Positions 1 to 64,000 of a stretch of 64,000 nucleotides of DNA are shown here, in pieces (position 1 is the first letter of the stretch; each line of letters opens with the position of its first letter). A model generated the notes under the pieces. That model ran no database searches. It saw nothing but the letters and a program-made list of their open reading frames with translations, and was not told the DNA's origin. Source of the stretch: Candidatus Latescibacterota bacterium (GTDB taxonomy: Bacteria; Latescibacterota; UBA2968; UBA8231); contig OZ244561.1 of NCBI GenBank assembly GCA_965217585.1, positions 1,312,001 to 1,376,000 of the forward strand, in the 5' to 3' direction. The position numbers and the translations under genes were made by a program.

Positions 1-639
1 CAGGTCGTAATCGCCAAAGGCCGCCCCAGTGCTCCACCGGTCGTCGCCGACCCCGGCGCTGACCGTGGCGTCCTCAAACCGGCCATCGCCTCTGTTGCGG
101 TAGAGTCGGTTGGATCCATAATTGGTGATGTACAGATCCGCGTTCCCGTCGTTGTCGTAATCCGCCGCCACACAACCCATCCCCCAACTCGTGTCGTTCG
201 CCGCTGCTGCCGCGGTCACGTCGGCAAAGCGCCCCCTGCCTGTATTGCGGTAGAGGGCATTGTCCAGAGGCGGGACATGGCCGGTTCGCTCCAAAGTGGA
301 CCCATTGACCAGATATATATCGAGATACCCATCGCCGTCGTAATCGAAAAAAGCGGCCCCACCGCCTTTGGCTTCTAGGATATGCCATTTCTCCGGTCCT
401 CCGGAACGGTGTTGCCAGTGCAGACCAGCCTGCTCGGTGACGTCCGCAAATAGCGGGGCGGCCCGTTGCGGCATAATCGGTGGAGGGTCTGGAGCGCAGG
501 CGACTAGAGCCCAGACCACACCCAGCGCAGTCCAGACCGCCGCAACCTCGCCTCTAAGGCCCTGCGCGGAAACACTTGGGGCCAACCCGGCGCAAGCGCG
601 TTTTTGTCCCAAGGCCTCAAATATCGCATTCACGAGCAT
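1..639 (-). CDS. CRTAC1/FG-GAP (ASPIC-UnbV type) family lipoprotein, 5' part; runs off the left edge
   Basis: Hand translation of the minus frame gives lipobox-like VWALVAC, then [56 protein letters not shown]. Closely parallels 17816..19525. Start ATG at 639 is tentative. Confidence 0.88.
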   Translation of the reverse strand, partial: MLVNAIFEALGQKRACAGLAPSVSAQGLRGEVAAVWTALGVVWALVACAPDPPPIMPQRAAPLFADVTEQAGLHWQHRSGGPEKWHILEAKGGGAAFFDYDGDGYLDIYLVNGSTLERTGHVPPLDNALYRNTGRGRFADVTAAAAANDTSWGMGCVAADYDNDGNADLYITNYGSNRLYRNRGDGRFEDATVSAGVGDDRWSTGAAFGDYDL

Positions 640-646
640 TGCCGTT

Positions 647-1891
647 CTACTGTCCACTCCGGCGCTGAGCCGTGGCTAGCAGTTCTAAAACACGGGATTG
701 GGTGGAGTCGAGAGCCGTGGCCTTTTCGAGGGCCTGCACTGCCAGCAGATAGCGCTCTTGCCGCAGATAGACCTCCCCGATGGCCGCCAATACTGCGGCC
801 GAGTCTTCGTGCGAATCCCGGGCCCGCAGCAGGGCACTCTCGGCTTCTTCCAGCCGCCCCTGGCGCAGATAGAGCCGTCCCAGTCCGGTATGGGCAGCCC
901 CCAACTCGCTGTCGAGCCGGATAGCCTCCAGGTAGCAGCGCTCGGCCGTCCGCTCCCTACCATCCGCGGCTAGCACGTCAGCCAGCGCGAGCTGGGCCCG
1001 GGCATCTTGAGGCCAGGCCTCCGCCGCGGCCAGCAAGTCGGCCGCATCCTGCCCCTGGAGCGCTCTGAACCGCTCTAGGGCCTGCTCCCCGGCTTCTCTC
1101 TGCCCTGCCGCTAGGTAGAGCTGTCCCAAATTGAGATGGGCGGCGGCCAACTCCTCATCGAGTCGCACGGTCCGTTCCAACAGTTCAATAGCAGCCGCCT
1201 CTCGGCCGCCGAGCCGGTAGAGCACCGCTAGTTCGCACAGCACCCGGGCGTCTTGCGGCTGTAGTTCGAGGTATTTTTCATAGGCCGCTTCCGCGGCGGC
1301 AAGACGACCCTCGTAGCGGTACAGGCTGCCGAGACGCTCGTACGCGGACGCCAGCTGGGGATCGCGACTCAGAGCCTGCCTATAAGCCGTCTCGGCCGCG
1401 GCCAACTGGCCCCCGTGGTTGTAGAGATTGCCCAACCCGTAGTGATAGACCGCCCGGTCCGGCGTCCTAAAAACAGCCTGTCGGGCTGCTTCTAGGGCCC
1501 GGGCCAGTGCGGGACCTTGGTGAGTCTTGAGATAATGCATCAGAGAGAGTTCGGCGCGGGCGTAAAAGATCTCGGCTCGACTCGTATCTAGGGCTGTGGC
1601 TTGGTCTAGGGCCGTCTCGGCCAAGGCCACCTCCTCCAGGGCCAGGTAAGTGCGGCTCAGCCCTGTATAGGCCCGCACCGAATCCTCGGCTCCAGCCAGC
1701 GCCTCCTCGAATACCTCGAGGGCCAGTCTGTGGCGGCCGGCATCCAGATGCTGCTCGGCCAAGCGGTTGTGGAGGTTCAAATCGCCCAAAGTCCCGGCCG
1801 GCGGCGGACGATCCGTCTCGGTGCATCCACTCCAGATAAAGATCGCGGAGCATACGGCGATGGCGAGTACTTTGTGGGAGTCTGCAATCAT
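647..1891 (-). CDS. TPR-repeat lipoprotein
   Basis: Repeated A..Y..LG..Y...G....A...Y..AL...P helices. Signal and lipobox in MIADSHKVLAIAVCSAIFIWSGC. Start trimmed from the ORF-track 2158. Confidence 0.85.
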   Translation of the reverse strand: MIADSHKVLAIAVCSAIFIWSGCTETDRPPPAGTLGDLNLHNRLAEQHLDAGRHRLALEVFEEALAGAEDSVRAYTGLSRTYLALEEVALAETALDQATALDTSRAEIFYARAELSLMHYLKTHQGPALARALEAARQAVFRTPDRAVYHYGLGNLYNHGGQLAAAETAYRQALSRDPQLASAYERLGSLYRYEGRLAAAEAAYEKYLELQPQDARVLCELAVLYRLGGREAAAIELLERTVRLDEELAAAHLNLGQLYLAAGQREAGEQALERFRALQGQDAADLLAAAEAWPQDARAQLALADVLAADGRERTAERCYLEAIRLDSELGAAHTGLGRLYLRQGRLEEAESALLRARDSHEDSAAVLAAIGEVYLRQERYLLAVQALEKATALDSTQSRVLELLATAQRRSGQ

Positions 1892-2031
1892 TGGAACGGA
1901 AGTGATGTCCAGTACCGGAACCGCGCGGCTCCCCCTGAGCGTACACTGAACTGTAGCTAGCCGCGCTAGCCAGAATGCCATCCTCGACGCACTCCCTTCG
2001 TCCAAGACCCCACCTACTTGCAGGTCGCCGA

Positions 2032-3978
2032 TTAGTAGACCAGAGAAATGACGCCGCTCTGCTGCTCGTTCTGCCTGTCGGTCTCCACTTTGATGCGGTA
2101 GATGTAGTGGCCCGGAGGCACCGCGCGGCCGTCGTCGTCCCGTCCCTGCCAGAACCACTGGTAAGCACCGCTGAGCAATGGTCCGCTCTGCAGCTGACGG
2201 ATCTGGCGTCTGGACAGGTCGTAGATGGTGAGGCTGGACTGGGCGAGTTCGGTCAGGTTGAGAATCGAGTAGGAAATGCGGACTTGGTCGTTGACCTGAT
2301 CCCCGTTGGGCGTAAAGACCTCCGGCGCTACTCGCACCGAAGTGATGAGCCGCCTGCCAAAGGGGGTGACAACGGCCACACCACCGCCGCTGTAGGCATT
2401 GGTCGCATCGCCCGGATCTACCAATTGGCGCACCTCGTCGGCGCTCTGGTCGAAGATGCGACCGTTGAACTCCGTGCCGTATTTCACCACCCTCACATCG
2501 AATGCGACTTCGAGCAGTTTCTGGGTGTCTTGGGGACCAAAACGGGGAAAGTGGACCACCAGCCGGTCGTCTAGGATCTCTGGGGGATACTCCTCCAAGT
2601 CGACAGCCTCGCCCTCGATGCGCACCGAATGCACTCTGGCAGGACGGACAAAAGTATCGATCTCCAAGCTATCGAAACCCAAATCGGTCTCATCTAGGAC
2701 GGGCCGGAGGAAATAGGTGAAGGTCGTGTCCACTGCGGCCTCTACCTGCCGGGGAAAGATCTCGGCCACTGCGATTCGGGCGCTGGGGGGTTTGGAAAAA
2801 TCGAATCCGATCGCTTCAATGCGGCTGCCATCGGTGACAGTGGAGAAAAAATCCACGCGAAATTGGATGTAGCGCCGGGGGCCAGGAGAGGCGACCGGCA
2901 CCCCTGCAAAACCGCGATCAAAATCGTAGGGCGGCGACCAGAAGCTCCAGTTCTCCGTATCATAGGTGATGGGCCCGCGCTGCGTATTGGGCACTTTGCG
3001 GTAATCGTTCAGGTTCAGAGGTTTCCCGTCCACCTTCAGCGTCGAGAGTTCGGCCCCTCGGCCAGTGTCCCACCAGTACACGTTGGGGTCTTCGTCCGTG
3101 CCTGTGCGCGTGCGAATGACCACCCTAGCCCCTTTATCCCTGCTGCCGATCCAATGCAAACGCCCCCAGCTAGCCCGATCCCCGGGCAGGTCGGGGACGA
3201 TCGTTGCGATATCGATGATTTCGGAGATATAAGTGGCTTCCGGCACGAACCCTTCACCGTAGATCTCGAATTCGGCGATCTCCCAGGGCTTGGGCCGGAT
3301 CGGCGTACCGCCCGCCGACCTGAGTATCCGGGGCTGAATAGAGACGTAGCGCACCGGACGGGAGGAAAAGACCGTCTCTACCACTGGCTCTTTGTTTTCG
3401 CTCTCGTCGCGGATTTCCTCCCAGATGGGGTTGCCCCGGGTGTCGATCTTTTCTGGATCGCCATCGTTGAGGAAAAGGGCGAACACATCGGCGTACTGGG
3501 CCACCCGATCTGGATGTGTGTAGAACAGGATGCGGCTGACCGGGAAGATGCCCCCCAAGTCTACAGTGGGCCAGACATTGCCATAGCCCTCGCCAGCGAA
3601 GAAGTAGAAAGTGTTGATATCCCCGTCTAGGGCCCGGTAGAATTGTTTGTCGCGCTCTCCGATGCGGGTGCGCTCCCAACCGCCCCGCTCATCGTAGCCC
3701 GGACTCAAGTTGAAATCCGGCTCCACAAAGAAGGGCGCTATGTGGGGTCCCGCGGTGTCCACCAGCGCGAAGCCCCGCTCTTGCGGATGGGTGGATTCGC
3801 CCCGCTGGGCCCCGACCTCGATCCAAGTGCGGCTATCTACGGGCATCTCCGCGGGTATGGGCCATAGCCCATCCGTTGACCCCACCACCAGAAATGCGCG
3901 TGCCTCCGCGTCCCAGACGGCTGCCAAGCCGATGACTATCCCCACCAGCGCGATGTACGCGAAGCGTTTTGCACTCAT
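2032..3978 (-). CDS. Secreted protein with discoidin/F5-8C-like module and C-terminal PNGD/FlgD-Ig domain ending SLVY
   Basis: Signal peptide MSAKRFAYIALVG..AEA; ALDGDINT..VDLGG module; C-terminal PEVFTPNGDQVND...IYDLSRR...WQGRDDDGRAVPPGHYIYRI. Confidence 0.85.
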   Translation of the reverse strand: MSAKRFAYIALVGIVIGLAAVWDAEARAFLVVGSTDGLWPIPAEMPVDSRTWIEVGAQRGESTHPQERGFALVDTAGPHIAPFFVEPDFNLSPGYDERGGWERTRIGERDKQFYRALDGDINTFYFFAGEGYGNVWPTVDLGGIFPVSRILFYTHPDRVAQYADVFALFLNDGDPEKIDTRGNPIWEEIRDESENKEPVVETVFSSRPVRYVSIQPRILRSAGGTPIRPKPWEIAEFEIYGEGFVPEATYISEIIDIATIVPDLPGDRASWGRLHWIGSRDKGARVVIRTRTGTDEDPNVYWWDTGRGAELSTLKVDGKPLNLNDYRKVPNTQRGPITYDTENWSFWSPPYDFDRGFAGVPVASPGPRRYIQFRVDFFSTVTDGSRIEAIGFDFSKPPSARIAVAEIFPRQVEAAVDTTFTYFLRPVLDETDLGFDSLEIDTFVRPARVHSVRIEGEAVDLEEYPPEILDDRLVVHFPRFGPQDTQKLLEVAFDVRVVKYGTEFNGRIFDQSADEVRQLVDPGDATNAYSGGGVAVVTPFGRRLITSVRVAPEVFTPNGDQVNDQVRISYSILNLTELAQSSLTIYDLSRRQIRQLQSGPLLSGAYQWFWQGRDDDGRAVPPGHYIYRIKVETDRQNEQQSGVISLVY

Positions 3979-4036
3979 GACAAAGCTCCAAGCGTGGCGT
4001 GCATGGAACGGCAAAGTCGATTCCACCGCGGGCAGA

Positions 4037-6268
4037 TCAACGGGGCGATCCTCTTTCAAAGAGATCCTCGGCCTGCCTGCGGACGATTTCGAGGACTTCC
4101 CTCCCCCGCACCAACATCCGGTGCCGACGCATTTCCACCTCGGCCCGCTCTAGGTTCCCCAGCTTTCGGTAGAGTCGAGCCAAGTGGTTGTGCACTTGCT
4201 CTTCTTCTCCATGTTGGACGAGGTATTCGTACTGCTGTACCGCCTCGTCGTAGCGCCCCAGCCCCTCGTGGGCAATGGCCAGATTCCGCCGCGCACCCCG
4301 ATGGCCGGGCTCGAGGGCGAGACAGTCGCCAAAGGCCGCGGCCGCGGCCGCAAAATCCCGGCGCTTGAGAAAGACAACGCCCAAGTTGTTGTGCAGATCG
4401 CCGCGTTCGGGCTGACGCGCCAGCAGACGCCTGTATTCCCGTTCCGCCCACTGGTCCTCCCCCCTCTGGTCATAGAGATAAGCCAAGTTATAGCGGGCGT
4501 CAAAATGGTCGGGATCCAGTTCCAAGGCTCTGCGGTACTCGGCCTCGGCCTGCTCGAGAAGCCCCCCCGTGCGGTAGACTCCGGCCAAACCAAAATGGGA
4601 CCGCGCTTTTTCGGGCTCCAGTTCGACTATTTCCCCGAAGAGAGCCACAGCGGCCTCGATCCGGCCCCCCTCCAGGTAGAGATTGCCCAAATTGCGCCGG
4701 GGGGCCGTCTCCCGGGGGGCCTGCTCTATCAAGCGGCGATAGTGACCTTCGGCGCGGTCGATTTCCCCCAAGTCCCAGTATTGTTCGGCCAGCTTGAAAC
4801 GGGCGTCGTAGTGCCCGGGATCAAGTTCGAGGGCTTTGTGCAATTCGATGGTCGACCGGGCCGCCAGTCCCTTGCGGGCATAGGCCAGCCCGGTGTAGAA
4901 GCGCTCCTGGGCGTCGTCCTGCCAAGTGACCGCCCCGGCGTTTACACTCCAAGCCAGCAGCAGCAAGACCGCCCCCAGAGGCAGAACGACCCCCCATTGA
5001 CGGTCGAGGAGGCGCGCCTTGATCCACGCTCCAGCATAGCAGGCCAGCAGGATCAGCAGGGGAATGAGGGGCAGCCGGTAGCGAGCCGTCGGGAAAAAGG
5101 CAACGACCGCCCCAGCATAGCTCAGGACAAAAAGCACGATCAGCCCCCCCTTGCTCCCTTTTGCAGCCAGGACCAGTCCGACCAGAGCCAGAGGCGCTAT
5201 CAAACCGAAGGGAAAGGCCAACTTGTCATGCCAGACCAGGGCGCTCAACAGAGGCGAGTAGCGCCGGGCGAAATACATATCCGTATTGCGTCTAATCTCC
5301 CCTCCCTGCCAGAAGAGGCCGATTTTGCGAATCTGTAGGCTCACATAATCCACTGGTCGCTCTTTTATGAAAGCGAACGCCTCCCTCCAGAAATAGGCGG
5401 ATTGTTCCGAAGGCTTTGCCAGGCCGGCCTGCTGGGGGCGCCGAATCAGGCTGTACCATTCCGTTCCTGGACGCATTTGGGCCGTGCGCGGAAAATCGGC
5501 GTTATTGCCAATATAAAAATTCAGTCCTGAATTCGAAGAGAGCAGGACCACGTCCCGGCCGACCACCCAATTGCGCCAAGCGACCCCCCCCAACACTGCG
5601 CCGATCCCCAAGACAAACACCAATGCCCTGACGAGCCGGGCGGAAAAACGAGCCGGCTCTGAACGCAGGACCAGCCACCCCACCACGCCCAGACCAAAGG
5701 ACAAGACCGTGGGAATGGCCGTGGCCGCCAGTCCCAGCGCTAGGCCGGCGGCCAAGCAAACCCACTTACTTTGGGGAGTACCGTCCCGCAAGAGGAGGAG
5801 CAACAACCCCAGATTGAGCAAAATTCCCAGCACCGGCGGCAGCAATTCGCCCTCGAAATACAGCAGCGGACCGTACACCGAGGCGATCAGGCCAGCGGCC
5901 AAGCCCACGCCCGGGGAGAACACCCGCCGCCCTACTAGGTAGAGCAAAACCACGCTGAGAGCCCCTAGGGCGAACTGGACGAGCCGATAAGCGTAAAAAT
6001 TGGGCCCGAACAGCAGGTGGAGCAGTCCCAAAAAGGCCGGATAGAGCGGCGGCTGCCAGAAGGGCTCGTCGCCCAAGCTAAAGTGGGTCACCAACCGTTC
6101 GGCCTGCTGGAAATATGTCTGGGCGTCTACTACGGGCGTGTCGAAAAGTGGACTCTGCGCCGCCTCGTGGAGATAGACCAGCCGCCAGCCAAGGGCAAAG
6201 AGGAACAACCCGCAGGCGCTGATCCACACCGGCTTTTCCACCAGGCGAATGTACCAACCCGGCTCCAT
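4037..6268 (-). CDS. GT-C fold membrane glycosyltransferase (ArnT/PMT-like) fused to C-terminal TPR repeats
   Basis: N-terminal DAQTY...PFWQPPLYP loop, many TM segments, NSGLNFYIGNN and RYRLP motifs, then several TPRs. Confidence 0.85.
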   Translation of the reverse strand: MEPGWYIRLVEKPVWISACGLFLFALGWRLVYLHEAAQSPLFDTPVVDAQTYFQQAERLVTHFSLGDEPFWQPPLYPAFLGLLHLLFGPNFYAYRLVQFALGALSVVLLYLVGRRVFSPGVGLAAGLIASVYGPLLYFEGELLPPVLGILLNLGLLLLLLRDGTPQSKWVCLAAGLALGLAATAIPTVLSFGLGVVGWLVLRSEPARFSARLVRALVFVLGIGAVLGGVAWRNWVVGRDVVLLSSNSGLNFYIGNNADFPRTAQMRPGTEWYSLIRRPQQAGLAKPSEQSAYFWREAFAFIKERPVDYVSLQIRKIGLFWQGGEIRRNTDMYFARRYSPLLSALVWHDKLAFPFGLIAPLALVGLVLAAKGSKGGLIVLFVLSYAGAVVAFFPTARYRLPLIPLLILLACYAGAWIKARLLDRQWGVVLPLGAVLLLLAWSVNAGAVTWQDDAQERFYTGLAYARKGLAARSTIELHKALELDPGHYDARFKLAEQYWDLGEIDRAEGHYRRLIEQAPRETAPRRNLGNLYLEGGRIEAAVALFGEIVELEPEKARSHFGLAGVYRTGGLLEQAEAEYRRALELDPDHFDARYNLAYLYDQRGEDQWAEREYRRLLARQPERGDLHNNLGVVFLKRRDFAAAAAAFGDCLALEPGHRGARRNLAIAHEGLGRYDEAVQQYEYLVQHGEEEQVHNHLARLYRKLGNLERAEVEMRRHRMLVRGREVLEIVRRQAEDLFERGSPR

Positions 6269-6271
6269 GGT

Positions 6272-9200
6272 TCAGTACACTACACTCACTACCCGGACCT
6301 GAGTGTTCTGCACATCCTCGTCCGTATCCACGTGGATGCGGCACAGGTAGATTCCGGGAGGCACCTGAGCCCCGGAGACATCGCGGCCATCCCATTCTAG
6401 CACCTGTCGCCCGCCCACCCCGGCGGCGGCTACTCGGGCTACGGGAACGCCATTGAGGGTCGAAAATTCGGCTTCGATCCGGCGGTCCTTATCGATCTTC
6501 AGCACGGAGAATACTACCTGCAGTCGGTCATTGACGCCGTCGCCATTGGGCGTAAAGGGATTGGGAGTCAATTCTAGACTGTGGAGGACGCGGTTCTCGA
6601 TGGGGACGAATACAACTGCGCCTTGGCCTTCCACTCGGTCCATGGCATTTCCTTGGTCCACTTGCTGCCACGAATCGGCGATGCCAGAATTGCTTACCTC
6701 GGACCTAAAGGTCGTGCCGTTGAGGAAAATCTGGGAAATGAACCGCAATTCGACCACCTTTCCCCCCTGAAGGACTGTGCCGCGCTGGGTGCGAGGGAGC
6801 GCGGCGTAAGTGGCCCGGGTGAGCGATTCGCCGTCATTGTCCAGCGCGACCTCTTCCCCCTCGAACAAGCGGCGGAAATAGCGCATCGGCCCCTGGGCTT
6901 CAAAAGACAGAGTGTTATAGGTGTTCTGGTCCACCGGCTCCAACAAGGGAACCCCGGTCGAATCGGTTTCCACGATCCGAAAATAATCGATGCGGCCCTG
7001 CTCGCTTTCCGGCAGCAGACCGTACTCGCGCCGGGAGAGGGTCCGTCCCCGTTTGTTGAGCGGGGCTTCATCGCCCGTCTGGGCGATGCGCTGGTAAATG
7101 GGCCCTTTGTCGGGATTGTCTTCTACTGGACGCGGCAGTTGGATCCACAAGGTATCGGCCCCAGTAGCGCGGATCTGCACGTTCTCTCCCGCATCGTTGA
7201 CCAAGACATCTGGACCGCCGGCCCGGAAGATCTCCCCTTCACCCTCTAGTAACTCATCCGGCGTCCCGAGGCGCACCTCGAGCAATTCCATGGCCGTCTG
7301 CTGCGAGGCCAGCACCCGGATCTCGTCGAAGCGCGGACTGCGCAATTGGGCGGGCTGGTCGACAAAAACAGGGCTTAGGTACAGCGAAAAGGTATCGGGC
7401 GCAGCGCTTCGCACATCAATCTGAGGGGATATTTCGCTGACAATCCGCTGGACAATGGGGTCAGTGAAGTGGACGATCAGCGAATCTAGGGTGGCAAAGG
7501 CATCGGGCCGGCTGGAGAGTATCCGAGCCTGGATCTTGAGGAACTTCCTCGGCGAGGGCGAGAGGAACAGATCCCCTGAGTTTTCATAGGGTTTACTCCA
7601 AGGACTCCAGTCGACCCCTGCGGAAAAGGTGGCGGTCGAATCGCCGCGCTGGAAAGTGGCCAGCTGATTGTAGTACTTTTCGCGGGTGACTTCCTTGCCC
7701 CCCTTGTCGAAGAAGTGCTTGACCGGGATCAGTTCGCTGCCAGTCTGAGTGCGGATCTCTATAAGCGTGCCCGGCGGAGTTTCGCCCGCCCAGAGGACCC
7801 GGGTGAGATTGCGCGTCCCCCCCAACTCCATGAGCGGCGACGTGAGTACCACTTCGGGGACGTAGCCCTGCCCGAAGAATTGAATCTCGCCAATTTCGTA
7901 CTGCGCCCCGTACTGGCCGGAGCTCCGGCCAGTGCCGTCGATGTGCTTGAATTCGAAGAAGCGGACTTGGCGGGCCCGAAAGCGGTCTTCAAAACGGGCT
8001 AGAGCCGTTGTGTTGATCTCGCGTTCTGGGGGACTGACTACCTCCCACAACAGCGAGCCATCCGAGGCCGTGGACCCGTCTGAAACCCGGGCCACGTAGC
8101 CGAGGAGGCGCCGCCGGGGATTATCGGGAATGACGCGGTACGTATCCATCCAAAAATTCATCCCGAAGTCGAGGGTGAGTAGGCCGCCGCGTTCGCTCCC
8201 CGGTCCGGTTTCGAGGAAAGTCTGGGCCTTCCAGTAGGTTCTATAATCCCCGTCAAACGCAAGGGCCGGAATGTGCCCTTCGCGCCCCGACACCTCGACC
8301 TTGCCACCTCTATCCTGTAGTCCCAGAGCCAGATTGTCGCCCACGCCAAACACTTCTACATCGGCCAGGCGCGGCCTCTCTTTCCGGTAGTAGCGCACGC
8401 TTCCCCGACGCTCTTGGCCCACGCTTTCGAATTCGGTTTGAGTGGTGGCGATCTCCTGCCCGTCAAAGGTCCTGAGAAAGTAATCGATGGCACCCTGCTG
8501 GGCCGGAGGCAGCGCTTCGTAGTCTTGCCGACTGATCTCGACCGCCCGATTCTTCCGGCTATCCGTCACCACGATGCGCACGTACTGGATAGGAGCGCCT
8601 GTATAGTTCTCTTCGACCTTAAGGTCGGGCTCGAGGACGTATTCAAAAAGGCGCTGGTCCTGCACCGCGCGGGTAGTCCCGCCGATAATGCGGTACTCCA
8701 GAGTCTGCCGGTTGCCAAAGGCGAATTCGCCGTTGGAAACCAGCACCCTGAACTGGCGGAAAGGATCGCCCAACTCCTCATCGACAAAGCGCAGAACCAC
8801 CTTTTCCGCAGACACCAGTCTCCCCAGGTCAATCTCGATCCACCACTCGCTCTCGGGACGGTCGAGATCGGGTTCCCAAAAGGTCTCTAGGCGGTTTCTG
8901 CCCCGGTCGATGATTCCCGCTGTCTGGTCGACATTAGAGCCGGCGTTCTTGATACCACCCCAAGTAAACAGATCGTTGCCGTTTTGGAAGGTATTGATGT
9001 AGAAATCCTTGACTTTGCCTTCGATGAAATGGCTGAAGGTGGGGGCGTCGCTCACCGCGTCGACCCCCTTGCGGATGAAGCGAGGCACGACCAGACCCGC
9101 GGGCGTAATTTCCAAGACGTCCTGGCGGACCTCTCCTACCGGTTCCTGGAGACTGCCCAAGCTCCACTCGTTCCAGTCCCGCGCCCGAGCCACTGTGAGG

Positions 9201-9304
9201 CGCTGGCGCTCGAGCCGAAAGCCCTGTGCCCAAATCCACTCGGGCAACAACAGCAGACTGGCGCTCAACAAGACTACACTGGTCGCGATCAAAGACCTTT
9301 TCAC
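6272..9304 (-). CDS. Secreted 1010-aa protein with two discoidin-like modules and C-terminal PNGD/FlgD-Ig domain ending SVVY
   Basis: Signal peptide; WIEIDLGR and AFDGDYRTYW modules; PNPFTPNGDGVND...WDGRDVSGAQVPPGIYL. Confidence 0.85.
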   Translation of the reverse strand: MKRSLIATSVVLLSASLLLLPEWIWAQGFRLERQRLTVARARDWNEWSLGSLQEPVGEVRQDVLEITPAGLVVPRFIRKGVDAVSDAPTFSHFIEGKVKDFYINTFQNGNDLFTWGGIKNAGSNVDQTAGIIDRGRNRLETFWEPDLDRPESEWWIEIDLGRLVSAEKVVLRFVDEELGDPFRQFRVLVSNGEFAFGNRQTLEYRIIGGTTRAVQDQRLFEYVLEPDLKVEENYTGAPIQYVRIVVTDSRKNRAVEISRQDYEALPPAQQGAIDYFLRTFDGQEIATTQTEFESVGQERRGSVRYYRKERPRLADVEVFGVGDNLALGLQDRGGKVEVSGREGHIPALAFDGDYRTYWKAQTFLETGPGSERGGLLTLDFGMNFWMDTYRVIPDNPRRRLLGYVARVSDGSTASDGSLLWEVVSPPEREINTTALARFEDRFRARQVRFFEFKHIDGTGRSSGQYGAQYEIGEIQFFGQGYVPEVVLTSPLMELGGTRNLTRVLWAGETPPGTLIEIRTQTGSELIPVKHFFDKGGKEVTREKYYNQLATFQRGDSTATFSAGVDWSPWSKPYENSGDLFLSPSPRKFLKIQARILSSRPDAFATLDSLIVHFTDPIVQRIVSEISPQIDVRSAAPDTFSLYLSPVFVDQPAQLRSPRFDEIRVLASQQTAMELLEVRLGTPDELLEGEGEIFRAGGPDVLVNDAGENVQIRATGADTLWIQLPRPVEDNPDKGPIYQRIAQTGDEAPLNKRGRTLSRREYGLLPESEQGRIDYFRIVETDSTGVPLLEPVDQNTYNTLSFEAQGPMRYFRRLFEGEEVALDNDGESLTRATYAALPRTQRGTVLQGGKVVELRFISQIFLNGTTFRSEVSNSGIADSWQQVDQGNAMDRVEGQGAVVFVPIENRVLHSLELTPNPFTPNGDGVNDRLQVVFSVLKIDKDRRIEAEFSTLNGVPVARVAAAGVGGRQVLEWDGRDVSGAQVPPGIYLCRIHVDTDEDVQNTQVRVVSVVY

Positions 9305-9380
9305 GGCTTATCCTCTTTGGAGGATCGGGTAATAGGGGCCGGGACCGTCGTCAGAGTGGTGGACCCGGAGTCCTTAAACC

Positions 9381-9414
9381 GGACGAGGGAGGCTATACAA
9401 CGCCTCCCTCGTCC
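9381..9414 (-). terminator. Intergenic hairpin (terminator-like or mRNA-stabilising)
   Basis: Perfect 13-bp stem GGACGAGGGAGGC / GCCTCCCTCGTCC with 8-nt loop, downstream of 9489..10403. U-tract is weak. Confidence 0.55.
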
Positions 9415-9488
9415 TCGCAAAAAATACTGCTCAAAAACAGGCGAATACGTCGCCTGTCTGCGTCTTGATCTTCGGCTTGTCCAGATTA

Positions 9489-10403
9489 CTACTGGAACCG
9501 GGCTTTTAGCCGGCCCCAGGTCTCGGCCTCAACTGCGGTACCGCCGAAGACATCTTCGACAGGTGCCAGCAGAAAATCAGACGCATTGACGCCGTCACAG
9601 CACGGACCTCCCGTAATCCAGTACCCGTCGTAGGGAGAAGAACCATCATCCCTCAGCGGTTGCTGACCTTTGACGCCGTCGTAGTCAGACCAGATGAGAT
9701 TGATGCCGATGGTCTCGCCCTCTTCAAGGGTGCTCGGAGTACTGGTGTCGGGACCGTTGTGATCTAGATCGTCCCAGACCGTGAAGGACATCTCGTAGTA
9801 ATAGGTGCTCTCATCGAATTGCTCGCCCTCGAACGACCAGGCGAAATCGAAGTGCGGCGAATCATCCTGCCACTGACCCGTATTGCCACTTTGTACGTCG
9901 CGGTCTCCCACGGGGGGCACGGCGATCGACCACCACTGCAGGGTGGAATTGGTCGCCCGCTGGCGCTCCTCGTCGGTGGCCCCATCAGCCCTGCCGTACT
10001 CGGCTACGTACGGCGATCCGGCGTGGTCGCCATCGATCCAGAACTCGAAATTGTCGTCAGCACAATTGCACTGCCCCGGATCGGTGTTGTCGCGCTCGTG
10101 CAGATCGTCGAAGACCGAACTAGCCATGAGCACCTTGTCGCTGGCGTCGTTGTAACCGACGTACCCGCGAAAATCTAGGTCGGCCTTGTCGACGACGTTG
10201 CTATAGAGGGATTCGTGTGTATCCTCCGGTTTGACGACGTAGACCTCGGGCACAACGGCCCATTCGCTGAGGTCTCCATCGATAGTAGGCACGGCGCTAT
10301 CCGGCCATTGAAAGGCCAGGAACGTGCGGTCGGCGGGCACGTGGGCCCACGCTGCCTGCACTAGGAGAGATACGACCCCCATTAGGATAAGGGTCTTCTT
10401 CAT
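9489..10403 (-). CDS. Secreted CBM9/DOMON-like sugar-binding protein with short C-terminal TWGxLK tail
   Basis: Signal MKKTLILMGVVSLLVQAAWA; PTIDGDLSEW, DNFEFWIDGD, YYYEMSF, GETIGINL..SDYD motifs; ends TAVEAETWGRLKARFQ. Confidence 0.75.
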   Translation of the reverse strand: MKKTLILMGVVSLLVQAAWAHVPADRTFLAFQWPDSAVPTIDGDLSEWAVVPEVYVVKPEDTHESLYSNVVDKADLDFRGYVGYNDASDKVLMASSVFDDLHERDNTDPGQCNCADDNFEFWIDGDHAGSPYVAEYGRADGATDEERQRATNSTLQWWSIAVPPVGDRDVQSGNTGQWQDDSPHFDFAWSFEGEQFDESTYYYEMSFTVWDDLDHNGPDTSTPSTLEEGETIGINLIWSDYDGVKGQQPLRDDGSSPYDGYWITGGPCCDGVNASDFLLAPVEDVFGGTAVEAETWGRLKARFQ

Positions 10404-10833
10404 TCCTGATTCCTCCTTCTTCATTTTTTTAACGTTAGTTTAATCAAGGAATTAAAGCAGAGGAAACCCTCTCTGACCTCCTTTCAGGGCATCCTGTTGA
10501 CTATCCGATAAGACTACTCAACCGTCCATAAAGACAAAAGGTGCAAGCGAAGATAACTCAGAGGAGTCAATCTTCCAAATAATTTTCAATGAGATCCATA
10601 GTAAATGTCAAATAGAATCCCGGGGGAATCGCCGCAGAATGCCTCGTAGAACCGAAGCCTCGTAAAACCGAAAGATGTCGCCGGTAGAGCACCGAAAAAT
10701 GGTTTCCGTTTCCATGTATTTTGTCGTATAATACTTGCTTACTCACTGGGCTTAAGTCAATCATTCTATCCGAACCCGGTCTCAACTCGTCGGCGGCAGA
10801 ATTGCCTCCCAATCTGTCTTTGAGGTGGATCCC

Positions 10834-13224
10834 ATGTCCCGTCCTATTTTCTGGTGTATTGCCGCCTGCTGCCTTTTTACGGTGCTCGGCTTTGAGCCTA
10901 GCCAAGCAGTGGAGACCATCGTCGTGGGGGGCGGCGATCGTCCATGGAGTACTGGCGGCGGTGACGAGACATCCACCCCACCGGCCTTGACGCCTCAATT
11001 TCGCCTGACCCCTCGCACAGCGGGCAGCGGCAATACGCCCGGCGGGGTCATTGACTTCGATGCCGAATCGGGCTGGATCGTGCCCACGCAAATCGATCCC
11101 GAACGCAACTTGTTCCAGTTGATCCGCGAGCAGGGCGGCTCTCCCAGCATCACTTCGCCGAATGTGAGCGATATTCCCAGAGCCGTACTCGAGAACATTT
11201 TGCAGGGCATCACTGACGGCAGCGATGTAGTATATGTCCGCAAGAGCACTCCCGCCCAGAGAAACGTCAATCCACTGGGCGAACACATCGACATTGACTT
11301 GGGTGCCCGCTTTGGCATTGAGCGCATCCGCTTCTACCCCAGCGTCTTCTTTCCCGGGGACTTTATCAAAGCCTTTGAAGTCAAGCTCAACGACGGCAGT
11401 CCCGCCAGCCTCACTGAATCGGGCAATCCCCTCTGGACTCTGGCTTTCCGCAATGTCCAGAACAACCAGTCCGACACCAACGTGACCATCCCGCTCCAGT
11501 TCGTCCGCCACCTGCGTCTGACTTCGCTCACCACTGCCGGCTTCGAGATCGACGAGATCGAACTCTACGGCCGGGGCTACGTGCCGACTAGCCGCTACTT
11601 GTCGGACATCTTTGACTTGGGCGAAAAACGGGGGGTCTGGGGCCAGATCCGCTGGGTGGCTGAACCCATCGGCGACCCCGCGCAATCGCGCATCTTAGTG
11701 CGCACTCGCGCGGGCAGCACCGAGTCGCCACTGATCTTTACCCGGATGGTCATCTCCCGCCGCCTCAGCGAGGAACCCTTCCGCTTCGCCCTGGACCGGA
11801 TCACCTACGACCGGGCCACGGTAGGAGTGGTCTTGGCTCCGGTGGAAGTGCCCGAACAGAGCATTTCCCCGGACGAGTACAGCGCCCTAGAGGAGGAAAT
11901 AAGGGACTGGTTGGAACTGCAGGGGGCCGTCTATTCCGCGCTCGACGAGGCCGGCGATGAACAGACGGTGAGTCGCGCCGACTACCTGACCCTAGACGTG
12001 CAACGCCGAGGAGCGGTTTCGCTGGCCGCCCTCCAAATTCCGGTCGATGCCTACCGTCCCCTGACCCGCTCAGTCAAGGACTGGCTGGCCGCCCACGGGG
12101 CCCAGTACTTCCGCCGGGCCAATATCGGCGAAGCTGTCCCCTACAATTTCGATGGGGTCCCGATCACTGCCTCGGCCTACAACCGCCTCCCGCCCGAGGA
12201 ACGCGGTCCCATGCTGGAGGACACCGAGAACTGGAGCCCTTGGTCGGCACCTTATCCGGCTGCCAGTGGCCTGGAGGGCACACCCATCACTTCGCCGGCT
12301 CCGCGCCGCTACCTCCAGTTTGAGATCGCCTTTGAGAGCGAGGATCTGGAGGCGGTGCACCGAGTCGACTCGCTCTCCCTAGAGGTCTCTTCCCCGCCCG
12401 TGGCCCAGCGTCTCGTCGCCGAGATCTTCCCCCGCGAAGTACAACCCGGCCAGAGCGTGGAATTCACCTATGCGGTACGGCCCACCCTAGACCCCGACAG
12501 CGATCTGGGTTTCGATAATTTCGAGATCCAGACCCCGGTTCCCATCCAACAGCTACTGGAGATTCAGATCCTCGACCCAGAAGACCGGATCGAGGCCCAG
12601 CAGGTCTTTGGCGAACCCGTCGCCGAACTATCTCTGCCCTTTGAGAAAGGCGATTTCACCCTGGTCTCCGTCGACCCCGACCGCTTCCAAGTGCGCTTCC
12701 CCAAGATAGAAACCGACGGAGCTCTCTTGAAAATGCGTTTCGTCACCTCAGTCCTGCGCTTCGGCACGACCTTTGACGGACGGGGAATCAGCGAGGAGGA
12801 TGAGGGGCTGCCGCAGCCAGCCTTCCCCGGCAACGTGGCCTCGCTGGGCGAGCACGATGCCGCCAACCTCTCCGGCCTGACCGTCTTCATCGATCTGACT
12901 GGCAAGTTGCTCAGCGACGTGCGCGCTGTGCCCAACCCTTTTACTCCCAATGGAGACGGCATTAACGACCGCACCGAAATCCGCTACGACGTCCTCAAAC
13001 TCACCGAGCCGACTCCGGTGCAAGTGGACCTCTACACCCTCGCCGGCCAGCGCGTGCGCACTCTGCAGGCTGCTGAAATCCCCAGCGGACGCTATGCAGT
13101 GCCCTGGGATGCCAAGGACGAGACAGGACGCCCAGTGCCGCCCGGCCTCTATCTGTTTAGGATCAAAGTCGAGTCGGACCTGAATACGGAGGAGTCATTG
13201 GGCACTATCGCAGTCGTCTATTGA
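10834..13224 (+). CDS. Secreted protein with discoidin-like module and C-terminal PNGD/FlgD-Ig domain ending AVVY
   Basis: Signal peptide; IDIDLGARFGIERIRFYP; PNPFTPNGDGIND...WDAKDETGRPVPPGLYL. Paralog of 2032, 6272 and 28901. Confidence 0.85.
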   Translation: MSRPIFWCIAACCLFTVLGFEPSQAVETIVVGGGDRPWSTGGGDETSTPPALTPQFRLTPRTAGSGNTPGGVIDFDAESGWIVPTQIDPERNLFQLIREQGGSPSITSPNVSDIPRAVLENILQGITDGSDVVYVRKSTPAQRNVNPLGEHIDIDLGARFGIERIRFYPSVFFPGDFIKAFEVKLNDGSPASLTESGNPLWTLAFRNVQNNQSDTNVTIPLQFVRHLRLTSLTTAGFEIDEIELYGRGYVPTSRYLSDIFDLGEKRGVWGQIRWVAEPIGDPAQSRILVRTRAGSTESPLIFTRMVISRRLSEEPFRFALDRITYDRATVGVVLAPVEVPEQSISPDEYSALEEEIRDWLELQGAVYSALDEAGDEQTVSRADYLTLDVQRRGAVSLAALQIPVDAYRPLTRSVKDWLAAHGAQYFRRANIGEAVPYNFDGVPITASAYNRLPPEERGPMLEDTENWSPWSAPYPAASGLEGTPITSPAPRRYLQFEIAFESEDLEAVHRVDSLSLEVSSPPVAQRLVAEIFPREVQPGQSVEFTYAVRPTLDPDSDLGFDNFEIQTPVPIQQLLEIQILDPEDRIEAQQVFGEPVAELSLPFEKGDFTLVSVDPDRFQVRFPKIETDGALLKMRFVTSVLRFGTTFDGRGISEEDEGLPQPAFPGNVASLGEHDAANLSGLTVFIDLTGKLLSDVRAVPNPFTPNGDGINDRTEIRYDVLKLTEPTPVQVDLYTLAGQRVRTLQAAEIPSGRYAVPWDAKDETGRPVPPGLYLFRIKVESDLNTEESLGTIAVVY

Positions 13225-13289
13225 GTTGATAAATACACCTGTCAAATGAAAAGCTCGTGCCCGCGGGGCCTGTCAAAGGAGGGCTTGGC

Positions 13290-15983
13290 TTGAAACGATC
13301 CATATTGTACAGCCTAAAAAACATCGCTCTGGTCGCATTGGCCTTGGGGATTCATCCCGCAGGGGCCCAGCAGGACTATGGCACTCGCCTAGGAGTCCGC
13401 TCCGGGGACGCCTTCAGCTACGAACCCCAAGGATCCACCGTGCTGTTCGGTGCCCTGGATCCGGCCGTGCGCAAATGGTATGTACCCCAAGAGCTCTACA
13501 ACGAGTACCAGTGGCGCCAATGGGAGTACACCAACTACGCCCGGGAGCCTTTTCGGCGCTACGTCAACACCAACCTAGAAGGCGACTATTTCTACGATCT
13601 CTACGGTCGCCTAATCACCCGCGGCTGGCTGATTTACGACCACACCCAGAAACAGCCCCAGAACCAGTTCGGCAATTCCCTCTTCAAAGACAGCCGGTTC
13701 TCCGGCTGGTTCAGCTCGCTATTGATTGCCTCCGACAGCAAGGGCCAGTACCACTACTCCCTCAGCATCGGTCACCAACTCCGCACGGTGCTGACTCCTC
13801 TGACCTTTGCCAAAGCTCAGTTTGACGGTCTGCAGTGGGACCTGGCCTCCGATAAGTACCATGCCACCATTATCTACTCTCGCATCAACGCGCCCGGCGG
13901 CAGTAGGGCCGATCCGCCCATCAGGGTCACCAACAACACGACCCTCTTCGGGAGCCGCCTCACGGCCCAACTGGGCGACTTCATCACCGTAGGCAGCACC
14001 CTAGTCAATGCCCATAACTCCCACACCCAGCTCGAGAGCTTTGAGGGCAGTCTCTTCAAAGGCGAATTGACCGTCGACCAGAACGAAATTCCCATTTCTT
14101 GGGTGGAGGTCATCCTCAGGGACGACTCCCCGGAGGACGGGGTGGGCGGGGCATCGTTTTTCCAGAGGGGCTCCGACCTCGTCATAACCTATATCGACGA
14201 CTTTGTCGAAAGCGCCCAGGAGATCGGCTTTGAACCCGTGGTCGAAGGCGGTTTCCAGCGCACGGGTTTCCTGGCCGCCGACGGCAGCGAAGCCATCCGC
14301 GTGCGCTACGATTTTGACAGCCCCGACTTTGTCGCCGGGGCCCACGGGGACAAATCGGAGATCGCCGAGGTGCGCTTTCGCCTAGCAGTGGGCAACGACT
14401 ACCAGGTCTGGATGAACTCCGACCGCCAGACTTCGCGCGGCACCGGCGGAGTGGGCTCGGCCGGCGAACAGCCCATTCCCCTGCTCGTAGCTCGCGCCCC
14501 GGGCAACGTCCGCGACAACTCCAATCTGCGCATCCTCAGCTTTGACTACGGACTGCCCACAGCCAACCAAGTTGTCGGTGCCACCATTGAGATGAACGAC
14601 CTCCTCGGCTTCAACCTCTACGCCGAATACGATATTTCCCGCCGCTATCGCATGTACCCCAACCCCAACCTGATCACCCACGACGGCTTCTCGGGCGTGG
14701 TCGGCAACCCCTCGTCGGAAGCCTGGATGGTCAATGCCGCCAAGCAGGCCTACCCCTTGTTCTTTTACGGCGAAGCCTTTAGCATGGACCACAGCTACGC
14801 CACCACCACCTTTGTCTCCCAAGACACACCGCGCCCCGGATTTGTCGACTACAGCGACACCCGCCGTTTCTACGAATTCGTCGACGACAACGACGACCAG
14901 GACCGCTTTCCCGACAACCAGCGCATCGACTGGCTCACCGGCGACTTCCAGGTTTTTCCGGGTTGGGACGAGAACAACGACTTCATCTCCGATTTCAATC
15001 AGAACGACAACCGCCGCAGCCAGCGCCGCAACGAATTTCCCGACTACGAAGAGCCTTTTCTGCGCTACAATGTGGATCGGCCCGAATTTTTGTTCGGCAT
15101 TGACATGAACAACAATGGCTGGATTGACCGCTTTGAAAACGACGAAGAGCCCGACTACCCCTACAAACGGGACCATCGCGGCTACAATCTGTACACCGGT
15201 ATCCACATCACGCCGGACATCCGCCTGATGGTTGGTCGTATAGACGAACGTCTGCTCTCCGAGGACCGCGCCAACGAGACCAACTACCTATTGGTCACCT
15301 TCGACCGGGACTATCCCGGCTTGGGCCGCCTGCGCCTCTTTGACATGTTCAAGCTCATCGAGGACAATATTCCCGAGAATCTCTTCCAGTGGGTCTATCT
15401 GACCTCCGAATCCGAAGGCGAGCTACGGCGTATCACCGACCCTCTCCTATTCGAGGGAGCCTGGCACAACAGCGCCTGGCTCGGTTTCGACTTTACTGGC
15501 TTCAGGGGCTTGAATGTGATCAATAAGGTCAAATACGACTTGACCCATACCCAGCGCGGACAGTCTCAGAACGAATACTTCTTTGGCGTGATCAACAAGG
15601 TCAGCTACCTGCTGGAAGTCGGTCTGCTCGAACTCAAGCCGCGCTGGAAAAGCGAATACCGCAATCAGACCCGGGGATTGTTCACCGGGGGTGAGCGCGA
15701 AGAACTGGTCGAGCTGTTTTCGCTGCTGGTCCGCTTTCCCGTGTTGAACAAGACCTTTGTCGAAGGCGGTGCTGAACTCCTCTGGCTCAACGACCTGAAA
15801 GGGCAAGAGAACGACTCGACCAGCAGCGTTTTGGCTCTGCAATTCACCAACCAAGTGGCCTATCAGGGCTATCAACTGACTACTCAGATGGGTCTGAAAT
15901 TCGACCGCCGTAAACCCCGAGGACAAAAAGCTAGGACTACGAGCGAGACCTTTATCACCGTATTCGCCGGTCTGGGCGAATGA
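13290..15983 (+). CDS. Uncharacterised ~900-aa secreted/outer-membrane protein with Asp-rich Ca-binding-like loops (paralog 1 of 4)
   Basis: RBS AAAGGAGGGG before TTG at 13290; signal peptide; DDNDDQDRFPD and DMNNNGWID loops; alternating beta-strand C-terminus. Confidence 0.8.
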   Translation: MKRSILYSLKNIALVALALGIHPAGAQQDYGTRLGVRSGDAFSYEPQGSTVLFGALDPAVRKWYVPQELYNEYQWRQWEYTNYAREPFRRYVNTNLEGDYFYDLYGRLITRGWLIYDHTQKQPQNQFGNSLFKDSRFSGWFSSLLIASDSKGQYHYSLSIGHQLRTVLTPLTFAKAQFDGLQWDLASDKYHATIIYSRINAPGGSRADPPIRVTNNTTLFGSRLTAQLGDFITVGSTLVNAHNSHTQLESFEGSLFKGELTVDQNEIPISWVEVILRDDSPEDGVGGASFFQRGSDLVITYIDDFVESAQEIGFEPVVEGGFQRTGFLAADGSEAIRVRYDFDSPDFVAGAHGDKSEIAEVRFRLAVGNDYQVWMNSDRQTSRGTGGVGSAGEQPIPLLVARAPGNVRDNSNLRILSFDYGLPTANQVVGATIEMNDLLGFNLYAEYDISRRYRMYPNPNLITHDGFSGVVGNPSSEAWMVNAAKQAYPLFFYGEAFSMDHSYATTTFVSQDTPRPGFVDYSDTRRFYEFVDDNDDQDRFPDNQRIDWLTGDFQVFPGWDENNDFISDFNQNDNRRSQRRNEFPDYEEPFLRYNVDRPEFLFGIDMNNNGWIDRFENDEEPDYPYKRDHRGYNLYTGIHITPDIRLMVGRIDERLLSEDRANETNYLLVTFDRDYPGLGRLRLFDMFKLIEDNIPENLFQWVYLTSESEGELRRITDPLLFEGAWHNSAWLGFDFTGFRGLNVINKVKYDLTHTQRGQSQNEYFFGVINKVSYLLEVGLLELKPRWKSEYRNQTRGLFTGGEREELVELFSLLVRFPVLNKTFVEGGAELLWLNDLKGQENDSTSSVLALQFTNQVAYQGYQLTTQMGLKFDRRKPRGQKARTTSETFITVFAGLGE

Positions 15984-17695
15984 TCGTCCGCTCGCCGCTG
16001 CCCGTGTCTATCCTCCGCTGGTTCTTTTTTTCGCTTCTCGCAGCCTGTTCCCCCAGCCCTCCCGAAGAGCCGATCGTCGCCCTGGTCGGGGAAGACCCAA
16101 TCTACAAAAGCGAAGTGGAAGAATTCGCCGCTTCCTTGCTCCCCGGATTGCGCTCCAAACAGAGCGGGCAGCAGGCTCGCCTCGACTACCTGCAGACCCT
16201 CATCGACGAGAAACTGCTGGTCCGACGAGCTCGGGACCAGGGTTTGGATACCACCCGATCTTTTGCGGCTGAAGCGGCAGAGGCCTTCCGCGAGCAAGTT
16301 ATCGACTACTATCGGCAGCAGCACCTCTCACCCCGCGTCACCGTCACCGACGGAGAGATCCGGGAACGTTTCATCAGAGATGGCTTCAACCGGGAACGGG
16401 CTTTGAGCCGACTGGTGGTGCAAACCGCGGAAGAAGCGGCGCGACTGCGCGAGCAATGGGAACAGGGTACCGATTTTGCCGTTCTAGCCCGGGAGCACTC
16501 GCTCGACCAAGGCAGGGCTCCCCAGGGTGGGTACATGGGTTTTATCACCCAGCCCTATGCCTTGCGAATGCACATTCCCACCCAGACCTTCGACAGTTTG
16601 GCAACGGGCGCGGTCTCTCCGCCCCTGCCCCTAGGAAAAGCCTACCAACTCATTCGCTTTACCGAGGAACGGGATGCCGATCCGGCTCTTTACCGCCGGC
16701 AGATAGAACGCAGAATCCGACGGGAAAAAACAGCGATCCAGCGCCGGGCCCTAGCCGAAGAACTGGCCTACGAGCTAGGGCTTCGCCTACGTCCTGAGGG
16801 TCTCGAAATCCTCAAACTCAAACGGACGGGATCGCGTTTGTTCCCCGAGCTATCCCCGCAGGAGGCGGCCACGCCCCTCTACACCTACAAACGGGGCGAA
16901 ATAACGGTCGGTGCCTATATCGACGCCTTTCGCCAAGCCGCAATCCGGCCGGCCCTAGGGGACAGTCTCGCAGTGGTGAGAGCTACCTATCAGACCGTGA
17001 TACCACCGATCATGTTCTGGGAAGCGGCGCTGCAGCAAGGCTATCACGAACACCCTTCCTTGCTAAAGTGGAAAGAACGGGATGAGGTCGAACGGCTGCT
17101 CATGGCTCTGCGCCGGACCGCGGTGGACGACCAAGTCGTCGTCACCTCTGAGGAAGTGGAGACCTTCTACCGCGACAATCCACATCTATTCAAAGAGCCC
17201 GCGGAATTGTGGCTCCAAGAGGTTCTCCTGCAGGATCTAGATCGGGCGGCTCAACTGCGGCGGCGCTTGGACCAAGGGGCGACGTTGGATGAGTTAATCC
17301 CGCTGAGCCAGCGTCTGGGTGCCGTGGAGGCCGCGGGCAAGCTGCACCTGCACTCCTATGAAAAAGCCAAGTACGGCGGCCTAGTGGAACAGGCCCTCCA
17401 AGCCGATATAGGGCAACTGGTCGGCCCGGTAGAGGTAAAAGGAGGTCATTCGATCTTCCGACTGCTGGAAAAAAGTGGGGGCGACCTCATCCCGTTCGAC
17501 TCAGTGAAGCAGCGCGCCGAAGCCACCCTGCGCTACCAAAGGGAACAGCCTATCTTTGAAGTTCTGGTCGAGGCAGTGCGGGAACTGTACGTCGATCAGG
17601 TGCGCATTTTCGAGGATGTGCTCCACCAAGTCCGGCTGCCAGAGGAGGTCTCACTTCCCCCGGGGACGGAAGAACCTAATCCCGATACCCGTTGA
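15980..17695 (+). CDS. SurA/PrsA-like peptidyl-prolyl isomerase (PpiC/rotamase) lipoprotein chaperone
   Basis: Lipobox LLAAC; LQTLIDEKLL SurA-N-like helix; DFAVLAREHSLD...GGYMG rotamase motif plus a second rotamase-like domain. Overlaps the upstream stop by 4 bp. Confidence 0.85.
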   Translation: MIVRSPLPVSILRWFFFSLLAACSPSPPEEPIVALVGEDPIYKSEVEEFAASLLPGLRSKQSGQQARLDYLQTLIDEKLLVRRARDQGLDTTRSFAAEAAEAFREQVIDYYRQQHLSPRVTVTDGEIRERFIRDGFNRERALSRLVVQTAEEAARLREQWEQGTDFAVLAREHSLDQGRAPQGGYMGFITQPYALRMHIPTQTFDSLATGAVSPPLPLGKAYQLIRFTEERDADPALYRRQIERRIRREKTAIQRRALAEELAYELGLRLRPEGLEILKLKRTGSRLFPELSPQEAATPLYTYKRGEITVGAYIDAFRQAAIRPALGDSLAVVRATYQTVIPPIMFWEAALQQGYHEHPSLLKWKERDEVERLLMALRRTAVDDQVVVTSEEVETFYRDNPHLFKEPAELWLQEVLLQDLDRAAQLRRRLDQGATLDELIPLSQRLGAVEAAGKLHLHSYEKAKYGGLVEQALQADIGQLVGPVEVKGGHSIFRLLEKSGGDLIPFDSVKQRAEATLRYQREQPIFEVLVEAVRELYVDQVRIFEDVLHQVRLPEEVSLPPGTEEPNPDTR

Positions 17696-17815
17696 GACTG
17701 ACGACTAGGACGCGCTCGCCATGGCGAACCACTCGTCCACCGCCGCTACCAATCCGGCGATCTCCTGTCGGTCGAAGCACCCAGAAGTCAATGTGGGTTT
17801 TAAAAACGCCTTACG

Positions 17816-19525
17816 TTACAACTCGGCAAAATTGCCCTGTGGTCGGCTCACAGTAAGCCCCTTGCCCTCGGTGATCACCAGCCAGTGGTCGGCGTCGAGG
17901 TCGCGAAATTCCTCTACCTGACCGCCGGGCCAGCGCACCACCAGCCGATCGACCTTAGTGGCCCGTTGCAGGCCGAAATGGGCGCGGATGTCGCTGTGCG
18001 ACAGGAAGCTGGTCCCCGCGGCAATTTGGCGGATCTGGACGCGGCCGGCGACCACGGCCTCAATGCGGGCCCCAATGCCGTCCCGGTTGCTCGTGGTGCC
18101 AATGAGGGAGACCTCGAGCCAGTGATTGCGGTTGCCGCCGTCGTTGCGCAACAGGGTGGGCGTATCGTCGATATTGAGGACGAGGATATCGATGTCGCCG
18201 TCGTTGTCGTAGTCGCCAAAGGCCGCCCCCCGGCTCACCTTCTCCACGGCCAAGCCGCTGCCGGCCCCGGCACCGATTTCGACAAAGAATCCGCGGCCGT
18301 CGTTGTCAAAGAGGAAATTGCGCTGGGCGTACCCCGTGCCCACATCGTAGTCGTCCAAGACCGGATAGACGTGGCCGTTGGCGGCGAATAGATCCAAATC
18401 GCCGTCGTTGTCGTAGTCGAAAAAGCCCGTGCCCCAGCCCACGAAGGGCATGCTCACCTCGCCCACGCCCACCGCGTGGCTCACATCGGTGAAAAGGCGT
18501 CCCCCTTCACTGCGGTACAAGGTATAGTAATCCTCGGAGAAATGGGTGACGAAAAAATCGAAATCGCCATCATTGTCGTAGTCGCCAGCGGCGACCCCCA
18601 TGCCGGCTTGTTCCTCACCATCGGCACTGTGGCTGGCGCCCGTGGCCAAGGAGACATCTTTGAAGCGCCCGTTGCCTAGGTTGCGCAAGAGCAGATTGGG
18701 ATCGGTGTCGTTGGCCACGTACAGATCCGGGTACCCATCGCTGTCGCTGTCGACAAACACGGGTTGGAAACCGTTGTACGCCACCGAGTCAACGCCGATC
18801 TGAGTGGTGACATCGGCAAAGGTGCCGTCGCCCCGGTTGCGGTAGAGCGCGTCCTGCACTCCCTCATAGGCGTTGGGTCCTTGGAATATCTTGATCCCCT
18901 TCCACAACTGATAGAGTTCGGCTGCGGCGAGTTCGGCTGGATTAAAGCGGACAAAATTGGCCACGTAGAGATCGACATCTCCATCGACATCGTAGTCGCC
19001 CCAGGCAACGCCCGTACTCCAGCGCGGATCCGCCACCCCCGCGGCCTGGGCCACCTCGGCAAAGGTGCCGTCGCCCCGGTTGCGGTAGAGCCGGTTGGGT
19101 CCGTAGTTGGTCACCAGGAGGTCGGTGTCGCCGTCGTTGTCGTAGTCCGCGGCTCCGCAACCCATGCTCCAGGCCGTGTCGCCCACGCCGGCCGTGCGAG
19201 TGACATCGGCGAACGTGCCGTCGCCTTGATTGCGATAGAGTCGATTGCTGGGCGGGGGATCGGGCAGGGGATCGAAGGAAGAGCCATTGATTAGGTACGC
19301 ATCTAGGTAGCCGTCGTTGTCGTAGTCGAACAGACCCGCCCCTCCGCCCTTGGACTCAATGATATAGGTTTTTTGCGGCTTGCCCGAGACATTGCGTCCA
19401 TGCAGACCGGCTTGTTGGGCCACATCGACAAAGACCACTCGCCGCGGTGGAGCTTCTTCACCGCACCCGAACAAAAGCAGGCCCGCGCCGCACAGAGCGC
19501 GGTACAAATTTCGCATCCCAACCAT
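17816..19525 (-). CDS. CRTAC1 family (FG-GAP repeats + ASPIC/UnbV) lipoprotein
   Basis: Many DYDNDGDxD repeats; NRDGIGARIE...SFLS...HFGLQ...VRWPGG C-terminal domain; lipobox LLFGC. Confidence 0.92.
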   Translation of the reverse strand: MVGMRNLYRALCGAGLLLFGCGEEAPPRRVVFVDVAQQAGLHGRNVSGKPQKTYIIESKGGGAGLFDYDNDGYLDAYLINGSSFDPLPDPPPSNRLYRNQGDGTFADVTRTAGVGDTAWSMGCGAADYDNDGDTDLLVTNYGPNRLYRNRGDGTFAEVAQAAGVADPRWSTGVAWGDYDVDGDVDLYVANFVRFNPAELAAAELYQLWKGIKIFQGPNAYEGVQDALYRNRGDGTFADVTTQIGVDSVAYNGFQPVFVDSDSDGYPDLYVANDTDPNLLLRNLGNGRFKDVSLATGASHSADGEEQAGMGVAAGDYDNDGDFDFFVTHFSEDYYTLYRSEGGRLFTDVSHAVGVGEVSMPFVGWGTGFFDYDNDGDLDLFAANGHVYPVLDDYDVGTGYAQRNFLFDNDGRGFFVEIGAGAGSGLAVEKVSRGAAFGDYDNDGDIDILVLNIDDTPTLLRNDGGNRNHWLEVSLIGTTSNRDGIGARIEAVVAGRVQIRQIAAGTSFLSHSDIRAHFGLQRATKVDRLVVRWPGGQVEEFRDLDADHWLVITEGKGLTVSRPQGNFAEL

Positions 19526-20652
19526 CAGTCGCGTCCGTCGATAAATTCCAAGTCGCACTCGGCGACTGTGCGACCCTCTGCAGGTGCAAACGTCCACCGC
19601 TCTATCTCGGAGCGGATACAGGCATCTACCGCCGCGCTCACCACACCCGAATCGACGATTTCCACCTCTGCCACGGCACCGGTAGGGTCGATGGCCAAGC
19701 GGACTTTCATCCGCCCTGCGGCCGCGCGGCCAGCGACGAATTCGCGGGCAAAACAGGCGTTGATGGCCGGCAGGCGGTCGCGCAGTTCGCCCTCGAGCGC
19801 GCTGGCCGCCCGCGTCGGCCCCCCGCCTGCGCCGTGGTCTAGCTGTAGCGGGCCGCCTAGCCGGGCGTAGGTGCCAGGCCCGCGCTCGGGCTCGTCCCGC
19901 GCTCGCTCGACGAGTTCCCGCTGCACCTCGCGCTTGAACTCAAAGCGCAGGGTGGTGGTCTCCAACGGCGCGTTGTGGGGATTGAATTTGAGCACGAAGT
20001 CGCGCAGCACCAAGGAGACTTGCGCGACCTCGTCGGCGAGCGGATCAAAGACAATCAAACCCCGGTACGACTCGCCTTTGAAAATCTTGCGGTCGATGTT
20101 GTAGTTGTTGCTGCGCACAATGCCCATGCGCATGTTGAAGCGGTAAAAATCATTGCCGCTGGAGCTCCTGCGGGCGCGGTAGTAGGACTCGAAGTTCCTA
20201 GGCGACGAACCCGCCAAAATGCCGTAGGGCTGGAGGAATTCGCCACCCCGATCCGTCAGCAGCACGGCCTTGAGGGGGTTGAGTTCCACTTTGGCAAAGG
20301 CGCGGTTGTATACCTCGATTTCAAAGACAGTAAAGCGATTGCGAACATAGCCGACCGTCGGATCGACATAGTCGCCAAAGGTGTAGGGATTGATCGAGTA
20401 CTCGCCCTGACTCGACTCCGTGGGAAACATGGCGTTGAGTTCTCGGTCGCTCAGGTGGCGGGCCAAGAGGCGCAGGCCTTCGAGGGTGTAGGAGACGGTC
20501 CCGTCGCTCTCCAAAGCGTACTGGGCCGAGGCCGCAGACACCGGCAGCAGCCGGGAGACCTGGACAATTTGCTGGGGGTAGAGCAAATGGCAGCCGCAGA
20601 CTAGGAGCCAGAGTCCGGCCGCGCAGGGGCCTATTTTTTTGCTCAGCGGCAT
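19525..20652 (-). CDS. Lipoprotein with C-terminal AgmX/PglI-type (TonB-C-like) domain
   Basis: Lipobox LVCGC; C-terminal INACFARE...GRMKVRLAIDPTGAV....I..S......VDACIRSEIERWTF with the paired Cys typical of this domain. Confidence 0.75.
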   Translation of the reverse strand: MPLSKKIGPCAAGLWLLVCGCHLLYPQQIVQVSRLLPVSAASAQYALESDGTVSYTLEGLRLLARHLSDRELNAMFPTESSQGEYSINPYTFGDYVDPTVGYVRNRFTVFEIEVYNRAFAKVELNPLKAVLLTDRGGEFLQPYGILAGSSPRNFESYYRARRSSSGNDFYRFNMRMGIVRSNNYNIDRKIFKGESYRGLIVFDPLADEVAQVSLVLRDFVLKFNPHNAPLETTTLRFEFKREVQRELVERARDEPERGPGTYARLGGPLQLDHGAGGGPTRAASALEGELRDRLPAINACFAREFVAGRAAAGRMKVRLAIDPTGAVAEVEIVDSGVVSAAVDACIRSEIERWTFAPAEGRTVAECDLEFIDGRD

Positions 20653-20656
20653 CGGC

Positions 20657-23473
20657 TCATTCAAAACCCAAAAATACCCGCATGAACAAAGAGGTGACGT
20701 CGAGGTCGTCTCCGGCGCGGGTGGGATCGTCAAAGGTCCGGCGGGTGAGGCGCAAGCCCACATTGGTCGAGAGCGCATAGCCGAAATAGTTCGAATGATT
20801 GGTCAGTTGCACGACTCGCACGGCCTCGGTAAAACTGTTGCGGTTATCAGTGCGGTCTTTTTTGCTCAGCGGCAAAAAGGGCAGGCCCTGCATCCCGCAG
20901 GAAAATTCAGTGCGCGGCGTCAGCCTATACTGGGCCTTGAGGATGGGGACCAACGTCCACTCGTCCTCCAGCGCGACCGGCAGGCTGTCGCGGTTGCGGC
21001 GCAAGTACAGTCCTTTGCCCTGAAAGACCACTAGCCAGTTCGCCGTAGCTTCCCAGTGGTACGCGACTCGGGATATTAGGGTCAGCAGGCGGATTTCGTC
21101 GGCACCCTGATCCGAACCATCGGACAGCACTGCGGCCTGCTGGCGATTGATGGCATAGCGCATATTGCCGTCCAAACGCAGGCCAGCCAGCGGCCACCAC
21201 GCTCCTTCGAGGTAGTGCTGGCGGTCAATGCTGTCGCGCCACTCGAGCAAATCCCCCACCGTAGTGCGGTCGTACACTAGGGACCCGGGGCTGTGGTACG
21301 GGGCATCGGGAGCGGGTTCCGACAGGGTTTCTTCAAAGGTCTGGTACGGGTTGGCAAAGTCGTCGTGAACGCGCTGCAAGAACATCTCGCCGGCAAAATA
21401 GCCCCACTGCCCATCGCGGCGCGGCAGGGCAATGCTGGCGTAGTCAATATCGTTGCGCCGCTCGCTAAGAATGCCTTTGGCCTTGAGCCGCCCCACCCCA
21501 ACAGACCAGCCGCCGGGCAGGCGCAGCCGACCGAAGACGTGACCGCCTCGCTGGTCCTGCTGGTAGGGCAGATCGGGTTCTAGGTCGTCCTCGCGCACAT
21601 CGGCGATGCCGTTGTGGTTCCAGTCGCGGCCGTAGAAGTACACGTCCGGTTCCACTGCAAAGAGCAAAAAAGGCTCGACGTAATCGGGTAGGGCATTGCC
21701 ATTGCGATTGGTATCGGGAATGCCGTCGTTGTCCGCGTCGTTGCCGGGGAAGACCCCGTCTGGGTCGTAGTCGGTCGCGCCGTGGTGGCCGCCCCGCGCT
21801 CCGGGACCCCGGTCGGGCCAGCGGTCGTTGTCGTCGTTGTCCTCGACAAAGCCGTCGGAGATCTCGGCTCCCGGCACCGCGGCTACGTGGTCGCCGATCA
21901 ACTGACGGGTGAAATCCGGCCCCACCGAGAACAATTCACCCCCCAATTCGAGATAGGAGCTAGCCCACTCCGCAGTCAGATAGTACGAGGCGTCCCGGGT
22001 GGTGCTGCGCGCTCCGTTCCACTGGCGCACGCCCTCGAATTCCCTCGGGGGGCGATGTCCGGGCCGGCCGTCTGGATAGCGCAAGTACTCAATGCTGCGG
22101 GCGAATTCCCCGCGAATGCGGGTGCGACCTCTTTCAAAGTAGCCGTCAACGCCAACCACGGTGCGGCCGGTCCAAGCTCCGGCGTCGAGGCGAATCTGCG
22201 TCGCATTGGACAGATCTTGGACATTGCCCGGGGCGCGGCGCAGCGATTCGAGGTTGGCCAAGCGCCAGCGCGCCTGTTCCTGGGTGGCCTGGGGTTCGGC
22301 TTCGTACAGGCCGACCAGCTCCACCCGGTAGTCGTTGCCCACCACGGCTTCCACCTCGACCTGCTCGACAAAATACTCCTCGGTCAGATCAAAAAAGGCC
22401 AGAATGACATCGTAGCCATCGGCGCGCAATTCAGCGTCCGCCTCAATGGGCACAATAAAGTTCACCAGTTCGCCGAGATTGACGTTGCGGGAGACATCCT
22501 CGCCCTGCAAGTGGCGGCGCAGGTAGAAAAAATCCGCATAGCGCGTGCCTTGGTCGGTGTACGGACGCCGCTGAAACTGTCCGGTGAGTCGATTGTTGAG
22601 GCCCACGGCCGTGGGATTGCGGGCGTCAATGCGCACCAACTCGGGCGCAATATCCGGCCGGTACTCGCCGTTGATCAGCAGGCGCACCGCGGAAATAGCA
22701 GCGCCAGCGCGCTCGTCGCCGGGGGAATCGTCGGCAAAGCGCGCAATGATAAAACTGGGCAAAACTTGGTCCCCGCGCAGATCGCCTCGGAGGGAAAAAT
22801 CGCCCTGCGCGCTGTCGAAGAGATTGAAGTGGACGCCAGTGGCCCCCAAGGTGAGAGCGCCCAGGTGCAATTCGCCGCGTCCGCCCGTGAGCAGGGAGGC
22901 ATTGCGCGCTTCTGATCGCGGAGTGCCGGCCACCCAGATGGGGTCGCGGAAGCGCGAGGCCAACAGCGAGAATTGGGTCGGCCCTTTGTCGACGTCGAGG
23001 CGGACCCCGTTGACGCCAGTCATATCGAGGGTCAGGGGCGTAAAAAAGGTGCGGATCTCGTCGCCGATGATCAGCCGGGCGGACCAGTCGCTGTAACTGT
23101 CGAAGCCGACGATATTGCGGTCCAGCAGCCCATAGCGCGCGTTCTGCTTGAAGAGCTGGCTGTTGGGCGCTTGGCCAATGGGGAAGTCGGCGCGCGTCTC
23201 CCGCCACGAAAACACGTCGTACCCGTAGATCAGGTGATGGCCGAGCGGGCCGTAGTAATTGCGCCGATCAAAGGGTGGCAGCAGGGTCTGATCCGGGATC
23301 TCGTAGTCCGTTTGCGCGCGGTTGACGTATGGGCGGCCGGGTCGGTGGACGAAGGGGTGGGCCGGGAGAAAGGTCGGCACCCCGGCCCGGGGGCCGGACT
23401 CCTCGGCTTCGAGCCCTAAAAATGGGAGGGCCGGCAAGAGGAGCAAGCATCCCATGCCAATGGCTGCTCTCAT
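20657..23473 (-). CDS. Uncharacterised ~900-aa secreted/outer-membrane protein (paralog 2 of 4)
   Basis: Signal peptide; IGDEIRTFFTPLTL, DDSPGD, EDNDDNDRWPD, PDYVEPFL blocks shared with 13290. Confidence 0.82.
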   Translation of the reverse strand: MRAAIGMGCLLLLPALPFLGLEAEESGPRAGVPTFLPAHPFVHRPGRPYVNRAQTDYEIPDQTLLPPFDRRNYYGPLGHHLIYGYDVFSWRETRADFPIGQAPNSQLFKQNARYGLLDRNIVGFDSYSDWSARLIIGDEIRTFFTPLTLDMTGVNGVRLDVDKGPTQFSLLASRFRDPIWVAGTPRSEARNASLLTGGRGELHLGALTLGATGVHFNLFDSAQGDFSLRGDLRGDQVLPSFIIARFADDSPGDERAGAAISAVRLLINGEYRPDIAPELVRIDARNPTAVGLNNRLTGQFQRRPYTDQGTRYADFFYLRRHLQGEDVSRNVNLGELVNFIVPIEADAELRADGYDVILAFFDLTEEYFVEQVEVEAVVGNDYRVELVGLYEAEPQATQEQARWRLANLESLRRAPGNVQDLSNATQIRLDAGAWTGRTVVGVDGYFERGRTRIRGEFARSIEYLRYPDGRPGHRPPREFEGVRQWNGARSTTRDASYYLTAEWASSYLELGGELFSVGPDFTRQLIGDHVAAVPGAEISDGFVEDNDDNDRWPDRGPGARGGHHGATDYDPDGVFPGNDADNDGIPDTNRNGNALPDYVEPFLLFAVEPDVYFYGRDWNHNGIADVREDDLEPDLPYQQDQRGGHVFGRLRLPGGWSVGVGRLKAKGILSERRNDIDYASIALPRRDGQWGYFAGEMFLQRVHDDFANPYQTFEETLSEPAPDAPYHSPGSLVYDRTTVGDLLEWRDSIDRQHYLEGAWWPLAGLRLDGNMRYAINRQQAAVLSDGSDQGADEIRLLTLISRVAYHWEATANWLVVFQGKGLYLRRNRDSLPVALEDEWTLVPILKAQYRLTPRTEFSCGMQGLPFLPLSKKDRTDNRNSFTEAVRVVQLTNHSNYFGYALSTNVGLRLTRRTFDDPTRAGDDLDVTSLFMRVFLGFE

Positions 23474-26187
23474 CCTTTGAACGGCTCCAATCCCATGACT
23501 AGGCGCATGAAAAACAGGACTTGGTCAATGTCTTCGACCTGGCGCGAGCGGTCGTCGAATTGCAGTTGTTTGCGTTGGTAGCCCGTGCTCAGACTGAGGT
23601 GGTAGCCCTTGTAGGTCGTCCTATTGGTCACCATGACCACGTAGTCCTCGGCTCCATAGTTGACGGCGCTGTTGACGCGATCGCGGTACCTGCTTTTGAG
23701 CAAGGGCAGACCCTGGGCACCAGCGCTGAAGCGGGTCATGGGCGTGAGATCGTACGTCGCGGTCAGGATCGGATAGAAAAAGCGCTCTGAAATGGGCCGT
23801 ACCCGATCGCTGCGATCGCGCCGCACAAAGCCCATGTACTTGATGCGGGGCGTCACCGTCAAGCTACCCACATTCCAGTTATACGCCGCTCTCAACACCC
23901 AGGACCAAGCACCGATCTGATTGGCGGGTTGTAGGGATGTGGGACGCTGGAAATTGACGCTGTACTTGAGGCGCTGGTCGATATTGAGGTTGTCGATGCG
24001 GAAGAAGGTGGCCTTGAGATAGGCCGTGTTGACCAAGCTATTGCGCATGGCCAATTCGTCCTCGACTAGTTCAAAATTATCGACATTGGCGTCAAAGGTG
24101 CCCCGCACCTCAAAGGGCAGGGCATTGGAGATGCGCGGCAAAAATTGCGGGGTGTCGTCCGCAATGTCGTCTTGCACCTGCTTGCAAACATTGAAAAACT
24201 CCACGCGGCCGTACGGGAAAAGGGAGCGCTGATAGGCCGCTTTGAAATAGGAGACGCGGTTTTCCCCCGCGCCCCAGATCTGGCGCGTGTGGTAGCGCCC
24301 CAAGGTGAATTCAAGTCCGCTGCGAGGGCGCAGGCCGGCGAACAGGTGATGGCCTTGGCTATCGACATCATAGGGATAATCGGGCTCGAAGTCGTCCTCC
24401 CGATGGTCGATGATGCCGTTGTTGTCGAGGTCGTCGCCGTAGTCGTATTCGGGCGGATCAACGCGGTAGAGCAGGAAAGGCTCGAGGTAGTCGGGAGCCG
24501 TGTTGCCGTTTTCGTTGGGATCGGGCTGGCCGTCCTGATCGAGGTCGAGGCCGGGAAAAATGCCGTCGTTATCGGCAAAATTCGGCAGGAAGTGCGCGTC
24601 GGGGAAGCGGTCGCGGTCGTCGTTGTCGTCTACCGTGGACAATTCGAGGGTGTTGTTGTAGCGCTCGTCAAAGCTCGGAAAGACGCTGAAGGGACTGCGC
24701 AGATCCTCGGTGTAGGTGCGATAATTCCGGTCCTCGACGGAAATGCTAGTGCTGTACTGGGGCGCCATGCGGAAGACCTCAAAGCCGAGACTGGCGCGGT
24801 GCCAATCCCGGGTGGCATTGACAAAAAAGGCGTCGGCCGTGCGGCGCTGCCACTTGCCGTCCCCGGCGTGGGAGGGATACTGGCGAAATTCAAAGGTGCG
24901 GGCGAACTCAGTGCGCAGGGAGAAATCCCGGCGCTGCACTTCGAGACGCAGGCTGGCATTGGTGCGACCCGTGTGGCGGCCGTACTCAAAGTCCACCCAG
25001 CGCCGGTTGGAGCCGTCGCGCACTTGCCCCTCGGCCGCGATTACCGGATAGAAAAAGGTGGCGCGTTCGCCGGTTATATTGACATTGGCCGATGAAGTAG
25101 TCGCGGCCGGAAGAAAGACTTCGGCCATTTCAATGCGGTAGTCATTGGCCACCAGCCCGCGAAAGCGCAAGCGCTCGACCTGCCCCCGCATTTCCTGGGG
25201 AATTTTGAACCAGTAGAGCAAAAACTCCGAGCCATTGGCCTCGAGAAATTCACCTTGCTCGGCCGGCTCCACGACCAGATCTCCCCGGAGAAACTCGATA
25301 TACGGCGGTATGGTCTTGCCCAGGGGAAAGAAGCGGTCGCGGTTGGGATAGGTTCTATCGATCTGCTCGCTATCGTGGCGAGTGACGAGCGGGCGGATGG
25401 CGCCGAGCGTCCCTTCGATATGCAGGTCGTAGATCCGGGCCCCGCCGCCATCCTTGGGCGAACCATCGCCGAACTTGACCACCACGTAGGCCGGCGGCGT
25501 GTTCTTGCGCGGCACCACGCCCTTGATGCTATTGTCGCCCCACGCGGTCAGGCTGTTGGTGCGGTGCAAGTTGACATACGAAAAACTCAAGTCCAGCACC
25601 CCAAACTTGCGCTGGACGTGGCCGCCGAGCAGGTAGGTGGCCCAATCCCTAGCTCCGTGCAGTTCGAGATTATCCCCTGGGAAGATGGGCCAGTCGAGGC
25701 GCGACGTGACAAAGGAAAATTGGCTGCCATCGACATCGGCGTCCCAGCGGGCGCCGTTGAGCGCGACTAGGTCGAGGGTGAGGGCGGTGAATTTGGTGCG
25801 GATGCGGTCGCCGACGATCAGCCGGCTGCTCCAGTTGCCATAGCTGTCCTGGGCCACGAGCAGGCGATTGAGGTACTGCTGATAAAAGCGGCTCTTGTCG
25901 ATAAAGCTACCCGATTCGGGCGGATTGGTTCGCCCTTCCTCCAATTCAAAGACGCCGACCCCGTCGAGGACAAAGTTGCCCAAATCGTCGTACCTATTGC
26001 GCGTGACTTGGCCAAATATCCCCGAGTTGTACGCGCGGTACCCCTGGCGGGCATAGCTCTCATAGCGCTCCTCGGCATCGTAAAGCAATTGCCCAAAAGC
26101 GGGCGCGGACCAAGCCAAGACGACGAGGAAGAGGACCATCACAGTACGCACCCCTCGATAAAAATAGATCGTCCCATCTGCGCCCAT
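23470..26187 (-). CDS. Uncharacterised ~900-aa secreted/outer-membrane protein (paralog 3 of 4)
   Basis: Same conserved blocks (VGDRIRTKFTALTL, DDNDDRDRFPD, PDYLEPFL). Start uncertain (26187 or 26139); the ORF-track extension to 26502 overlaps the upstream gene. Confidence 0.8.
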   Translation of the reverse strand: MGADGTIYFYRGVRTVMVLFLVVLAWSAPAFGQLLYDAEERYESYARQGYRAYNSGIFGQVTRNRYDDLGNFVLDGVGVFELEEGRTNPPESGSFIDKSRFYQQYLNRLLVAQDSYGNWSSRLIVGDRIRTKFTALTLDLVALNGARWDADVDGSQFSFVTSRLDWPIFPGDNLELHGARDWATYLLGGHVQRKFGVLDLSFSYVNLHRTNSLTAWGDNSIKGVVPRKNTPPAYVVVKFGDGSPKDGGGARIYDLHIEGTLGAIRPLVTRHDSEQIDRTYPNRDRFFPLGKTIPPYIEFLRGDLVVEPAEQGEFLEANGSEFLLYWFKIPQEMRGQVERLRFRGLVANDYRIEMAEVFLPAATTSSANVNITGERATFFYPVIAAEGQVRDGSNRRWVDFEYGRHTGRTNASLRLEVQRRDFSLRTEFARTFEFRQYPSHAGDGKWQRRTADAFFVNATRDWHRASLGFEVFRMAPQYSTSISVEDRNYRTYTEDLRSPFSVFPSFDERYNNTLELSTVDDNDDRDRFPDAHFLPNFADNDGIFPGLDLDQDGQPDPNENGNTAPDYLEPFLLYRVDPPEYDYGDDLDNNGIIDHREDDFEPDYPYDVDSQGHHLFAGLRPRSGLEFTLGRYHTRQIWGAGENRVSYFKAAYQRSLFPYGRVEFFNVCKQVQDDIADDTPQFLPRISNALPFEVRGTFDANVDNFELVEDELAMRNSLVNTAYLKATFFRIDNLNIDQRLKYSVNFQRPTSLQPANQIGAWSWVLRAAYNWNVGSLTVTPRIKYMGFVRRDRSDRVRPISERFFYPILTATYDLTPMTRFSAGAQGLPLLKSRYRDRVNSAVNYGAEDYVVMVTNRTTYKGYHLSLSTGYQRKQLQFDDRSRQVEDIDQVLFFMRLVMGLEPFKG

Positions 26188-26209
26188 CTGCGTCCATCTG
26201 CGGATAACA

Positions 26210-28897
26210 TCACAGCACCCGCGCCTGAACGAAAAATTCTTTGAACTTGCGCACTCTGCGCCCAGGACTATGCACAAAGCGGGTGTAGCTAGCGCGAAAA
26301 CCCAAATTGAGACTGAGATCGAATCCCCGGTTGTGGCTGCGGTTCTCAATGGCCAAAAGATAGTGGCGGGCCGTGAAATCCCCGGTCCGGTACTCTTCGT
26401 TGCGAAAGGTGTGCGGCCAGCCCGGCAAGCCCTGAATGCCAAAGCGCAGCACCGTGGCTTGGCCCAGTGCGTAGTCCGCCTGCAGGATGGGGAACAGTTC
26501 ATACGTGCGGAGCGGCAATAGCAGGTCGTCGGGGGCGGTGCGGCGCTGGAGCCTCAGTTTGGCACTGGGGCGGATTTTCAGGCCCTGCCGCACAAAGGTG
26601 TAATCCGCCTTGCTGGTCCAAGTCCAGTCGATAATATGGCTGCGCTGGTCTAGCGTCTCCAACATGCGGTTGATTTCGAGCTTAGTGGTGGCTTTGACCT
26701 GCACCCTGGGGATGGACGCGTATCCCGCGGTGCCGTACAGGGTGTGGAGCCAGCTATTTTGCGCCAGCAGTGGATCGGGTTTGATTTTGATCGCGGTATT
26801 GGTCGCGGTCAGCGGATCGACGACGTGCTGGTACACTGGATCGGCGATGGTATCGCGCACCCGCTTACTGCGCACATTGAGTTGCAGGTGCCCCCTCTGG
26901 TATTGCGCCTCCCCGTACGCGACTTGGTTGCGACCGGCGCCAGCGCGCTGTGCAATGCGGTACTGCCCGAGGCGGAATTGCAAGGATGAGCGGGGGCGGA
27001 AAAGGGCGAATGAATGGTACCCACGGCTGTCGAGCGGATAGGGGTAGTCCGGCAGATTGTCGTTTTCGCGCCGATCCACTACGCCGTTGTTGTTGAAGTC
27101 GTCGCCGTACACAAAATCGTCTGGTTCAACGGCGTACATGAGGAAGGGCTCGGCGTAGTCGGGTATCTGGTTCTGGTTGACATTAATCTCCAAGACCCCG
27201 TCTCCATCTTGGTCCAGCCCGGGAAAAACGCCGTACCCAACGCCATTGCCGAGGTTGCCGGGCAGGTAGTCAATGGCGGCCTGGGTCGGCTGGCCCTCCG
27301 GGTCCACGCCGGCGGCATTTTTTAGGCTGATGTAGAGTGGGTCGAGCGGATCCCAGTGTTCCCAGCGGTCCTCCCAGTAGTCGCCGTCGTCGTTGTCATC
27401 GACCAGCGCGTAGTCCAATACCTTGTCGGCGCGTTCCGACCACATGGGCAGGGTGGTGGCGTACGCGGCCGGCAGGCGAAACACCTCGACGCCGACTGCG
27501 AGGCTGTCGATCTGGTGCAGCCCCTTGAGGAAAAAGGCCCGGCTGGCGCGGCGCTGGTGCTGGTTGGCACCGGGAAAGCGGCGGTACCCGACGTTTTCGA
27601 CCAACTCGCCCGCAAGAGTCGTCCCCTCCCATTGCCAGAGAAAGTCGCTGCCGTAGTGAATTTGGGCGGTCGGGAAGCCGTATTCAAAACGCACCCAGCG
27701 CAAGTTGGAGCCGTCCCGGACATTGTGCGGCGCGCGCGCGACATTGTGCCAGTCGGTCCAGATGCGATTGGGCACGCCGTCCCAGCCGTAGGTCGCCGCC
27801 ACGTCAATACTATAGTCGCCGGCCACTTGGGCGCGAAAGCTCAGGCGCTCGGCCGTGGCTGGAATTTCGCAGCGATAGACCAGCAAATCGGTGCCGCCCA
27901 CTTCGAGGGGAAACTCCGCTGCTGCAACGGGCAGACCCTCCTGGAAAAAGAGGCCGCGTTCCTGGCGTCGGTTGTTGAGCCGGGGATCGAAGACTCGGTC
28001 GAGCGGTACGCTCTGCGGGGCCCAGGGTCCGTGGCGGCGCAGATGGGGGATGTGGTCCGGGTCGGCGAGGCGCGGGATGCGCCGAATATCCGGCGCGATC
28101 GGGATCGGTGCGCCATCGACAAAAATTTCCATGGCCAGCACTTGCACGCCGCTGTCATCCTCGGGGGAATCGTCGCTGAAAACCACGTAGTAGAAGGTGG
28201 TCTTGGCCAGATCTGTGGGAAAGGTGCCGCGCGTCGAGCCCCGGCGCTGCATGCTATCGCGCAGATGCAGATTGACGTACGAACCGCCGATGGTCAGCGC
28301 GTTGCCCAGCCGGCTTTCCCAGCGGCCGCCGAGCAGATAGGTGGCAAACGGGAGATTGTTGGCACCGCCGACTAGGGGCGAGGAAACCCGGGCGCCCAGT
28401 ACGGTAAAGCGATTCTTGTAGGAAGAACCATCCCAGCGCAGCCCCTGCAGGCGCGCCTTGTCGAGAGTCAGCGGCGTGAAGCGGGCCTCGAGGGCGTCGC
28501 CGACCATGACCCGGGCCGACCAGTCGCGGTAGTGATCGCGCATGATGACCAAGTTGCGAAAGGTGGCCGCTAGATGGCCGCTGCGGAAAATTCGGCTGCT
28601 GCGCTGGGGTGCCAGAGTGCGGTATTCCTCCACGCGCAGCAACTCCACCCCGTCGAGCAGATAGGCCCCAAAGGGGTCGTAGGTCGGGTTATCGGGGCGG
28701 GCCGTGTAGTCCCGGTAACTGAGCAGGCTGTAGTTTTCGTAGCGCTCGTGCCACCAAGGATAGTACTCGCGGTTGAGGAAACGGGACTGGGCCCGGCTCC
28801 AGGGCAGGTACTCGGTGGTGGTGAGTTGGCCTCCTGCCCGGTCCCAAGCGATGACGCAGAGCAGCGCGGCCAGCCTAATGATCGGGAGGCCCCTCAT
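26210..28897 (-). CDS. Uncharacterised ~900-aa secreted/outer-membrane protein (paralog 4 of 4)
   Basis: Signal peptide; VGDALEARFTPLTL, DDSPED, DDNDDGDYWED, PDYAEPFL. Confidence 0.82.
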   Translation of the reverse strand: MRGLPIIRLAALLCVIAWDRAGGQLTTTEYLPWSRAQSRFLNREYYPWWHERYENYSLLSYRDYTARPDNPTYDPFGAYLLDGVELLRVEEYRTLAPQRSSRIFRSGHLAATFRNLVIMRDHYRDWSARVMVGDALEARFTPLTLDKARLQGLRWDGSSYKNRFTVLGARVSSPLVGGANNLPFATYLLGGRWESRLGNALTIGGSYVNLHLRDSMQRRGSTRGTFPTDLAKTTFYYVVFSDDSPEDDSGVQVLAMEIFVDGAPIPIAPDIRRIPRLADPDHIPHLRRHGPWAPQSVPLDRVFDPRLNNRRQERGLFFQEGLPVAAAEFPLEVGGTDLLVYRCEIPATAERLSFRAQVAGDYSIDVAATYGWDGVPNRIWTDWHNVARAPHNVRDGSNLRWVRFEYGFPTAQIHYGSDFLWQWEGTTLAGELVENVGYRRFPGANQHQRRASRAFFLKGLHQIDSLAVGVEVFRLPAAYATTLPMWSERADKVLDYALVDDNDDGDYWEDRWEHWDPLDPLYISLKNAAGVDPEGQPTQAAIDYLPGNLGNGVGYGVFPGLDQDGDGVLEINVNQNQIPDYAEPFLMYAVEPDDFVYGDDFNNNGVVDRRENDNLPDYPYPLDSRGYHSFALFRPRSSLQFRLGQYRIAQRAGAGRNQVAYGEAQYQRGHLQLNVRSKRVRDTIADPVYQHVVDPLTATNTAIKIKPDPLLAQNSWLHTLYGTAGYASIPRVQVKATTKLEINRMLETLDQRSHIIDWTWTSKADYTFVRQGLKIRPSAKLRLQRRTAPDDLLLPLRTYELFPILQADYALGQATVLRFGIQGLPGWPHTFRNEEYRTGDFTARHYLLAIENRSHNRGFDLSLNLGFRASYTRFVHSPGRRVRKFKEFFVQARVL

Positions 28898-28900
28898 ACG

Positions 28901-30964
28901 CTAGTAGACCACGGCCACGTGGCCGCTGTGGACCTCGTCCCCTGCATCTAGCTCCACCTTGACCTGAAAGAGATAGAGACCCGGGGGCACTACGTTGCCA
29001 TGATCATTGCGGCCGTCCCAATAGCCGGGGCTTTCGCGCTCCCGGCCAGACAGGCGCAAATAGGTTCCCGCGCTCAGAGCCGGAGGCCGGAGCCGGGCCA
29101 CAAGGCGGCCGCTCAAGTCGAAGATGCGCATGGATACCGGGCGCGCCACATCCACTCTGGAGAGGACTAATTCGATCACCGTGGCGTCGTTGATACCATC
29201 GCCGTTGGGCGAAAATATCGGCGGATTGGCCCGCACCTGTTCGAGGACTTGGCCAGCAACCGTGGTCGTGACCAACGTCCACGAATGGGGCCTTTGGGTG
29301 CGCGGATCTTCGTCTTGGTTGGGCGCGGCGTTGAGCGGATTTTCCGAGCCTAAGCTGAACAGGAAAGCGCGGAACCGGTGCAGGTGGGCATAGGAGCGAG
29401 TGCGGAAGGGGATCTGCAACTGGGTGCTTTGCCGCAGGGGCTCGGCGAAAATCAAGGTGAGCAAGTGCTGGGTGGAAAACCACTCGGCCAGTACAGCAGT
29501 CCCCAAGTCGATATCCCGGCCGAGCTGGGCCTGTCCGGGCACGGCTATTTGCAAGCTTTTGACCCCCTGATCGCCGGTGCCGATCTCCACGTCGAGGGTA
29601 TAGACAAAGGTGGTATCCACGCCCATCGGCGTCCGGTTGGGCTCGACGCGACCACGGGCCGTGGACGCGGCTATATCCTCGGTAGAATACTCGATGCTCA
29701 GGTCGCGAAAAAGAGGGCTTTTCTCCGGGTCTCGGCTCTCCATATTGACGCGGTACTGCAAAAACCGTCCGGGTTCGGGGCCGGGAAAGAGGATTCCTCC
29801 AGCGACCTGCGGAGCGCTCCAGCCTTCTTGGGGATCGGCAAAAGCGGCCGGGGTGGCACCGCTGCGAAACTGGACCGACAGGTCCGTGCGCAGGGGAATG
29901 TCTGCATGCCAAGCGATGCGGCCGAAATTCTTGCGCCTGTCCGGTGCTCCCAAATCCAGCGGTGCGGAAAGAAACACTCCCTCCTCGGCAAAACCCTCGC
30001 CAAAGACCTGGATCTCCGCGACCTTGGGTTGGCTCACGCCATTGACGTCGATGATGACAATGCGCACGAACCGGGTCCAAGTCGGATTGAAGACCACTTC
30101 GGTGCGCTCGAACTGGAGGATATCGTGCAAAACCCCCACCTCGGACCAGCGGATTTCGTTGTCGCTGACTTGCACGGAATAGCCCTGTAGGGAATTCTGG
30201 GCGAATTCAGGCCCTTCGGTCAGCACCCGCACGGACCGGATCCGTCGGCGTTGTTGCAAATCGATGGAGGCAGCAAAATTGACCGAGGATACGGGCGGTT
30301 CCCAAGCAGTGCGCAAATCGCCGTCCACGGCTTCAATGCGATTGGAGGGCCGCCCTAAAGCCAAGTTCTCACCGCGTATTTGCTTGAGAACCACGCCGCC
30401 GGCCACGCCGCCAATATCCGTGCCACCGGGAAAACCAGCGACTAGGTCCGGGGCCGGGTCGGGCAAGCCCTCGATCAGGGCGCGATTGGCGCTGCCAGCC
30501 TGGACCACCTGCCAGCCCAGTTGCTCCGCGATATCGGCTACTTGCCAGTCGGTGTCGGCCGGGGGGCGGGCGGTCCAGTACCAAGTCTGGGCTTTGGGGT
30601 CGGTCTCGCCGTAGCGCAGGGAATCGACCGCGACCACGGCCAGCAGGCCATGGCCCACGCCCAAACCGCGATTAACCACCTCGACGGCCAGGGCGTTATC
30701 ACCGCTGAGCACGTTGACTGGGTAGGTGTGCATCTGGTTCCAAGACGAATTGGCCCCGATGAAGACGCCGTTGAAATAGACCGCAAAACTGTCCACCGCG
30801 GCAATGTGGAGCAGCCCCGAGGTACTGCTGTCGGCCGCAAAGGTGGTGCGGTAGTACAGGGTATTGCGATAGGTGTCCTGGGTCCAGACCTCGGCGCCGC
30901 TCCCACCCGGAAGCATTAGCAGGAGGCAGGTGACCAACCCGGATCTGATATGGGCTCGGGCCAT
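28901..30964 (-). CDS. Secreted F5/8 type C (discoidin) protein with C-terminal PNGD/FlgD-Ig domain ending AVVY
   Basis: ENLALGRPS...AVDGDLRTAW...IDLQ...YSVQVSDNEIRW...TRFVRIVI...AEIQVFG; PPIFSPNGDGIND...WDGRNDHGNVVPPGLYL. Confidence 0.88.
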   Translation of the reverse strand: MARAHIRSGLVTCLLLMLPGGSGAEVWTQDTYRNTLYYRTTFAADSSTSGLLHIAAVDSFAVYFNGVFIGANSSWNQMHTYPVNVLSGDNALAVEVVNRGLGVGHGLLAVVAVDSLRYGETDPKAQTWYWTARPPADTDWQVADIAEQLGWQVVQAGSANRALIEGLPDPAPDLVAGFPGGTDIGGVAGGVVLKQIRGENLALGRPSNRIEAVDGDLRTAWEPPVSSVNFAASIDLQQRRRIRSVRVLTEGPEFAQNSLQGYSVQVSDNEIRWSEVGVLHDILQFERTEVVFNPTWTRFVRIVIIDVNGVSQPKVAEIQVFGEGFAEEGVFLSAPLDLGAPDRRKNFGRIAWHADIPLRTDLSVQFRSGATPAAFADPQEGWSAPQVAGGILFPGPEPGRFLQYRVNMESRDPEKSPLFRDLSIEYSTEDIAASTARGRVEPNRTPMGVDTTFVYTLDVEIGTGDQGVKSLQIAVPGQAQLGRDIDLGTAVLAEWFSTQHLLTLIFAEPLRQSTQLQIPFRTRSYAHLHRFRAFLFSLGSENPLNAAPNQDEDPRTQRPHSWTLVTTTVAGQVLEQVRANPPIFSPNGDGINDATVIELVLSRVDVARPVSMRIFDLSGRLVARLRPPALSAGTYLRLSGRERESPGYWDGRNDHGNVVPPGLYLFQVKVELDAGDEVHSGHVAVVY

Positions 30965-31018
30965 CGCGTTGCGGATTGTTGCCAGATGGACGGAAAAGAC
31001 AGTGAAACGCTAAAACAT

Positions 31019-31071
31019 AAAAAAGGGGATCGAGTGCAATGGCGGATTGCCCCGGCCAAAACCCGATCCCC
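31019..31071 (-). terminator. Rho-independent terminator
   Basis: Minus-strand stem GGGGATCGGGT...ACTCGATCCCC followed by T6, just after the stop of 31093..32916. Confidence 0.7.
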
Positions 31072-31092
31072 GAAAAAAGACAGATCTGCGGG

Positions 31093-32916
31093 CTACTTCA
31101 GCAGCAGCATTTGCTTGCTATCCGCAAACGAGCTGGCCCGCAGTTCGTACAGGTACACCCCGCTGCCCACGGATTCGCCCTCGGCGTCCTGGCCATCCCA
31201 CTTGATTTCGTAGGAGCCAGCCTGTAGCTCGCCGTCCATCAGGCGGGCTACCAACTGACCGGAGATATTGTAGATATCGAGGACGACCACTCCGGCCGCT
31301 GGAATGGCAAAGCGGATCGCGGTTTCGGCATTGAAGGGATTGGGGTAGTTGTCGCCCAAGGCATAGTCAGACGGCAGGGACTCGCCGCTCAACTCCGCCA
31401 CCGCAGTAGCTGCATCGCTGCCAATGACGCCGGTACTCACGTCAAAGGGGAAGTGGACCAGTTCCTGCTGGCCGGTCGGCGCGTACAGACCGTCGTAAGG
31501 ACCCCCACTGGAGACCCAGTACAGGTCGGAAGCCAGCCCGGTGGGCATCTTGGGCAAATTGACGTTGAACAGACCGTGCCCGTCCGGCCCTAGGACAGTG
31601 CCCCAGAAGGGCTGGTTGAAACCAGAGAAAAAGGCGATGTGATGCCGGCCGACATTGGCGTGGGTAACGGCCATCTGGTGGTCAAGCCCATCTTCGGCAA
31701 AACCGCGGGCCGTGGCCTCCTCGCCGAAATAGCGGTCGAGAAAGCCGTCGCCGTTGCGGTTGAGCCAGATGAGGTCGCCGTCTAAAGTGACATGGGCTGG
31801 AAGCGAAATTGGATTGTACCATAAACCTGAGACGTATATCCCGCGGTCGTCCACATCGACTCCCCAGGGACCTTGGCTGCCCGTTTCGTGCAGGTAAACC
31901 TCGCTCAGATCGAGAATATTGGCGATTTCACCGGTGGCGCGGTCGACCGCAACAACGGCCGGCACCAATGGCTCTTCGACATCGCGATTGGCCAGATAGA
32001 TCATGCCGTCGTCGGCGACCCAGGAGTGATGCGAGGCCTGCGACACGGCCGAACTGGCGATGCGGGCGTTGACACGGACATAACCCCGATCGGCTGCGGC
32101 CCAATCTTCGTCCGGCAGGATAGTGCCGTTGTCTGGATCGAATTTGACCCGCCACACACCGCTGCCCCGCGCCACGTCAAACTGGGCGTTGTTGGTGATA
32201 TAGGCGACGTTGGGATCGGCTGGGTCGGGCTGGTAGGAACTGATGTCCCAGTACTGGATTTCCTGACCGTGGCGCTCGTTCATCCAAGGAATCAGGAAGC
32301 TTTCATAGGCCTCGGGGTTTTGGAAGTAGTCGAGGCCGAGTTCACCGCGGCGGATCTCCCACTCCGCCCCTTGGTTGGAGGTCCAGACCACGGGCGGATC
32401 GACATTGAGATCGACCCGGTTGGTCATCCAGTACGAATGCGAGCTGCCCGGGCCAACCCAGGTGGGATTGGAGATATTGTCCAGAGCGAAGAGGTAGTAC
32501 GTATAGGTGCCGGCCCCGACCTCGTTGCCATTGAAGTCCCGGCCATCCCAAGTGATGGAGTTGGCCCCTTCGCTGAAGGTCTGGCCGCCAGTGATGCTGA
32601 GCAAGGTGTCGAGCCCAGCGGCGCGCAACATGGAATTGCCCACGCCACCTTCGCCAAAGGCCGCACCATCGTACTGGGGATTGGCGTCCCGGGAGTACAC
32701 CGCCAAGTGCACTTCGGCCGGACCGCCGTTGAGCGTGAAGGGCAGCTCGACCGGACTGCCGTCAAAGGAAACATCGCGGGAGTCGAGCGTGAGGACATTG
32801 GGCGTGCCGCTGCGCCAATCGTTGGCGCGATCGAAATTCGGATTGCCGGCCGTGCCCGACTGGGCCAAGGCAGTGCCGACAAAGACCAGAGAAAAGAGCA
32901 CAGATAACATCTTCAT
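31093..32916 (-). CDS. Secreted protein with T9SS type A-like/FlgD-Ig C-terminal domain
   Basis: Signal peptide; NYPNPFNAETAIRFAIP...IYNISGQLV...WDGQD...SGVYLYEL...KQMLLLK. A second FlgD-like segment (ITWDGRDFNG..VGAGTYTY) lies near the N-terminus. Confidence 0.88.
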   Translation of the reverse strand: MKMLSVLFSLVFVGTALAQSGTAGNPNFDRANDWRSGTPNVLTLDSRDVSFDGSPVELPFTLNGGPAEVHLAVYSRDANPQYDGAAFGEGGVGNSMLRAAGLDTLLSITGGQTFSEGANSITWDGRDFNGNEVGAGTYTYYLFALDNISNPTWVGPGSSHSYWMTNRVDLNVDPPVVWTSNQGAEWEIRRGELGLDYFQNPEAYESFLIPWMNERHGQEIQYWDISSYQPDPADPNVAYITNNAQFDVARGSGVWRVKFDPDNGTILPDEDWAAADRGYVRVNARIASSAVSQASHHSWVADDGMIYLANRDVEEPLVPAVVAVDRATGEIANILDLSEVYLHETGSQGPWGVDVDDRGIYVSGLWYNPISLPAHVTLDGDLIWLNRNGDGFLDRYFGEEATARGFAEDGLDHQMAVTHANVGRHHIAFFSGFNQPFWGTVLGPDGHGLFNVNLPKMPTGLASDLYWVSSGGPYDGLYAPTGQQELVHFPFDVSTGVIGSDAATAVAELSGESLPSDYALGDNYPNPFNAETAIRFAIPAAGVVVLDIYNISGQLVARLMDGELQAGSYEIKWDGQDAEGESVGSGVYLYELRASSFADSKQMLLLK

Positions 32917-33034
32917 GAAACGGCCTCCTGGCCTAAGGGATTAGTGTCTGCGAAATGGACGAAATGTTGAAACGACTCTCAGTTCCACGAATCCGCCTTC
33001 TATGGCATTCATCGAATGGACAACGTTAGCGCAC

Positions 33035-33063
33035 AGCATATAAAAATTAAAGAAGGATGTCAA
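33035..33063 (-). promoter_or_regulatory. Sigma70-type promoter for the 32916 operon
   Basis: Minus strand TTGACA-17 nt-TATGCT in an AT-rich intergenic stretch. Confidence 0.7.
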
Positions 33064-33107
33064 AATAAAAACTCGGCCTCTAAAAAGTCCCTGTTGGCGC
33101 AGCTCGC

Positions 33108-34685
33108 TTATGGGGTCTGCTTGGAACGGACTAGGTCTAGAAAGGGCCGGATGCGCGGATAATCGGGCTGCAACTCGAGTACCTGTTCAAAGGCGGCCTC
33201 GGCTTCTGGGTAGCGCTGCAGATCAATCCAAGCCAAACCGAGTCCAAAACGAGCGTGGACGTGCCCGGGGTCGGTTGCTAGGACTTGCTCAAAGAGCGGC
33301 ACGGCCTGGGCGGGGCGCAGCCCGCGCACGTGGAGCATGCCCAATTCGAATCGCGCCTTGGTCCACCCAGGCTCGAGGACCAAAGCCTTCGTAAAGGCCG
33401 CGGTGGCCCGCTCATCGCCTCCGGCCTTGGCATGGGCCTGACCCAGGCGCAGATGGAAGCGCGCCGAATCCGGGGCTAGGGCCACGGCCCTTTCTAGGGC
33501 GGCAATGGCTTGGTCCGTCCGCCCCTGCCGGTCGTAGACCAAGCCTAGATCGGCGAGGATCCCAGCCATGCCCGGCTCGAGGGCCAAGGCTTTTTTGAAC
33601 TCTTCGATGGCCCGCTCGTACCGGCCGGCTTCGGTATAGGCCACGGCCAAGGCGCGGCGTTCTAGCGCTCCTTCGGGTTGTCGCTGGACCCGCAGTTGGG
33701 CCATATAGAGCGAGTCTTGCTCGCCTTCTTCGAGGGCGACAAAGCGCTCCTGAGCGCGCTGGCTAGCGGCGGTGCGGCCCAAAAGTTGGTAGGACTTGGC
33801 CAAGTTGTAGTAAGCCTGCCGGTAGCGCGGTTCGAGGGCGATGGCGCGCTCGTACGCCTCCACGGCTCTGGAGGGCGATCCCCGTTGATCTAGAACCCTC
33901 CCCAGGTTGTAGAACGCTTCGGCATCCGTGGAGTCGAGCCCGATGGCCGCCTGCAACGAGACGGCCGCTTTGTCCAAGTCGCCTTTTTCCAGATAGATGG
34001 CACCCAAGCGGCGATGCGCTGCCACTAGGCCTGTATCGAGTTCTAGGGAACGTTTATACGCAACTACAGCTTGGGAGGATAGATTCCGCAATTCGTAGGT
34101 GCGGCCCAGATTGTAGTGGAAATAGGCATTGGTCGGCTCGAGATCCACGGCCCTGTTCAGGGAGGCAATGGCCGCGTCGAGATCGGTGTAGCTAAGATTG
34201 GTGGGTTTATCCGTGGCCGTGGGTGCGCGCCGCGCATAGGCCACCCCGAGGTGAAAATGGGCCTCGGCGAATTCCGGGGCCAAGGCCGCGCTCTGCCGCC
34301 AGTGCTGGATGGCGTCGTTGTACTTGCCGATCCGAGCGTACACTTGTCCCAAGCCAAAGTGGGCCCGCACGCTGGCGGGGTGATTTTCCAGGACGACTTG
34401 GTAGAGCGCCACAGCGCGGGCGTATTCAGCCTGCTGGGCCAAGGCCGCGGCCAGATCGCAGTACATATCGGGATCGGCTCGGCCTTCCCGTATGGCCGCC
34501 TCTAGAGCACCGAGCGGCAGGGCCGACCGGGGACCGGAGCCATAGCGGGCGCGCAACTGATCCTGGCGTGCGGATGCCAGCTCGTATCTCTCGTCGGTGC
34601 AGCCACTGAGCGAGATGACCGCTAGCGCGAGCAAGAGCCGATAAGGCTGAGACCTATCACTGCGCCTGCAGGGCTCTATCCGCAT
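33108..34685 (-). CDS. TPR-repeat lipoprotein
   Basis: Lipobox LSGC followed by many TPR helices. Confidence 0.88.
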   Translation of the reverse strand: MRIEPCRRSDRSQPYRLLLALAVISLSGCTDERYELASARQDQLRARYGSGPRSALPLGALEAAIREGRADPDMYCDLAAALAQQAEYARAVALYQVVLENHPASVRAHFGLGQVYARIGKYNDAIQHWRQSAALAPEFAEAHFHLGVAYARRAPTATDKPTNLSYTDLDAAIASLNRAVDLEPTNAYFHYNLGRTYELRNLSSQAVVAYKRSLELDTGLVAAHRRLGAIYLEKGDLDKAAVSLQAAIGLDSTDAEAFYNLGRVLDQRGSPSRAVEAYERAIALEPRYRQAYYNLAKSYQLLGRTAASQRAQERFVALEEGEQDSLYMAQLRVQRQPEGALERRALAVAYTEAGRYERAIEEFKKALALEPGMAGILADLGLVYDRQGRTDQAIAALERAVALAPDSARFHLRLGQAHAKAGGDERATAAFTKALVLEPGWTKARFELGMLHVRGLRPAQAVPLFEQVLATDPGHVHARFGLGLAWIDLQRYPEAEAAFEQVLELQPDYPRIRPFLDLVRSKQTP

Positions 34686-35145
34686 ACTCCCGATCCTCGG
34701 GGAAGTCGACAAAGGGATGGGCACCAATTGAAATCAGCTTGGTAGCCGGATTCACGGTCAACCGAGCGTATTTTCCAAAGGGACGCCAGCGTTTCGCCTG
34801 GCTTTTGTCTATCTTCCTCGGCTCGTTCTTCGGCGGGTCAAGGCCAATGGTGCGGAAAGCCTCGGCTTCGTCAAAGGGCTCCATGGCGGCGAAATTATAA
34901 GTGACATAGACAATTTTGCCCTTTTTGATGACCGCGAACAGTTTCACTCCCCCAACATCCTCCCAGCGCATAAAACCCATGCGCTTTTCGGTTTCCTCTC
35001 TATACTGCTTCGGTTCTCCCAAGCGCACCTGCACCGCCGCGGGAGTGCTAGCCAGCAGAGCGTGGGCGTCCAGGGGTTTTTCCGGGGCACAGGCTGGGCC
35101 GAGAAGCAGGACTGCGACCCATAGGCAAAAGCCGGACCATTTCAT
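34657..35145 (-). CDS. Hypothetical lipoprotein
   Basis: MKWSGFCLWVAVLLLGPAC lipoprotein signal; compact 162-aa ORF in line with the operon. Confidence 0.7.
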   Translation of the reverse strand: MKWSGFCLWVAVLLLGPACAPEKPLDAHALLASTPAAVQVRLGEPKQYREETEKRMGFMRWEDVGGVKLFAVIKKGKIVYVTYNFAAMEPFDEAEAFRTIGLDPPKNEPRKIDKSQAKRWRPFGKYARLTVNPATKLISIGAHPFVDFPEDREYADRALQAQ

Positions 35146-35278
35146 AGGGGGATTTTTTCGCTGTGATGCTCGGTGTCTTCTCGCCGAATTGGCGCAAGAA
35201 TAGGCGAGTTGGCCGGCTGCGTCAAGGTTTGCCGCGCGCTTGACAAATGCAGGGGCGCACTTCAGTTTCGGCCAAACC

Positions 35279-37213
35279 ATGGGCAACCAGTCAAAGGGTT
35301 TTTTCATCGCCTGCATTGGGCTGCTGACAAGCGCCAGTATCCACATGGGGTGCGGCGAACTCCGGCAAAAGCCCAATGTCGTGGTATTGCTGGTCGACAC
35401 GTTGCGCGCCGACCATCTCAAGTGCTACGGGTACCACAGGAACACGGCCCCGTTCCTCGAGGGACTAGCCCGCCGCGGCGCGATCTTCACCCAGTGTTAT
35501 GCTCCCTCCGACTATACCCCGGCTTCTACTGCCTCCTTGTTCACGGGGCAGTACCCGCTAGCGCACGGGTATCTCAACTCGCACTACGTCCTCGCCGAGA
35601 CCCACACCACCATGGCCGAAATCTTCCAGCGGCAGGGATATACCACGGCGGGATTTATCGCCAATGGCTTGGCCGGCGGGAAGTACCAGATGGACCAGGG
35701 GTTTGACCACTACTTTGAAAAGAACAGGGCCTCGGCCGCGGAACTGGTCGCCGCGGCATCCGCCTTCATTGAGCAACAGGCCGACGAACCCTTTTTCGCG
35801 TACCTGCATTTTCTCGATGTCCACGATCCCCACCGGATTCCCGGGGAATACCACGGCCGCTTCGCCGATCCGGCGGACTTTGCCTACGATATGCAAGACA
35901 CCCTCCAACTCGACAAATTCGTCATGCGGGCCTGGTGGGAGGCGGCGCAAGGATGGCGCGATCAGACTGTGGGATCCGAGCAGGTTGCGGCTTATTTTGC
36001 CGACTACGTCCAGCTCTACGATGCATCCATTTCTTACTGGGACGAGCACTTGGGGGCCTTGCTCGACCTTCTCGCCGTTCGGGGAATTGATCAGCGGACG
36101 ATCATCGTGGTGACCTCGGATCACGGGGAGCAGTTTCTCGAGCACGGCTATTTCGGACACGGCAATTCAGGCTATCAGGTCGGCTTGCACATCCCCTTTA
36201 TTATCTGCGATCCGCTGCACCCGAACATCGCCGGTTTGCAAATTGACAATCTGGTCAATGCCGTCGATATCCTGCCCACCTTGCTGGCCCGGCTCAATTG
36301 GCAAATTGCTCCGGCCGTGCAGGGCCAGGAGCGCTGGTCTTTGCTCGCGTCCGACGCGCCGGACGAGGTCGCCGAAAGCATTTATACAGAGGGGACCTTC
36401 ATGGCCAACCGGCCTTTCAGCACCTTGATCCAGACCTACCGGGAAGGGGAATGGAAGCTGCTGCTCGATCGCCTGCGGGATACCAAGGAACTCTACCATT
36501 TAAAAGAAGATCCGGGCGAACTTTGCGACCGCTTTGCCGAGCAGCCGGAAATCGCCGCCCAACTCTACGGCAAAATCCGCCAGTACTACAATGGCAACTT
36601 GCAGCTCTTCGCGCGACAACAACAGTCGCAAATGCCGTTGGCAGAGCAAAAATTGCAGGAGTTGCGAGCCTTGGGTTACATTACAGGGCGAGCCGGATTG
36701 CAGAGGCCGGCGGCGGAGTTTTTCCCTATGAAGCCGGTCCGCCTAAAAAGATTCGGCCCCTTTGGGGACGAAGAGGATTTGGGCAGGTTTTCCCCTGCGA
36801 TCGATTTTTTTCGCGGCCAAGTCGCTTGGGGACAAGTCATTGGCGGGTACAGCGATAGGGTGGGCCAACGGGATTCGGCCGGGGTTTGGTTCGATCGGCG
36901 GGCGACTTTTCTCATGCCCAACCAGCCCGTTGGGCAACGGGTGGTCGTCGAGCTGACCATTGATCCTATGGGAGGGGCTGACAATCCGACCCGGATCGAA
37001 GTCAAATTCAACGATAAACCCAGCGGAGCTTGGGCTCTCAATGGGGTCGGGCCCTATCGGCTCGAAGCGGCACTTCCCGCCTTTTTGCAGCAGAGCGCTT
37101 TCTTTTATCTGACCATTGAGGCCGACAACCGCTTCGTCATCCGCAAAGCAACATCGGTTCGCGACGATATATATGGGGCCATGCGAATTCGTAGATTGTA
37201 TCTGGAGGGATAA
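35279..37213 (+). CDS. Sulfatase-like alkaline-phosphatase-superfamily lipoprotein
   Basis: PNVVVLLVDTLRADHL, TSDHGE, GHG and ELRALGYI motifs. No CxPxR formylglycine motif. Confidence 0.85.
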   Translation: MGNQSKGFFIACIGLLTSASIHMGCGELRQKPNVVVLLVDTLRADHLKCYGYHRNTAPFLEGLARRGAIFTQCYAPSDYTPASTASLFTGQYPLAHGYLNSHYVLAETHTTMAEIFQRQGYTTAGFIANGLAGGKYQMDQGFDHYFEKNRASAAELVAAASAFIEQQADEPFFAYLHFLDVHDPHRIPGEYHGRFADPADFAYDMQDTLQLDKFVMRAWWEAAQGWRDQTVGSEQVAAYFADYVQLYDASISYWDEHLGALLDLLAVRGIDQRTIIVVTSDHGEQFLEHGYFGHGNSGYQVGLHIPFIICDPLHPNIAGLQIDNLVNAVDILPTLLARLNWQIAPAVQGQERWSLLASDAPDEVAESIYTEGTFMANRPFSTLIQTYREGEWKLLLDRLRDTKELYHLKEDPGELCDRFAEQPEIAAQLYGKIRQYYNGNLQLFARQQQSQMPLAEQKLQELRALGYITGRAGLQRPAAEFFPMKPVRLKRFGPFGDEEDLGRFSPAIDFFRGQVAWGQVIGGYSDRVGQRDSAGVWFDRRATFLMPNQPVGQRVVVELTIDPMGGADNPTRIEVKFNDKPSGAWALNGVGPYRLEAALPAFLQQSAFFYLTIEADNRFVIRKATSVRDDIYGAMRIRRLYLEG

Positions 37214-37222
37214 GTTGAGTCT

Positions 37223-37912
37223 GTGGATCTCGTAAGCGAACTCTGGTACTCTATGGCCTTCACTGGCAAGGCCGTGGTGGTGATCTTGGCCGGCCTGTCC
37301 ATTTATTCCTATGCGGTCATGGTGGACCGCGGCTTAACTTTGCGCTGGACCCGGCAGCGTTCGGCCGCTTTTGCCCGTGAAATTGAGGAGGGCGGTCTGA
37401 TGCTAGGGGCAGTCGAAGCGGTGCAGGAATGCGCCCGTCGAGCCGAGCAAGACGGACATTGCCCCCTAGCGGGGGTGATCTCAGCCGCTCTGGCGGAGTA
37501 CGAGCTATTGGCGGAGGAAGGACAGGTCGATGCCGTGGTGCTGGAGGCCGTGGACGATGCGCTCGGCCGCTCGCTGGACAGCGTGGTCGCCAATCTGCGG
37601 GTCCGGCTCTCCGGCATGGCCACCATTGTGGGGGTCGCGCCCTTCTTGGGGCTTTTTGGCACAGTGACTGGATTGATCGCCGCTTTTCGCGGCATTGCCA
37701 CCGCAGGGGGCGGGGGCCTAGCCGAGGTATCGGGCGGGATCTCCGAAGCCCTCGTCACCACGGTTATCGGCCTGTTTGTCGCCATGCCCGCGCTGTGGGC
37801 GTACAATTTTTTTACCAACCGCATTGAGGCAATGTCGCTCGGGCTGGAAAACAACGCGGCCCGCATCGTCGGCCACGTGGTGCGGCGCGCGCTCAAGGCC
37901 AATCGCGCCTAG
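37223..37912 (+). CDS. MotA/TolQ/ExbB proton channel protein
   Basis: ATIVGVAPFLGLFGTVTG...GGISEALVTTVIGLFVAMPA signature. Confidence 0.93.
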   Translation: MDLVSELWYSMAFTGKAVVVILAGLSIYSYAVMVDRGLTLRWTRQRSAAFAREIEEGGLMLGAVEAVQECARRAEQDGHCPLAGVISAALAEYELLAEEGQVDAVVLEAVDDALGRSLDSVVANLRVRLSGMATIVGVAPFLGLFGTVTGLIAAFRGIATAGGGGLAEVSGGISEALVTTVIGLFVAMPALWAYNFFTNRIEAMSLGLENNAARIVGHVVRRALKANRA

Positions 37913-37921
37913 TCAATAATC

Positions 37922-38350
37922 ATGGCCAGACGAAGCAAGCGCCGAACTCGCCACACCGAAGTGCGGCGCAGCCCCATGCCCGATATCACGCCCATCGTCA
38001 ATGTGGCGCTGGTGCTGTTGATTGTCTTCATGGTGGTCATGCCGCTCATTCAAGAGGGCATCTTGGTAGAAACGCCCGCAGCCCGCAATGCCCAAGAGAT
38101 CGTCGAGCAACTCGGCGCAGAGAGTTTGATTCTCTCCATTAAGGAAGACGGTTCCCTGTACATAAATTTGCACCAAGTGGCGCGGGCCGACCTCAAAAGC
38201 GAACTGGCCAGGGCCTACCACGGCAAGGAGGGCGAGCCCATCATCGTCAAAGGCTCCAAGAATCTACCCTATCGCGAAATACTCGACTTGATGGAAATCT
38301 GTCAGGAGATCGGGGCACCGGGAGTGGATTTAATGGTCAAAAAACCGTAA
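37922..38350 (+). CDS. ExbD/TolR family protein (Asn at the usual TM Asp position)
   Basis: DITPIVNVALVLLIVFMV TM segment; periplasmic IIVKGSKNLPY....LME.....G. Confidence 0.9.
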   Translation: MARRSKRRTRHTEVRRSPMPDITPIVNVALVLLIVFMVVMPLIQEGILVETPAARNAQEIVEQLGAESLILSIKEDGSLYINLHQVARADLKSELARAYHGKEGEPIIVKGSKNLPYREILDLMEICQEIGAPGVDLMVKKP

Positions 38351-38367
38351 GCCAGCCTTACACTTCC

Positions 38368-38769
38368 ATGGCGCGACGGCACAGCAGGAAATTCGCCCGG
38401 GTAGAATCATCCATGAACGCGACCCCACTGGCGGACGTATCCCTTTCCTTGCTGCTGGGTTTCTTGGTGATCACCCCGATTATTCTGCAAACCTTGGCGA
38501 CCAAACTGCCCCAAGCGGGCGGGGTCGCTTCGGGGCAAGTTCGCCAAGATCCGAGGGTCGTTCTCACGGCAGAGGGCGAAATCCTGATCAACGACCAAGA
38601 GGTGAGCGAGGAAGAATTGCCGGCTAGGCTGGAAGAACTCTTTCCGCCTGAAGCCGATGTGGAGCGTCGAGTCGTGTTTACGGGATCAGGGGAAGTCCCG
38701 TACCGAGATGTGATCGGCCTACTCGATCTGCTCAAGGAAAACGGCGTCGAAACCATCGGCATCCGTTGA
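38368..38769 (+). CDS. ExbD/TolR family protein
   Basis: NATPLADVSLSLLLGFLV TM segment; VPYRDVIGLLDLLKENGVETIG. Confidence 0.9.
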   Translation: MARRHSRKFARVESSMNATPLADVSLSLLLGFLVITPIILQTLATKLPQAGGVASGQVRQDPRVVLTAEGEILINDQEVSEEELPARLEELFPPEADVERRVVFTGSGEVPYRDVIGLLDLLKENGVETIGIR

Positions 38770-38771
38770 GC

Positions 38772-40826
38772 CTAGCTACCGCGCACGTAGTCAATCCGCA
38801 CCACGCGAGCGTCGTCGTTGTCGCCCCAGAAGCCACTGCCCCATTCCAACACGTACAGCGAGCCGTCGGGGCCAAACTGCATGGAGATGGGATGGATGAA
38901 TTCCATACTGTCCAAAAAGGGATTGATTTTGAGGATGTGCCCGTCCTCGTCCAGCTTGACCTCTTTAATCCAATTGCTGGCCCAGTCGTACATAAAGAGC
39001 GTGCCGTCGTAGTACGCCGGCAGCTTCTTGTTGCCCGCTGCGGCATCGTAGTAGTACACCGGACCGGCCAGCGCCGTGCGGCCACCGTCAGCGGTGATTG
39101 CCGGGAACGAGGACGAGGTGTCATACGGATACCAGACCCACGCCGCCTGCGCCGGGGGCAGCGCTTGCGACCCGGTATTGTTGGGCGACAGGTTTCTCGG
39201 TGCCCCGCAATCGAAGGGCATACCGGAACGTCCGGTGGTAAAATCGTAGGCCACGTAGGGCTGGTTGTCGCCAATACAGTAGGGCCAGCCAAAATTGCCC
39301 GCCGCCCGCGCCTCGTTCCACTCGTCCAAGCCAATCGGCCCCCGCTGCGGATCGGCTTGGCGGGCGTCGGGGCCGACATCGCCCCAGTAGAGCCAGCCGC
39401 GCTTGCGGTCAACCGACAGCCGGAAGGGGTTCCGCACGCCCATGACGTAAATCTCGGGCCGGCCTTCTTCGGCTGCGGCGAACAAATTGCCCGAGGGAAT
39501 GCTGTAGCTGCCGTCGGCCTGGGGTTTGATGCGCAGGATCTTGCCGCGCAGATCGGCGCTGTTGGCCGATGTGCGCTGGGCGTCCCAATCGCGCCGGCCC
39601 GGACGCTCGTCCAACGGACTGAACCCGTCCGAAGCAAAGGGGTTGGTATTATCGCCGACGCCGATATACAGGCTACCGTCCGGGCCAAATGCCAGCGCCC
39701 CTCCCGAGTGACAGCATTCGCGCCGTTGGGTGGGAATTTCCAGCAACACAACTTCGGAATCCAAGACCAGTTCATCGCCATCTAATTCAAAACGGGATAC
39801 ATGCTGCTTGGCTACTTCGCCGTGCGGCGAGTAAAACAGGTAGAGCCAATTATTGCGGACAAAATCTGGATCTAGGGCGATGCCCAGCAGGCCGTCTTCA
39901 AAGCCGGTCGATACCGCTAGCTGCCCGACCAGCCGGGTCAATCCTAGGTCGGGCCGATACACGTTCAGCCTCCCCTTGCGCTCGATGAAGAACACGCGCC
40001 CGTCGGGAGCCACCGCCAAGTCGATGGGATTTTCAGCCTCGTCATCGAGGACGACTTTTGCAAAATTGACATCCAACGTGGCTCCGCAATCGGCCGTGGT
40101 CACTCCTGTGGCGTACTCGATGCCGCCGAGGATATGCTGCATAAACAAGGGCTCGCCGTAGCTTTCGCGGGTGTGACCGCCGCCAGTGTACCAAGAGCGG
40201 CCGCCATCGTAGTCGTGGCACCAAGCAATGGGGTGGTCAAAACCGAGATTGCCGCCGTCGTAGCTGCTTTCGTCCAAGGTCGCCAAGACATGGACTCGCC
40301 CACGGGGATTGCGGCGGTAATTGTACCACTCGTCGCGCCGCTGCCAATGGGCGGACAAATGGTCCGTGGCCGGATGAACCCGGTCGGCCACTTGGACCTG
40401 GGCCTGTTGGATGGCCGGATGGCTATCGAAATAGGCCCCCACCAAGTCGCCGTACCAGGCCCAATCGTACTCGGTATCGGCCGCGGAGTGGATGCCGACA
40501 AAACCGCTGCCGCCGCGAATGTAGCGTTCGAAAGCCCGTTCTTGCTCAGCGGCCAGTACATCGCCAGTAGTATTGAGAAAGATTACCGCCCGGTAAGGAG
40601 CCAAACCCTCGTCAGTGAAACGCCCCGCGTCCTCGGTGGCCTCGACGGCAAAACCGTTTTCCCGCCCCAAGGCTTGGATGGCGGCAATGCCGTCGGCAAT
40701 GGAGTCGTGGCGGAAACCAGCGGTTTTGGTGAAGACTAGGACAGTTACATGCTGGTCGTCAAAGGGTCCCGCAAGGGCGCTAAAGGCGACGAGCAACAGC
40801 GCAAAAGGCCAACGTGTAGCTTTCAA
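38772..40826 (-). CDS. ThuA domain + PQQ-type glucose/sorbosone dehydrogenase family protein
   Basis: VLVFTKTAGFRHDSI, FLNTTGD, GRSWYTGGGH (ThuA); EDGLLGIALDPDF, CCHSGG, LRGKILRI, GVRNPFR (GSDH). Confidence 0.9.
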   Translation of the reverse strand: MKATRWPFALLLVAFSALAGPFDDQHVTVLVFTKTAGFRHDSIADGIAAIQALGRENGFAVEATEDAGRFTDEGLAPYRAVIFLNTTGDVLAAEQERAFERYIRGGSGFVGIHSAADTEYDWAWYGDLVGAYFDSHPAIQQAQVQVADRVHPATDHLSAHWQRRDEWYNYRRNPRGRVHVLATLDESSYDGGNLGFDHPIAWCHDYDGGRSWYTGGGHTRESYGEPLFMQHILGGIEYATGVTTADCGATLDVNFAKVVLDDEAENPIDLAVAPDGRVFFIERKGRLNVYRPDLGLTRLVGQLAVSTGFEDGLLGIALDPDFVRNNWLYLFYSPHGEVAKQHVSRFELDGDELVLDSEVVLLEIPTQRRECCHSGGALAFGPDGSLYIGVGDNTNPFASDGFSPLDERPGRRDWDAQRTSANSADLRGKILRIKPQADGSYSIPSGNLFAAAEEGRPEIYVMGVRNPFRLSVDRKRGWLYWGDVGPDARQADPQRGPIGLDEWNEARAAGNFGWPYCIGDNQPYVAYDFTTGRSGMPFDCGAPRNLSPNNTGSQALPPAQAAWVWYPYDTSSSFPAITADGGRTALAGPVYYYDAAAGNKKLPAYYDGTLFMYDWASNWIKEVKLDEDGHILKINPFLDSMEFIHPISMQFGPDGSLYVLEWGSGFWGDNDDARVVRIDYVRGS

Positions 40827-42799
40827 AACATCCGAATCCTATTCCCGGTCATCCCCGTAAACCCATCGACGACCATCCAGAACCCTCCGGCGACGAACTG
40901 CCCCAGCACCATGCCGAGGAAAAACCACCGCGTCGCCTTGTACCCATTCGGCCCAGTGTACTTCAGCACGAGTGCCTTGACCAGCCACGCAAGGAAGATG
41001 CTGAACCAAACGCTATTGAGGATCCAAGTGCCGCTGGCCAGATAGCCCAGTGGATGGAAGGGCCACCACAAAAGATGGTGCCGCGCCCAGATCAACAGCG
41101 CCATAATCGCCGCGCCGACTCCGTTCCACAGCCAGCCATCCCAATTGGGGCCAGTCGGATTGAGCGCGAAGTTTTGCGCGACGCGAAACGGCTCCTTGGC
41201 AAACCACGCCCACGAGCCGTGGTAGTTATTCGCGCCGTAGTGGTAGCTCAGCACGAGAATCGTGCAAACCCCGCCCATCAGGCCAATGGCCATGGCCAGC
41301 CCGATCATCGCGAGGATGCGGTGCTTGTAGCGGCTCAGACCGTGCAACATGCGAATGCCATTGGCGCAGGGGGCCATCATAAAGACCAGCAGATCGCCGG
41401 CCCAAGCGAGGGTCATGCCCGTGGCCAGCACCCCAGCCACCCCGAGGGACGAGGAGCCAACGCTGGAAATGAGAAAGCCGCAGCCCGACATGCCCTGGAC
41501 GGCCGCGGCCAAACCAGCTTCGACGATCATCCGCGTCAGAGCCAAAAAGATGACAAACGCCCCGAACAGATAGACGAAAACCGCCCACAGCGGCAGGCCG
41601 GAGCGCCACAGCCACAGCGACATAACCGCCAAGCCCAGCGCAACCCCGAGGACCGCCGTGCGATAGGACAGCAACTCCTCGCCATCGGACCGCCCCTCCC
41701 GCCGCCAAAGGTGCTGCACCACGTGCCATATATGGACGCGCGCCGTCCACAGCCCCAAAATCACCATGACGATCATCGCGCCCATGGTCTGATGGCTCAG
41801 CAGGCCCATGGTCGGCCCATCAAAGGTGTGGCTGAAGATGTCGAGGTTTTCAGTACTCAAGATGCCGATGCGAGTGAAGATCACCTCCTCGGCTTTGACC
41901 AATAAATAGAAGAACCACAGACTGAAGGTGATATTGGCGTTGACCAGATAGGCCAGTCCCATCCACATGCAGTCGAAGCGCAGGTAAAACCGCACGGCGT
42001 CGTGGGCCAGCGGCAGTGAGTACGCAAAGTTGATGCGGCCGATAAACTCGTAGTAGTGGCTCAAGGCATTAACCCCGTGCAAGACAAACGGCACGGCCAG
42101 CCCCAGCCACATTGAGGGATTCTTCAGGAAGGGTTTGATTCGCGCAGGTGTCGCTTCGTCCTCGACCATGCCCAGCGGCACCTGCGTCAGCGGGTAGAGC
42201 AGTCGCTCGTGGTCCATCCACTGCCGCCGCAAGATGACCATCGAGCATACGACGACCACGTAGAACGCAGCCATAAACAGCAGCCACCACAAAAGCGGCT
42301 CCACCCAAACGCCCCAAGGGATCGCCGCACCTTCCGGCAGGCCCTCGTAAAAACCTTGAATGGCCTGGGCATCGTAGGGAATGAGCCAAGTGGGGACATG
42401 CGGGAGGAGCAACTCCTCCCAGTTGTTCTCCGGGCTGGCAAAGTAGAAGATGCCGGTCAGAATCGGCACGGCAATGCTGATAAACCCTCGCGCGGCAATG
42501 GCGGTAGTAATCATCATCATCACCGCAATGCTCAACAATTCGGCGCGGCTGAAAAGCCAGTCCTGCCGCACCAGGCCGAGCAGCGGCTGCACGAAGGCCA
42601 CGAGCAAAAAGAGCAAGAAAAAGGCGGCTGGCGTCGAGGAATTCAGCCCGAGTTGGGTGCCGTTGAGGACGAATTCCCCGTACGGCAGGCCCACGGCAAT
42701 CGCGCCGCACAGCACGGCCCCCACGAGCATGGCGCGCACGCTGATTCCGGCGCGGTCCGCGGATTTTCTTGAAGCGTCCATAGAGGGCTGCTCGCTCAA
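40823..42799 (-). CDS. Multi-pass membrane protein, DUF6785/DUF6784-like putative transporter
   Basis: Many TM segments with LRRQWMDHERLLYPL and WWPFHPLGY motifs. Confidence 0.75.
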   Translation of the reverse strand: MSEQPSMDASRKSADRAGISVRAMLVGAVLCGAIAVGLPYGEFVLNGTQLGLNSSTPAAFFLLFLLVAFVQPLLGLVRQDWLFSRAELLSIAVMMMITTAIAARGFISIAVPILTGIFYFASPENNWEELLLPHVPTWLIPYDAQAIQGFYEGLPEGAAIPWGVWVEPLLWWLLFMAAFYVVVVCSMVILRRQWMDHERLLYPLTQVPLGMVEDEATPARIKPFLKNPSMWLGLAVPFVLHGVNALSHYYEFIGRINFAYSLPLAHDAVRFYLRFDCMWMGLAYLVNANITFSLWFFYLLVKAEEVIFTRIGILSTENLDIFSHTFDGPTMGLLSHQTMGAMIVMVILGLWTARVHIWHVVQHLWRREGRSDGEELLSYRTAVLGVALGLAVMSLWLWRSGLPLWAVFVYLFGAFVIFLALTRMIVEAGLAAAVQGMSGCGFLISSVGSSSLGVAGVLATGMTLAWAGDLLVFMMAPCANGIRMLHGLSRYKHRILAMIGLAMAIGLMGGVCTILVLSYHYGANNYHGSWAWFAKEPFRVAQNFALNPTGPNWDGWLWNGVGAAIMALLIWARHHLLWWPFHPLGYLASGTWILNSVWFSIFLAWLVKALVLKYTGPNGYKATRWFFLGMVLGQFVAGGFWMVVDGFTGMTGNRIRMF

Positions 42800-43764
42800 C
42801 TTAGCGCGACTCGCCGCCCCTCCGCCGCAGCCACCTCTGCGCCCAGCCCAATGCGGATGGCTTCAAGGGCCGTATCCAAGTCGGCGCGCCAGCCGTGCCC
42901 ACCGCGCACTTCCTCTAGAAATAGGCTCTCCAGCGAGTACTCGTCGTCGCCGGGCGGAGGCAGCGGCTCTGCGCCAGCCGCCGTCGAGCGGCACCAACCG
43001 CCGGCTTCGTACACCAGCGTCCCCCCCTCTAGAACCAAGTGCTCGTACTGCTCGGCGCGGCTAATGGCAATACCTCCAGCCCAAGTCCACTGCGCCGTGC
43101 CGCCCCCGGCAAAACCCACCACCGCGCGGCTGACAAAGCGCTCGTACGCGCCGTCGGCATTCAGGCCGTTGTAGTGGGCATAGCCCTCGACCCAAGCAGC
43201 CGGGCCGAACAAATCGACCAGCGGATAGACATGATAGACGAAAAACAAAGTCGGTGGCCCAGAAACGTGCAGGTTGAACAGCACCTCGGGGCGCACCCCT
43301 CGTCCCGGGGTCAAGCGCGTAAACAAGGCGACCAATAAGTTGCCGAGGGAATCCACCGCCTCTTTGAGCTGCCGATGCTCGGCCGATACCACTTCAGGAT
43401 GGGCTACGCGCAGCACCTTGCCGGTCGCCCGCGCCAAGTCCACCAAGGCTTCCCCTTCGTCGAGGCGGCGCGCCAAGGGGTATTCCAAGAAGACGTGTTT
43501 GCCCGCTTTTAGGGCAGCTGCGGCAATGGGGGCGTGGCTGTCGTTGTTGGTGCAGATTGCCACCGCGTCTATATCGGCTCTCTCGATCAGGGCCTGCCAA
43601 TGGCCCAGCAACTCCACCTCGTGCCGCTGGGCCAGTTCGGCCGCGGTGCGCACGTTGCGGGAGGCTAGGGCTGCTAGCTTACAGCCCTCCATGGCCGCAA
43701 AAGCGGCAGCCCGGCTTCGGGCCATGCCACCCGATCCGACTAAACCCAAGCGAATAGCTTCCAT
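42796..43764 (-). CDS. Gfo/Idh/MocA family oxidoreductase
   Basis: IRLGLVGSGGMA Rossmann motif; AGKHVFLEYP. Confidence 0.9.
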   Translation of the reverse strand: MEAIRLGLVGSGGMARSRAAAFAAMEGCKLAALASRNVRTAAELAQRHEVELLGHWQALIERADIDAVAICTNNDSHAPIAAAALKAGKHVFLEYPLARRLDEGEALVDLARATGKVLRVAHPEVVSAEHRQLKEAVDSLGNLLVALFTRLTPGRGVRPEVLFNLHVSGPPTLFFVYHVYPLVDLFGPAAWVEGYAHYNGLNADGAYERFVSRAVVGFAGGGTAQWTWAGGIAISRAEQYEHLVLEGGTLVYEAGGWCRSTAAGAEPLPPPGDDEYSLESLFLEEVRGGHGWRADLDTALEAIRIGLGAEVAAAEGRRVALS

Positions 43765-44052
43765 TTGCCAAATTCCCTTGCCAAATTCTCGGATTCTAAC
43801 TGTGAGTTAAGTATGTCTCTTGGCCATCACCGTGTCCACTTTGGCCCCCAAATTGCGATTAATCGTCAAAACAGGCAGCCACACGTGCGCGTCTCTTCCC
43901 TCGACGACGCCTAATCGCCGAGTTGGAAATGTCGAGCTACAAATCGATCCTAAAGACGCGGTCGTCCAGAAGTACGTTCACGTCGTATATTAGCTCAGGG
44001 TCTATGTAGCACTAAAAGCGATACATCGGAAGTATCAAACGAAAGGAAAAAC

Positions 44053-44268
44053 GTGAAGATCAACTACTTTGAAGATACGGACACCGCTTTTATCGAATTC
44101 ACTTCAGAACGTGTCGCTGAGACTCGGGAATTGTGCGAGAACATCCATATAGACCTCGACAAGCATGGGAACCTCGTCTCCATGAAGGTTGAGCACGCCA
44201 AGAAGAGTGCCAACATCCTAGAATTGACCTTCGAGCGTCAAGAAAAAAGTCCTGATCAATCGGTCTAA
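44053..44268 (+). CDS. DUF2283 domain protein (antitoxin-like)
   Basis: MKINYFEDTDTAFIEF...IDLDKHGNLVSMKVEHA; RBS GAAAGGA. Confidence 0.85.
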   Translation: MKINYFEDTDTAFIEFTSERVAETRELCENIHIDLDKHGNLVSMKVEHAKKSANILELTFERQEKSPDQSV

Positions 44269-44286
44269 AGCCAGCATTCACAAACC

Positions 44287-44423
44287 CTACAACGCCCCCC
44301 GATGCTCCCTGCGAATGGCCTCGCACAAGCGCATGGTATGCACGGCATCATCCAAGTTCGACCACGGAGTGCGGTCCTCCAGAATACAATCGACAAAGTG
44401 GACTACCTCGTTGAAACCGGCCC
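44287..44423 (-). repeat. 137-bp direct-repeat copy of the 3' end of the Gfo/Idh/MocA gene (49306..49442)
   Basis: Hand alignment gives 7 mismatches in 137 bp; both copies include the TAG stop. Confidence 0.92.
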
Positions 44424-44834
44424 GTATCCACTTTAGCCCCAATCTTGTCGACGCCACGCAATCGAAAAATCAGCATGCGTCGGGTTGAGCCCGCAAGAAT
44501 CAAAATCGCCCTTCCTGTATAAAGCCGCTATATAGATCGCGCATTCTTTGAATGCCTCGCCTTCTTGGGTAGTCCGAGGGAACCCGACCCAACAGAGTTC
44601 GCGCCACTAGGTTGCCCCAGCATCCAGAAGCACGGTGATGACAAGAGCTATGGTCGTGCTGCACTGAAATGTCCAATTTTTATCATTCATAAATTAGACT
44701 AAAATCTATTATATCCTAATTTATGCTATATTTTGTATGGATACATGAAAATTAGTTCTTGACAAACCGTTGAATATAAGCGTATTTTGAAGCCCTAATG
44801 ACTGGCACCCATGCAAACTTCAAGGAGCTTAGCC

Positions 44835-46118
44835 ATGCAAATTGATCCTGTTCGCCTCCGCACCCTACGCAAAGAGAGAAGCGGGTCCCGCCTCCAGCTT
44901 GCAAAACAATCTGGAATCAACGCGAGGACGATCCAACGCTTAGAAAAAGAACCGCAGCCATCCCGAAAGAGCACCCTGACTAGCTTAGCCAAGGCACTCG
45001 GCGTCGAACCGGGTGTGCTCACCGGCGAGTTGCCGCTTCCCGAGTTCGATAAGGTACCCGCCTCCGCCTCCAAGCAGGTCCAAATCAGTGCACAGATCAC
45101 GTCGAAGGCCCGGCTCGAATACGACCTCATCAAACACCTATATGGCGTCAGTGCCACAGAGCTCATCAATATGGCACCACTCTTCTTCGCACTTTTGGCC
45201 GAGGGAAGTCTTGCTTGGCGACGCGAGAGATTGAAAGAGCCGAAAGACGCGATTGATCGTTTGAGGCAAGCTAGCTGGAATGTGAGTTGCATTTCTGGCG
45301 CGTATGTCGCGAACGGAGGGGTCGCGGCAGAAGAAAATTCTATCTCCAAGACTGATCTATTCGGTGAACATCTGCTCAGTGATATCGATGACAAATTTTT
45401 ATTAGATGAATATGACGTCATTTACCTTTCCATATACAATCCGTTCGCCAGCTATTTGTGGAAATTGGAAAAGGAACTGGCCATCCCTGGCGTCATTGAT
45501 GTGGACAGTTACTCGATCAATGGGTATCCTGGCCTCGAACCGCCGTTAAAATTCCCCACCTACAACATCTGCCGCGACGAATTCGACGGCATAGCCAACG
45601 GTTCTAACTACGCCAAGATGGCTCTTAAAACCGGCCATGTGCGGATCTCCGAGATTCCCGAAGAACTAATGGCGGAAGATGCCGGTGAGGAGCGCGCGAA
45701 GTGGCTCGAAAAAAGAATGCCGGGTGTCATCAAGGATACGAACGAGGAGATAGAGGGCATACTTAGAGAATTTAACGTCAAGGATGACGATTATGCTCTT
45801 ATAATGAGGGAAGTAACTCAGTCTGGTAGCCTCGACGAATTAAAGCAGCTAGCATCCGGTCTTAGAAGCATCGAAGTGTCCGACGGTCTCTCAAAGGAGC
45901 GCAGAGAGGAGCTGGCAGAGAAGCTGATTACCCTAGGGACGTATCGAGAGGTGCTGGTCCGCAACGGCATTTTGGACCCGGAAGGCGACTTAAGGAAGCG
46001 CATAGAAGAGCATGACATAACCGACGAGGAATTGGATAGGCTGCTCGCAGATGAACCAGAAGAGGCGGACTCTCAAGAGACCAATTCCGACATTGAAGAA
46101 GGAGACGACGACCAATGA
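44835..46118 (+). CDS. XRE-family HTH protein with long acidic C-terminal region
   Basis: LRTLRKERSGSRLQLAKQSGINARTIQRLEK HTH; RBS AAGGAG before ATG 44835; TTGACA at 44759. Confidence 0.85.
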   Translation: MQIDPVRLRTLRKERSGSRLQLAKQSGINARTIQRLEKEPQPSRKSTLTSLAKALGVEPGVLTGELPLPEFDKVPASASKQVQISAQITSKARLEYDLIKHLYGVSATELINMAPLFFALLAEGSLAWRRERLKEPKDAIDRLRQASWNVSCISGAYVANGGVAAEENSISKTDLFGEHLLSDIDDKFLLDEYDVIYLSIYNPFASYLWKLEKELAIPGVIDVDSYSINGYPGLEPPLKFPTYNICRDEFDGIANGSNYAKMALKTGHVRISEIPEELMAEDAGEERAKWLEKRMPGVIKDTNEEIEGILREFNVKDDDYALIMREVTQSGSLDELKQLASGLRSIEVSDGLSKERREELAEKLITLGTYREVLVRNGILDPEGDLRKRIEEHDITDEELDRLLADEPEEADSQETNSDIEEGDDDQ

Positions 46119-46417
46119 ACAACGTCAGCTATACCCACCACGCTGAGACGCGTATGCAGCAGCGAGGCATTCGCGAAAAGGACATTCCACTCATTATCGC
46201 GCTGGGAACGCAGATTGACAACGAGACTTGGTTTATGCGCAATCGGGATGTTACCCGTGAGATCGAGAACCTCAAGAAGGAGATACACCGATTGGAACGC
46301 CTTGCGAACCGCAAGGTTGTGGTACGCAGCGGGCAGGTCATCACGGCCTATCTCTCACGACCAGCGGATCAGAAACGTACACTACGCCGCGGACGGCAGA
46401 AGGGGGTGGCAAAATGA
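46115..46417 (+). CDS. DUF4258-like small basic protein (putative toxin)
   Basis: YTHHAETRMQQRGI...VITAY motifs; ATGA overlap with the HTH gene. Confidence 0.75.
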   Translation: MNNVSYTHHAETRMQQRGIREKDIPLIIALGTQIDNETWFMRNRDVTREIENLKKEIHRLERLANRKVVVRSGQVITAYLSRPADQKRTLRRGRQKGVAK

Positions 46418-46470
46418 GCACGCCAATACTTATTTCCTTATCTCAATCGAAGCATAAAGGAGGAATATAG

Positions 46471-47097
46471 ATGGTTGAAAAATTAACTACCGGCACAGTG
46501 AAGCGGATGCTTGAGTGGTCCTACGATCAGGCTCTCTCAAGTCATGGACCCATCGATGGGGCGGTAGATCTAGCCGAGAGCTATAAAGGCCAGTATGGGG
46601 CCTTGAGAGAAGACGCGAATGCCCTAATTCGATGGCAAAACGTCAAAGCAGGAACTTCGGGTTTTATCGCGGGGGTTCCGGGCCTCACGGCGATGCCAAT
46701 TTCGCTCCCTGCGAATTTGACTAGCGTACTGTTCATCCAAATTCGCATGATTGCAGCCATAGCTCACTTAGGGGGCTATGACCTTAGAGATGACCGCGTA
46801 AAGGCGCTCTGTTTCGTTTGTCTTTGTGGTAATGGAGCGAGGACTATACTGAAAAACGTGGGAATAGAGATGGGCAGAAAGATGGCTACCGCGGCTCTCA
46901 AGCGGTTGCCTGGAAGGATTTTTATTGAAATCAACAAGAAAGTCGGCACCAGACTTCTGACCAAATTTGGAGAGAAGGGCATTATCAACGTAGGCAGGGC
47001 GATCCCGTTCATGGGAGGCTTCATTGGCGGCACGGTGGATTTGGCATGGACTAATGTCGTTGGCAACCAAGCCAGAGACACCTTCACTCCTGATTGA
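46471..47097 (+). CDS. EcsC family protein
   Basis: AGTSGFIAGVPG..AMPISLPANL...QIRMIAAIAHLGGYD...IPFMGGFIGG; strong RBS AAGGAGG. Confidence 0.85.
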   Translation: MVEKLTTGTVKRMLEWSYDQALSSHGPIDGAVDLAESYKGQYGALREDANALIRWQNVKAGTSGFIAGVPGLTAMPISLPANLTSVLFIQIRMIAAIAHLGGYDLRDDRVKALCFVCLCGNGARTILKNVGIEMGRKMATAALKRLPGRIFIEINKKVGTRLLTKFGEKGIINVGRAIPFMGGFIGGTVDLAWTNVVGNQARDTFTPD

Positions 47098-47497
47098 TGA
47101 ATACTCTACCAAGGATTGATCTTATGAATTAGATCGAGCTTGCTCACTTTGGCTCCTTTCTGGCCACCGGCTTGACATGTAGGGCGCTCTAAGCTACAGG
47201 CCGCATACATGGCCATAAAACAGTGGTTGTGTTGGCTACGCTCGCATTTTTTGGACTTCCGGGTCGGCATAGTCCCTAAAGGGTCTCATCCATGTGTTGC
47301 GCCCGATACAGTCGAACCCCGCACATCCCCGTCCTCCCCGCTGTGCTGCCGCCTTGGCATGGATATTGCAATTACGAATGGCCCCAACCGTCCCCTCCGG
47401 TTCGGACGGCTTGGCACGCTCTAATTCCTAATTCTCAATTCCTAACTGACGTTACGCAGACTTATGTAGTGTCTGCCGCCTTGTTGCCCTGCCTGTC

Positions 47498-47579
47498 GTC
47501 ATTCCCGCGAAAGCGGGAATCCAGCCCAGCGCCCTAGCCTCAAACGGCCTTTCTGGATGCCTGCTTTCGCAGGCATGAC
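47498..47579. repeat. Inverted pair of REP-like (CGTC/RPE-4/dRS3-type) palindromes
   Basis: GTCATTCCCGCGAAAGCGGGAATCCAG (47498..47524) and inverted CTGGATGCCTGCTTTCGCAGGCATGAC (47553..47579). Confidence 0.85.
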
Positions 47580-47672
47580 ACCGGGACCGCACAGGCACCA
47601 AGCGGGCGGAAGAGGCTGCCCTAAGAAGACAGAGGCTGCGTAACATCAGTTCCTAATTCCCGATGGATCGCC

Positions 47673-48536
47673 ATGGCCGAATTTGACACTATCTCCAAAC
47701 ACCTCATTCACACCTACCCCCACGACTTCGCCCGCTTTGCCCTTCAGCACGACGACCTTGAGGTACTCGACGTCATCGACACCGAGCAACCCACCGTCGA
47801 AGCCCACCGCACCGATAGCCTCATCCGCGTGCGCGTCGGCGACGAGGAGGCGTTGGTCCATCACGAATTTCAAACCACCGACAGCACCCCGCCGATGCCG
47901 CGCCGGATGGTCGGCTACATCGGGCGCGGCATTGAGCAGCACGGCCTGCCGATCTACTCCAGCGTCATCTATCTACGTCCAGCGGCCGGCCGAACCGATC
48001 CGGGGCACCATATCCAAGAGCGGCACGGCTTCCGCGTGCTGGTGCAATACCAAGTGATTCGGCTGATAGAAATAGACGGCCAACGCATCCTCGACGCGGG
48101 GCACTCGGGCTTGCTGCCGTTTGCGCCGTTGATGCAGCGGCCGACGGGGGTGGATGCGGCGGCGTGGTTGCGCCAGTGTGTGAACCGGGCGCAGCAGGTG
48201 CCGATAGACGAGACTCTCAAGGCGAATTATCTGGCCGATCTTGCCATTTTGAGCGGGTTGGTGTATAAATTAGAAACGATTATGGCCATCATCGCGGAGG
48301 AGACCATGTACGAATCGTCGGTAGTGCAGTATTTCACGGAAAAGGGCATTGAGCAGGGAGGCCGAGAATTTCTCCTCGACGTGTTGGCCCTTCGCTTTCA
48401 GCCGGAGGATGTGCAACGGTTGACCAGCCGCATTGAGGCCATCGGGGATGTGCAGCGCCTCAAGCAGTTACATCGGGCGGCCATACAGGTCCCCAGCCTC
48501 GAAGCCTTTAGGCACCTGTTAGACGCCGACGAGTAG
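47673..48536 (+). CDS. Rpn-like recombination-promoting nuclease/putative transposase
   Basis: FDTISKHL, RTDSLI, LVHHEFQT, MPRRM..Y, VIYL, LLPFAPLM, MYESSVVQ...EKGIEQG. Confidence 0.8.
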   Translation: MAEFDTISKHLIHTYPHDFARFALQHDDLEVLDVIDTEQPTVEAHRTDSLIRVRVGDEEALVHHEFQTTDSTPPMPRRMVGYIGRGIEQHGLPIYSSVIYLRPAAGRTDPGHHIQERHGFRVLVQYQVIRLIEIDGQRILDAGHSGLLPFAPLMQRPTGVDAAAWLRQCVNRAQQVPIDETLKANYLADLAILSGLVYKLETIMAIIAEETMYESSVVQYFTEKGIEQGGREFLLDVLALRFQPEDVQRLTSRIEAIGDVQRLKQLHRAAIQVPSLEAFRHLLDADE

Positions 48537-48750
48537 GCCCGCCGCGCAACATCACTCATATATAAAGGAAGGGTGATTTTGATTCTTGCGGGCGCAATCC
48601 GGCGACCAAGCCTAGAGCTAGAAGAATAATCCTTGTAAGTGGGTCGCCCCCGCCATAAGCTATGTGTAGATACCCGCCGGCAGCGTGCTGTCGGCTCAAG
48701 GGCCGCTCTTCGGAGTGGCCCTTGCCCTATCTGCCCTTGCGGAGATTCCC

Positions 48751-49299
48751 ATGACGACCACCGATTTGATAACCGCCAACGAGTTATTGCAGATGAAGGA
48801 CGATGGCTTCCGCTATGAACTGGTCCGAGGAGAATTGATAAAAAGGAGTCCAGCCGGCCACCAACACGGTAGAATCGCGCTCAATTTCACCACGCCCTTG
48901 GACCAGTTCGTCCGGGCCAACCAACTAGGTGCCGTCTATGCGGCCGAAACCGGCTTCAAACTGGCCGAGGATCCCGATGTGGTGCGGGCCCCAGACGCGG
49001 CCTTCATCCGGCGCGAGCGGGTCGAGGTGGAGGGCCAAACCGAGGGCTTTTGGCCCGGTGCTCCCGACCTAGCGGCCGAGGTTGTCTCACCGGGCGATAC
49101 CTACGCCGAGGTCCAGGACAAGATCGCCGATTGGCTCGACGCTGGCACCCGCTTGGTCGTGGTCGTCAATCCAAGCACCCAAACGGTCGCTCTGCACCAC
49201 TCGCGGAGCGACATCCGCATCCTGACCACCGACGACGTACTCGACGGCGGCGAAGTGGTGCCGAACTGGACCCTGCCGGTGCGAGATATATTCATCTAA
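48751..49299 (+). CDS. Uma2 family endonuclease
   Basis: RYELVRGEL...SPAG..HG, RAPDAAF, PDLAAEVVSP, WLDAGTRLVVVVNP. Confidence 0.93.
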   Translation: MTTTDLITANELLQMKDDGFRYELVRGELIKRSPAGHQHGRIALNFTTPLDQFVRANQLGAVYAAETGFKLAEDPDVVRAPDAAFIRRERVEVEGQTEGFWPGAPDLAAEVVSPGDTYAEVQDKIADWLDAGTRLVVVVNPSTQTVALHHSRSDIRILTTDDVLDGGEVVPNWTLPVRDIFI

Positions 49300-49305
49300 A
49301 TACCT

Positions 49306-50268
49306 CTACAAAGCCCCCCGATGCCCCCTGCGAATGGCCTCGCACAAGCGCATGGTATGCACGGCATCGTCCAAGTTCGACCACGGCGTGCGGTCCTCCA
49401 GAATGCAATCGACAAAGTGGACGACCTCGTTGAAGCCGGCCCCGCCCATTGCTTCGATCTCCTCGGCTTCTACGGTAAAGGGCTCCCTCTTGTCATAGCC
49501 CTCCACCTGCGGCCCCCGAGTCATATTCAGATAGATCGACAAATCCTCGCCGTGTACCTCGGCCCGCTGAATGCGGTAACCCACACCGTAGTGGCTCATC
49601 ATGGTGCCGAAAGTGCCCGTATCGAAACGCACCACGGCGTTGTGCCGGTGGCACCCAGGCCGCTCGCCGTCTTGCACCATCCCTTGCACCTCCACCGGAA
49701 TAGCCGCTTGCTCGGCGCTGGGGCCAGCCAGCCAGCGCAGCAGATCGACGTGGTGAATGGCGTCGCATATCACCGGATCGGGCGCCACCGGCCCCAACAG
49801 AGTCACCGGCTTATTGTACGTGGCGGCGCAATGCACCGCGCCCCCAGCCGCCTCGATGCGCTGCCGCACGGCTAGCACTTGAGGAAAGTAACGCCGATTA
49901 AAAGACACCAGCGCCTTGCCTTGGCTCTGCTGGGCCGCTTGGGCCATTTGTGCGGTCTCGGCCGCGGTCATGCCCGGCGCTTTCTCCACGGAGGTGTGCA
50001 GCCCGCGCTCCAAGCAATCGACCACGATGGGAAGCAAGTGGCCGGGCATGGTGACCACATGCACGACCTCCGGCTGGCAGACATCGAGCATCTCCCGGTA
50101 GTCGGCAAAGGCGTGTTCCGGCCCCCATTCGCCTTGGTTTTTGCGCCGCCGCTCTTCGTCGAGCTCGGCAATGCCCACCAAGCGCAGGCGCAGCTCGGCG
50201 GCAATCATGCGGAAGTGCGACTGAGCGTGGCCGCCGCAGCCGATGACCGCTACTTTTAAATCTGCCAT
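49306..50268 (-). CDS. Gfo/Idh/MocA family oxidoreductase
   Basis: VAVIGCGGHA, EKAPG, FNRRY, IHHVD. Confidence 0.92.
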   Translation of the reverse strand: MADLKVAVIGCGGHAQSHFRMIAAELRLRLVGIAELDEERRRKNQGEWGPEHAFADYREMLDVCQPEVVHVVTMPGHLLPIVVDCLERGLHTSVEKAPGMTAAETAQMAQAAQQSQGKALVSFNRRYFPQVLAVRQRIEAAGGAVHCAATYNKPVTLLGPVAPDPVICDAIHHVDLLRWLAGPSAEQAAIPVEVQGMVQDGERPGCHRHNAVVRFDTGTFGTMMSHYGVGYRIQRAEVHGEDLSIYLNMTRGPQVEGYDKREPFTVEAEEIEAMGGAGFNEVVHFVDCILEDRTPWSNLDDAVHTMRLCEAIRRGHRGAL

Positions 50269-50363
50269 AGGGCTTCCTTTCCAAGGGGTTGATTACTAAA
50301 GCCTAAAAATAATTGCCAATATACAGTGCTGCTTACTCCTATGCTCGTTCTTCGTTGACAAAT

Positions 50364-50392
50364 TTGACAGGGGATTGTAGGGCCAGTATAGT
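50364..50392 (+). promoter_or_regulatory. Sigma70-type promoter
   Basis: TTGACA-17 nt-TATAGT upstream of 50431. Confidence 0.75.
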
Positions 50393-50430
50393 GTTTCAAC
50401 TCGGTTCACAATATTCCAAAGGATCTTCTC

Positions 50431-51048
50431 ATGCGCGTCATTGCCGTTGGCTGCGAATACTCAGGCGTTAGCACCCTCATCGCGCAGGTGCATCAATGGG
50501 GGCTGAGTCGCGGAATTAGCCACCATCTCGACGATCATTTTACCATCCCCGACGCCTATCACCTCAGCGACGAGGAGCAGCTAGCCATGCTGGCCATGCT
50601 GCCGGCCATCAAGGAGCGCTTCCAGCGCTTCCAGATCGTCTATCACGTGCGCTTGCTGCACCGCTATCGAGACATCTTGTTGGGTGGTTTCCACATAGAG
50701 GAAAAGGTGTACGGCCCCAAATACTACTACCCGGACATCGACATCGACATCCGCGAATACGAGCCAGACATGCCCGATGACACCATACTCGTCCACCTGG
50801 ACGCCGCGCCCGCAACAATCCGCGCCCGCATGGCCGCAGCCCCACATCCGCACTCATTGGTCCCCACCGAAGACGTTCCAGAAATACTAGATCGTTTCCA
50901 GCAAGAGGTGCGGGCCTCTTGGATCCGCCGCAAATTCGCCATTGATACCACCGACCTAACGCCTATCCAACTCCTCGAAACCTTCCTCAACCGCTCCATC
51001 CCCCACCTCAATCCCGGCGACGCCGCCACGCGGCTTTTGACCCGCTAG
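50431..51048 (+). CDS. Hypothetical NMP-kinase-like P-loop fold protein
   Basis: MRVIAVGCEYSGVST P-loop-like start; ILVHLDAAPATIRARM lid-like segment; AIDTT. Confidence 0.7.
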   Translation: MRVIAVGCEYSGVSTLIAQVHQWGLSRGISHHLDDHFTIPDAYHLSDEEQLAMLAMLPAIKERFQRFQIVYHVRLLHRYRDILLGGFHIEEKVYGPKYYYPDIDIDIREYEPDMPDDTILVHLDAAPATIRARMAAAPHPHSLVPTEDVPEILDRFQQEVRASWIRRKFAIDTTDLTPIQLLETFLNRSIPHLNPGDAATRLLTR

Positions 51049-51066
51049 CCTGACATAGCTTCTACC

Positions 51067-51267
51067 ATGACTAATCGCAACACGCAAAGGACGGAAATGG
51101 TAGATTCGAGAAGGGACTTTTTTAGCAAGGCGAACAACCTCACGCTCGGTACGGCGACTACCGTACCGCCGGGTTATCCCGGAGCGGTGCACATTTGTCC
51201 GAACATATACACGACACCCTATGAACTGGATCTATTCGTCGCCGCGATGAAAGAACTGGCCGCCTAG
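51067..51267 (+). pseudogene. Internally deleted remnant, probably of a Tat-exported class V aminotransferase
   Basis: SRRDFF twin-arginine start joined directly to GAVHICPNIYTTPYELDLFVAAMKELA, which resembles the class V aminotransferase C-terminus. Confidence 0.55.
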
Positions 51268-51280
51268 TCCCCTTTCTGCG

Positions 51281-52705
51281 CTACATTAGCTCCGCCGTCC
51301 AATACGCCTGCGGGTCTCTCGCGCTATTGCCCACGCGCCGCACCAAGCCCCGGGATGTCAATGCGTACAGATTCCTCAACACCACCGGACGCGAATAGCC
51401 AGTCAACGCCACCAACTCGCCGGTCCTCAACCGGCCAACCAGCGCGATCTGCTCAAATAAATGGCGCGCGGCCTCGGGCATCCCTCGCAGTTCATCCGGC
51501 TGGACCATCGCACCGGACAGCGCTATTTCGACGCCGCCCGCCATCTGCCTGACCACCGGACGCTGCCGCCCACTCGCTTCCATCACGGCCACCATGCGGC
51601 GCAACCCTTCCCCCAATTCCTGACCATACGACAAGTCGGTCATCACCCGCGCAATGCGGGGGTTGCGAGCAAACCGCCGCACCTCCAGCAAGTCGCCTAG
51701 GGCAGTTATTCCGGGGAATCGGCCCGGACTCGACACCTCGACCTTATCGTCGAACACCGCTAACCGGATGTGGTCGCCGAAGTTGCTGTACGCGCGATGG
51801 ATGACCGCGTTCACTAGTGCTTCCAGCCAAACTTCTTCCGGCACGATGCCAAACCAGCCAAAACGTCCATCCGGCCCCAAAGACCTGCGCTTGGGCATTG
51901 CCTCGCGCATGGCCTGACGCGCCGCGTCGATCTGCTGCGGCAACCGCCCCGCGCAGCGGATGTCGCTGATCAGATTCTGCTCGCTGCCCGTGCGCCGCTC
52001 GCGCCCGGCGTATTTCAGCACCCTGACAAAGGCCTGGGGGAACGCCCTTTGCGGATCGGCCGCAAACAGCAATGCACCCGCCGTGCGCATTTCACCATCT
52101 GGCCCGACCAAATCTCGCGCCTGCAACAGCCGCTGCGGATCCGGATGCCCCACCTGTTCGGCGTAGGCGGCTACGCTGTCTGCGTCGAGTGGAGAAGGCC
52201 CGTACGTACTTGCGGGCGTAATTTCAAAACTGGTATCCCCTCGGTCGTATTGAAATTCAATGCGCTGCTCAAAGGACAACCGGCGGTTTTCATCGCCGGT
52301 GCGCAGGAAAACCTCGTCGCGGGTCGTGCTATGCACCTGACTGCTCGGAGGTATGGCTATCAACAGCGCGTGGTCCGCCGCGCACCGGGCATTGATGCAC
52401 TGCAACAGGATCGGCTCAAAGCGCACCGGCGGCAGCGTCAAATTAACCCCGGCCTGCCGCCACTCATTCTGCGCCTGCGGGCGGTCGTCAATCCCCTCAC
52501 AAGTGCCGGCGCGAAAGCCGACGACAATAACTCCACCCTCGGCATTCGCCATTGCCACCAGCGTTTCGGCCAAGCTACGGGCTGAAATACGCGCACTTTT
52601 GCGGTCAAACCATTGCCCTTCCGGCTCGGCCAACAGAAGCTCAGTTACTGCATCCGGCGGCATGGCTAACAGATTCTCAATCGGCGGCAACATACTTGGT
52701 CGCAT
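51281..52705 (-). CDS. AlbA_2 (Schlafen-like) + HATPase_c_4 + wHTH protein
   Basis: EGQWFDRKS..LVAMANAEGG; EALVNAVIHRAY; SSPG; RNPRIA; GEGLRRM; C-terminal HTH. Confidence 0.88.
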   Translation of the reverse strand: MRPSMLPPIENLLAMPPDAVTELLLAEPEGQWFDRKSARISARSLAETLVAMANAEGGVIVVGFRAGTCEGIDDRPQAQNEWRQAGVNLTLPPVRFEPILLQCINARCAADHALLIAIPPSSQVHSTTRDEVFLRTGDENRRLSFEQRIEFQYDRGDTSFEITPASTYGPSPLDADSVAAYAEQVGHPDPQRLLQARDLVGPDGEMRTAGALLFAADPQRAFPQAFVRVLKYAGRERRTGSEQNLISDIRCAGRLPQQIDAARQAMREAMPKRRSLGPDGRFGWFGIVPEEVWLEALVNAVIHRAYSNFGDHIRLAVFDDKVEVSSPGRFPGITALGDLLEVRRFARNPRIARVMTDLSYGQELGEGLRRMVAVMEASGRQRPVVRQMAGGVEIALSGAMVQPDELRGMPEAARHLFEQIALVGRLRTGELVALTGYSRPVVLRNLYALTSRGLVRRVGNSARDPQAYWTAELM

Positions 52706-52864
52706 GGATAAGGCGGTTGACGAAGGCGAAACATTTCAGGGCGGGGCCTCTATAGGCCGTAAATTTGTGCTGACGACGCCCCCTAGATGCGCGGGCGTCC
52801 CTACGTAATCTCCATTTTGAACATTACTATATCATACTATAAATAATTTATAGTAAAAAGTCCC

Positions 52865-54064
52865 CTATTCCCCCCTCGCCCCCGCCTCCAACCCCCGGGC
52901 GATATCCAAATTTTCGCGGAAGCCTTGGTCATCCGGGGCCAAGCGCACCGCGCTGGCAAAAGCCGCGGCTGCGGCCGCAAAGTCCCGGCGCATCAGGTGC
53001 AGGTTGCCGAGGCTATTGTACGCGTTGGCGTGGGTCGAATCCGCGGCGAGCGCTTGGGCAAAAAGCCGCTGGGCCGCAGCGAATCGCTCCTCGCGCAAAT
53101 AGATGTTGCCCAAGTTCACATAGGCCGCCGCAAAGCTCGAGTCGAGCGCGAGAGCACGGCGGTAGCGCGCCGCGGCCTTGGCAAATTGGCGACGCTGGCC
53201 ATAGAGCACTCCCAAGTCGTAGTGGCGGCGCGCGTCCTCGGCCTCGCTCAAGAGCGTAAACTCCAAACTCTTGACCATCTTTTCCTCTTCTTCGAGGCGC
53301 GCAAATCGCTCCAATACCTCGCGGCCCTTTTGCCGCTTGCCTAAGCGCATATAAACCTGCCCCAAGTCGTAGTGGGGGCGCGCCCAAAACGGGCGCAGCG
53401 CGACGGCCCGCAGCAAAAGATCCTCGGCCTCCTCATAGCGCTGCTCCTCCACATAGAGGGCACCCAAGCCCGCGTACGCACCCGCTTGGGTCGTGTCCGT
53501 GCGAATCGCCTGGGCAAACGCCGTTTTCGCCGCTTCGCGCTCGCCGCGCTTGACGTGGACTTGGCCGAGATGGTACCAAAGTTCATAGTGCGTCGAATCC
53601 ACTTGCAAGGCGCGCTCGTACAGGGCGGCGGCCTCTTGGTATGCGCCCTGCCGGATGTGCAGCAGGCCCAAGGCATTGTAGGCGGAAATGTACCCGGGGT
53701 CGCTTTCCAATGCCTTGCGGAGCGGCGCGTAGGCCGCCTCGTACTTTTTTTGCCGGATGTACACAGCGCCGAGCTGGTAATACGCGTCCGCATAGTCGGG
53801 CTTGAGTGCTATGGCTTTTTGGTACGCGGCCTCAGCTTGGTCGAGGGCATCGGTCAGAAAATAGGCATTGGCCAGATTGTAATGGACTTGGGGCGCGTCG
53901 GGCATCTGCGCGGCCGCTTGCTTGTACGCGGCAATGGCTGCGTGGAAACGCCCGCGTTGAGCGTGCTCAAGCCCCTGCTGGAAATACGCGCGCCCGGTAG
54001 CCGAGGGCGGCTCCGGCTCTTGGCAGCCGATGAGCAGCAGCGCTAGGCACGAGGCCCTAATCAT
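52865..54064 (-). CDS. TPR-repeat lipoprotein
   Basis: Lipobox LLIGC followed by TPRs; 4-bp overlap with the CRTAC1 gene. Confidence 0.9.
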   Translation of the reverse strand: MIRASCLALLLIGCQEPEPPSATGRAYFQQGLEHAQRGRFHAAIAAYKQAAAQMPDAPQVHYNLANAYFLTDALDQAEAAYQKAIALKPDYADAYYQLGAVYIRQKKYEAAYAPLRKALESDPGYISAYNALGLLHIRQGAYQEAAALYERALQVDSTHYELWYHLGQVHVKRGEREAAKTAFAQAIRTDTTQAGAYAGLGALYVEEQRYEEAEDLLLRAVALRPFWARPHYDLGQVYMRLGKRQKGREVLERFARLEEEEKMVKSLEFTLLSEAEDARRHYDLGVLYGQRRQFAKAAARYRRALALDSSFAAAYVNLGNIYLREERFAAAQRLFAQALAADSTHANAYNSLGNLHLMRRDFAAAAAAFASAVRLAPDDQGFRENLDIARGLEAGARGE

Positions 54065-55647
54065 CGCGGTTCCTCCGCGATCAACACTTGTCCGGCCAGC
54101 ACTCCATCGAGCCGCTGCACCTTGCCGCTAGGCCAGCGAATCTCCACTTCGTCGGCCTGCGCGCTGGCACCGAGACCAAAAAAGACGCGCGGATCGTGGC
54201 TCGACAGATAGCTGCCGCCGCGGCGCACCTCCCGCACTTGCACCCGAGGCCCGGTGCGCACGCGGATGCGAGCGCCAACGCCGTCGCGGTTGCTCTCCAC
54301 GCCTACCGTGCGGACGGCCAAGTAGTTGCGCTCGCCGCCCATGTCGTTGCGCAGGAGCGAAGGGCGCGCATTGATGTGGGCCACTGCAATATCGAGGTCA
54401 CCGTCGTTGTCGCAATCGCCCAAGGCCATCCCCCGGCTCGACTGCACAGCACCAAGCCCGGCCGCGGCGCTGACCTCGGCAAACCCAGCCGCGCCGTCGT
54501 TTCTGAACAATTGATTGGGCTGCGCGTACGTGGTCTCGGCGAAAAATTCTACGTTGTCGTCGATGTGACCATTGGCCACGAAGAGATCCTCATCGCCGTC
54601 GAGATCCCAGTCGAAGAAAGCCGTGCCCCAAGCCAAGTACGCCAGCGAAGGCTTGCCCAGTTTGGCGTCCGTCGTCCGGTCGCGGAAAAACCCCTCGCCC
54701 TCGTTGTGGTACAAGGTATTGGTCTCCAAGTAAAAATTGGTCACGAAAAAATCAAAGGCCCCGTCGTTGTCATAGTCGCCCGCGGCCACGCCCATGCCGG
54801 CTTCGGATTGTCCCTGTCTATTGTGGGAAACTCCGGCGATTAAACCCACTTCCGCGAAATGGCCGCCCTCGTTTTGGTAGAGCAAATTGGGCGTGCCATC
54901 GCCTGCGACAAACAGGTCGAGGTCGCCGTCGAGATCCCAATCGGAAAAAACCGCGCCTAACTCCCGCGCCTGGCCTAGAGCAAGACCCACTTCCGCACCG
55001 ACCTCGGCGAAGCGACCGCCGTCGTTGCGGTAGAAAGCATCCGCTTCGGGCGCATAGGTCCACGGTGCGCAATAGACCCGGACGCTATCTTGGCGAAAAC
55101 AAGCGCGGTCTGAGTCGGCGCGGAAGTCCAGATAATTGGCCACATACAAGTCCAAGTCGCCGTCGAGATCCCAGTCGCCGAAAGCCGCGCCCGTGCCGAA
55201 GCCCTCGTCGCCCACGCCGGCTGTGGCCGTGACATCGGCAAAGCGGCCATCGCCGCGATTGCGGTAGAAGATGTTCGCGCCGTAGCAGGTAATGTACAAG
55301 TCTGCATCACCGTCGTTGTCGTAGTCAGCGGCCACCACACCCATGCCGCACCCGGAATTTTCCACGCCGGCCGCTTGCGTCCGCTCGGCAAAACGGCCAT
55401 TTCCTTCGTTGTGGTAGAGCGCGGCTGGGGCGGCGACATTGACCCAATACAGGTCGAGCCAGCCGTCGTCGTCATAGTCAAAAAAGGCCACGCCCGACCC
55501 CATCGTCTCGGGCAACTGCTTCTGCCCCCTAGCCCCGTTGCGGTGCTCGAATTCAATGCCAGCAGCCGCGGCCACATCCACGTACCGAGGTTGAGCGACC
55601 GAGCCTCCTGCCCACAGGCCAATCAGCAGCGTAAAAACCCAGCGCAT
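54061..55647 (-). CDS. CRTAC1 family (FG-GAP + ASPIC/UnbV) secreted protein
   Basis: [16 protein letters not shown], repeated [32 protein letters not shown]. Confidence 0.92.
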
Positions 55648-55734
55648 CTGTCCATCCTGTCCATCCATGTATTATTTTAGTCGCCCAAGATACCGACTCG
55701 GCAAACGACCTACAAGGCGGCAGAAAAAGCATCC

Positions 55735-55899
55735 ATGCGTCCAACAAATCCCTATCTGTGGCTCGGTCTGTTGTGGCTAGCTGCCCTAATCGGGGTGAGT
55801 GCCTTTACCTTCCACTACGGAGAGGGGCTGTCCTATTTCAGCACGAATCCGGATGCGTGTGCCAACTGCCACATCATGCGGCCCCAGCTAGATTCCTAA
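55735..55899 (+). pseudogene. nrfH: Truncated cytochrome c nitrite reductase small subunit
   Basis: Hand translation [54 protein letters not shown]: TM anchor plus only the first CxxCH. Confidence 0.8.
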
Positions 55900-56727
55900 A
55901 AGCCATCGTCCTTTTGGCCTTAGTGGCTTTGGCCAGCGCACTCGTCACCGGGCTGCTGGTCAACATATACGAACGCAAGGCCGAAGCGCGGCGCGGCCCG
56001 GTGCGCCTCGTCGCGGTCGGGGAGGACGACACCGACCCGGCCCATTGGGGCATCAACTGGCCGCGGCAATACGACAGCTATAAGCGCACGGCCGAGGCGA
56101 CTCGCACGCGCTTCGGCGGACACGGCGGCAGCGAGGCCCTGCCAGCGCAGAAGATCGAACGCGACCCCTAGCTTCGGCGGATGTTCCTCGGGTACGCCTT
56201 CTCAATCGACTACCGCGACCGGCGCGGCCACGCCTACATGCTCTACGACCAAGAGCAAACCGAGCGGCAATCCAAGCCCCAGTCCGGCTCCTGCCTGCAC
56301 TGCCACGCCTCCATCATGCCCCTCTACCCACTGGGTGCGCAGCCCTCTGCTGAACATCAACCGCGCCTGTCAGGTCTGCCACTCTTTCTCCGAGGCCGAA
56401 CTCGCCGCCCGCGCCGACGCGATCCAGCAGCGCAATTTCGGCCTCCTGCAACGAGCCGGTGCCGCGCTCATGGATCAACTCGACGCCATGGCCGCGGCCC
56501 GCGCGGCCGGTGCCGAAGACGAGGACCTAGCAGCGGCCCTAGCCCTGCAGCGCAAGGCGCAGTGGCGGCTCGATTTCGTGGCCGCGGAAAATTCCATGGG
56601 CTTTCACGCTCCGCAGGAGGCCGCCCGCATTCTCGGCGAAGCAGCCGATTACGCCCGCCAAGGCCAGATCGCTGCTGTCGAGTGGTTGGTCGAGGCACAA
56701 AAACCTACGCAAAAGGACAAACCCTAG
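55900..56727 (+). pseudogene. nrfA: Disrupted ammonia-forming cytochrome c552 nitrite reductase
   Basis: [33 protein letters not shown], then [14 protein letters not shown] and [21 protein letters not shown]. In-frame TAG at 56169 and a frameshifting deletion near 56328. Confidence 0.85.
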
Positions 56728-56731
56728 TTGC

Positions 56732-57160
56732 ATGGCAACCATACTACCTGTTTCGATCTTACTGATCCTGATCGCCATCGGCGTCCACTACGAGGCGCTC
56801 GCCTTTGGCTCGCGCTGGCTGGGGAAGCTGTCGATTGCCCCGCGCCTCCGAGTGTTGCTCGGCGTGCTCCTCACCCTCTGCGCCCACTTCGTCGAGGTCG
56901 TGCTTTTTGCCGTCGGCTGGTACTACCTACTCGCCATCGACATCGCGACCCTCTCCGGCGTGGTGTCCGGGCCGACCGACATCCTGTATTTCTCGCTGGC
57001 CACGTACACCTCGCTGGGGTACGGCGACATCGCGCCGTTGGGAGCGGCGCGGCTGTTGGCGGGTATTGAATCGCTGATCGGGCTGGGGCTAATTGCGTGG
57101 TCGGCGTCCTTTACGTACCTCGAAATGCAGCGCCACTGGTATGCGCACAACGGGGATTGA
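56732..57160 (+). CDS. Ion_trans_2 potassium-channel-like membrane protein
   Basis: [17 protein letters not shown] selectivity-filter motif between TM helices. Confidence 0.88.
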
Positions 57161-57223
57161 GGCAGTTCATAGTTTGAGGGGGCAAATCGAAACTCCTCCA
57201 GTCGCTAATTGGACAGAGCTTTT

Positions 57224-57445
57224 CTAGGCTGCATAGGCGATGACTTCAAGCTCAGCCGCTTCACCCGTCTGCTCAAGTAAGTTCTCAACCTTTTCCATAA
57301 CCGGATCCTCGATAGAGAATTCCGTGCAATTGGTGCATTCCAGCACAGGTAGCTTCTTGATCACGACAATACTAGTCGGCCCAAGGCAGAAGGGAAGGTC
57401 TGAAATGGTCGGCTCTAAGCGTCCTCCACAAACATGGCACTTCAC
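57224..57445 (-). CDS. YgiT-type zinc-finger (MqsA-like) protein
   Basis: KCHVCGG...VIKKLPVLECTNCTE...ELEVIAYAA; GTG start after GGAG. Confidence 0.85.
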   Translation of the reverse strand: MKCHVCGGRLEPTISDLPFCLGPTSIVVIKKLPVLECTNCTEFSIEDPVMEKVENLLEQTGEAAELEVIAYAA

Positions 57446-57730
57446 GATGATCTCCTCCGTGTTTTTGAGTCTGATAACCATTCTAGTTCACTCGGTGTAC
57501 ACGTTCAAGAAGTCCGCAGATCGCGGACAACCATTTGACTGCATCATAGGCAGTCTGGCGCAGGGCTGGCTTTGAGCCATGGGTATCTCCCATCGCACGG
57601 CGGAGTATTTGGAGGGCGTGTGCTCCTGAGATAATGGCATGGTGTTCCTACTATGGTATTAGCTCACTAGTCCTGTCTCAATTTCCTGAATCGTGCCCTC
57701 CTTGCACTTCGGGCAGATTCTGAGTGCATC

Positions 57731-59335
57731 CTACGGCTCCTCCCGATGCTCAGGCACATTCGCCACCTCAAACGCCGCGACGTTACGGCTCTCCCGGCTG
57801 AACTCCACCGCGATTAGGTGGATCGGCTCGCCCCGGGCGCGGTACTTGTCTGCGTACCGCCGGTCCTTCAATTGCGCCATCGCCACGCCCTCGGGCACCA
57901 ACTCCACCACTTTGAATTCGAATAGGTACACGTTGCTATTGAACAACACCGCCATGTCCAGACGACCGTGGCTGCTGCTGTCCTCCACAACGATGTCCAA
58001 TCCCACCGACGCGAAGTAGGAGTAGAACACGCTGGCGTAATAGCCTTCATAGTTCGCTATGTCATTTTTGGTGTGCCACTGGTAGGGAATGCTGGCGAAG
58101 AACGCCTTGAACAGGCTCTCCATACCGGCGAAGTCGTTGGCTAGCAACAGGTCGTACAGCAGGGCACTGTGCTCCGCCTGCCGTCCCGGGCTTCCGGTCA
58201 AGTGGTTCAGTAAACTTTCGTTCAGGCTCTGGCGCACTTCCTGGTTCGGGTAGCTCAGACGGTAGTAGATCCTGCTGCCGCGCGGTTCGGTACGGCGAAT
58301 GGTGAGGTAGCCGGTCTGGAACAGCAGGGCTTCGGTGGCGATGTGGTCAACGTCGAAGGATGACAGCAAGTCGTCGCTGCCCAGCATGTTGTCCAAGCTC
58401 AACGCACCGACTCCGCGCGAGATCAGCGTCTCAACCAAGAACGTCGGCGTACCCGTCTCGAACCACCACGCGCCGAAACGGCGGCTGTCGAAGAGCAGGA
58501 GAATGTCGAACGGATTGTAAACCTTCTCCTCTCCCAGCCAGCTATAGCCGTTGTACCAGCGGCGTATCTCGTCCCGGTCCAAGCCGGGAAGTTCCGGCGC
58601 GAACACCGTGTCCAAATCCACATCAGTGTAGCCGCAGATGGCTGAGTAGCGAGGATCCAGCGTGACGTCCTTGAGATTATTGAGGCCGGAAAAGAGGCTG
58701 ACCTTGGAGAATTTGCTCACCCCGGTGAGAAACGTGAACTTGATGTGCGCGTCGCTATCCTTGATCGTCGCGTACAGGCCGCGCAGAAAGTCGCGGTTGG
58801 CGCGTGCGACCTCTGGCACCTCGAGCGCGTCCAGAATCGGCTTATCGTACTCGTCGATCAGCACCGCCACCGGCTGTCCGGTACGCTCGCGCAGTACCTC
58901 AATCAGATAGGCAAAACGCTCGGGTGCGCTGGCGTATTCGGACTTCACATCCTCCCGCCGTTCAACCGCGTCCAGTTGCGCCATTAGATTCGTATGCAGG
59001 TAGCCCGGCTCTTTGAAATTACCGCTGCCAAAGCTCAAGCGCACCACCGGATGGCGAACCGACCAGTCCCAACGGTCGTGGATGTGAAGTCCCTCGAATA
59101 GCGGTTCGTTGCCCTCGAACAGTTCTTTCAACGTGTCCAGAAACAGGCTTTTGCCAAAGCGCCGCGGGCGCGATAGAAAATAATGCTTGCCCTCGTCTAT
59201 CATCCGACGAATGTAAGCGGTCTTATCCACGTAGTAGCAGTTCTCCTCGCGAATCTCACGGAAGGTCTGAATGCCGATGGGCAGCTTGCATCTATCTGTG
59301 CGCTCCGCCGGTATGTTCGGACGCGGATTGCTCAT
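57731..59335 (-). CDS. AAA-ATPase-like + PD-(D/E)XK nuclease (PDDEXK_9) protein
   Basis: KLPIGIQTF, YYVDKT, RPRRFGKS, LIDEYDKP, FLTGVSKFSK, GRLDM....YLFEFK. Confidence 0.92.
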   Translation of the reverse strand: MSNPRPNIPAERTDRCKLPIGIQTFREIREENCYYVDKTAYIRRMIDEGKHYFLSRPRRFGKSLFLDTLKELFEGNEPLFEGLHIHDRWDWSVRHPVVRLSFGSGNFKEPGYLHTNLMAQLDAVERREDVKSEYASAPERFAYLIEVLRERTGQPVAVLIDEYDKPILDALEVPEVARANRDFLRGLYATIKDSDAHIKFTFLTGVSKFSKVSLFSGLNNLKDVTLDPRYSAICGYTDVDLDTVFAPELPGLDRDEIRRWYNGYSWLGEEKVYNPFDILLLFDSRRFGAWWFETGTPTFLVETLISRGVGALSLDNMLGSDDLLSSFDVDHIATEALLFQTGYLTIRRTEPRGSRIYYRLSYPNQEVRQSLNESLLNHLTGSPGRQAEHSALLYDLLLANDFAGMESLFKAFFASIPYQWHTKNDIANYEGYYASVFYSYFASVGLDIVVEDSSSHGRLDMAVLFNSNVYLFEFKVVELVPEGVAMAQLKDRRYADKYRARGEPIHLIAVEFSRESRNVAAFEVANVPEHREEP

Positions 59336-59460
59336 AATTTTACCTAGCTAATCTTATCTCGGCGTGTGATTATATCTTCACTCAATAGGCCCTCTAGCAT
59401 GTCGATAAACGACCGCGCCATCTTGTGTTCACCCGGAGGCTTGGCTTTGGCCCCGCCGCG

Positions 59461-59721
59461 TCAGACTTGATGCAGGTTCGAGAAGTGTTCAACGGGAATT
59501 TGAACCTCTTTGCTCGCTTTCTGCCCATGTACATGGAGTTCGTTGAATCTCTTTTCTATATCTCTCAATACGAGACCTTCAAAGTACTGTTCGCCACAGT
59601 ACGCGCATTGGAGACAGGGCACGTCATCCACAATGAGAAATTGGCCATTGTGCCGATAAATGTACTGGGTTTGACGAGACTGAAGTTCCTTATGACCACA
59701 AAAAGAACAGCCTGTTTTCAT
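59461..59721 (-). CDS. YgiT-type zinc-finger protein
   Basis: CSFCG...IVDDVPCLQCAYCGEQYF. Confidence 0.85.
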   Translation of the reverse strand: MKTGCSFCGHKELQSRQTQYIYRHNGQFLIVDDVPCLQCAYCGEQYFEGLVLRDIEKRFNELHVHGQKASKEVQIPVEHFSNLHQV

Positions 59722-59759
59722 CAGGCACCTCTTTGTGTTGCTTAACGTGGTGCCCTCCA

Positions 59760-60848
59760 TCACTTCCAATCGTCGAACGGATTCGCCGTACTCGCCAGCG
59801 GCAGCCCTACCCGCGCTCCGGCCCTATGCGAGGCGTGGGCCATCATCGCCATCTCTAGATAGAGCCGCGCATTCTCCAACTCTACCAGATCCCACTCCGG
59901 GTCCCGGCCTTCGATCATGTCGATCATGGACCGCGCCATGCGGCGGTGCGCGTTGAGCCATTTGTGCTCATCCGGCGGCGGCGACGAGGGCACGACCTCC
60001 CAGCGCGGGTCGCCGATCAGCCCGGGGTTGACCAGCGGGTGGTAGTAAATATCCGGCAGATTGACCATCGGCCCAGGCAGCGACAAGGTCCCCTCTGTCC
60101 CGTGGATGTCGATGCGATAAGGATTCTCCTTCCCGTCCCCCCGGTAGGACTCAAAATCAGCAGCCACGCCACCCGGAAACTCGTAGTACGCCTTGATCCC
60201 GTCTCCGGCCACCAAGCCCATCCCTTCAACGCCTTCCTGTACATCCGCCGGCGTCGCGCTGCGCCCATCCTGCGTCAGATGCGCATGACACCACAGCGGC
60301 GCACCAAACGACTGCCAGAGAAAGTCAAAGAAATGCGGATACAAGTCCAAAAACAGTTGATCTCCGCCGTGCGCGCCGCCCATCCCATAGATCCGGCACA
60401 GCCGCGGCTGGCCGATCTTCCCCGCCTTAATCGCCGGAATCGCCACCCTCTGGATCGGCGGATGCCCCCGCCAAGGATGCGCCACCACCACCGTCACCCC
60501 GGCCTTATCACGCGCTGCGATCATCTGGTCAACTTGGGCGACCGAAGCCGCCACTGGCTTTTCGAGGTACACATGCGCCCCGCGCTCCACGCAATTGAGC
60601 ACCAACGCCAAGTGGTCGCCGATCTCCCGCGATGCCACCACCGCAATATCCGGCTTCTCCTCCTCTAACATCTGCACGTAATCGGCGTATCCCTTGGGTG
60701 CTCCGGTCTTGGCAACGGCAGCTTGGCGTCCCGCCTCGTCGGGATCGGCCAGCGCCACAATCTCCGCGCCTTCTACCCCGACAAAGGCCATGTCGAGATA
60801 GTGGCCGTAGTTGCCGCGGCCGGTGTGTCCAATAATGCCAACGCGCAT
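59760..60848 (-). CDS. Gfo/Idh/MocA family oxidoreductase
   Basis: RVGIIGHTGRGNYGH, HVYLEKP. Confidence 0.9.
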   Translation of the reverse strand: MRVGIIGHTGRGNYGHYLDMAFVGVEGAEIVALADPDEAGRQAAVAKTGAPKGYADYVQMLEEEKPDIAVVASREIGDHLALVLNCVERGAHVYLEKPVAASVAQVDQMIAARDKAGVTVVVAHPWRGHPPIQRVAIPAIKAGKIGQPRLCRIYGMGGAHGGDQLFLDLYPHFFDFLWQSFGAPLWCHAHLTQDGRSATPADVQEGVEGMGLVAGDGIKAYYEFPGGVAADFESYRGDGKENPYRIDIHGTEGTLSLPGPMVNLPDIYYHPLVNPGLIGDPRWEVVPSSPPPDEHKWLNAHRRMARSMIDMIEGRDPEWDLVELENARLYLEMAMMAHASHRAGARVGLPLASTANPFDDWK

Positions 60849-60942
60849 GATTCGTCCTTTCTTTCGTTGAAGAGCAGATTCTAGATTAAGGGCAACCACA
60901 AAGGGGAGGCGGATGAAGGTCGTACGTCCAGATCAGATGGTA

Positions 60943-61944
60943 TTACAATTCCACCGCCCGCCCCGTCTCCATAGACTCCTTCACCGCGTCTAACACCCGC
61001 ATCTGCGCGACGCTGTGTTCCGGCGAGATCCGATGCTCCCGCTCCTCGGCCAAGCACTCGCACAGGTGCTGCAACTGCAATGCAAATTGAAAGCAGGGCG
61101 GGAATTCGACAACCTCCACCCCGCTCGGCGTGCGATGCTCTATGGTGACGGCTCGATTCTCGTTGTTCCACACGTGGTCTAGCCGCAGCATCCCGCGATG
61201 CCCGGAAATTTCCGCGTACTGCGAGCTGAACGTATTAAACCCCACGGCGATCTGCGCGGTGCGGCCCCCGGAAAAGACCAGCACAATCGACGCGGCATCG
61301 TCGGTCTCTATGCCTAGCTGCTGCGCGGCAAACACCCGCTCCGGCTCCTCGCCAAACGCGAACCGCGCGTGGTGAATGTTGTAACAGGCTAAGTCGTAGA
61401 TACTGCCGCCGCCTTTGGCCTTGTTGAAGCGCCAATTCGCCTCGGGCGAGCGCTCTTTGAGTGCACCTCCTGAACTGGTGCAAAACGTGCTCCGCACGCC
61501 GACTAAGTCGCCGATCTCACCGGCGTCGAGCATGGCCTTGGCCCGCAAGTGCATGGGGTGATGGCGAAACTTAAACGCCTCGGCCACGAGGACGCGGTTT
61601 TTCCTACCGGCCGCGGCAAAGGCCGCTGCTTCGGCGGCGTTTTGGGTGAAGGGCTTTTCGCAGAGCACGGCTTTTACCCGCCCCGAATCGCAGATCCGAA
61701 TCCCAGTCTCCGCGTGAAAAGCTCCCCAAGTGCAGATGATGGCAATGTCCAACTTGGCCTCGTGGAGCATGGCGTCGAGTTCGGTATAGCGCGCTGCAAC
61801 GCCGAACTCCTCTCCGTAGCGCGCTAGCTGCTCGGCGGACACGTCGCAGATGGCGACGAGTTCGGCTTCGGCGATCTGCTGGCAGGCCTTGCCGTGAGCG
61901 CGGGCGATTCCGCCCGTGCCCACGAGGCCGACGCGATAGACCAC
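60943..61944 (-). CDS. Gfo/Idh/MocA family oxidoreductase
   Basis: RVGLVGTGGIA, VLCEKPF, EAFKFRHHP, GGGSIYDLACY. Confidence 0.92.
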   Translation of the reverse strand: MVYRVGLVGTGGIARAHGKACQQIAEAELVAICDVSAEQLARYGEEFGVAARYTELDAMLHEAKLDIAIICTWGAFHAETGIRICDSGRVKAVLCEKPFTQNAAEAAAFAAAGRKNRVLVAEAFKFRHHPMHLRAKAMLDAGEIGDLVGVRSTFCTSSGGALKERSPEANWRFNKAKGGGSIYDLACYNIHHARFAFGEEPERVFAAQQLGIETDDAASIVLVFSGGRTAQIAVGFNTFSSQYAEISGHRGMLRLDHVWNNENRAVTIEHRTPSGVEVVEFPPCFQFALQLQHLCECLAEEREHRISPEHSVAQMRVLDAVKESMETGRAVEL

Positions 61945-61971
61945 GGCACCCTCCTCGCGGTTAGTGGTTGG

Positions 61972-62442
61972 TTATATCTGTGGGCTTAGGTCTTTGGGTT
62001 CAAAGAGCCGCGGCCGCAAGTAGATGGGCGCTCCGAGACGCGTCACCAGCACCATGCCGTCGCTGGGCCGGCAATCGAGCACCCACTCGCCGGCTGCGGT
62101 CTCAATGTACAAGTTGGCGTGAAAGGTGTTGTCCTTGATGCTGTGGACGACGAGGTGCATCACCTCGCCTTGCAGCTTCTCCAGCATCGCTTCCAACAGA
62201 TCGTACGCGAGCGGACGCGGGAAATCCTCGTCCCGCATGGCCCCGACCAACGCCCGCGCCTCGCAGTGGCCGATGATGATGGGCAACGGCGGCACGTCGT
62301 CCCCTTTGAGCACGACAGCCACCCCATCGGCACCGAAGTCGCGCACATCGACAATTTGGGCGGGGATGAGGTCAACCGGGGGTTCTCGGCCACAGGCTGC
62401 CAGCGCAAGGGCCGCCAAGGCCACGAGGAGCTGTTTCATCAT
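61972..62442 (-). CDS. Bifunctional nuclease (BFN/DUF151) family protein with lipoprotein signal
   Basis: LPIIIGHCEARA, PRPLAYDLL, TFHANL, LDCRPSD..VL...GAPIY; N-terminal MMKQLLVALAALALAAC. Confidence 0.85.
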   Translation of the reverse strand: MMKQLLVALAALALAACGREPPVDLIPAQIVDVRDFGADGVAVVLKGDDVPPLPIIIGHCEARALVGAMRDEDFPRPLAYDLLEAMLEKLQGEVMHLVVHSIKDNTFHANLYIETAAGEWVLDCRPSDGMVLVTRLGAPIYLRPRLFEPKDLSPQI

Positions 62443-62644
62443 ATTGCTCCTGTTTCGCGATGTTTGGTTTTTTGCACACGGCCCAATTATAGGGGCTGTG
62501 GCCACGGCCTGCAAAAGTGAACGGGGCGCTTTACGGCATTCCCTCGGCAGCCTTGGCGCGAGCGGCAGCGGCAAAAAAATGAAAACGCACGGGAATGAAT
62601 AGAATCAATCAATGGTCTAATGGAGTGACTACTAATTCTGAATC

Positions 62645-62694
62645 AGAACTGACCAGTCAGTTCTATTGACAAAGATCGGAACCTCATCTATACT
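62645..62694 (+). promoter_or_regulatory. Palindromic operator plus sigma70 promoter of the efflux operon
   Basis: AGAACTGAC-CA-GTCAGTTCT (62645..62664) directly upstream of TTGACA(62666)-17 nt-TATACT(62689). Confidence 0.8.
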
Positions 62695-62763
62695 CTCTTG
62701 GACGACACACGCCAAAGAAAGGAACCCCGTGGACAAAACACACACCACTAAGGCTTGCTCCAG

Positions 62764-64000
62764 ATGACAGCTCGCCAATATGCGCTGTACATCGGCAGCG
62801 TCTTGCTCCTCGCGCTAGGCTGCGGCGAGGAGGAAGTAGCACAGGGCGCCCAGCGCGGCGGTTGGGGCGGGCGCGAAGCGGCAGCCATTCCGGTCAAAGG
62901 CGAAAAGGTCACTCGCGGCGACATGAACGCCTACATTGAGACGTACTCCCGCCTCGAAGCCGAGCGCCGAGTCAGCGTCTTGGCGCGCACGACCGGCTTA
63001 CTCGAGGAGCTCGCGGCCGAAGAGGGCGACCAAGTGCGCCAAGGCCAAGTGATGATCCGCCTCAACAAGGATGAATTGAGCCTAAACTTGCGCCAAGCCG
63101 AACAGGCTTTTGCCGACGCCAGCACCAACTACGACCGCATCAAGACGCTATACGAGCGCAGCATGGTCAGCCAATCCGAATACGATACGGCTCACCTCCG
63201 CTTGGACAACGCCAAGATCTCCCTCGAAGAAGCCCAACTCAATCTCGCATACGCAGATGTTACCGCGCCGATTGCCGGCGTCGTCACCCAGCGGTTGGTC
63301 GAAGTGGGCGACCTAGTGCGCGGCAATCAAGAAGTTTTCGTCGTCGCTGACCTCCACCCGCTGCTGGTGAAAATTTTCGCGCCCGAGCAGCGCATGTACC
63401 AATTGCACCCAGGCCAAGAGGCCACTATCGCGGTCGAGGCCCTGCCCGACACGAGCTTCCGCGGCCGCATCCGCATGATTAGTCCAGAGGTCGATCCCGC
63501 CAGTGGCACCGTCAAGGTCACCCTCGAAGTCGCCAGCGCCGGCGTACTCAAACCGGGGATGTTCGCCACGGTGCGCATTATTACCGAGCGGCGGCCCCAG
63601 ACCTTGATCGTCCCCAAGAAGGCCCTAATCCTCGAAACCGACGAAGACGACGTCTTCCTGATCGAGGACAGCAAGGTGCGCCGGGTCTCCGTCGAACTGG
63701 GCTTTGTCGAGGGCGATCAAGTCGAGATCGTCTCCGGCCTCAAAGAAGGCGACCAAGTAGTGACCATTGGCCACGAGGGCCTCAAGGATGGTGCAGCCGT
63801 GCGGCTGGCCGGCGAGGGCCTAACGGTCCCGGCGGAATTGGCCTCACCCCCGGGCGAAGGCTCCCGCCCGCCCGAGGCTAGGGGTGGCCTGCCCGACAGC
63901 TTGCGCCAAGTCATAGCCGAGTACCGCCGCGCGGGCAAGCCCCTGCCCGACAGCTTGCGCCAACGCTTGCGCGCACTGCGCGAGCAGGGCGGCGGGCGGC
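62764..64000 (+). CDS. Efflux RND transporter periplasmic adaptor (MFP) subunit; runs off the right edge
   Basis: Hand translation: lipobox LALGC, EEGDQVRQGQ, VTAPIAGVV....VEVGDLV, ISPEVDPASGTVKV, LKPGMFA, GLKEGDQVV. Confidence 0.9.
   Translation, partial: MTARQYALYIGSVLLLALGCGEEEVAQGAQRGGWGGREAAAIPVKGEKVTRGDMNAYIETYSRLEAERRVSVLARTTGLLEELAAEEGDQVRQGQVMIRLNKDELSLNLRQAEQAFADASTNYDRIKTLYERSMVSQSEYDTAHLRLDNAKISLEEAQLNLAYADVTAPIAGVVTQRLVEVGDLVRGNQEVFVVADLHPLLVKIFAPEQRMYQLHPGQEATIAVEALPDTSFRGRIRMISPEVDPASGTVKVTLEVASAGVLKPGMFATVRIITERRPQTLIVPKKALILETDEDDVFLIEDSKVRRVSVELGFVEGDQVEIVSGLKEGDQVVTIGHEGLKDGAAVRLAGEGLTVPAELASPPGEGSRPPEARGGLPDSLRQVIAEYRRAGKPLPDSLRQRLRALREQGGGR

Follow-up and report, generated by a model that had tools for sequence, protein, structure and literature searches.

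Gene content of the locus

The window, by which we mean the whole 64-kb stretch of DNA analysed, carries at positions 1-38769 a series of genes for envelope proteins, and a gene for a further membrane protein lies beyond this locus. In the list of features below, B denotes a family of predicted barrels, C1-C4 proteins that share a C-terminal domain (CTD) and S311 a secreted CBM9-like protein.

1-657: cut FG-GAP gene (FG-GAP and UnbV_ASPIC by Pfam, CRTAC1-like), after the TPR lipoprotein gene at 647-1891
647-1891, minus strand: TPR lipoprotein (Pfam, signal read by eye)
2032-3978, minus strand: C1, 648 aa, CTD ending LVY (CHU_C 35.7 bits)
4037-6268, minus strand: GT-C (PMT_2) glycosyltransferase with C-terminal TPR (PMT_2 37.8 bits and TPR families)
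6272-9304, minus strand: C2, 1010 aa, discoidin-domain protein, CTD ending VVY (CHU_C 20.7 bits)
9489-10403, minus strand: S311, secreted CBM9-like protein, 304 aa in the window (from CBM9_1 matches of its orthologs)
10825-13224, plus strand: C3, 799 aa, secreted, discoidin and Ig-like, CTD ending AVVY, proposed cargo partner of B1 (FlgD_ig 33.6, CHU_C 29.8 bits, both exceeding the cutoff of 27)
13257-15983, plus strand: B1, predicted barrel, 908 aa (unannotated family)
15980-17695, plus strand: parvulin-type PPIase lipoprotein, SurA/PrsA-like (Rotamase_2 60 bits, Rotamase 37 bits, weak SurA_N_3)
17816-19525, minus strand: CRTAC1-like FG-GAP/ASPIC beta-propeller lipoprotein (FG-GAP_3 172 bits, UnbV_ASPIC 65 bits)
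19525-20652, minus strand: lipoprotein with AgmX/PglI (TonB_C-like) C-terminal domain (NF033768 53.3 bits, cutoff 40)
20657-23473, minus strand: B2, predicted barrel paralog, 938 aa (32% identical to B3 over 898 aa)
23470-26187, minus strand: B3, predicted barrel paralog, 905 aa from the ATG at 26187 (by paralogy)
26210-28897, minus strand: B4, predicted barrel paralog, 895 aa (32% identical to B3 over 889 aa)
28901-30964, minus strand: C4, 687 aa, discoidin-domain protein, CTD ending AVVY (F5_F8_type_C 44.7, CHU_C 30.5 bits)
31093-32916, minus strand: C5, 607 aa, type A-like T9SS tail ending LLLK (TIGR04183 28.8 bits, cutoff 23; FlgD_ig 67.6 bits)
33108-34685, minus strand: TPR lipoprotein (Pfam, signal read by eye)
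34657-35145: small lipoprotein
35279-37213: sulfatase lipoprotein, preceding ExbB-ExbD-ExbD
37223-38769, plus strand: ExbB/TolQ, ExbD, ExbD operon (Pfam MotA_ExbB, ExbD)
40823-42799, minus strand: DUF6785+DUF6784 polytopic inner-membrane protein, beyond 1-38769 (Pfam, 394.6 bits)

Every component named in the first-pass annotation was found in its place, and the small lipoprotein and the sulfatase are additions to that inventory. The description of nearly all products as secreted, lipoprotein or membrane proteins agrees with the signal peptides and lipoboxes that we saw, although these were read by eye with no predictor behind them. For example, the signal peptide of B3 is MVLFLVVLAWSAPAFG, and the lipobox of the PPIase, which has two parvulin domains, is LAAC. 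The tight coupling of genes that had been reported is likewise evident from short gaps (3 nt between C4 and B4, 4 nt between B2 and the AgmX-like gene, 33 nt between C3 and B1) and from overlaps of 4 bp (B1/PPIase and B3/B2) or 1 nt (AgmX-like gene/CRTAC1-like gene). The claimed lack of a T9SS core and of TonB-dependent receptors in the window also holds: Pfam and NCBIfam searches of 44 ORFs (25 in 1-43764 and 19 in 44811-63999) matched neither SprA, PorK/L/M/N, PorV or PorP/SprF nor a TonB-dependent receptor.

A multi-copy cassette

We used a synteny set of 74 related loci from other genomes, holding 102 B genes, and counted a C gene as paired with B if it lay directly upstream, in the same orientation and no more than 500 bp away. 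The C-then-B order exceeds chance: it recurs at 86 of the 102 B genes across the 74 loci. Of the remaining 16 B genes, 3 are at the edge of a locus, and next to the other 13 there is a different gene or no gene. The other members of the cassette are the GT-C+TPR protein (67 of the 74 loci), the PPIase (60), S311 (57) and the DUF6785 protein (29). In 58 of 102 cases the gene immediately after B is that for the GT-C+TPR protein (26 of the others are at a locus edge), and the gene for the DUF6785 protein, which has at least 10 hydrophobic segments, usually lies elsewhere just upstream of that for the PPIase. Co-occurrence and synteny in other genomes, proposed in the first-pass annotation as a test of conservation, are thus found for C, B, the PPIase, the GT-C+TPR protein and the 311-aa protein. 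The CRTAC1-like family is present in 25 of the 74 loci and C5-like genes in 8. Outside the cassette families, the 1.5 Mb of loci contain only 224 ORFs of 150 aa or more, the largest cluster of which spans 9 loci.

The ~39 kb, which had been described as a single machine, instead comprises some three copies of a repeated cassette together with non-conserved neighbours. The cassette occurs many times per genome: on one 6.4-Mb chromosome, a hand count gave at least nine B genes, spread over six loci. Cassettes contain more C than B genes, and in the window C1 and C2 have no adjoining barrel gene. The MAGs that bear cassettes are labelled Latescibacterota, Handelsmanbacteria and Gemmatimonadetes. 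Families named for T9SS components were absent from the 66 neighbour-cluster representatives scanned (out of 144), whereas TonB-dependent receptors were readily detected by the same scan, in representatives from 2 loci. No description of a cassette with this gene set was found in the literature searched. As for S311, the window copy has no Pfam match, PF06452 (CBM9_1) is matched by 8 of 26 orthologs (best E 1.1e-4), and atlas neighbours at 0.93-0.97 carry PF06452 on 13-94% of their members.

The barrel family

The four barrel-like ~900-aa proteins are full-length paralogs, as had been proposed, with mutual BLASTP identities of 25-32% and E-values from 1e-36 to 1e-115. None of them has a Pfam or NCBIfam match at E<=0.01. 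The family is large and unnamed: among 1.84 billion cluster representatives, a profile search recovered 1133 members at E<=0.001, a genome scan gave at least 640 genomic copies, and wherever a source offered any name it was 'hypothetical protein'. The AF2 model of B1 (pLDDT 72, pTM 0.65, 188 residues below pLDDT 50) contains ~26 long strands and two inserts, a beta-sandwich at residues 257-424 and a D/N-rich segment at 511-639, the strand count and the side of the inserts being estimates from the DSSP string. EF-hand-like loops are found at residue 616 of B1, at residue 600 of B4 and also in B3, and the D/N positions are invariant across 61 family members. B is thus modelled as a large outer-membrane barrel of ~26 strands with two large inserts, one of which carries conserved EF-hand-like loops.

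Among large single-chain outer-membrane barrels that accommodate a protein partner or let one through are MtrB and LptD with 26 strands, the FimD usher with 24 and Deinococcus SlpA with 30. In the model, B is similar to them in strand number and in a lumen that would fit a protein domain, and the best 49 of at least 500 Foldseek matches to B1 are generic large barrels such as MtrB, SlpA, FimD and LptD with TM-scores of 0.15-0.26. However, the partners of these barrels are different, the B family profile has no match among PDB sequences, and B lacks the SLH domain of SlpA, the plug and N-/C-terminal domains of the usher and the jellyroll of LptD.

Several candidate identities for B were rejected. 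B1-B4 do not match the SlpA barrel (PF21620); in a few distant family members, sub-threshold SlpA_C matches cover ~70-100 residues, the best reaching 30.2 bits against a cutoff of 35 over ~100 of 656 profile positions. The domains of TonB-dependent receptors/SusC (the N-terminal plug, PF07715, and the 22-strand barrel, PF00593) are likewise unmatched in B1-B4, and the receptors among the best 49 of at least 500 Foldseek matches have TM-scores of ~0.2. PorP/SprF are 14-strand FadL-family barrels of about 300-400 aa, whereas B has ~900 aa, ~26 predicted strands, two inserts, EF-hand-like loops and no HMM match. A PorP/SprF match was absent from 24 family members even at E<=1, and PorV/FadL chains are not among the best 49 of at least 500 Foldseek matches to B1. 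The alternative raised earlier, that the ~900-aa proteins are TonB-dependent receptors/SusC or SprA, is contradicted by HMM searches, which link B to no known system, PorP included.

The C proteins and their C-terminal domain

The four FlgD-Ig proteins with VY tails are indeed paralogous (C1 and C3 are 37% identical over 359 aa), all end in VY, and each has Pfam matches to FlgD_ig and CHU_C at the C-terminus. The CHU_C scores of C1, C3 and C4 exceed the Pfam cutoff (PF13585, 27 bits) and that of C2 is below it; the cutoff is also exceeded in loci L006 and L042. In most other loci it is the C2 size class that precedes B, an example being the C protein of L006, with 1022 aa and a CHU_C score of 35.4 bits. 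Scores for TIGR04131 (cutoff 35) are below the cutoff in C1 (27.0), C3 (18.6) and C4 (19.7), and C2 has no match at E<=0.01; one C3 homolog bears the NCBI name 'gliding motility-associated C-terminal domain-containing protein', which is the product name of TIGR04131. An alignment of the ~95-aa CTD (40 rows) has 12 invariant columns, with invariant PNxxTPNGDxxND...W...PGxY and an almost invariant terminal Tyr; the PNPFTPNGDGIND motif is invariant. A terminal [VI][AV]Y, VEY or VVF is found in 61 of 70 ORFs upstream of B. Judged by sequence, the C tail resembles the T9SS type B sorting domain (CHU_C), and these tails therefore point to a closer known analogue than Agl-Glt. The first-pass annotation recorded the VY tails and missed that they are T9SS type B-like CHU_C domains.

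The AF2 model of C3 (mean pLDDT 84.4) consists of beta-sandwich domains, and its Foldseek matches include galactose oxidase, alpha-2-macroglobulin, PrgB Ig domains, S-layer proteins and PorU. The visible signal peptide marks C as a Sec substrate, and by the model and HMMs it is a non-enzymatic protein of discoidin/CBM32-like and Ig-like domains. Distances between CTDs co-vary with those between barrels (Mantel r=0.92 over 58 pairs, a value reached by 0 of 999 permutations), which speaks of joint inheritance and not of binding.

Discussion

Genes of type B CTD cargo adjoin the genes of cognate PorP/SprF barrels, with the cargo anchored uncleaved (PMC9143113; PMC12618676). The cassette is like such systems of Bacteroidota (SprB-SprF, PG1035-PorP) in combining a Sec signal with a C-terminal CHU_C-type domain, in placing the cargo gene beside that of a dedicated outer-membrane barrel, in having several specific pairs per genome along with orphan cargo genes, and in the adhesin-like appearance of the cargo, while the nearby TPR and beta-propeller lipoproteins recall the TPR and propeller domains of PorE (PMC9143113, PMC12618676). 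Unlike those systems, the cassette further encodes a GT-C+TPR enzyme along with a parvulin lipoprotein and a CBM9-like protein, its CTD ends in an almost invariant Tyr, and there is no T9SS core within the window.

We propose, with belief and doubt about equally balanced, that the locus carries about three units of a repeated envelope cassette in which C is displayed on the cell surface via its cognate barrel B. Such display would be analogous to that of type B CTD cargo with PorP/SprF, though the B barrel is unrelated. C would cross the inner membrane by Sec export; in the periplasm, the parvulin lipoprotein may keep C (or B) competent and the GT-C+TPR enzyme may glycosylate C from a lipid-linked sugar, both steps being suggested by family knowledge and gene order. 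By analogy, the CTD would then dock C to its cognate B, and B might either retain C on the cell surface or let it pass. S311, TPR lipoproteins, FG-GAP propeller lipoproteins and the DUF6785 membrane protein would be accessories. The idea of a lineage-specific envelope system for surface proteins that, judged by domain and motif, bind glycans and Ca stands in this form, and the core families show strong synteny across other genomes. One may go further and suppose that B itself is the outer-membrane exit pore, a compact cargo-specific translocon with foldase and glycosyltransferase as helpers and no need of SprA or PorKLMN. We regard this as unlikely; if true, these bacteria would have a distinct secretion route, perhaps an older one, with nothing but the sorting domain in common with T9SS.

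The first-pass annotation had favoured a PMF-energised export/surface machine at 1-38769. In an Agl-Glt/TonB-like version of this reading, all genes in 1-38769 would form one export or motility-like machine, with ExbB-ExbD-ExbD driving the TonB_C-tailed lipoprotein and thereby energising the barrels. In common with the Myxococcus Agl-Glt gliding machinery and TonB systems, the window has a TolQ/ExbB gene and two genes of ExbD type, as well as a protein whose C-terminal domain is of the AgmX/PglI type, exceeds its cutoff and is encoded next to B2; in locus L027, ExbB-ExbD-ExbD is directly upstream of the cassette and an AgmX-N-like gene lies at the far end. Nonetheless, these genes are not conserved beside the cassette. 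ExbB/ExbD occur within 10 kb in one of the 74 loci, which is about chance only on the assumption of few such operons per ~5-Mb genome, and the AgmX-like protein has relatives in 3 of the 74, with the match confined to the N-terminal lipoprotein domain, the relative in L046 being a 247-aa lipoprotein without TonB_C. For the window ExbB/ExbD every NCBIfam equivalog score is below its cutoff, and no Glt equivalog passes, GltE being far below its cutoff and GltG giving 25.5 bits on the AgmX-like protein against 650. TonB is characterized by an N-terminal transmembrane anchor, a proline-rich spacer and a TonB_C domain, and TonB-type coupling to ExbBD requires the anchor. The AgmX-like lipoprotein was rejected as a TonB: it scores below the cutoffs for TonB_C (18.3, cutoff 24.6) and TIGR01352 (21, cutoff 27.1) and has no such anchor, its N-terminus being a short lipoprotein signal with Cys (LLVCGC, read from the sequence). 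Furthermore, neither a TonB box nor a plug is recognisable in B, and ordinary TonB-dependent receptors in these genomes could be the clients of ExbBD (PMC4454575). We place both the ExbB-ExbD-ExbD operon and the TonB_C-tailed lipoprotein outside the conserved unit, as local neighbours, and consider the PMF-driven machine very unlikely.

It is also worth considering that the cassettes might serve PUL-like nutrient capture, with C and S311 binding surface glycans, B as the uptake channel and the DUF6785 protein as an inner-membrane permease. The many paralogous cassettes per genome, the CBM32-like domains of C, the CBM9-like nature of S311, the nearby sulfatase gene and the operon that the window DUF6785 gene shares with sugar oxidoreductases (ThuA/GSDH, GFO_IDH) are all in keeping with this. 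However, cassettes encode a glycosyltransferase and a foldase rather than degradative enzymes, glycoside-hydrolase domains occur in representatives from only 2 loci (66 of 144 scanned) and in none of the 18 proteins encoded by two cassettes that were annotated in full, B is without plug or TonB box and C bears a secretion-type CTD; nutrient capture thus seems quite unlikely. Export of a glycan or exopolysaccharide, with B as porin, TPR proteins as periplasmic scaffolds in the style of AlgK/AlgE, PgaA, BcsC and PelB, and the GT-C enzyme as polymer builder, would account for the co-occurrence of TPR proteins, glycosyltransferase and barrel. One distant B family member has a weak PelB_C match (E 0.034), and PelBC and PgaA barrels are among the Foldseek matches (E ~5e-5), but the Foldseek matches are generic and partial, a processive cytoplasmic synthase, a c-di-GMP receptor and Wza/Wzc parts are all missing from the cassettes, and neither the strict pairing of C with B nor the conservation of the CTD would be explained, making polysaccharide export highly improbable.

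If C is displayed through its cognate barrel, the cassette may represent a novel mechanism of surface display for proteins. The link between B and a type B-like CTD would mean that the rule of each cargo having its own barrel reaches beyond Bacteroidota and to a different barrel. The cassette would also make it possible to ask whether CTD-directed display depends on a complete T9SS, and it offers a handle on cell-surface building in an abundant uncultured group.

Gene content of the window

The first-pass annotation read positions 1-38769 as a candidate PMF-energised export and surface machine, and all of the components it listed are present among our six-frame ORFs, as assigned by Pfam and NCBIfam HMM scans. 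These ORFs include five surface-type proteins with a T9SS-like C-terminal domain (CTD), the presumed cargo (C1-C5), and four outer-membrane barrel paralogs of about 900 aa (B1-B4). A signal peptide or lipobox, read by eye from the sequence, is legible in nearly all products.

Features at 1-38769 (window coordinates, strand, description)
1-657, minus, FG-GAP gene, cut at the window edge
647-1891, minus, TPR lipoprotein
2032-3978, minus, C1
4037-6268, minus, GT-C PMT_2 enzyme with a TPR domain (HMM scan)
6272-9304, minus, C2, 1010 aa
9489-10403, minus, S311, secreted CBM9-like protein, 304 aa; first gene, from high to low coordinates, of the minus-strand block 1-10424
10825-13224, plus, C3
13257-15983, plus, B1
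15980-17695, plus, parvulin PPIase lipoprotein
17816-35145, minus, from high to low: small lipoprotein, TPR lipoprotein, C5, C4, B4, B3, B2, AgmX/PglI-tailed lipoprotein, CRTAC1-like FG-GAP/ASPIC lipoprotein
34657-35145, minus, the small lipoprotein of that block, 162 aa, between the sulfatase and TPR lipoprotein genes; no family match
35279-38769, plus, sulfatase lipoprotein, ExbB, ExbD, ExbD

The six genes from C4 through B4, B3, B2 and the AgmX-like gene to the CRTAC1-like gene follow one another with no gap or overlap larger than 19 nt. Further along the window, a DUF6785+DUF6784 polytopic membrane protein (40823-42799, minus) lies in an operon with ThuA/GSDH and GFO_IDH oxidoreductases, joined by 4-bp overlaps to its neighbours at 38772-40826 and 42796-43764; a literature search found no mention of DUF6785. 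A second TPR and CRTAC1-like FG-GAP/ASPIC pair with a 4-bp overlap (52865-55668, minus) mirrors the pair at 1-1891. At 44000-48600 the GC content is 0.50-0.54 versus about 0.60 elsewhere, and the genes there (an HTH protein, DUF4258, an EcsC-like protein and a Uma2 endonuclease) may form a mobile or defence islet. Two adjacent ORFs of 137 and 194 aa (55758-56765, plus) match the cytochrome c552 N-terminus at profile positions 1-32 (weakly) and 46-99; they are perhaps the pieces of a split gene, or a small haem protein.

The barrel family

B1-B4 are full-length paralogs with 25-32% identity. None of them matches Pfam or NCBIfam at E<=0.01, the B1 sequence has no match in the PDB at E<=1, and the best E-value of the family profile against PDB sequences is 1. 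The family is large: 1086 of 7997 candidates scored against it reach E<=0.001, and a profile search of 1.84 billion cluster representatives returned 1133 at that threshold, 382 of them at E<=1e-30. The 120 B-family proteins listed carry no Pfam domain and, where named, are always 'hypothetical protein'.

The AlphaFold2 model of B1, built from a 61-row alignment (mean pLDDT 72.3, pTM 0.65), has long antiparallel strands at residues 119-256, 425-510 and 640-905, about 26 strands as counted on the DSSP string only. These are interrupted by a confident beta-sandwich insert (257-424) and a D/N-rich insert of low confidence (511-639); the N-terminal segment 31-111 is also of low confidence. Foldseek against the PDB retrieved only generic large outer-membrane barrels at TM 0.15-0.26, including MtrB, SlpA, FimD, LptD and TonB-dependent receptors. 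Two other readings, fibre assembly of the chaperone-usher kind and an S-layer coat with an SlpA-like barrel as its anchor, were dropped, as nothing but generic fold matches pointed to them. DUF6029, the nearest named Atlas cluster of B1, was also set aside, its score of 0.89 being under the tool's meaningful level. When 24 members of the family were scanned leniently against Pfam (E<=1), two showed sub-threshold SlpA_C, one showed sub-threshold PelB_C, and nothing else appeared; a precomputed PF21620 label is carried by 5 of 90 hits, and on rescanning four of the five matched, locally and below cutoff. For these distant members the possible link to SlpA is a lead and not a relationship.

Conservation across the family is highest in the D/N-rich insert, where about 20 of the 56 invariant columns fall (residues 544-636). 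Since this insert holds an EF-hand-like loop, D-x-N-x-N-G-x-[IV]-D-x-x-E (canonical in B1, B3 and B4, variant in B2), calcium binding by B is predicted from the motif only.

The presumed cargo proteins

The paralogs C1-C4 share a VY terminus; C5 differs, with LLLK at its end and a score above the cutoff of the type A tail model TIGR04183. The last 95 or so residues of C1-C4 and of C genes from other genomes align well (40 rows), with the invariant positions PNxxTPNGDxxND ... W ... PGxY ... D and a near-invariant terminal Tyr. In Pfam this CTD matches both CHU_C ('Type IX secretion signal domain'), above the cutoff in C1, C3 and C4, and FlgD_ig. The NCBIfam type B model scores the C proteins below its cutoff, and its product name has been given by NCBI to one C ortholog.

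The C3 model (pLDDT 84.4) consists of beta-sandwich domains in a row, plus a single region of mixed alpha/beta structure. Its Foldseek matches include the galactose oxidase discoidin domain, macroglobulin and Ig-like arrays, S-layer proteins and PorU. Because of the beta-sandwich array, the discoidin-type matches and the absence of any catalytic domain in the model or its Foldseek matches, C has the look of a surface protein with an adhesive or structural role that carries a carbohydrate-binding module. The CBM9-like S311 family profile has no match in the PDB.

Conservation of the cassette

A genome scan with the barrel alignment, whose patterns favoured B1-like genes over B2-B4-type members, matched at least 646 stretches, of which at least 640 were confirmed. 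The best 80 matches gave 74 loci with 10-kb flanks: by label and hand count, 62 Latescibacter*, 10 Gemmatimonad*, one Handelsmanbacteria and one Bryobacterales (a 4.7-kb contig). The Handelsmanbacteria locus is the nearest (B1 identity 72%) and has the gene order of window 2032-17695.

Conservation of the gene neighbourhood, a point raised by the first-pass annotation, holds for the core: across the 74 loci a C gene lies directly upstream of B on the same strand for 86 of 102 B genes (three of the rest are at a locus edge, and the other 13 have a different neighbour or no neighbour). The gene that follows B is GT-C in 58 cases and S311 in 9, and in 26 cases the locus edge comes next. When 22 window proteins were compared with the 74 loci by tblastn, C was found in 72, GT-C in 67, PPIase in 60, S311 in 57, TPR in 34 and FG-GAP in 25, followed by C5-like (8), AgmX-like (3), sulfatase (2) and ExbB/ExbD (1); at a relaxed threshold of E<0.01 the last four counts stayed the same. 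A DUF6785+DUF6784 protein occurs in 29 of the 74 loci, just before the PPIase gene in the two where its position was examined (L006 and L042). Common layouts are DUF6785, PPIase, TPR, FG-GAP, C, B, GT-C, C, C, S311 and DUF6785, PPIase, C, B, GT-C, C, C, B, S311.

Single chromosomes carry many copies, as in OZ247580.1 with six loci and at least nine B genes (hand count); OY282352.1, OZ220690.1 and OZ220089.1 are further complete chromosomes with the cassette. CTD and barrel distances co-vary (Mantel r=0.92, 58 pairs, 0/999 permutations), which shows that the C-B pair has been inherited and duplicated as a unit but says nothing on contact between the proteins.

The remaining 224 ORFs of at least 150 aa fall into 144 clusters, the largest spanning nine loci. 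Pfam scans of 66 of the 144 representatives (the other 78 are all singletons) revealed no family named for a T9SS component; TonB-dependent receptors and glycoside-hydrolase domains each came from representatives of two loci. The largest cluster without a window member is a protein that combines a spermine-synthase-like domain with TPR repeats; it is encoded 3' of the GT-C gene in nine loci, among them L031 (14911-18096, 1062 aa). In L003, the C and B genes are separated by an ORF (8149-9438) whose product has both a DNA methylase domain and a zinc ribbon of the IS1595 type, which suggests a mobile-element insertion into the cassette.

The question of energisation by ExbB/ExbD

The ExbB-ExbD-ExbD operon is genuine by Pfam, while NCBIfam cutoffs cannot separate it from TolQR. 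Only L027 repeats it beside a cassette, directly upstream (1-1041), and this is the sole locus with the window's full set; at its far end, after a CRTAC1-like gene, lies an AgmX-N-like lipoprotein (22077-22586). The TonB_C-tailed lipoprotein of the window passes the NCBIfam AgmX/PglI domain model. A TonB-like role is weakened because, as read from the sequence, it has a short lipoprotein signal and no transmembrane anchor, its relatives in the loci match the N-terminal domain only, and the L046 relative is a 247-aa lipoprotein without TonB_C. Moreover, ExbBD has ordinary clients in Latescibacteria, since single-cell genomes are described as predicting conventional TonB-dependent import via plug-domain receptors (PMC4454575). 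The evidence thus does not support a role for this operon in energising the barrels, which at most might apply to the window's own B2-B4 operon.

Discussion

The closest known case is the pairing of type B CTD proteins with PorP-SprF. Type B cargo genes are reported to adjoin genes for cognate 14-strand barrels, on which the cargo stays anchored uncleaved and in specific pairs (PMC9143113; PMC12618676). Several FCB phyla besides Bacteroidota are reported to carry T9SS genes, in a list that does not name Latescibacterota (PMC11285876).

The analysis shows the conserved C-B gene pair, with its domain make-up, barrel-like fold, conserved sorting-type domain and accessory set; around these we propose, with moderate confidence, the following route. 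C would cross the inner membrane via Sec, be handled after export by the parvulin lipoprotein and receive sugars from the GT-C+TPR enzyme, which belongs to a class that uses lipid-linked donors on the periplasmic side of the membrane. C would then dock through its CTD onto its own barrel, which would display it on the surface. A co-fold of mature B1 (38-908) and the C-terminal 125 residues of C3, run on their own alignments and without controls, scored 0.00 in both runs and counts neither way on binding. The bolder reading, in which CTD proteins leave through B as a pore that works autonomously, seems rather unlikely.

Copy number and carbohydrate-binding modules would also fit a PUL-like uptake system, which we consider unlikely: among the 66 representatives scanned, glycoside-hydrolase domains came from two loci only, and in place of degradative enzymes the cassettes carry a sorting domain, a foldase and a glycosyltransferase. 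A porin for exopolysaccharide would account for TPR, GT and barrel together, yet no synthase was seen in the cassettes and the C-B pairing is left unexplained, so that hardly any weight can be given to it. A single PMF-driven machine over 39 kb is very unlikely in view of the synteny, in which ExbB/ExbD and AgmX-like genes are so rarely found. The first-pass interpretation is partly supported, in that a lineage-specific envelope system for surface proteins stands; what the region really contains is a conserved cargo-barrel cassette, present in many copies, whose barrels form a new family.
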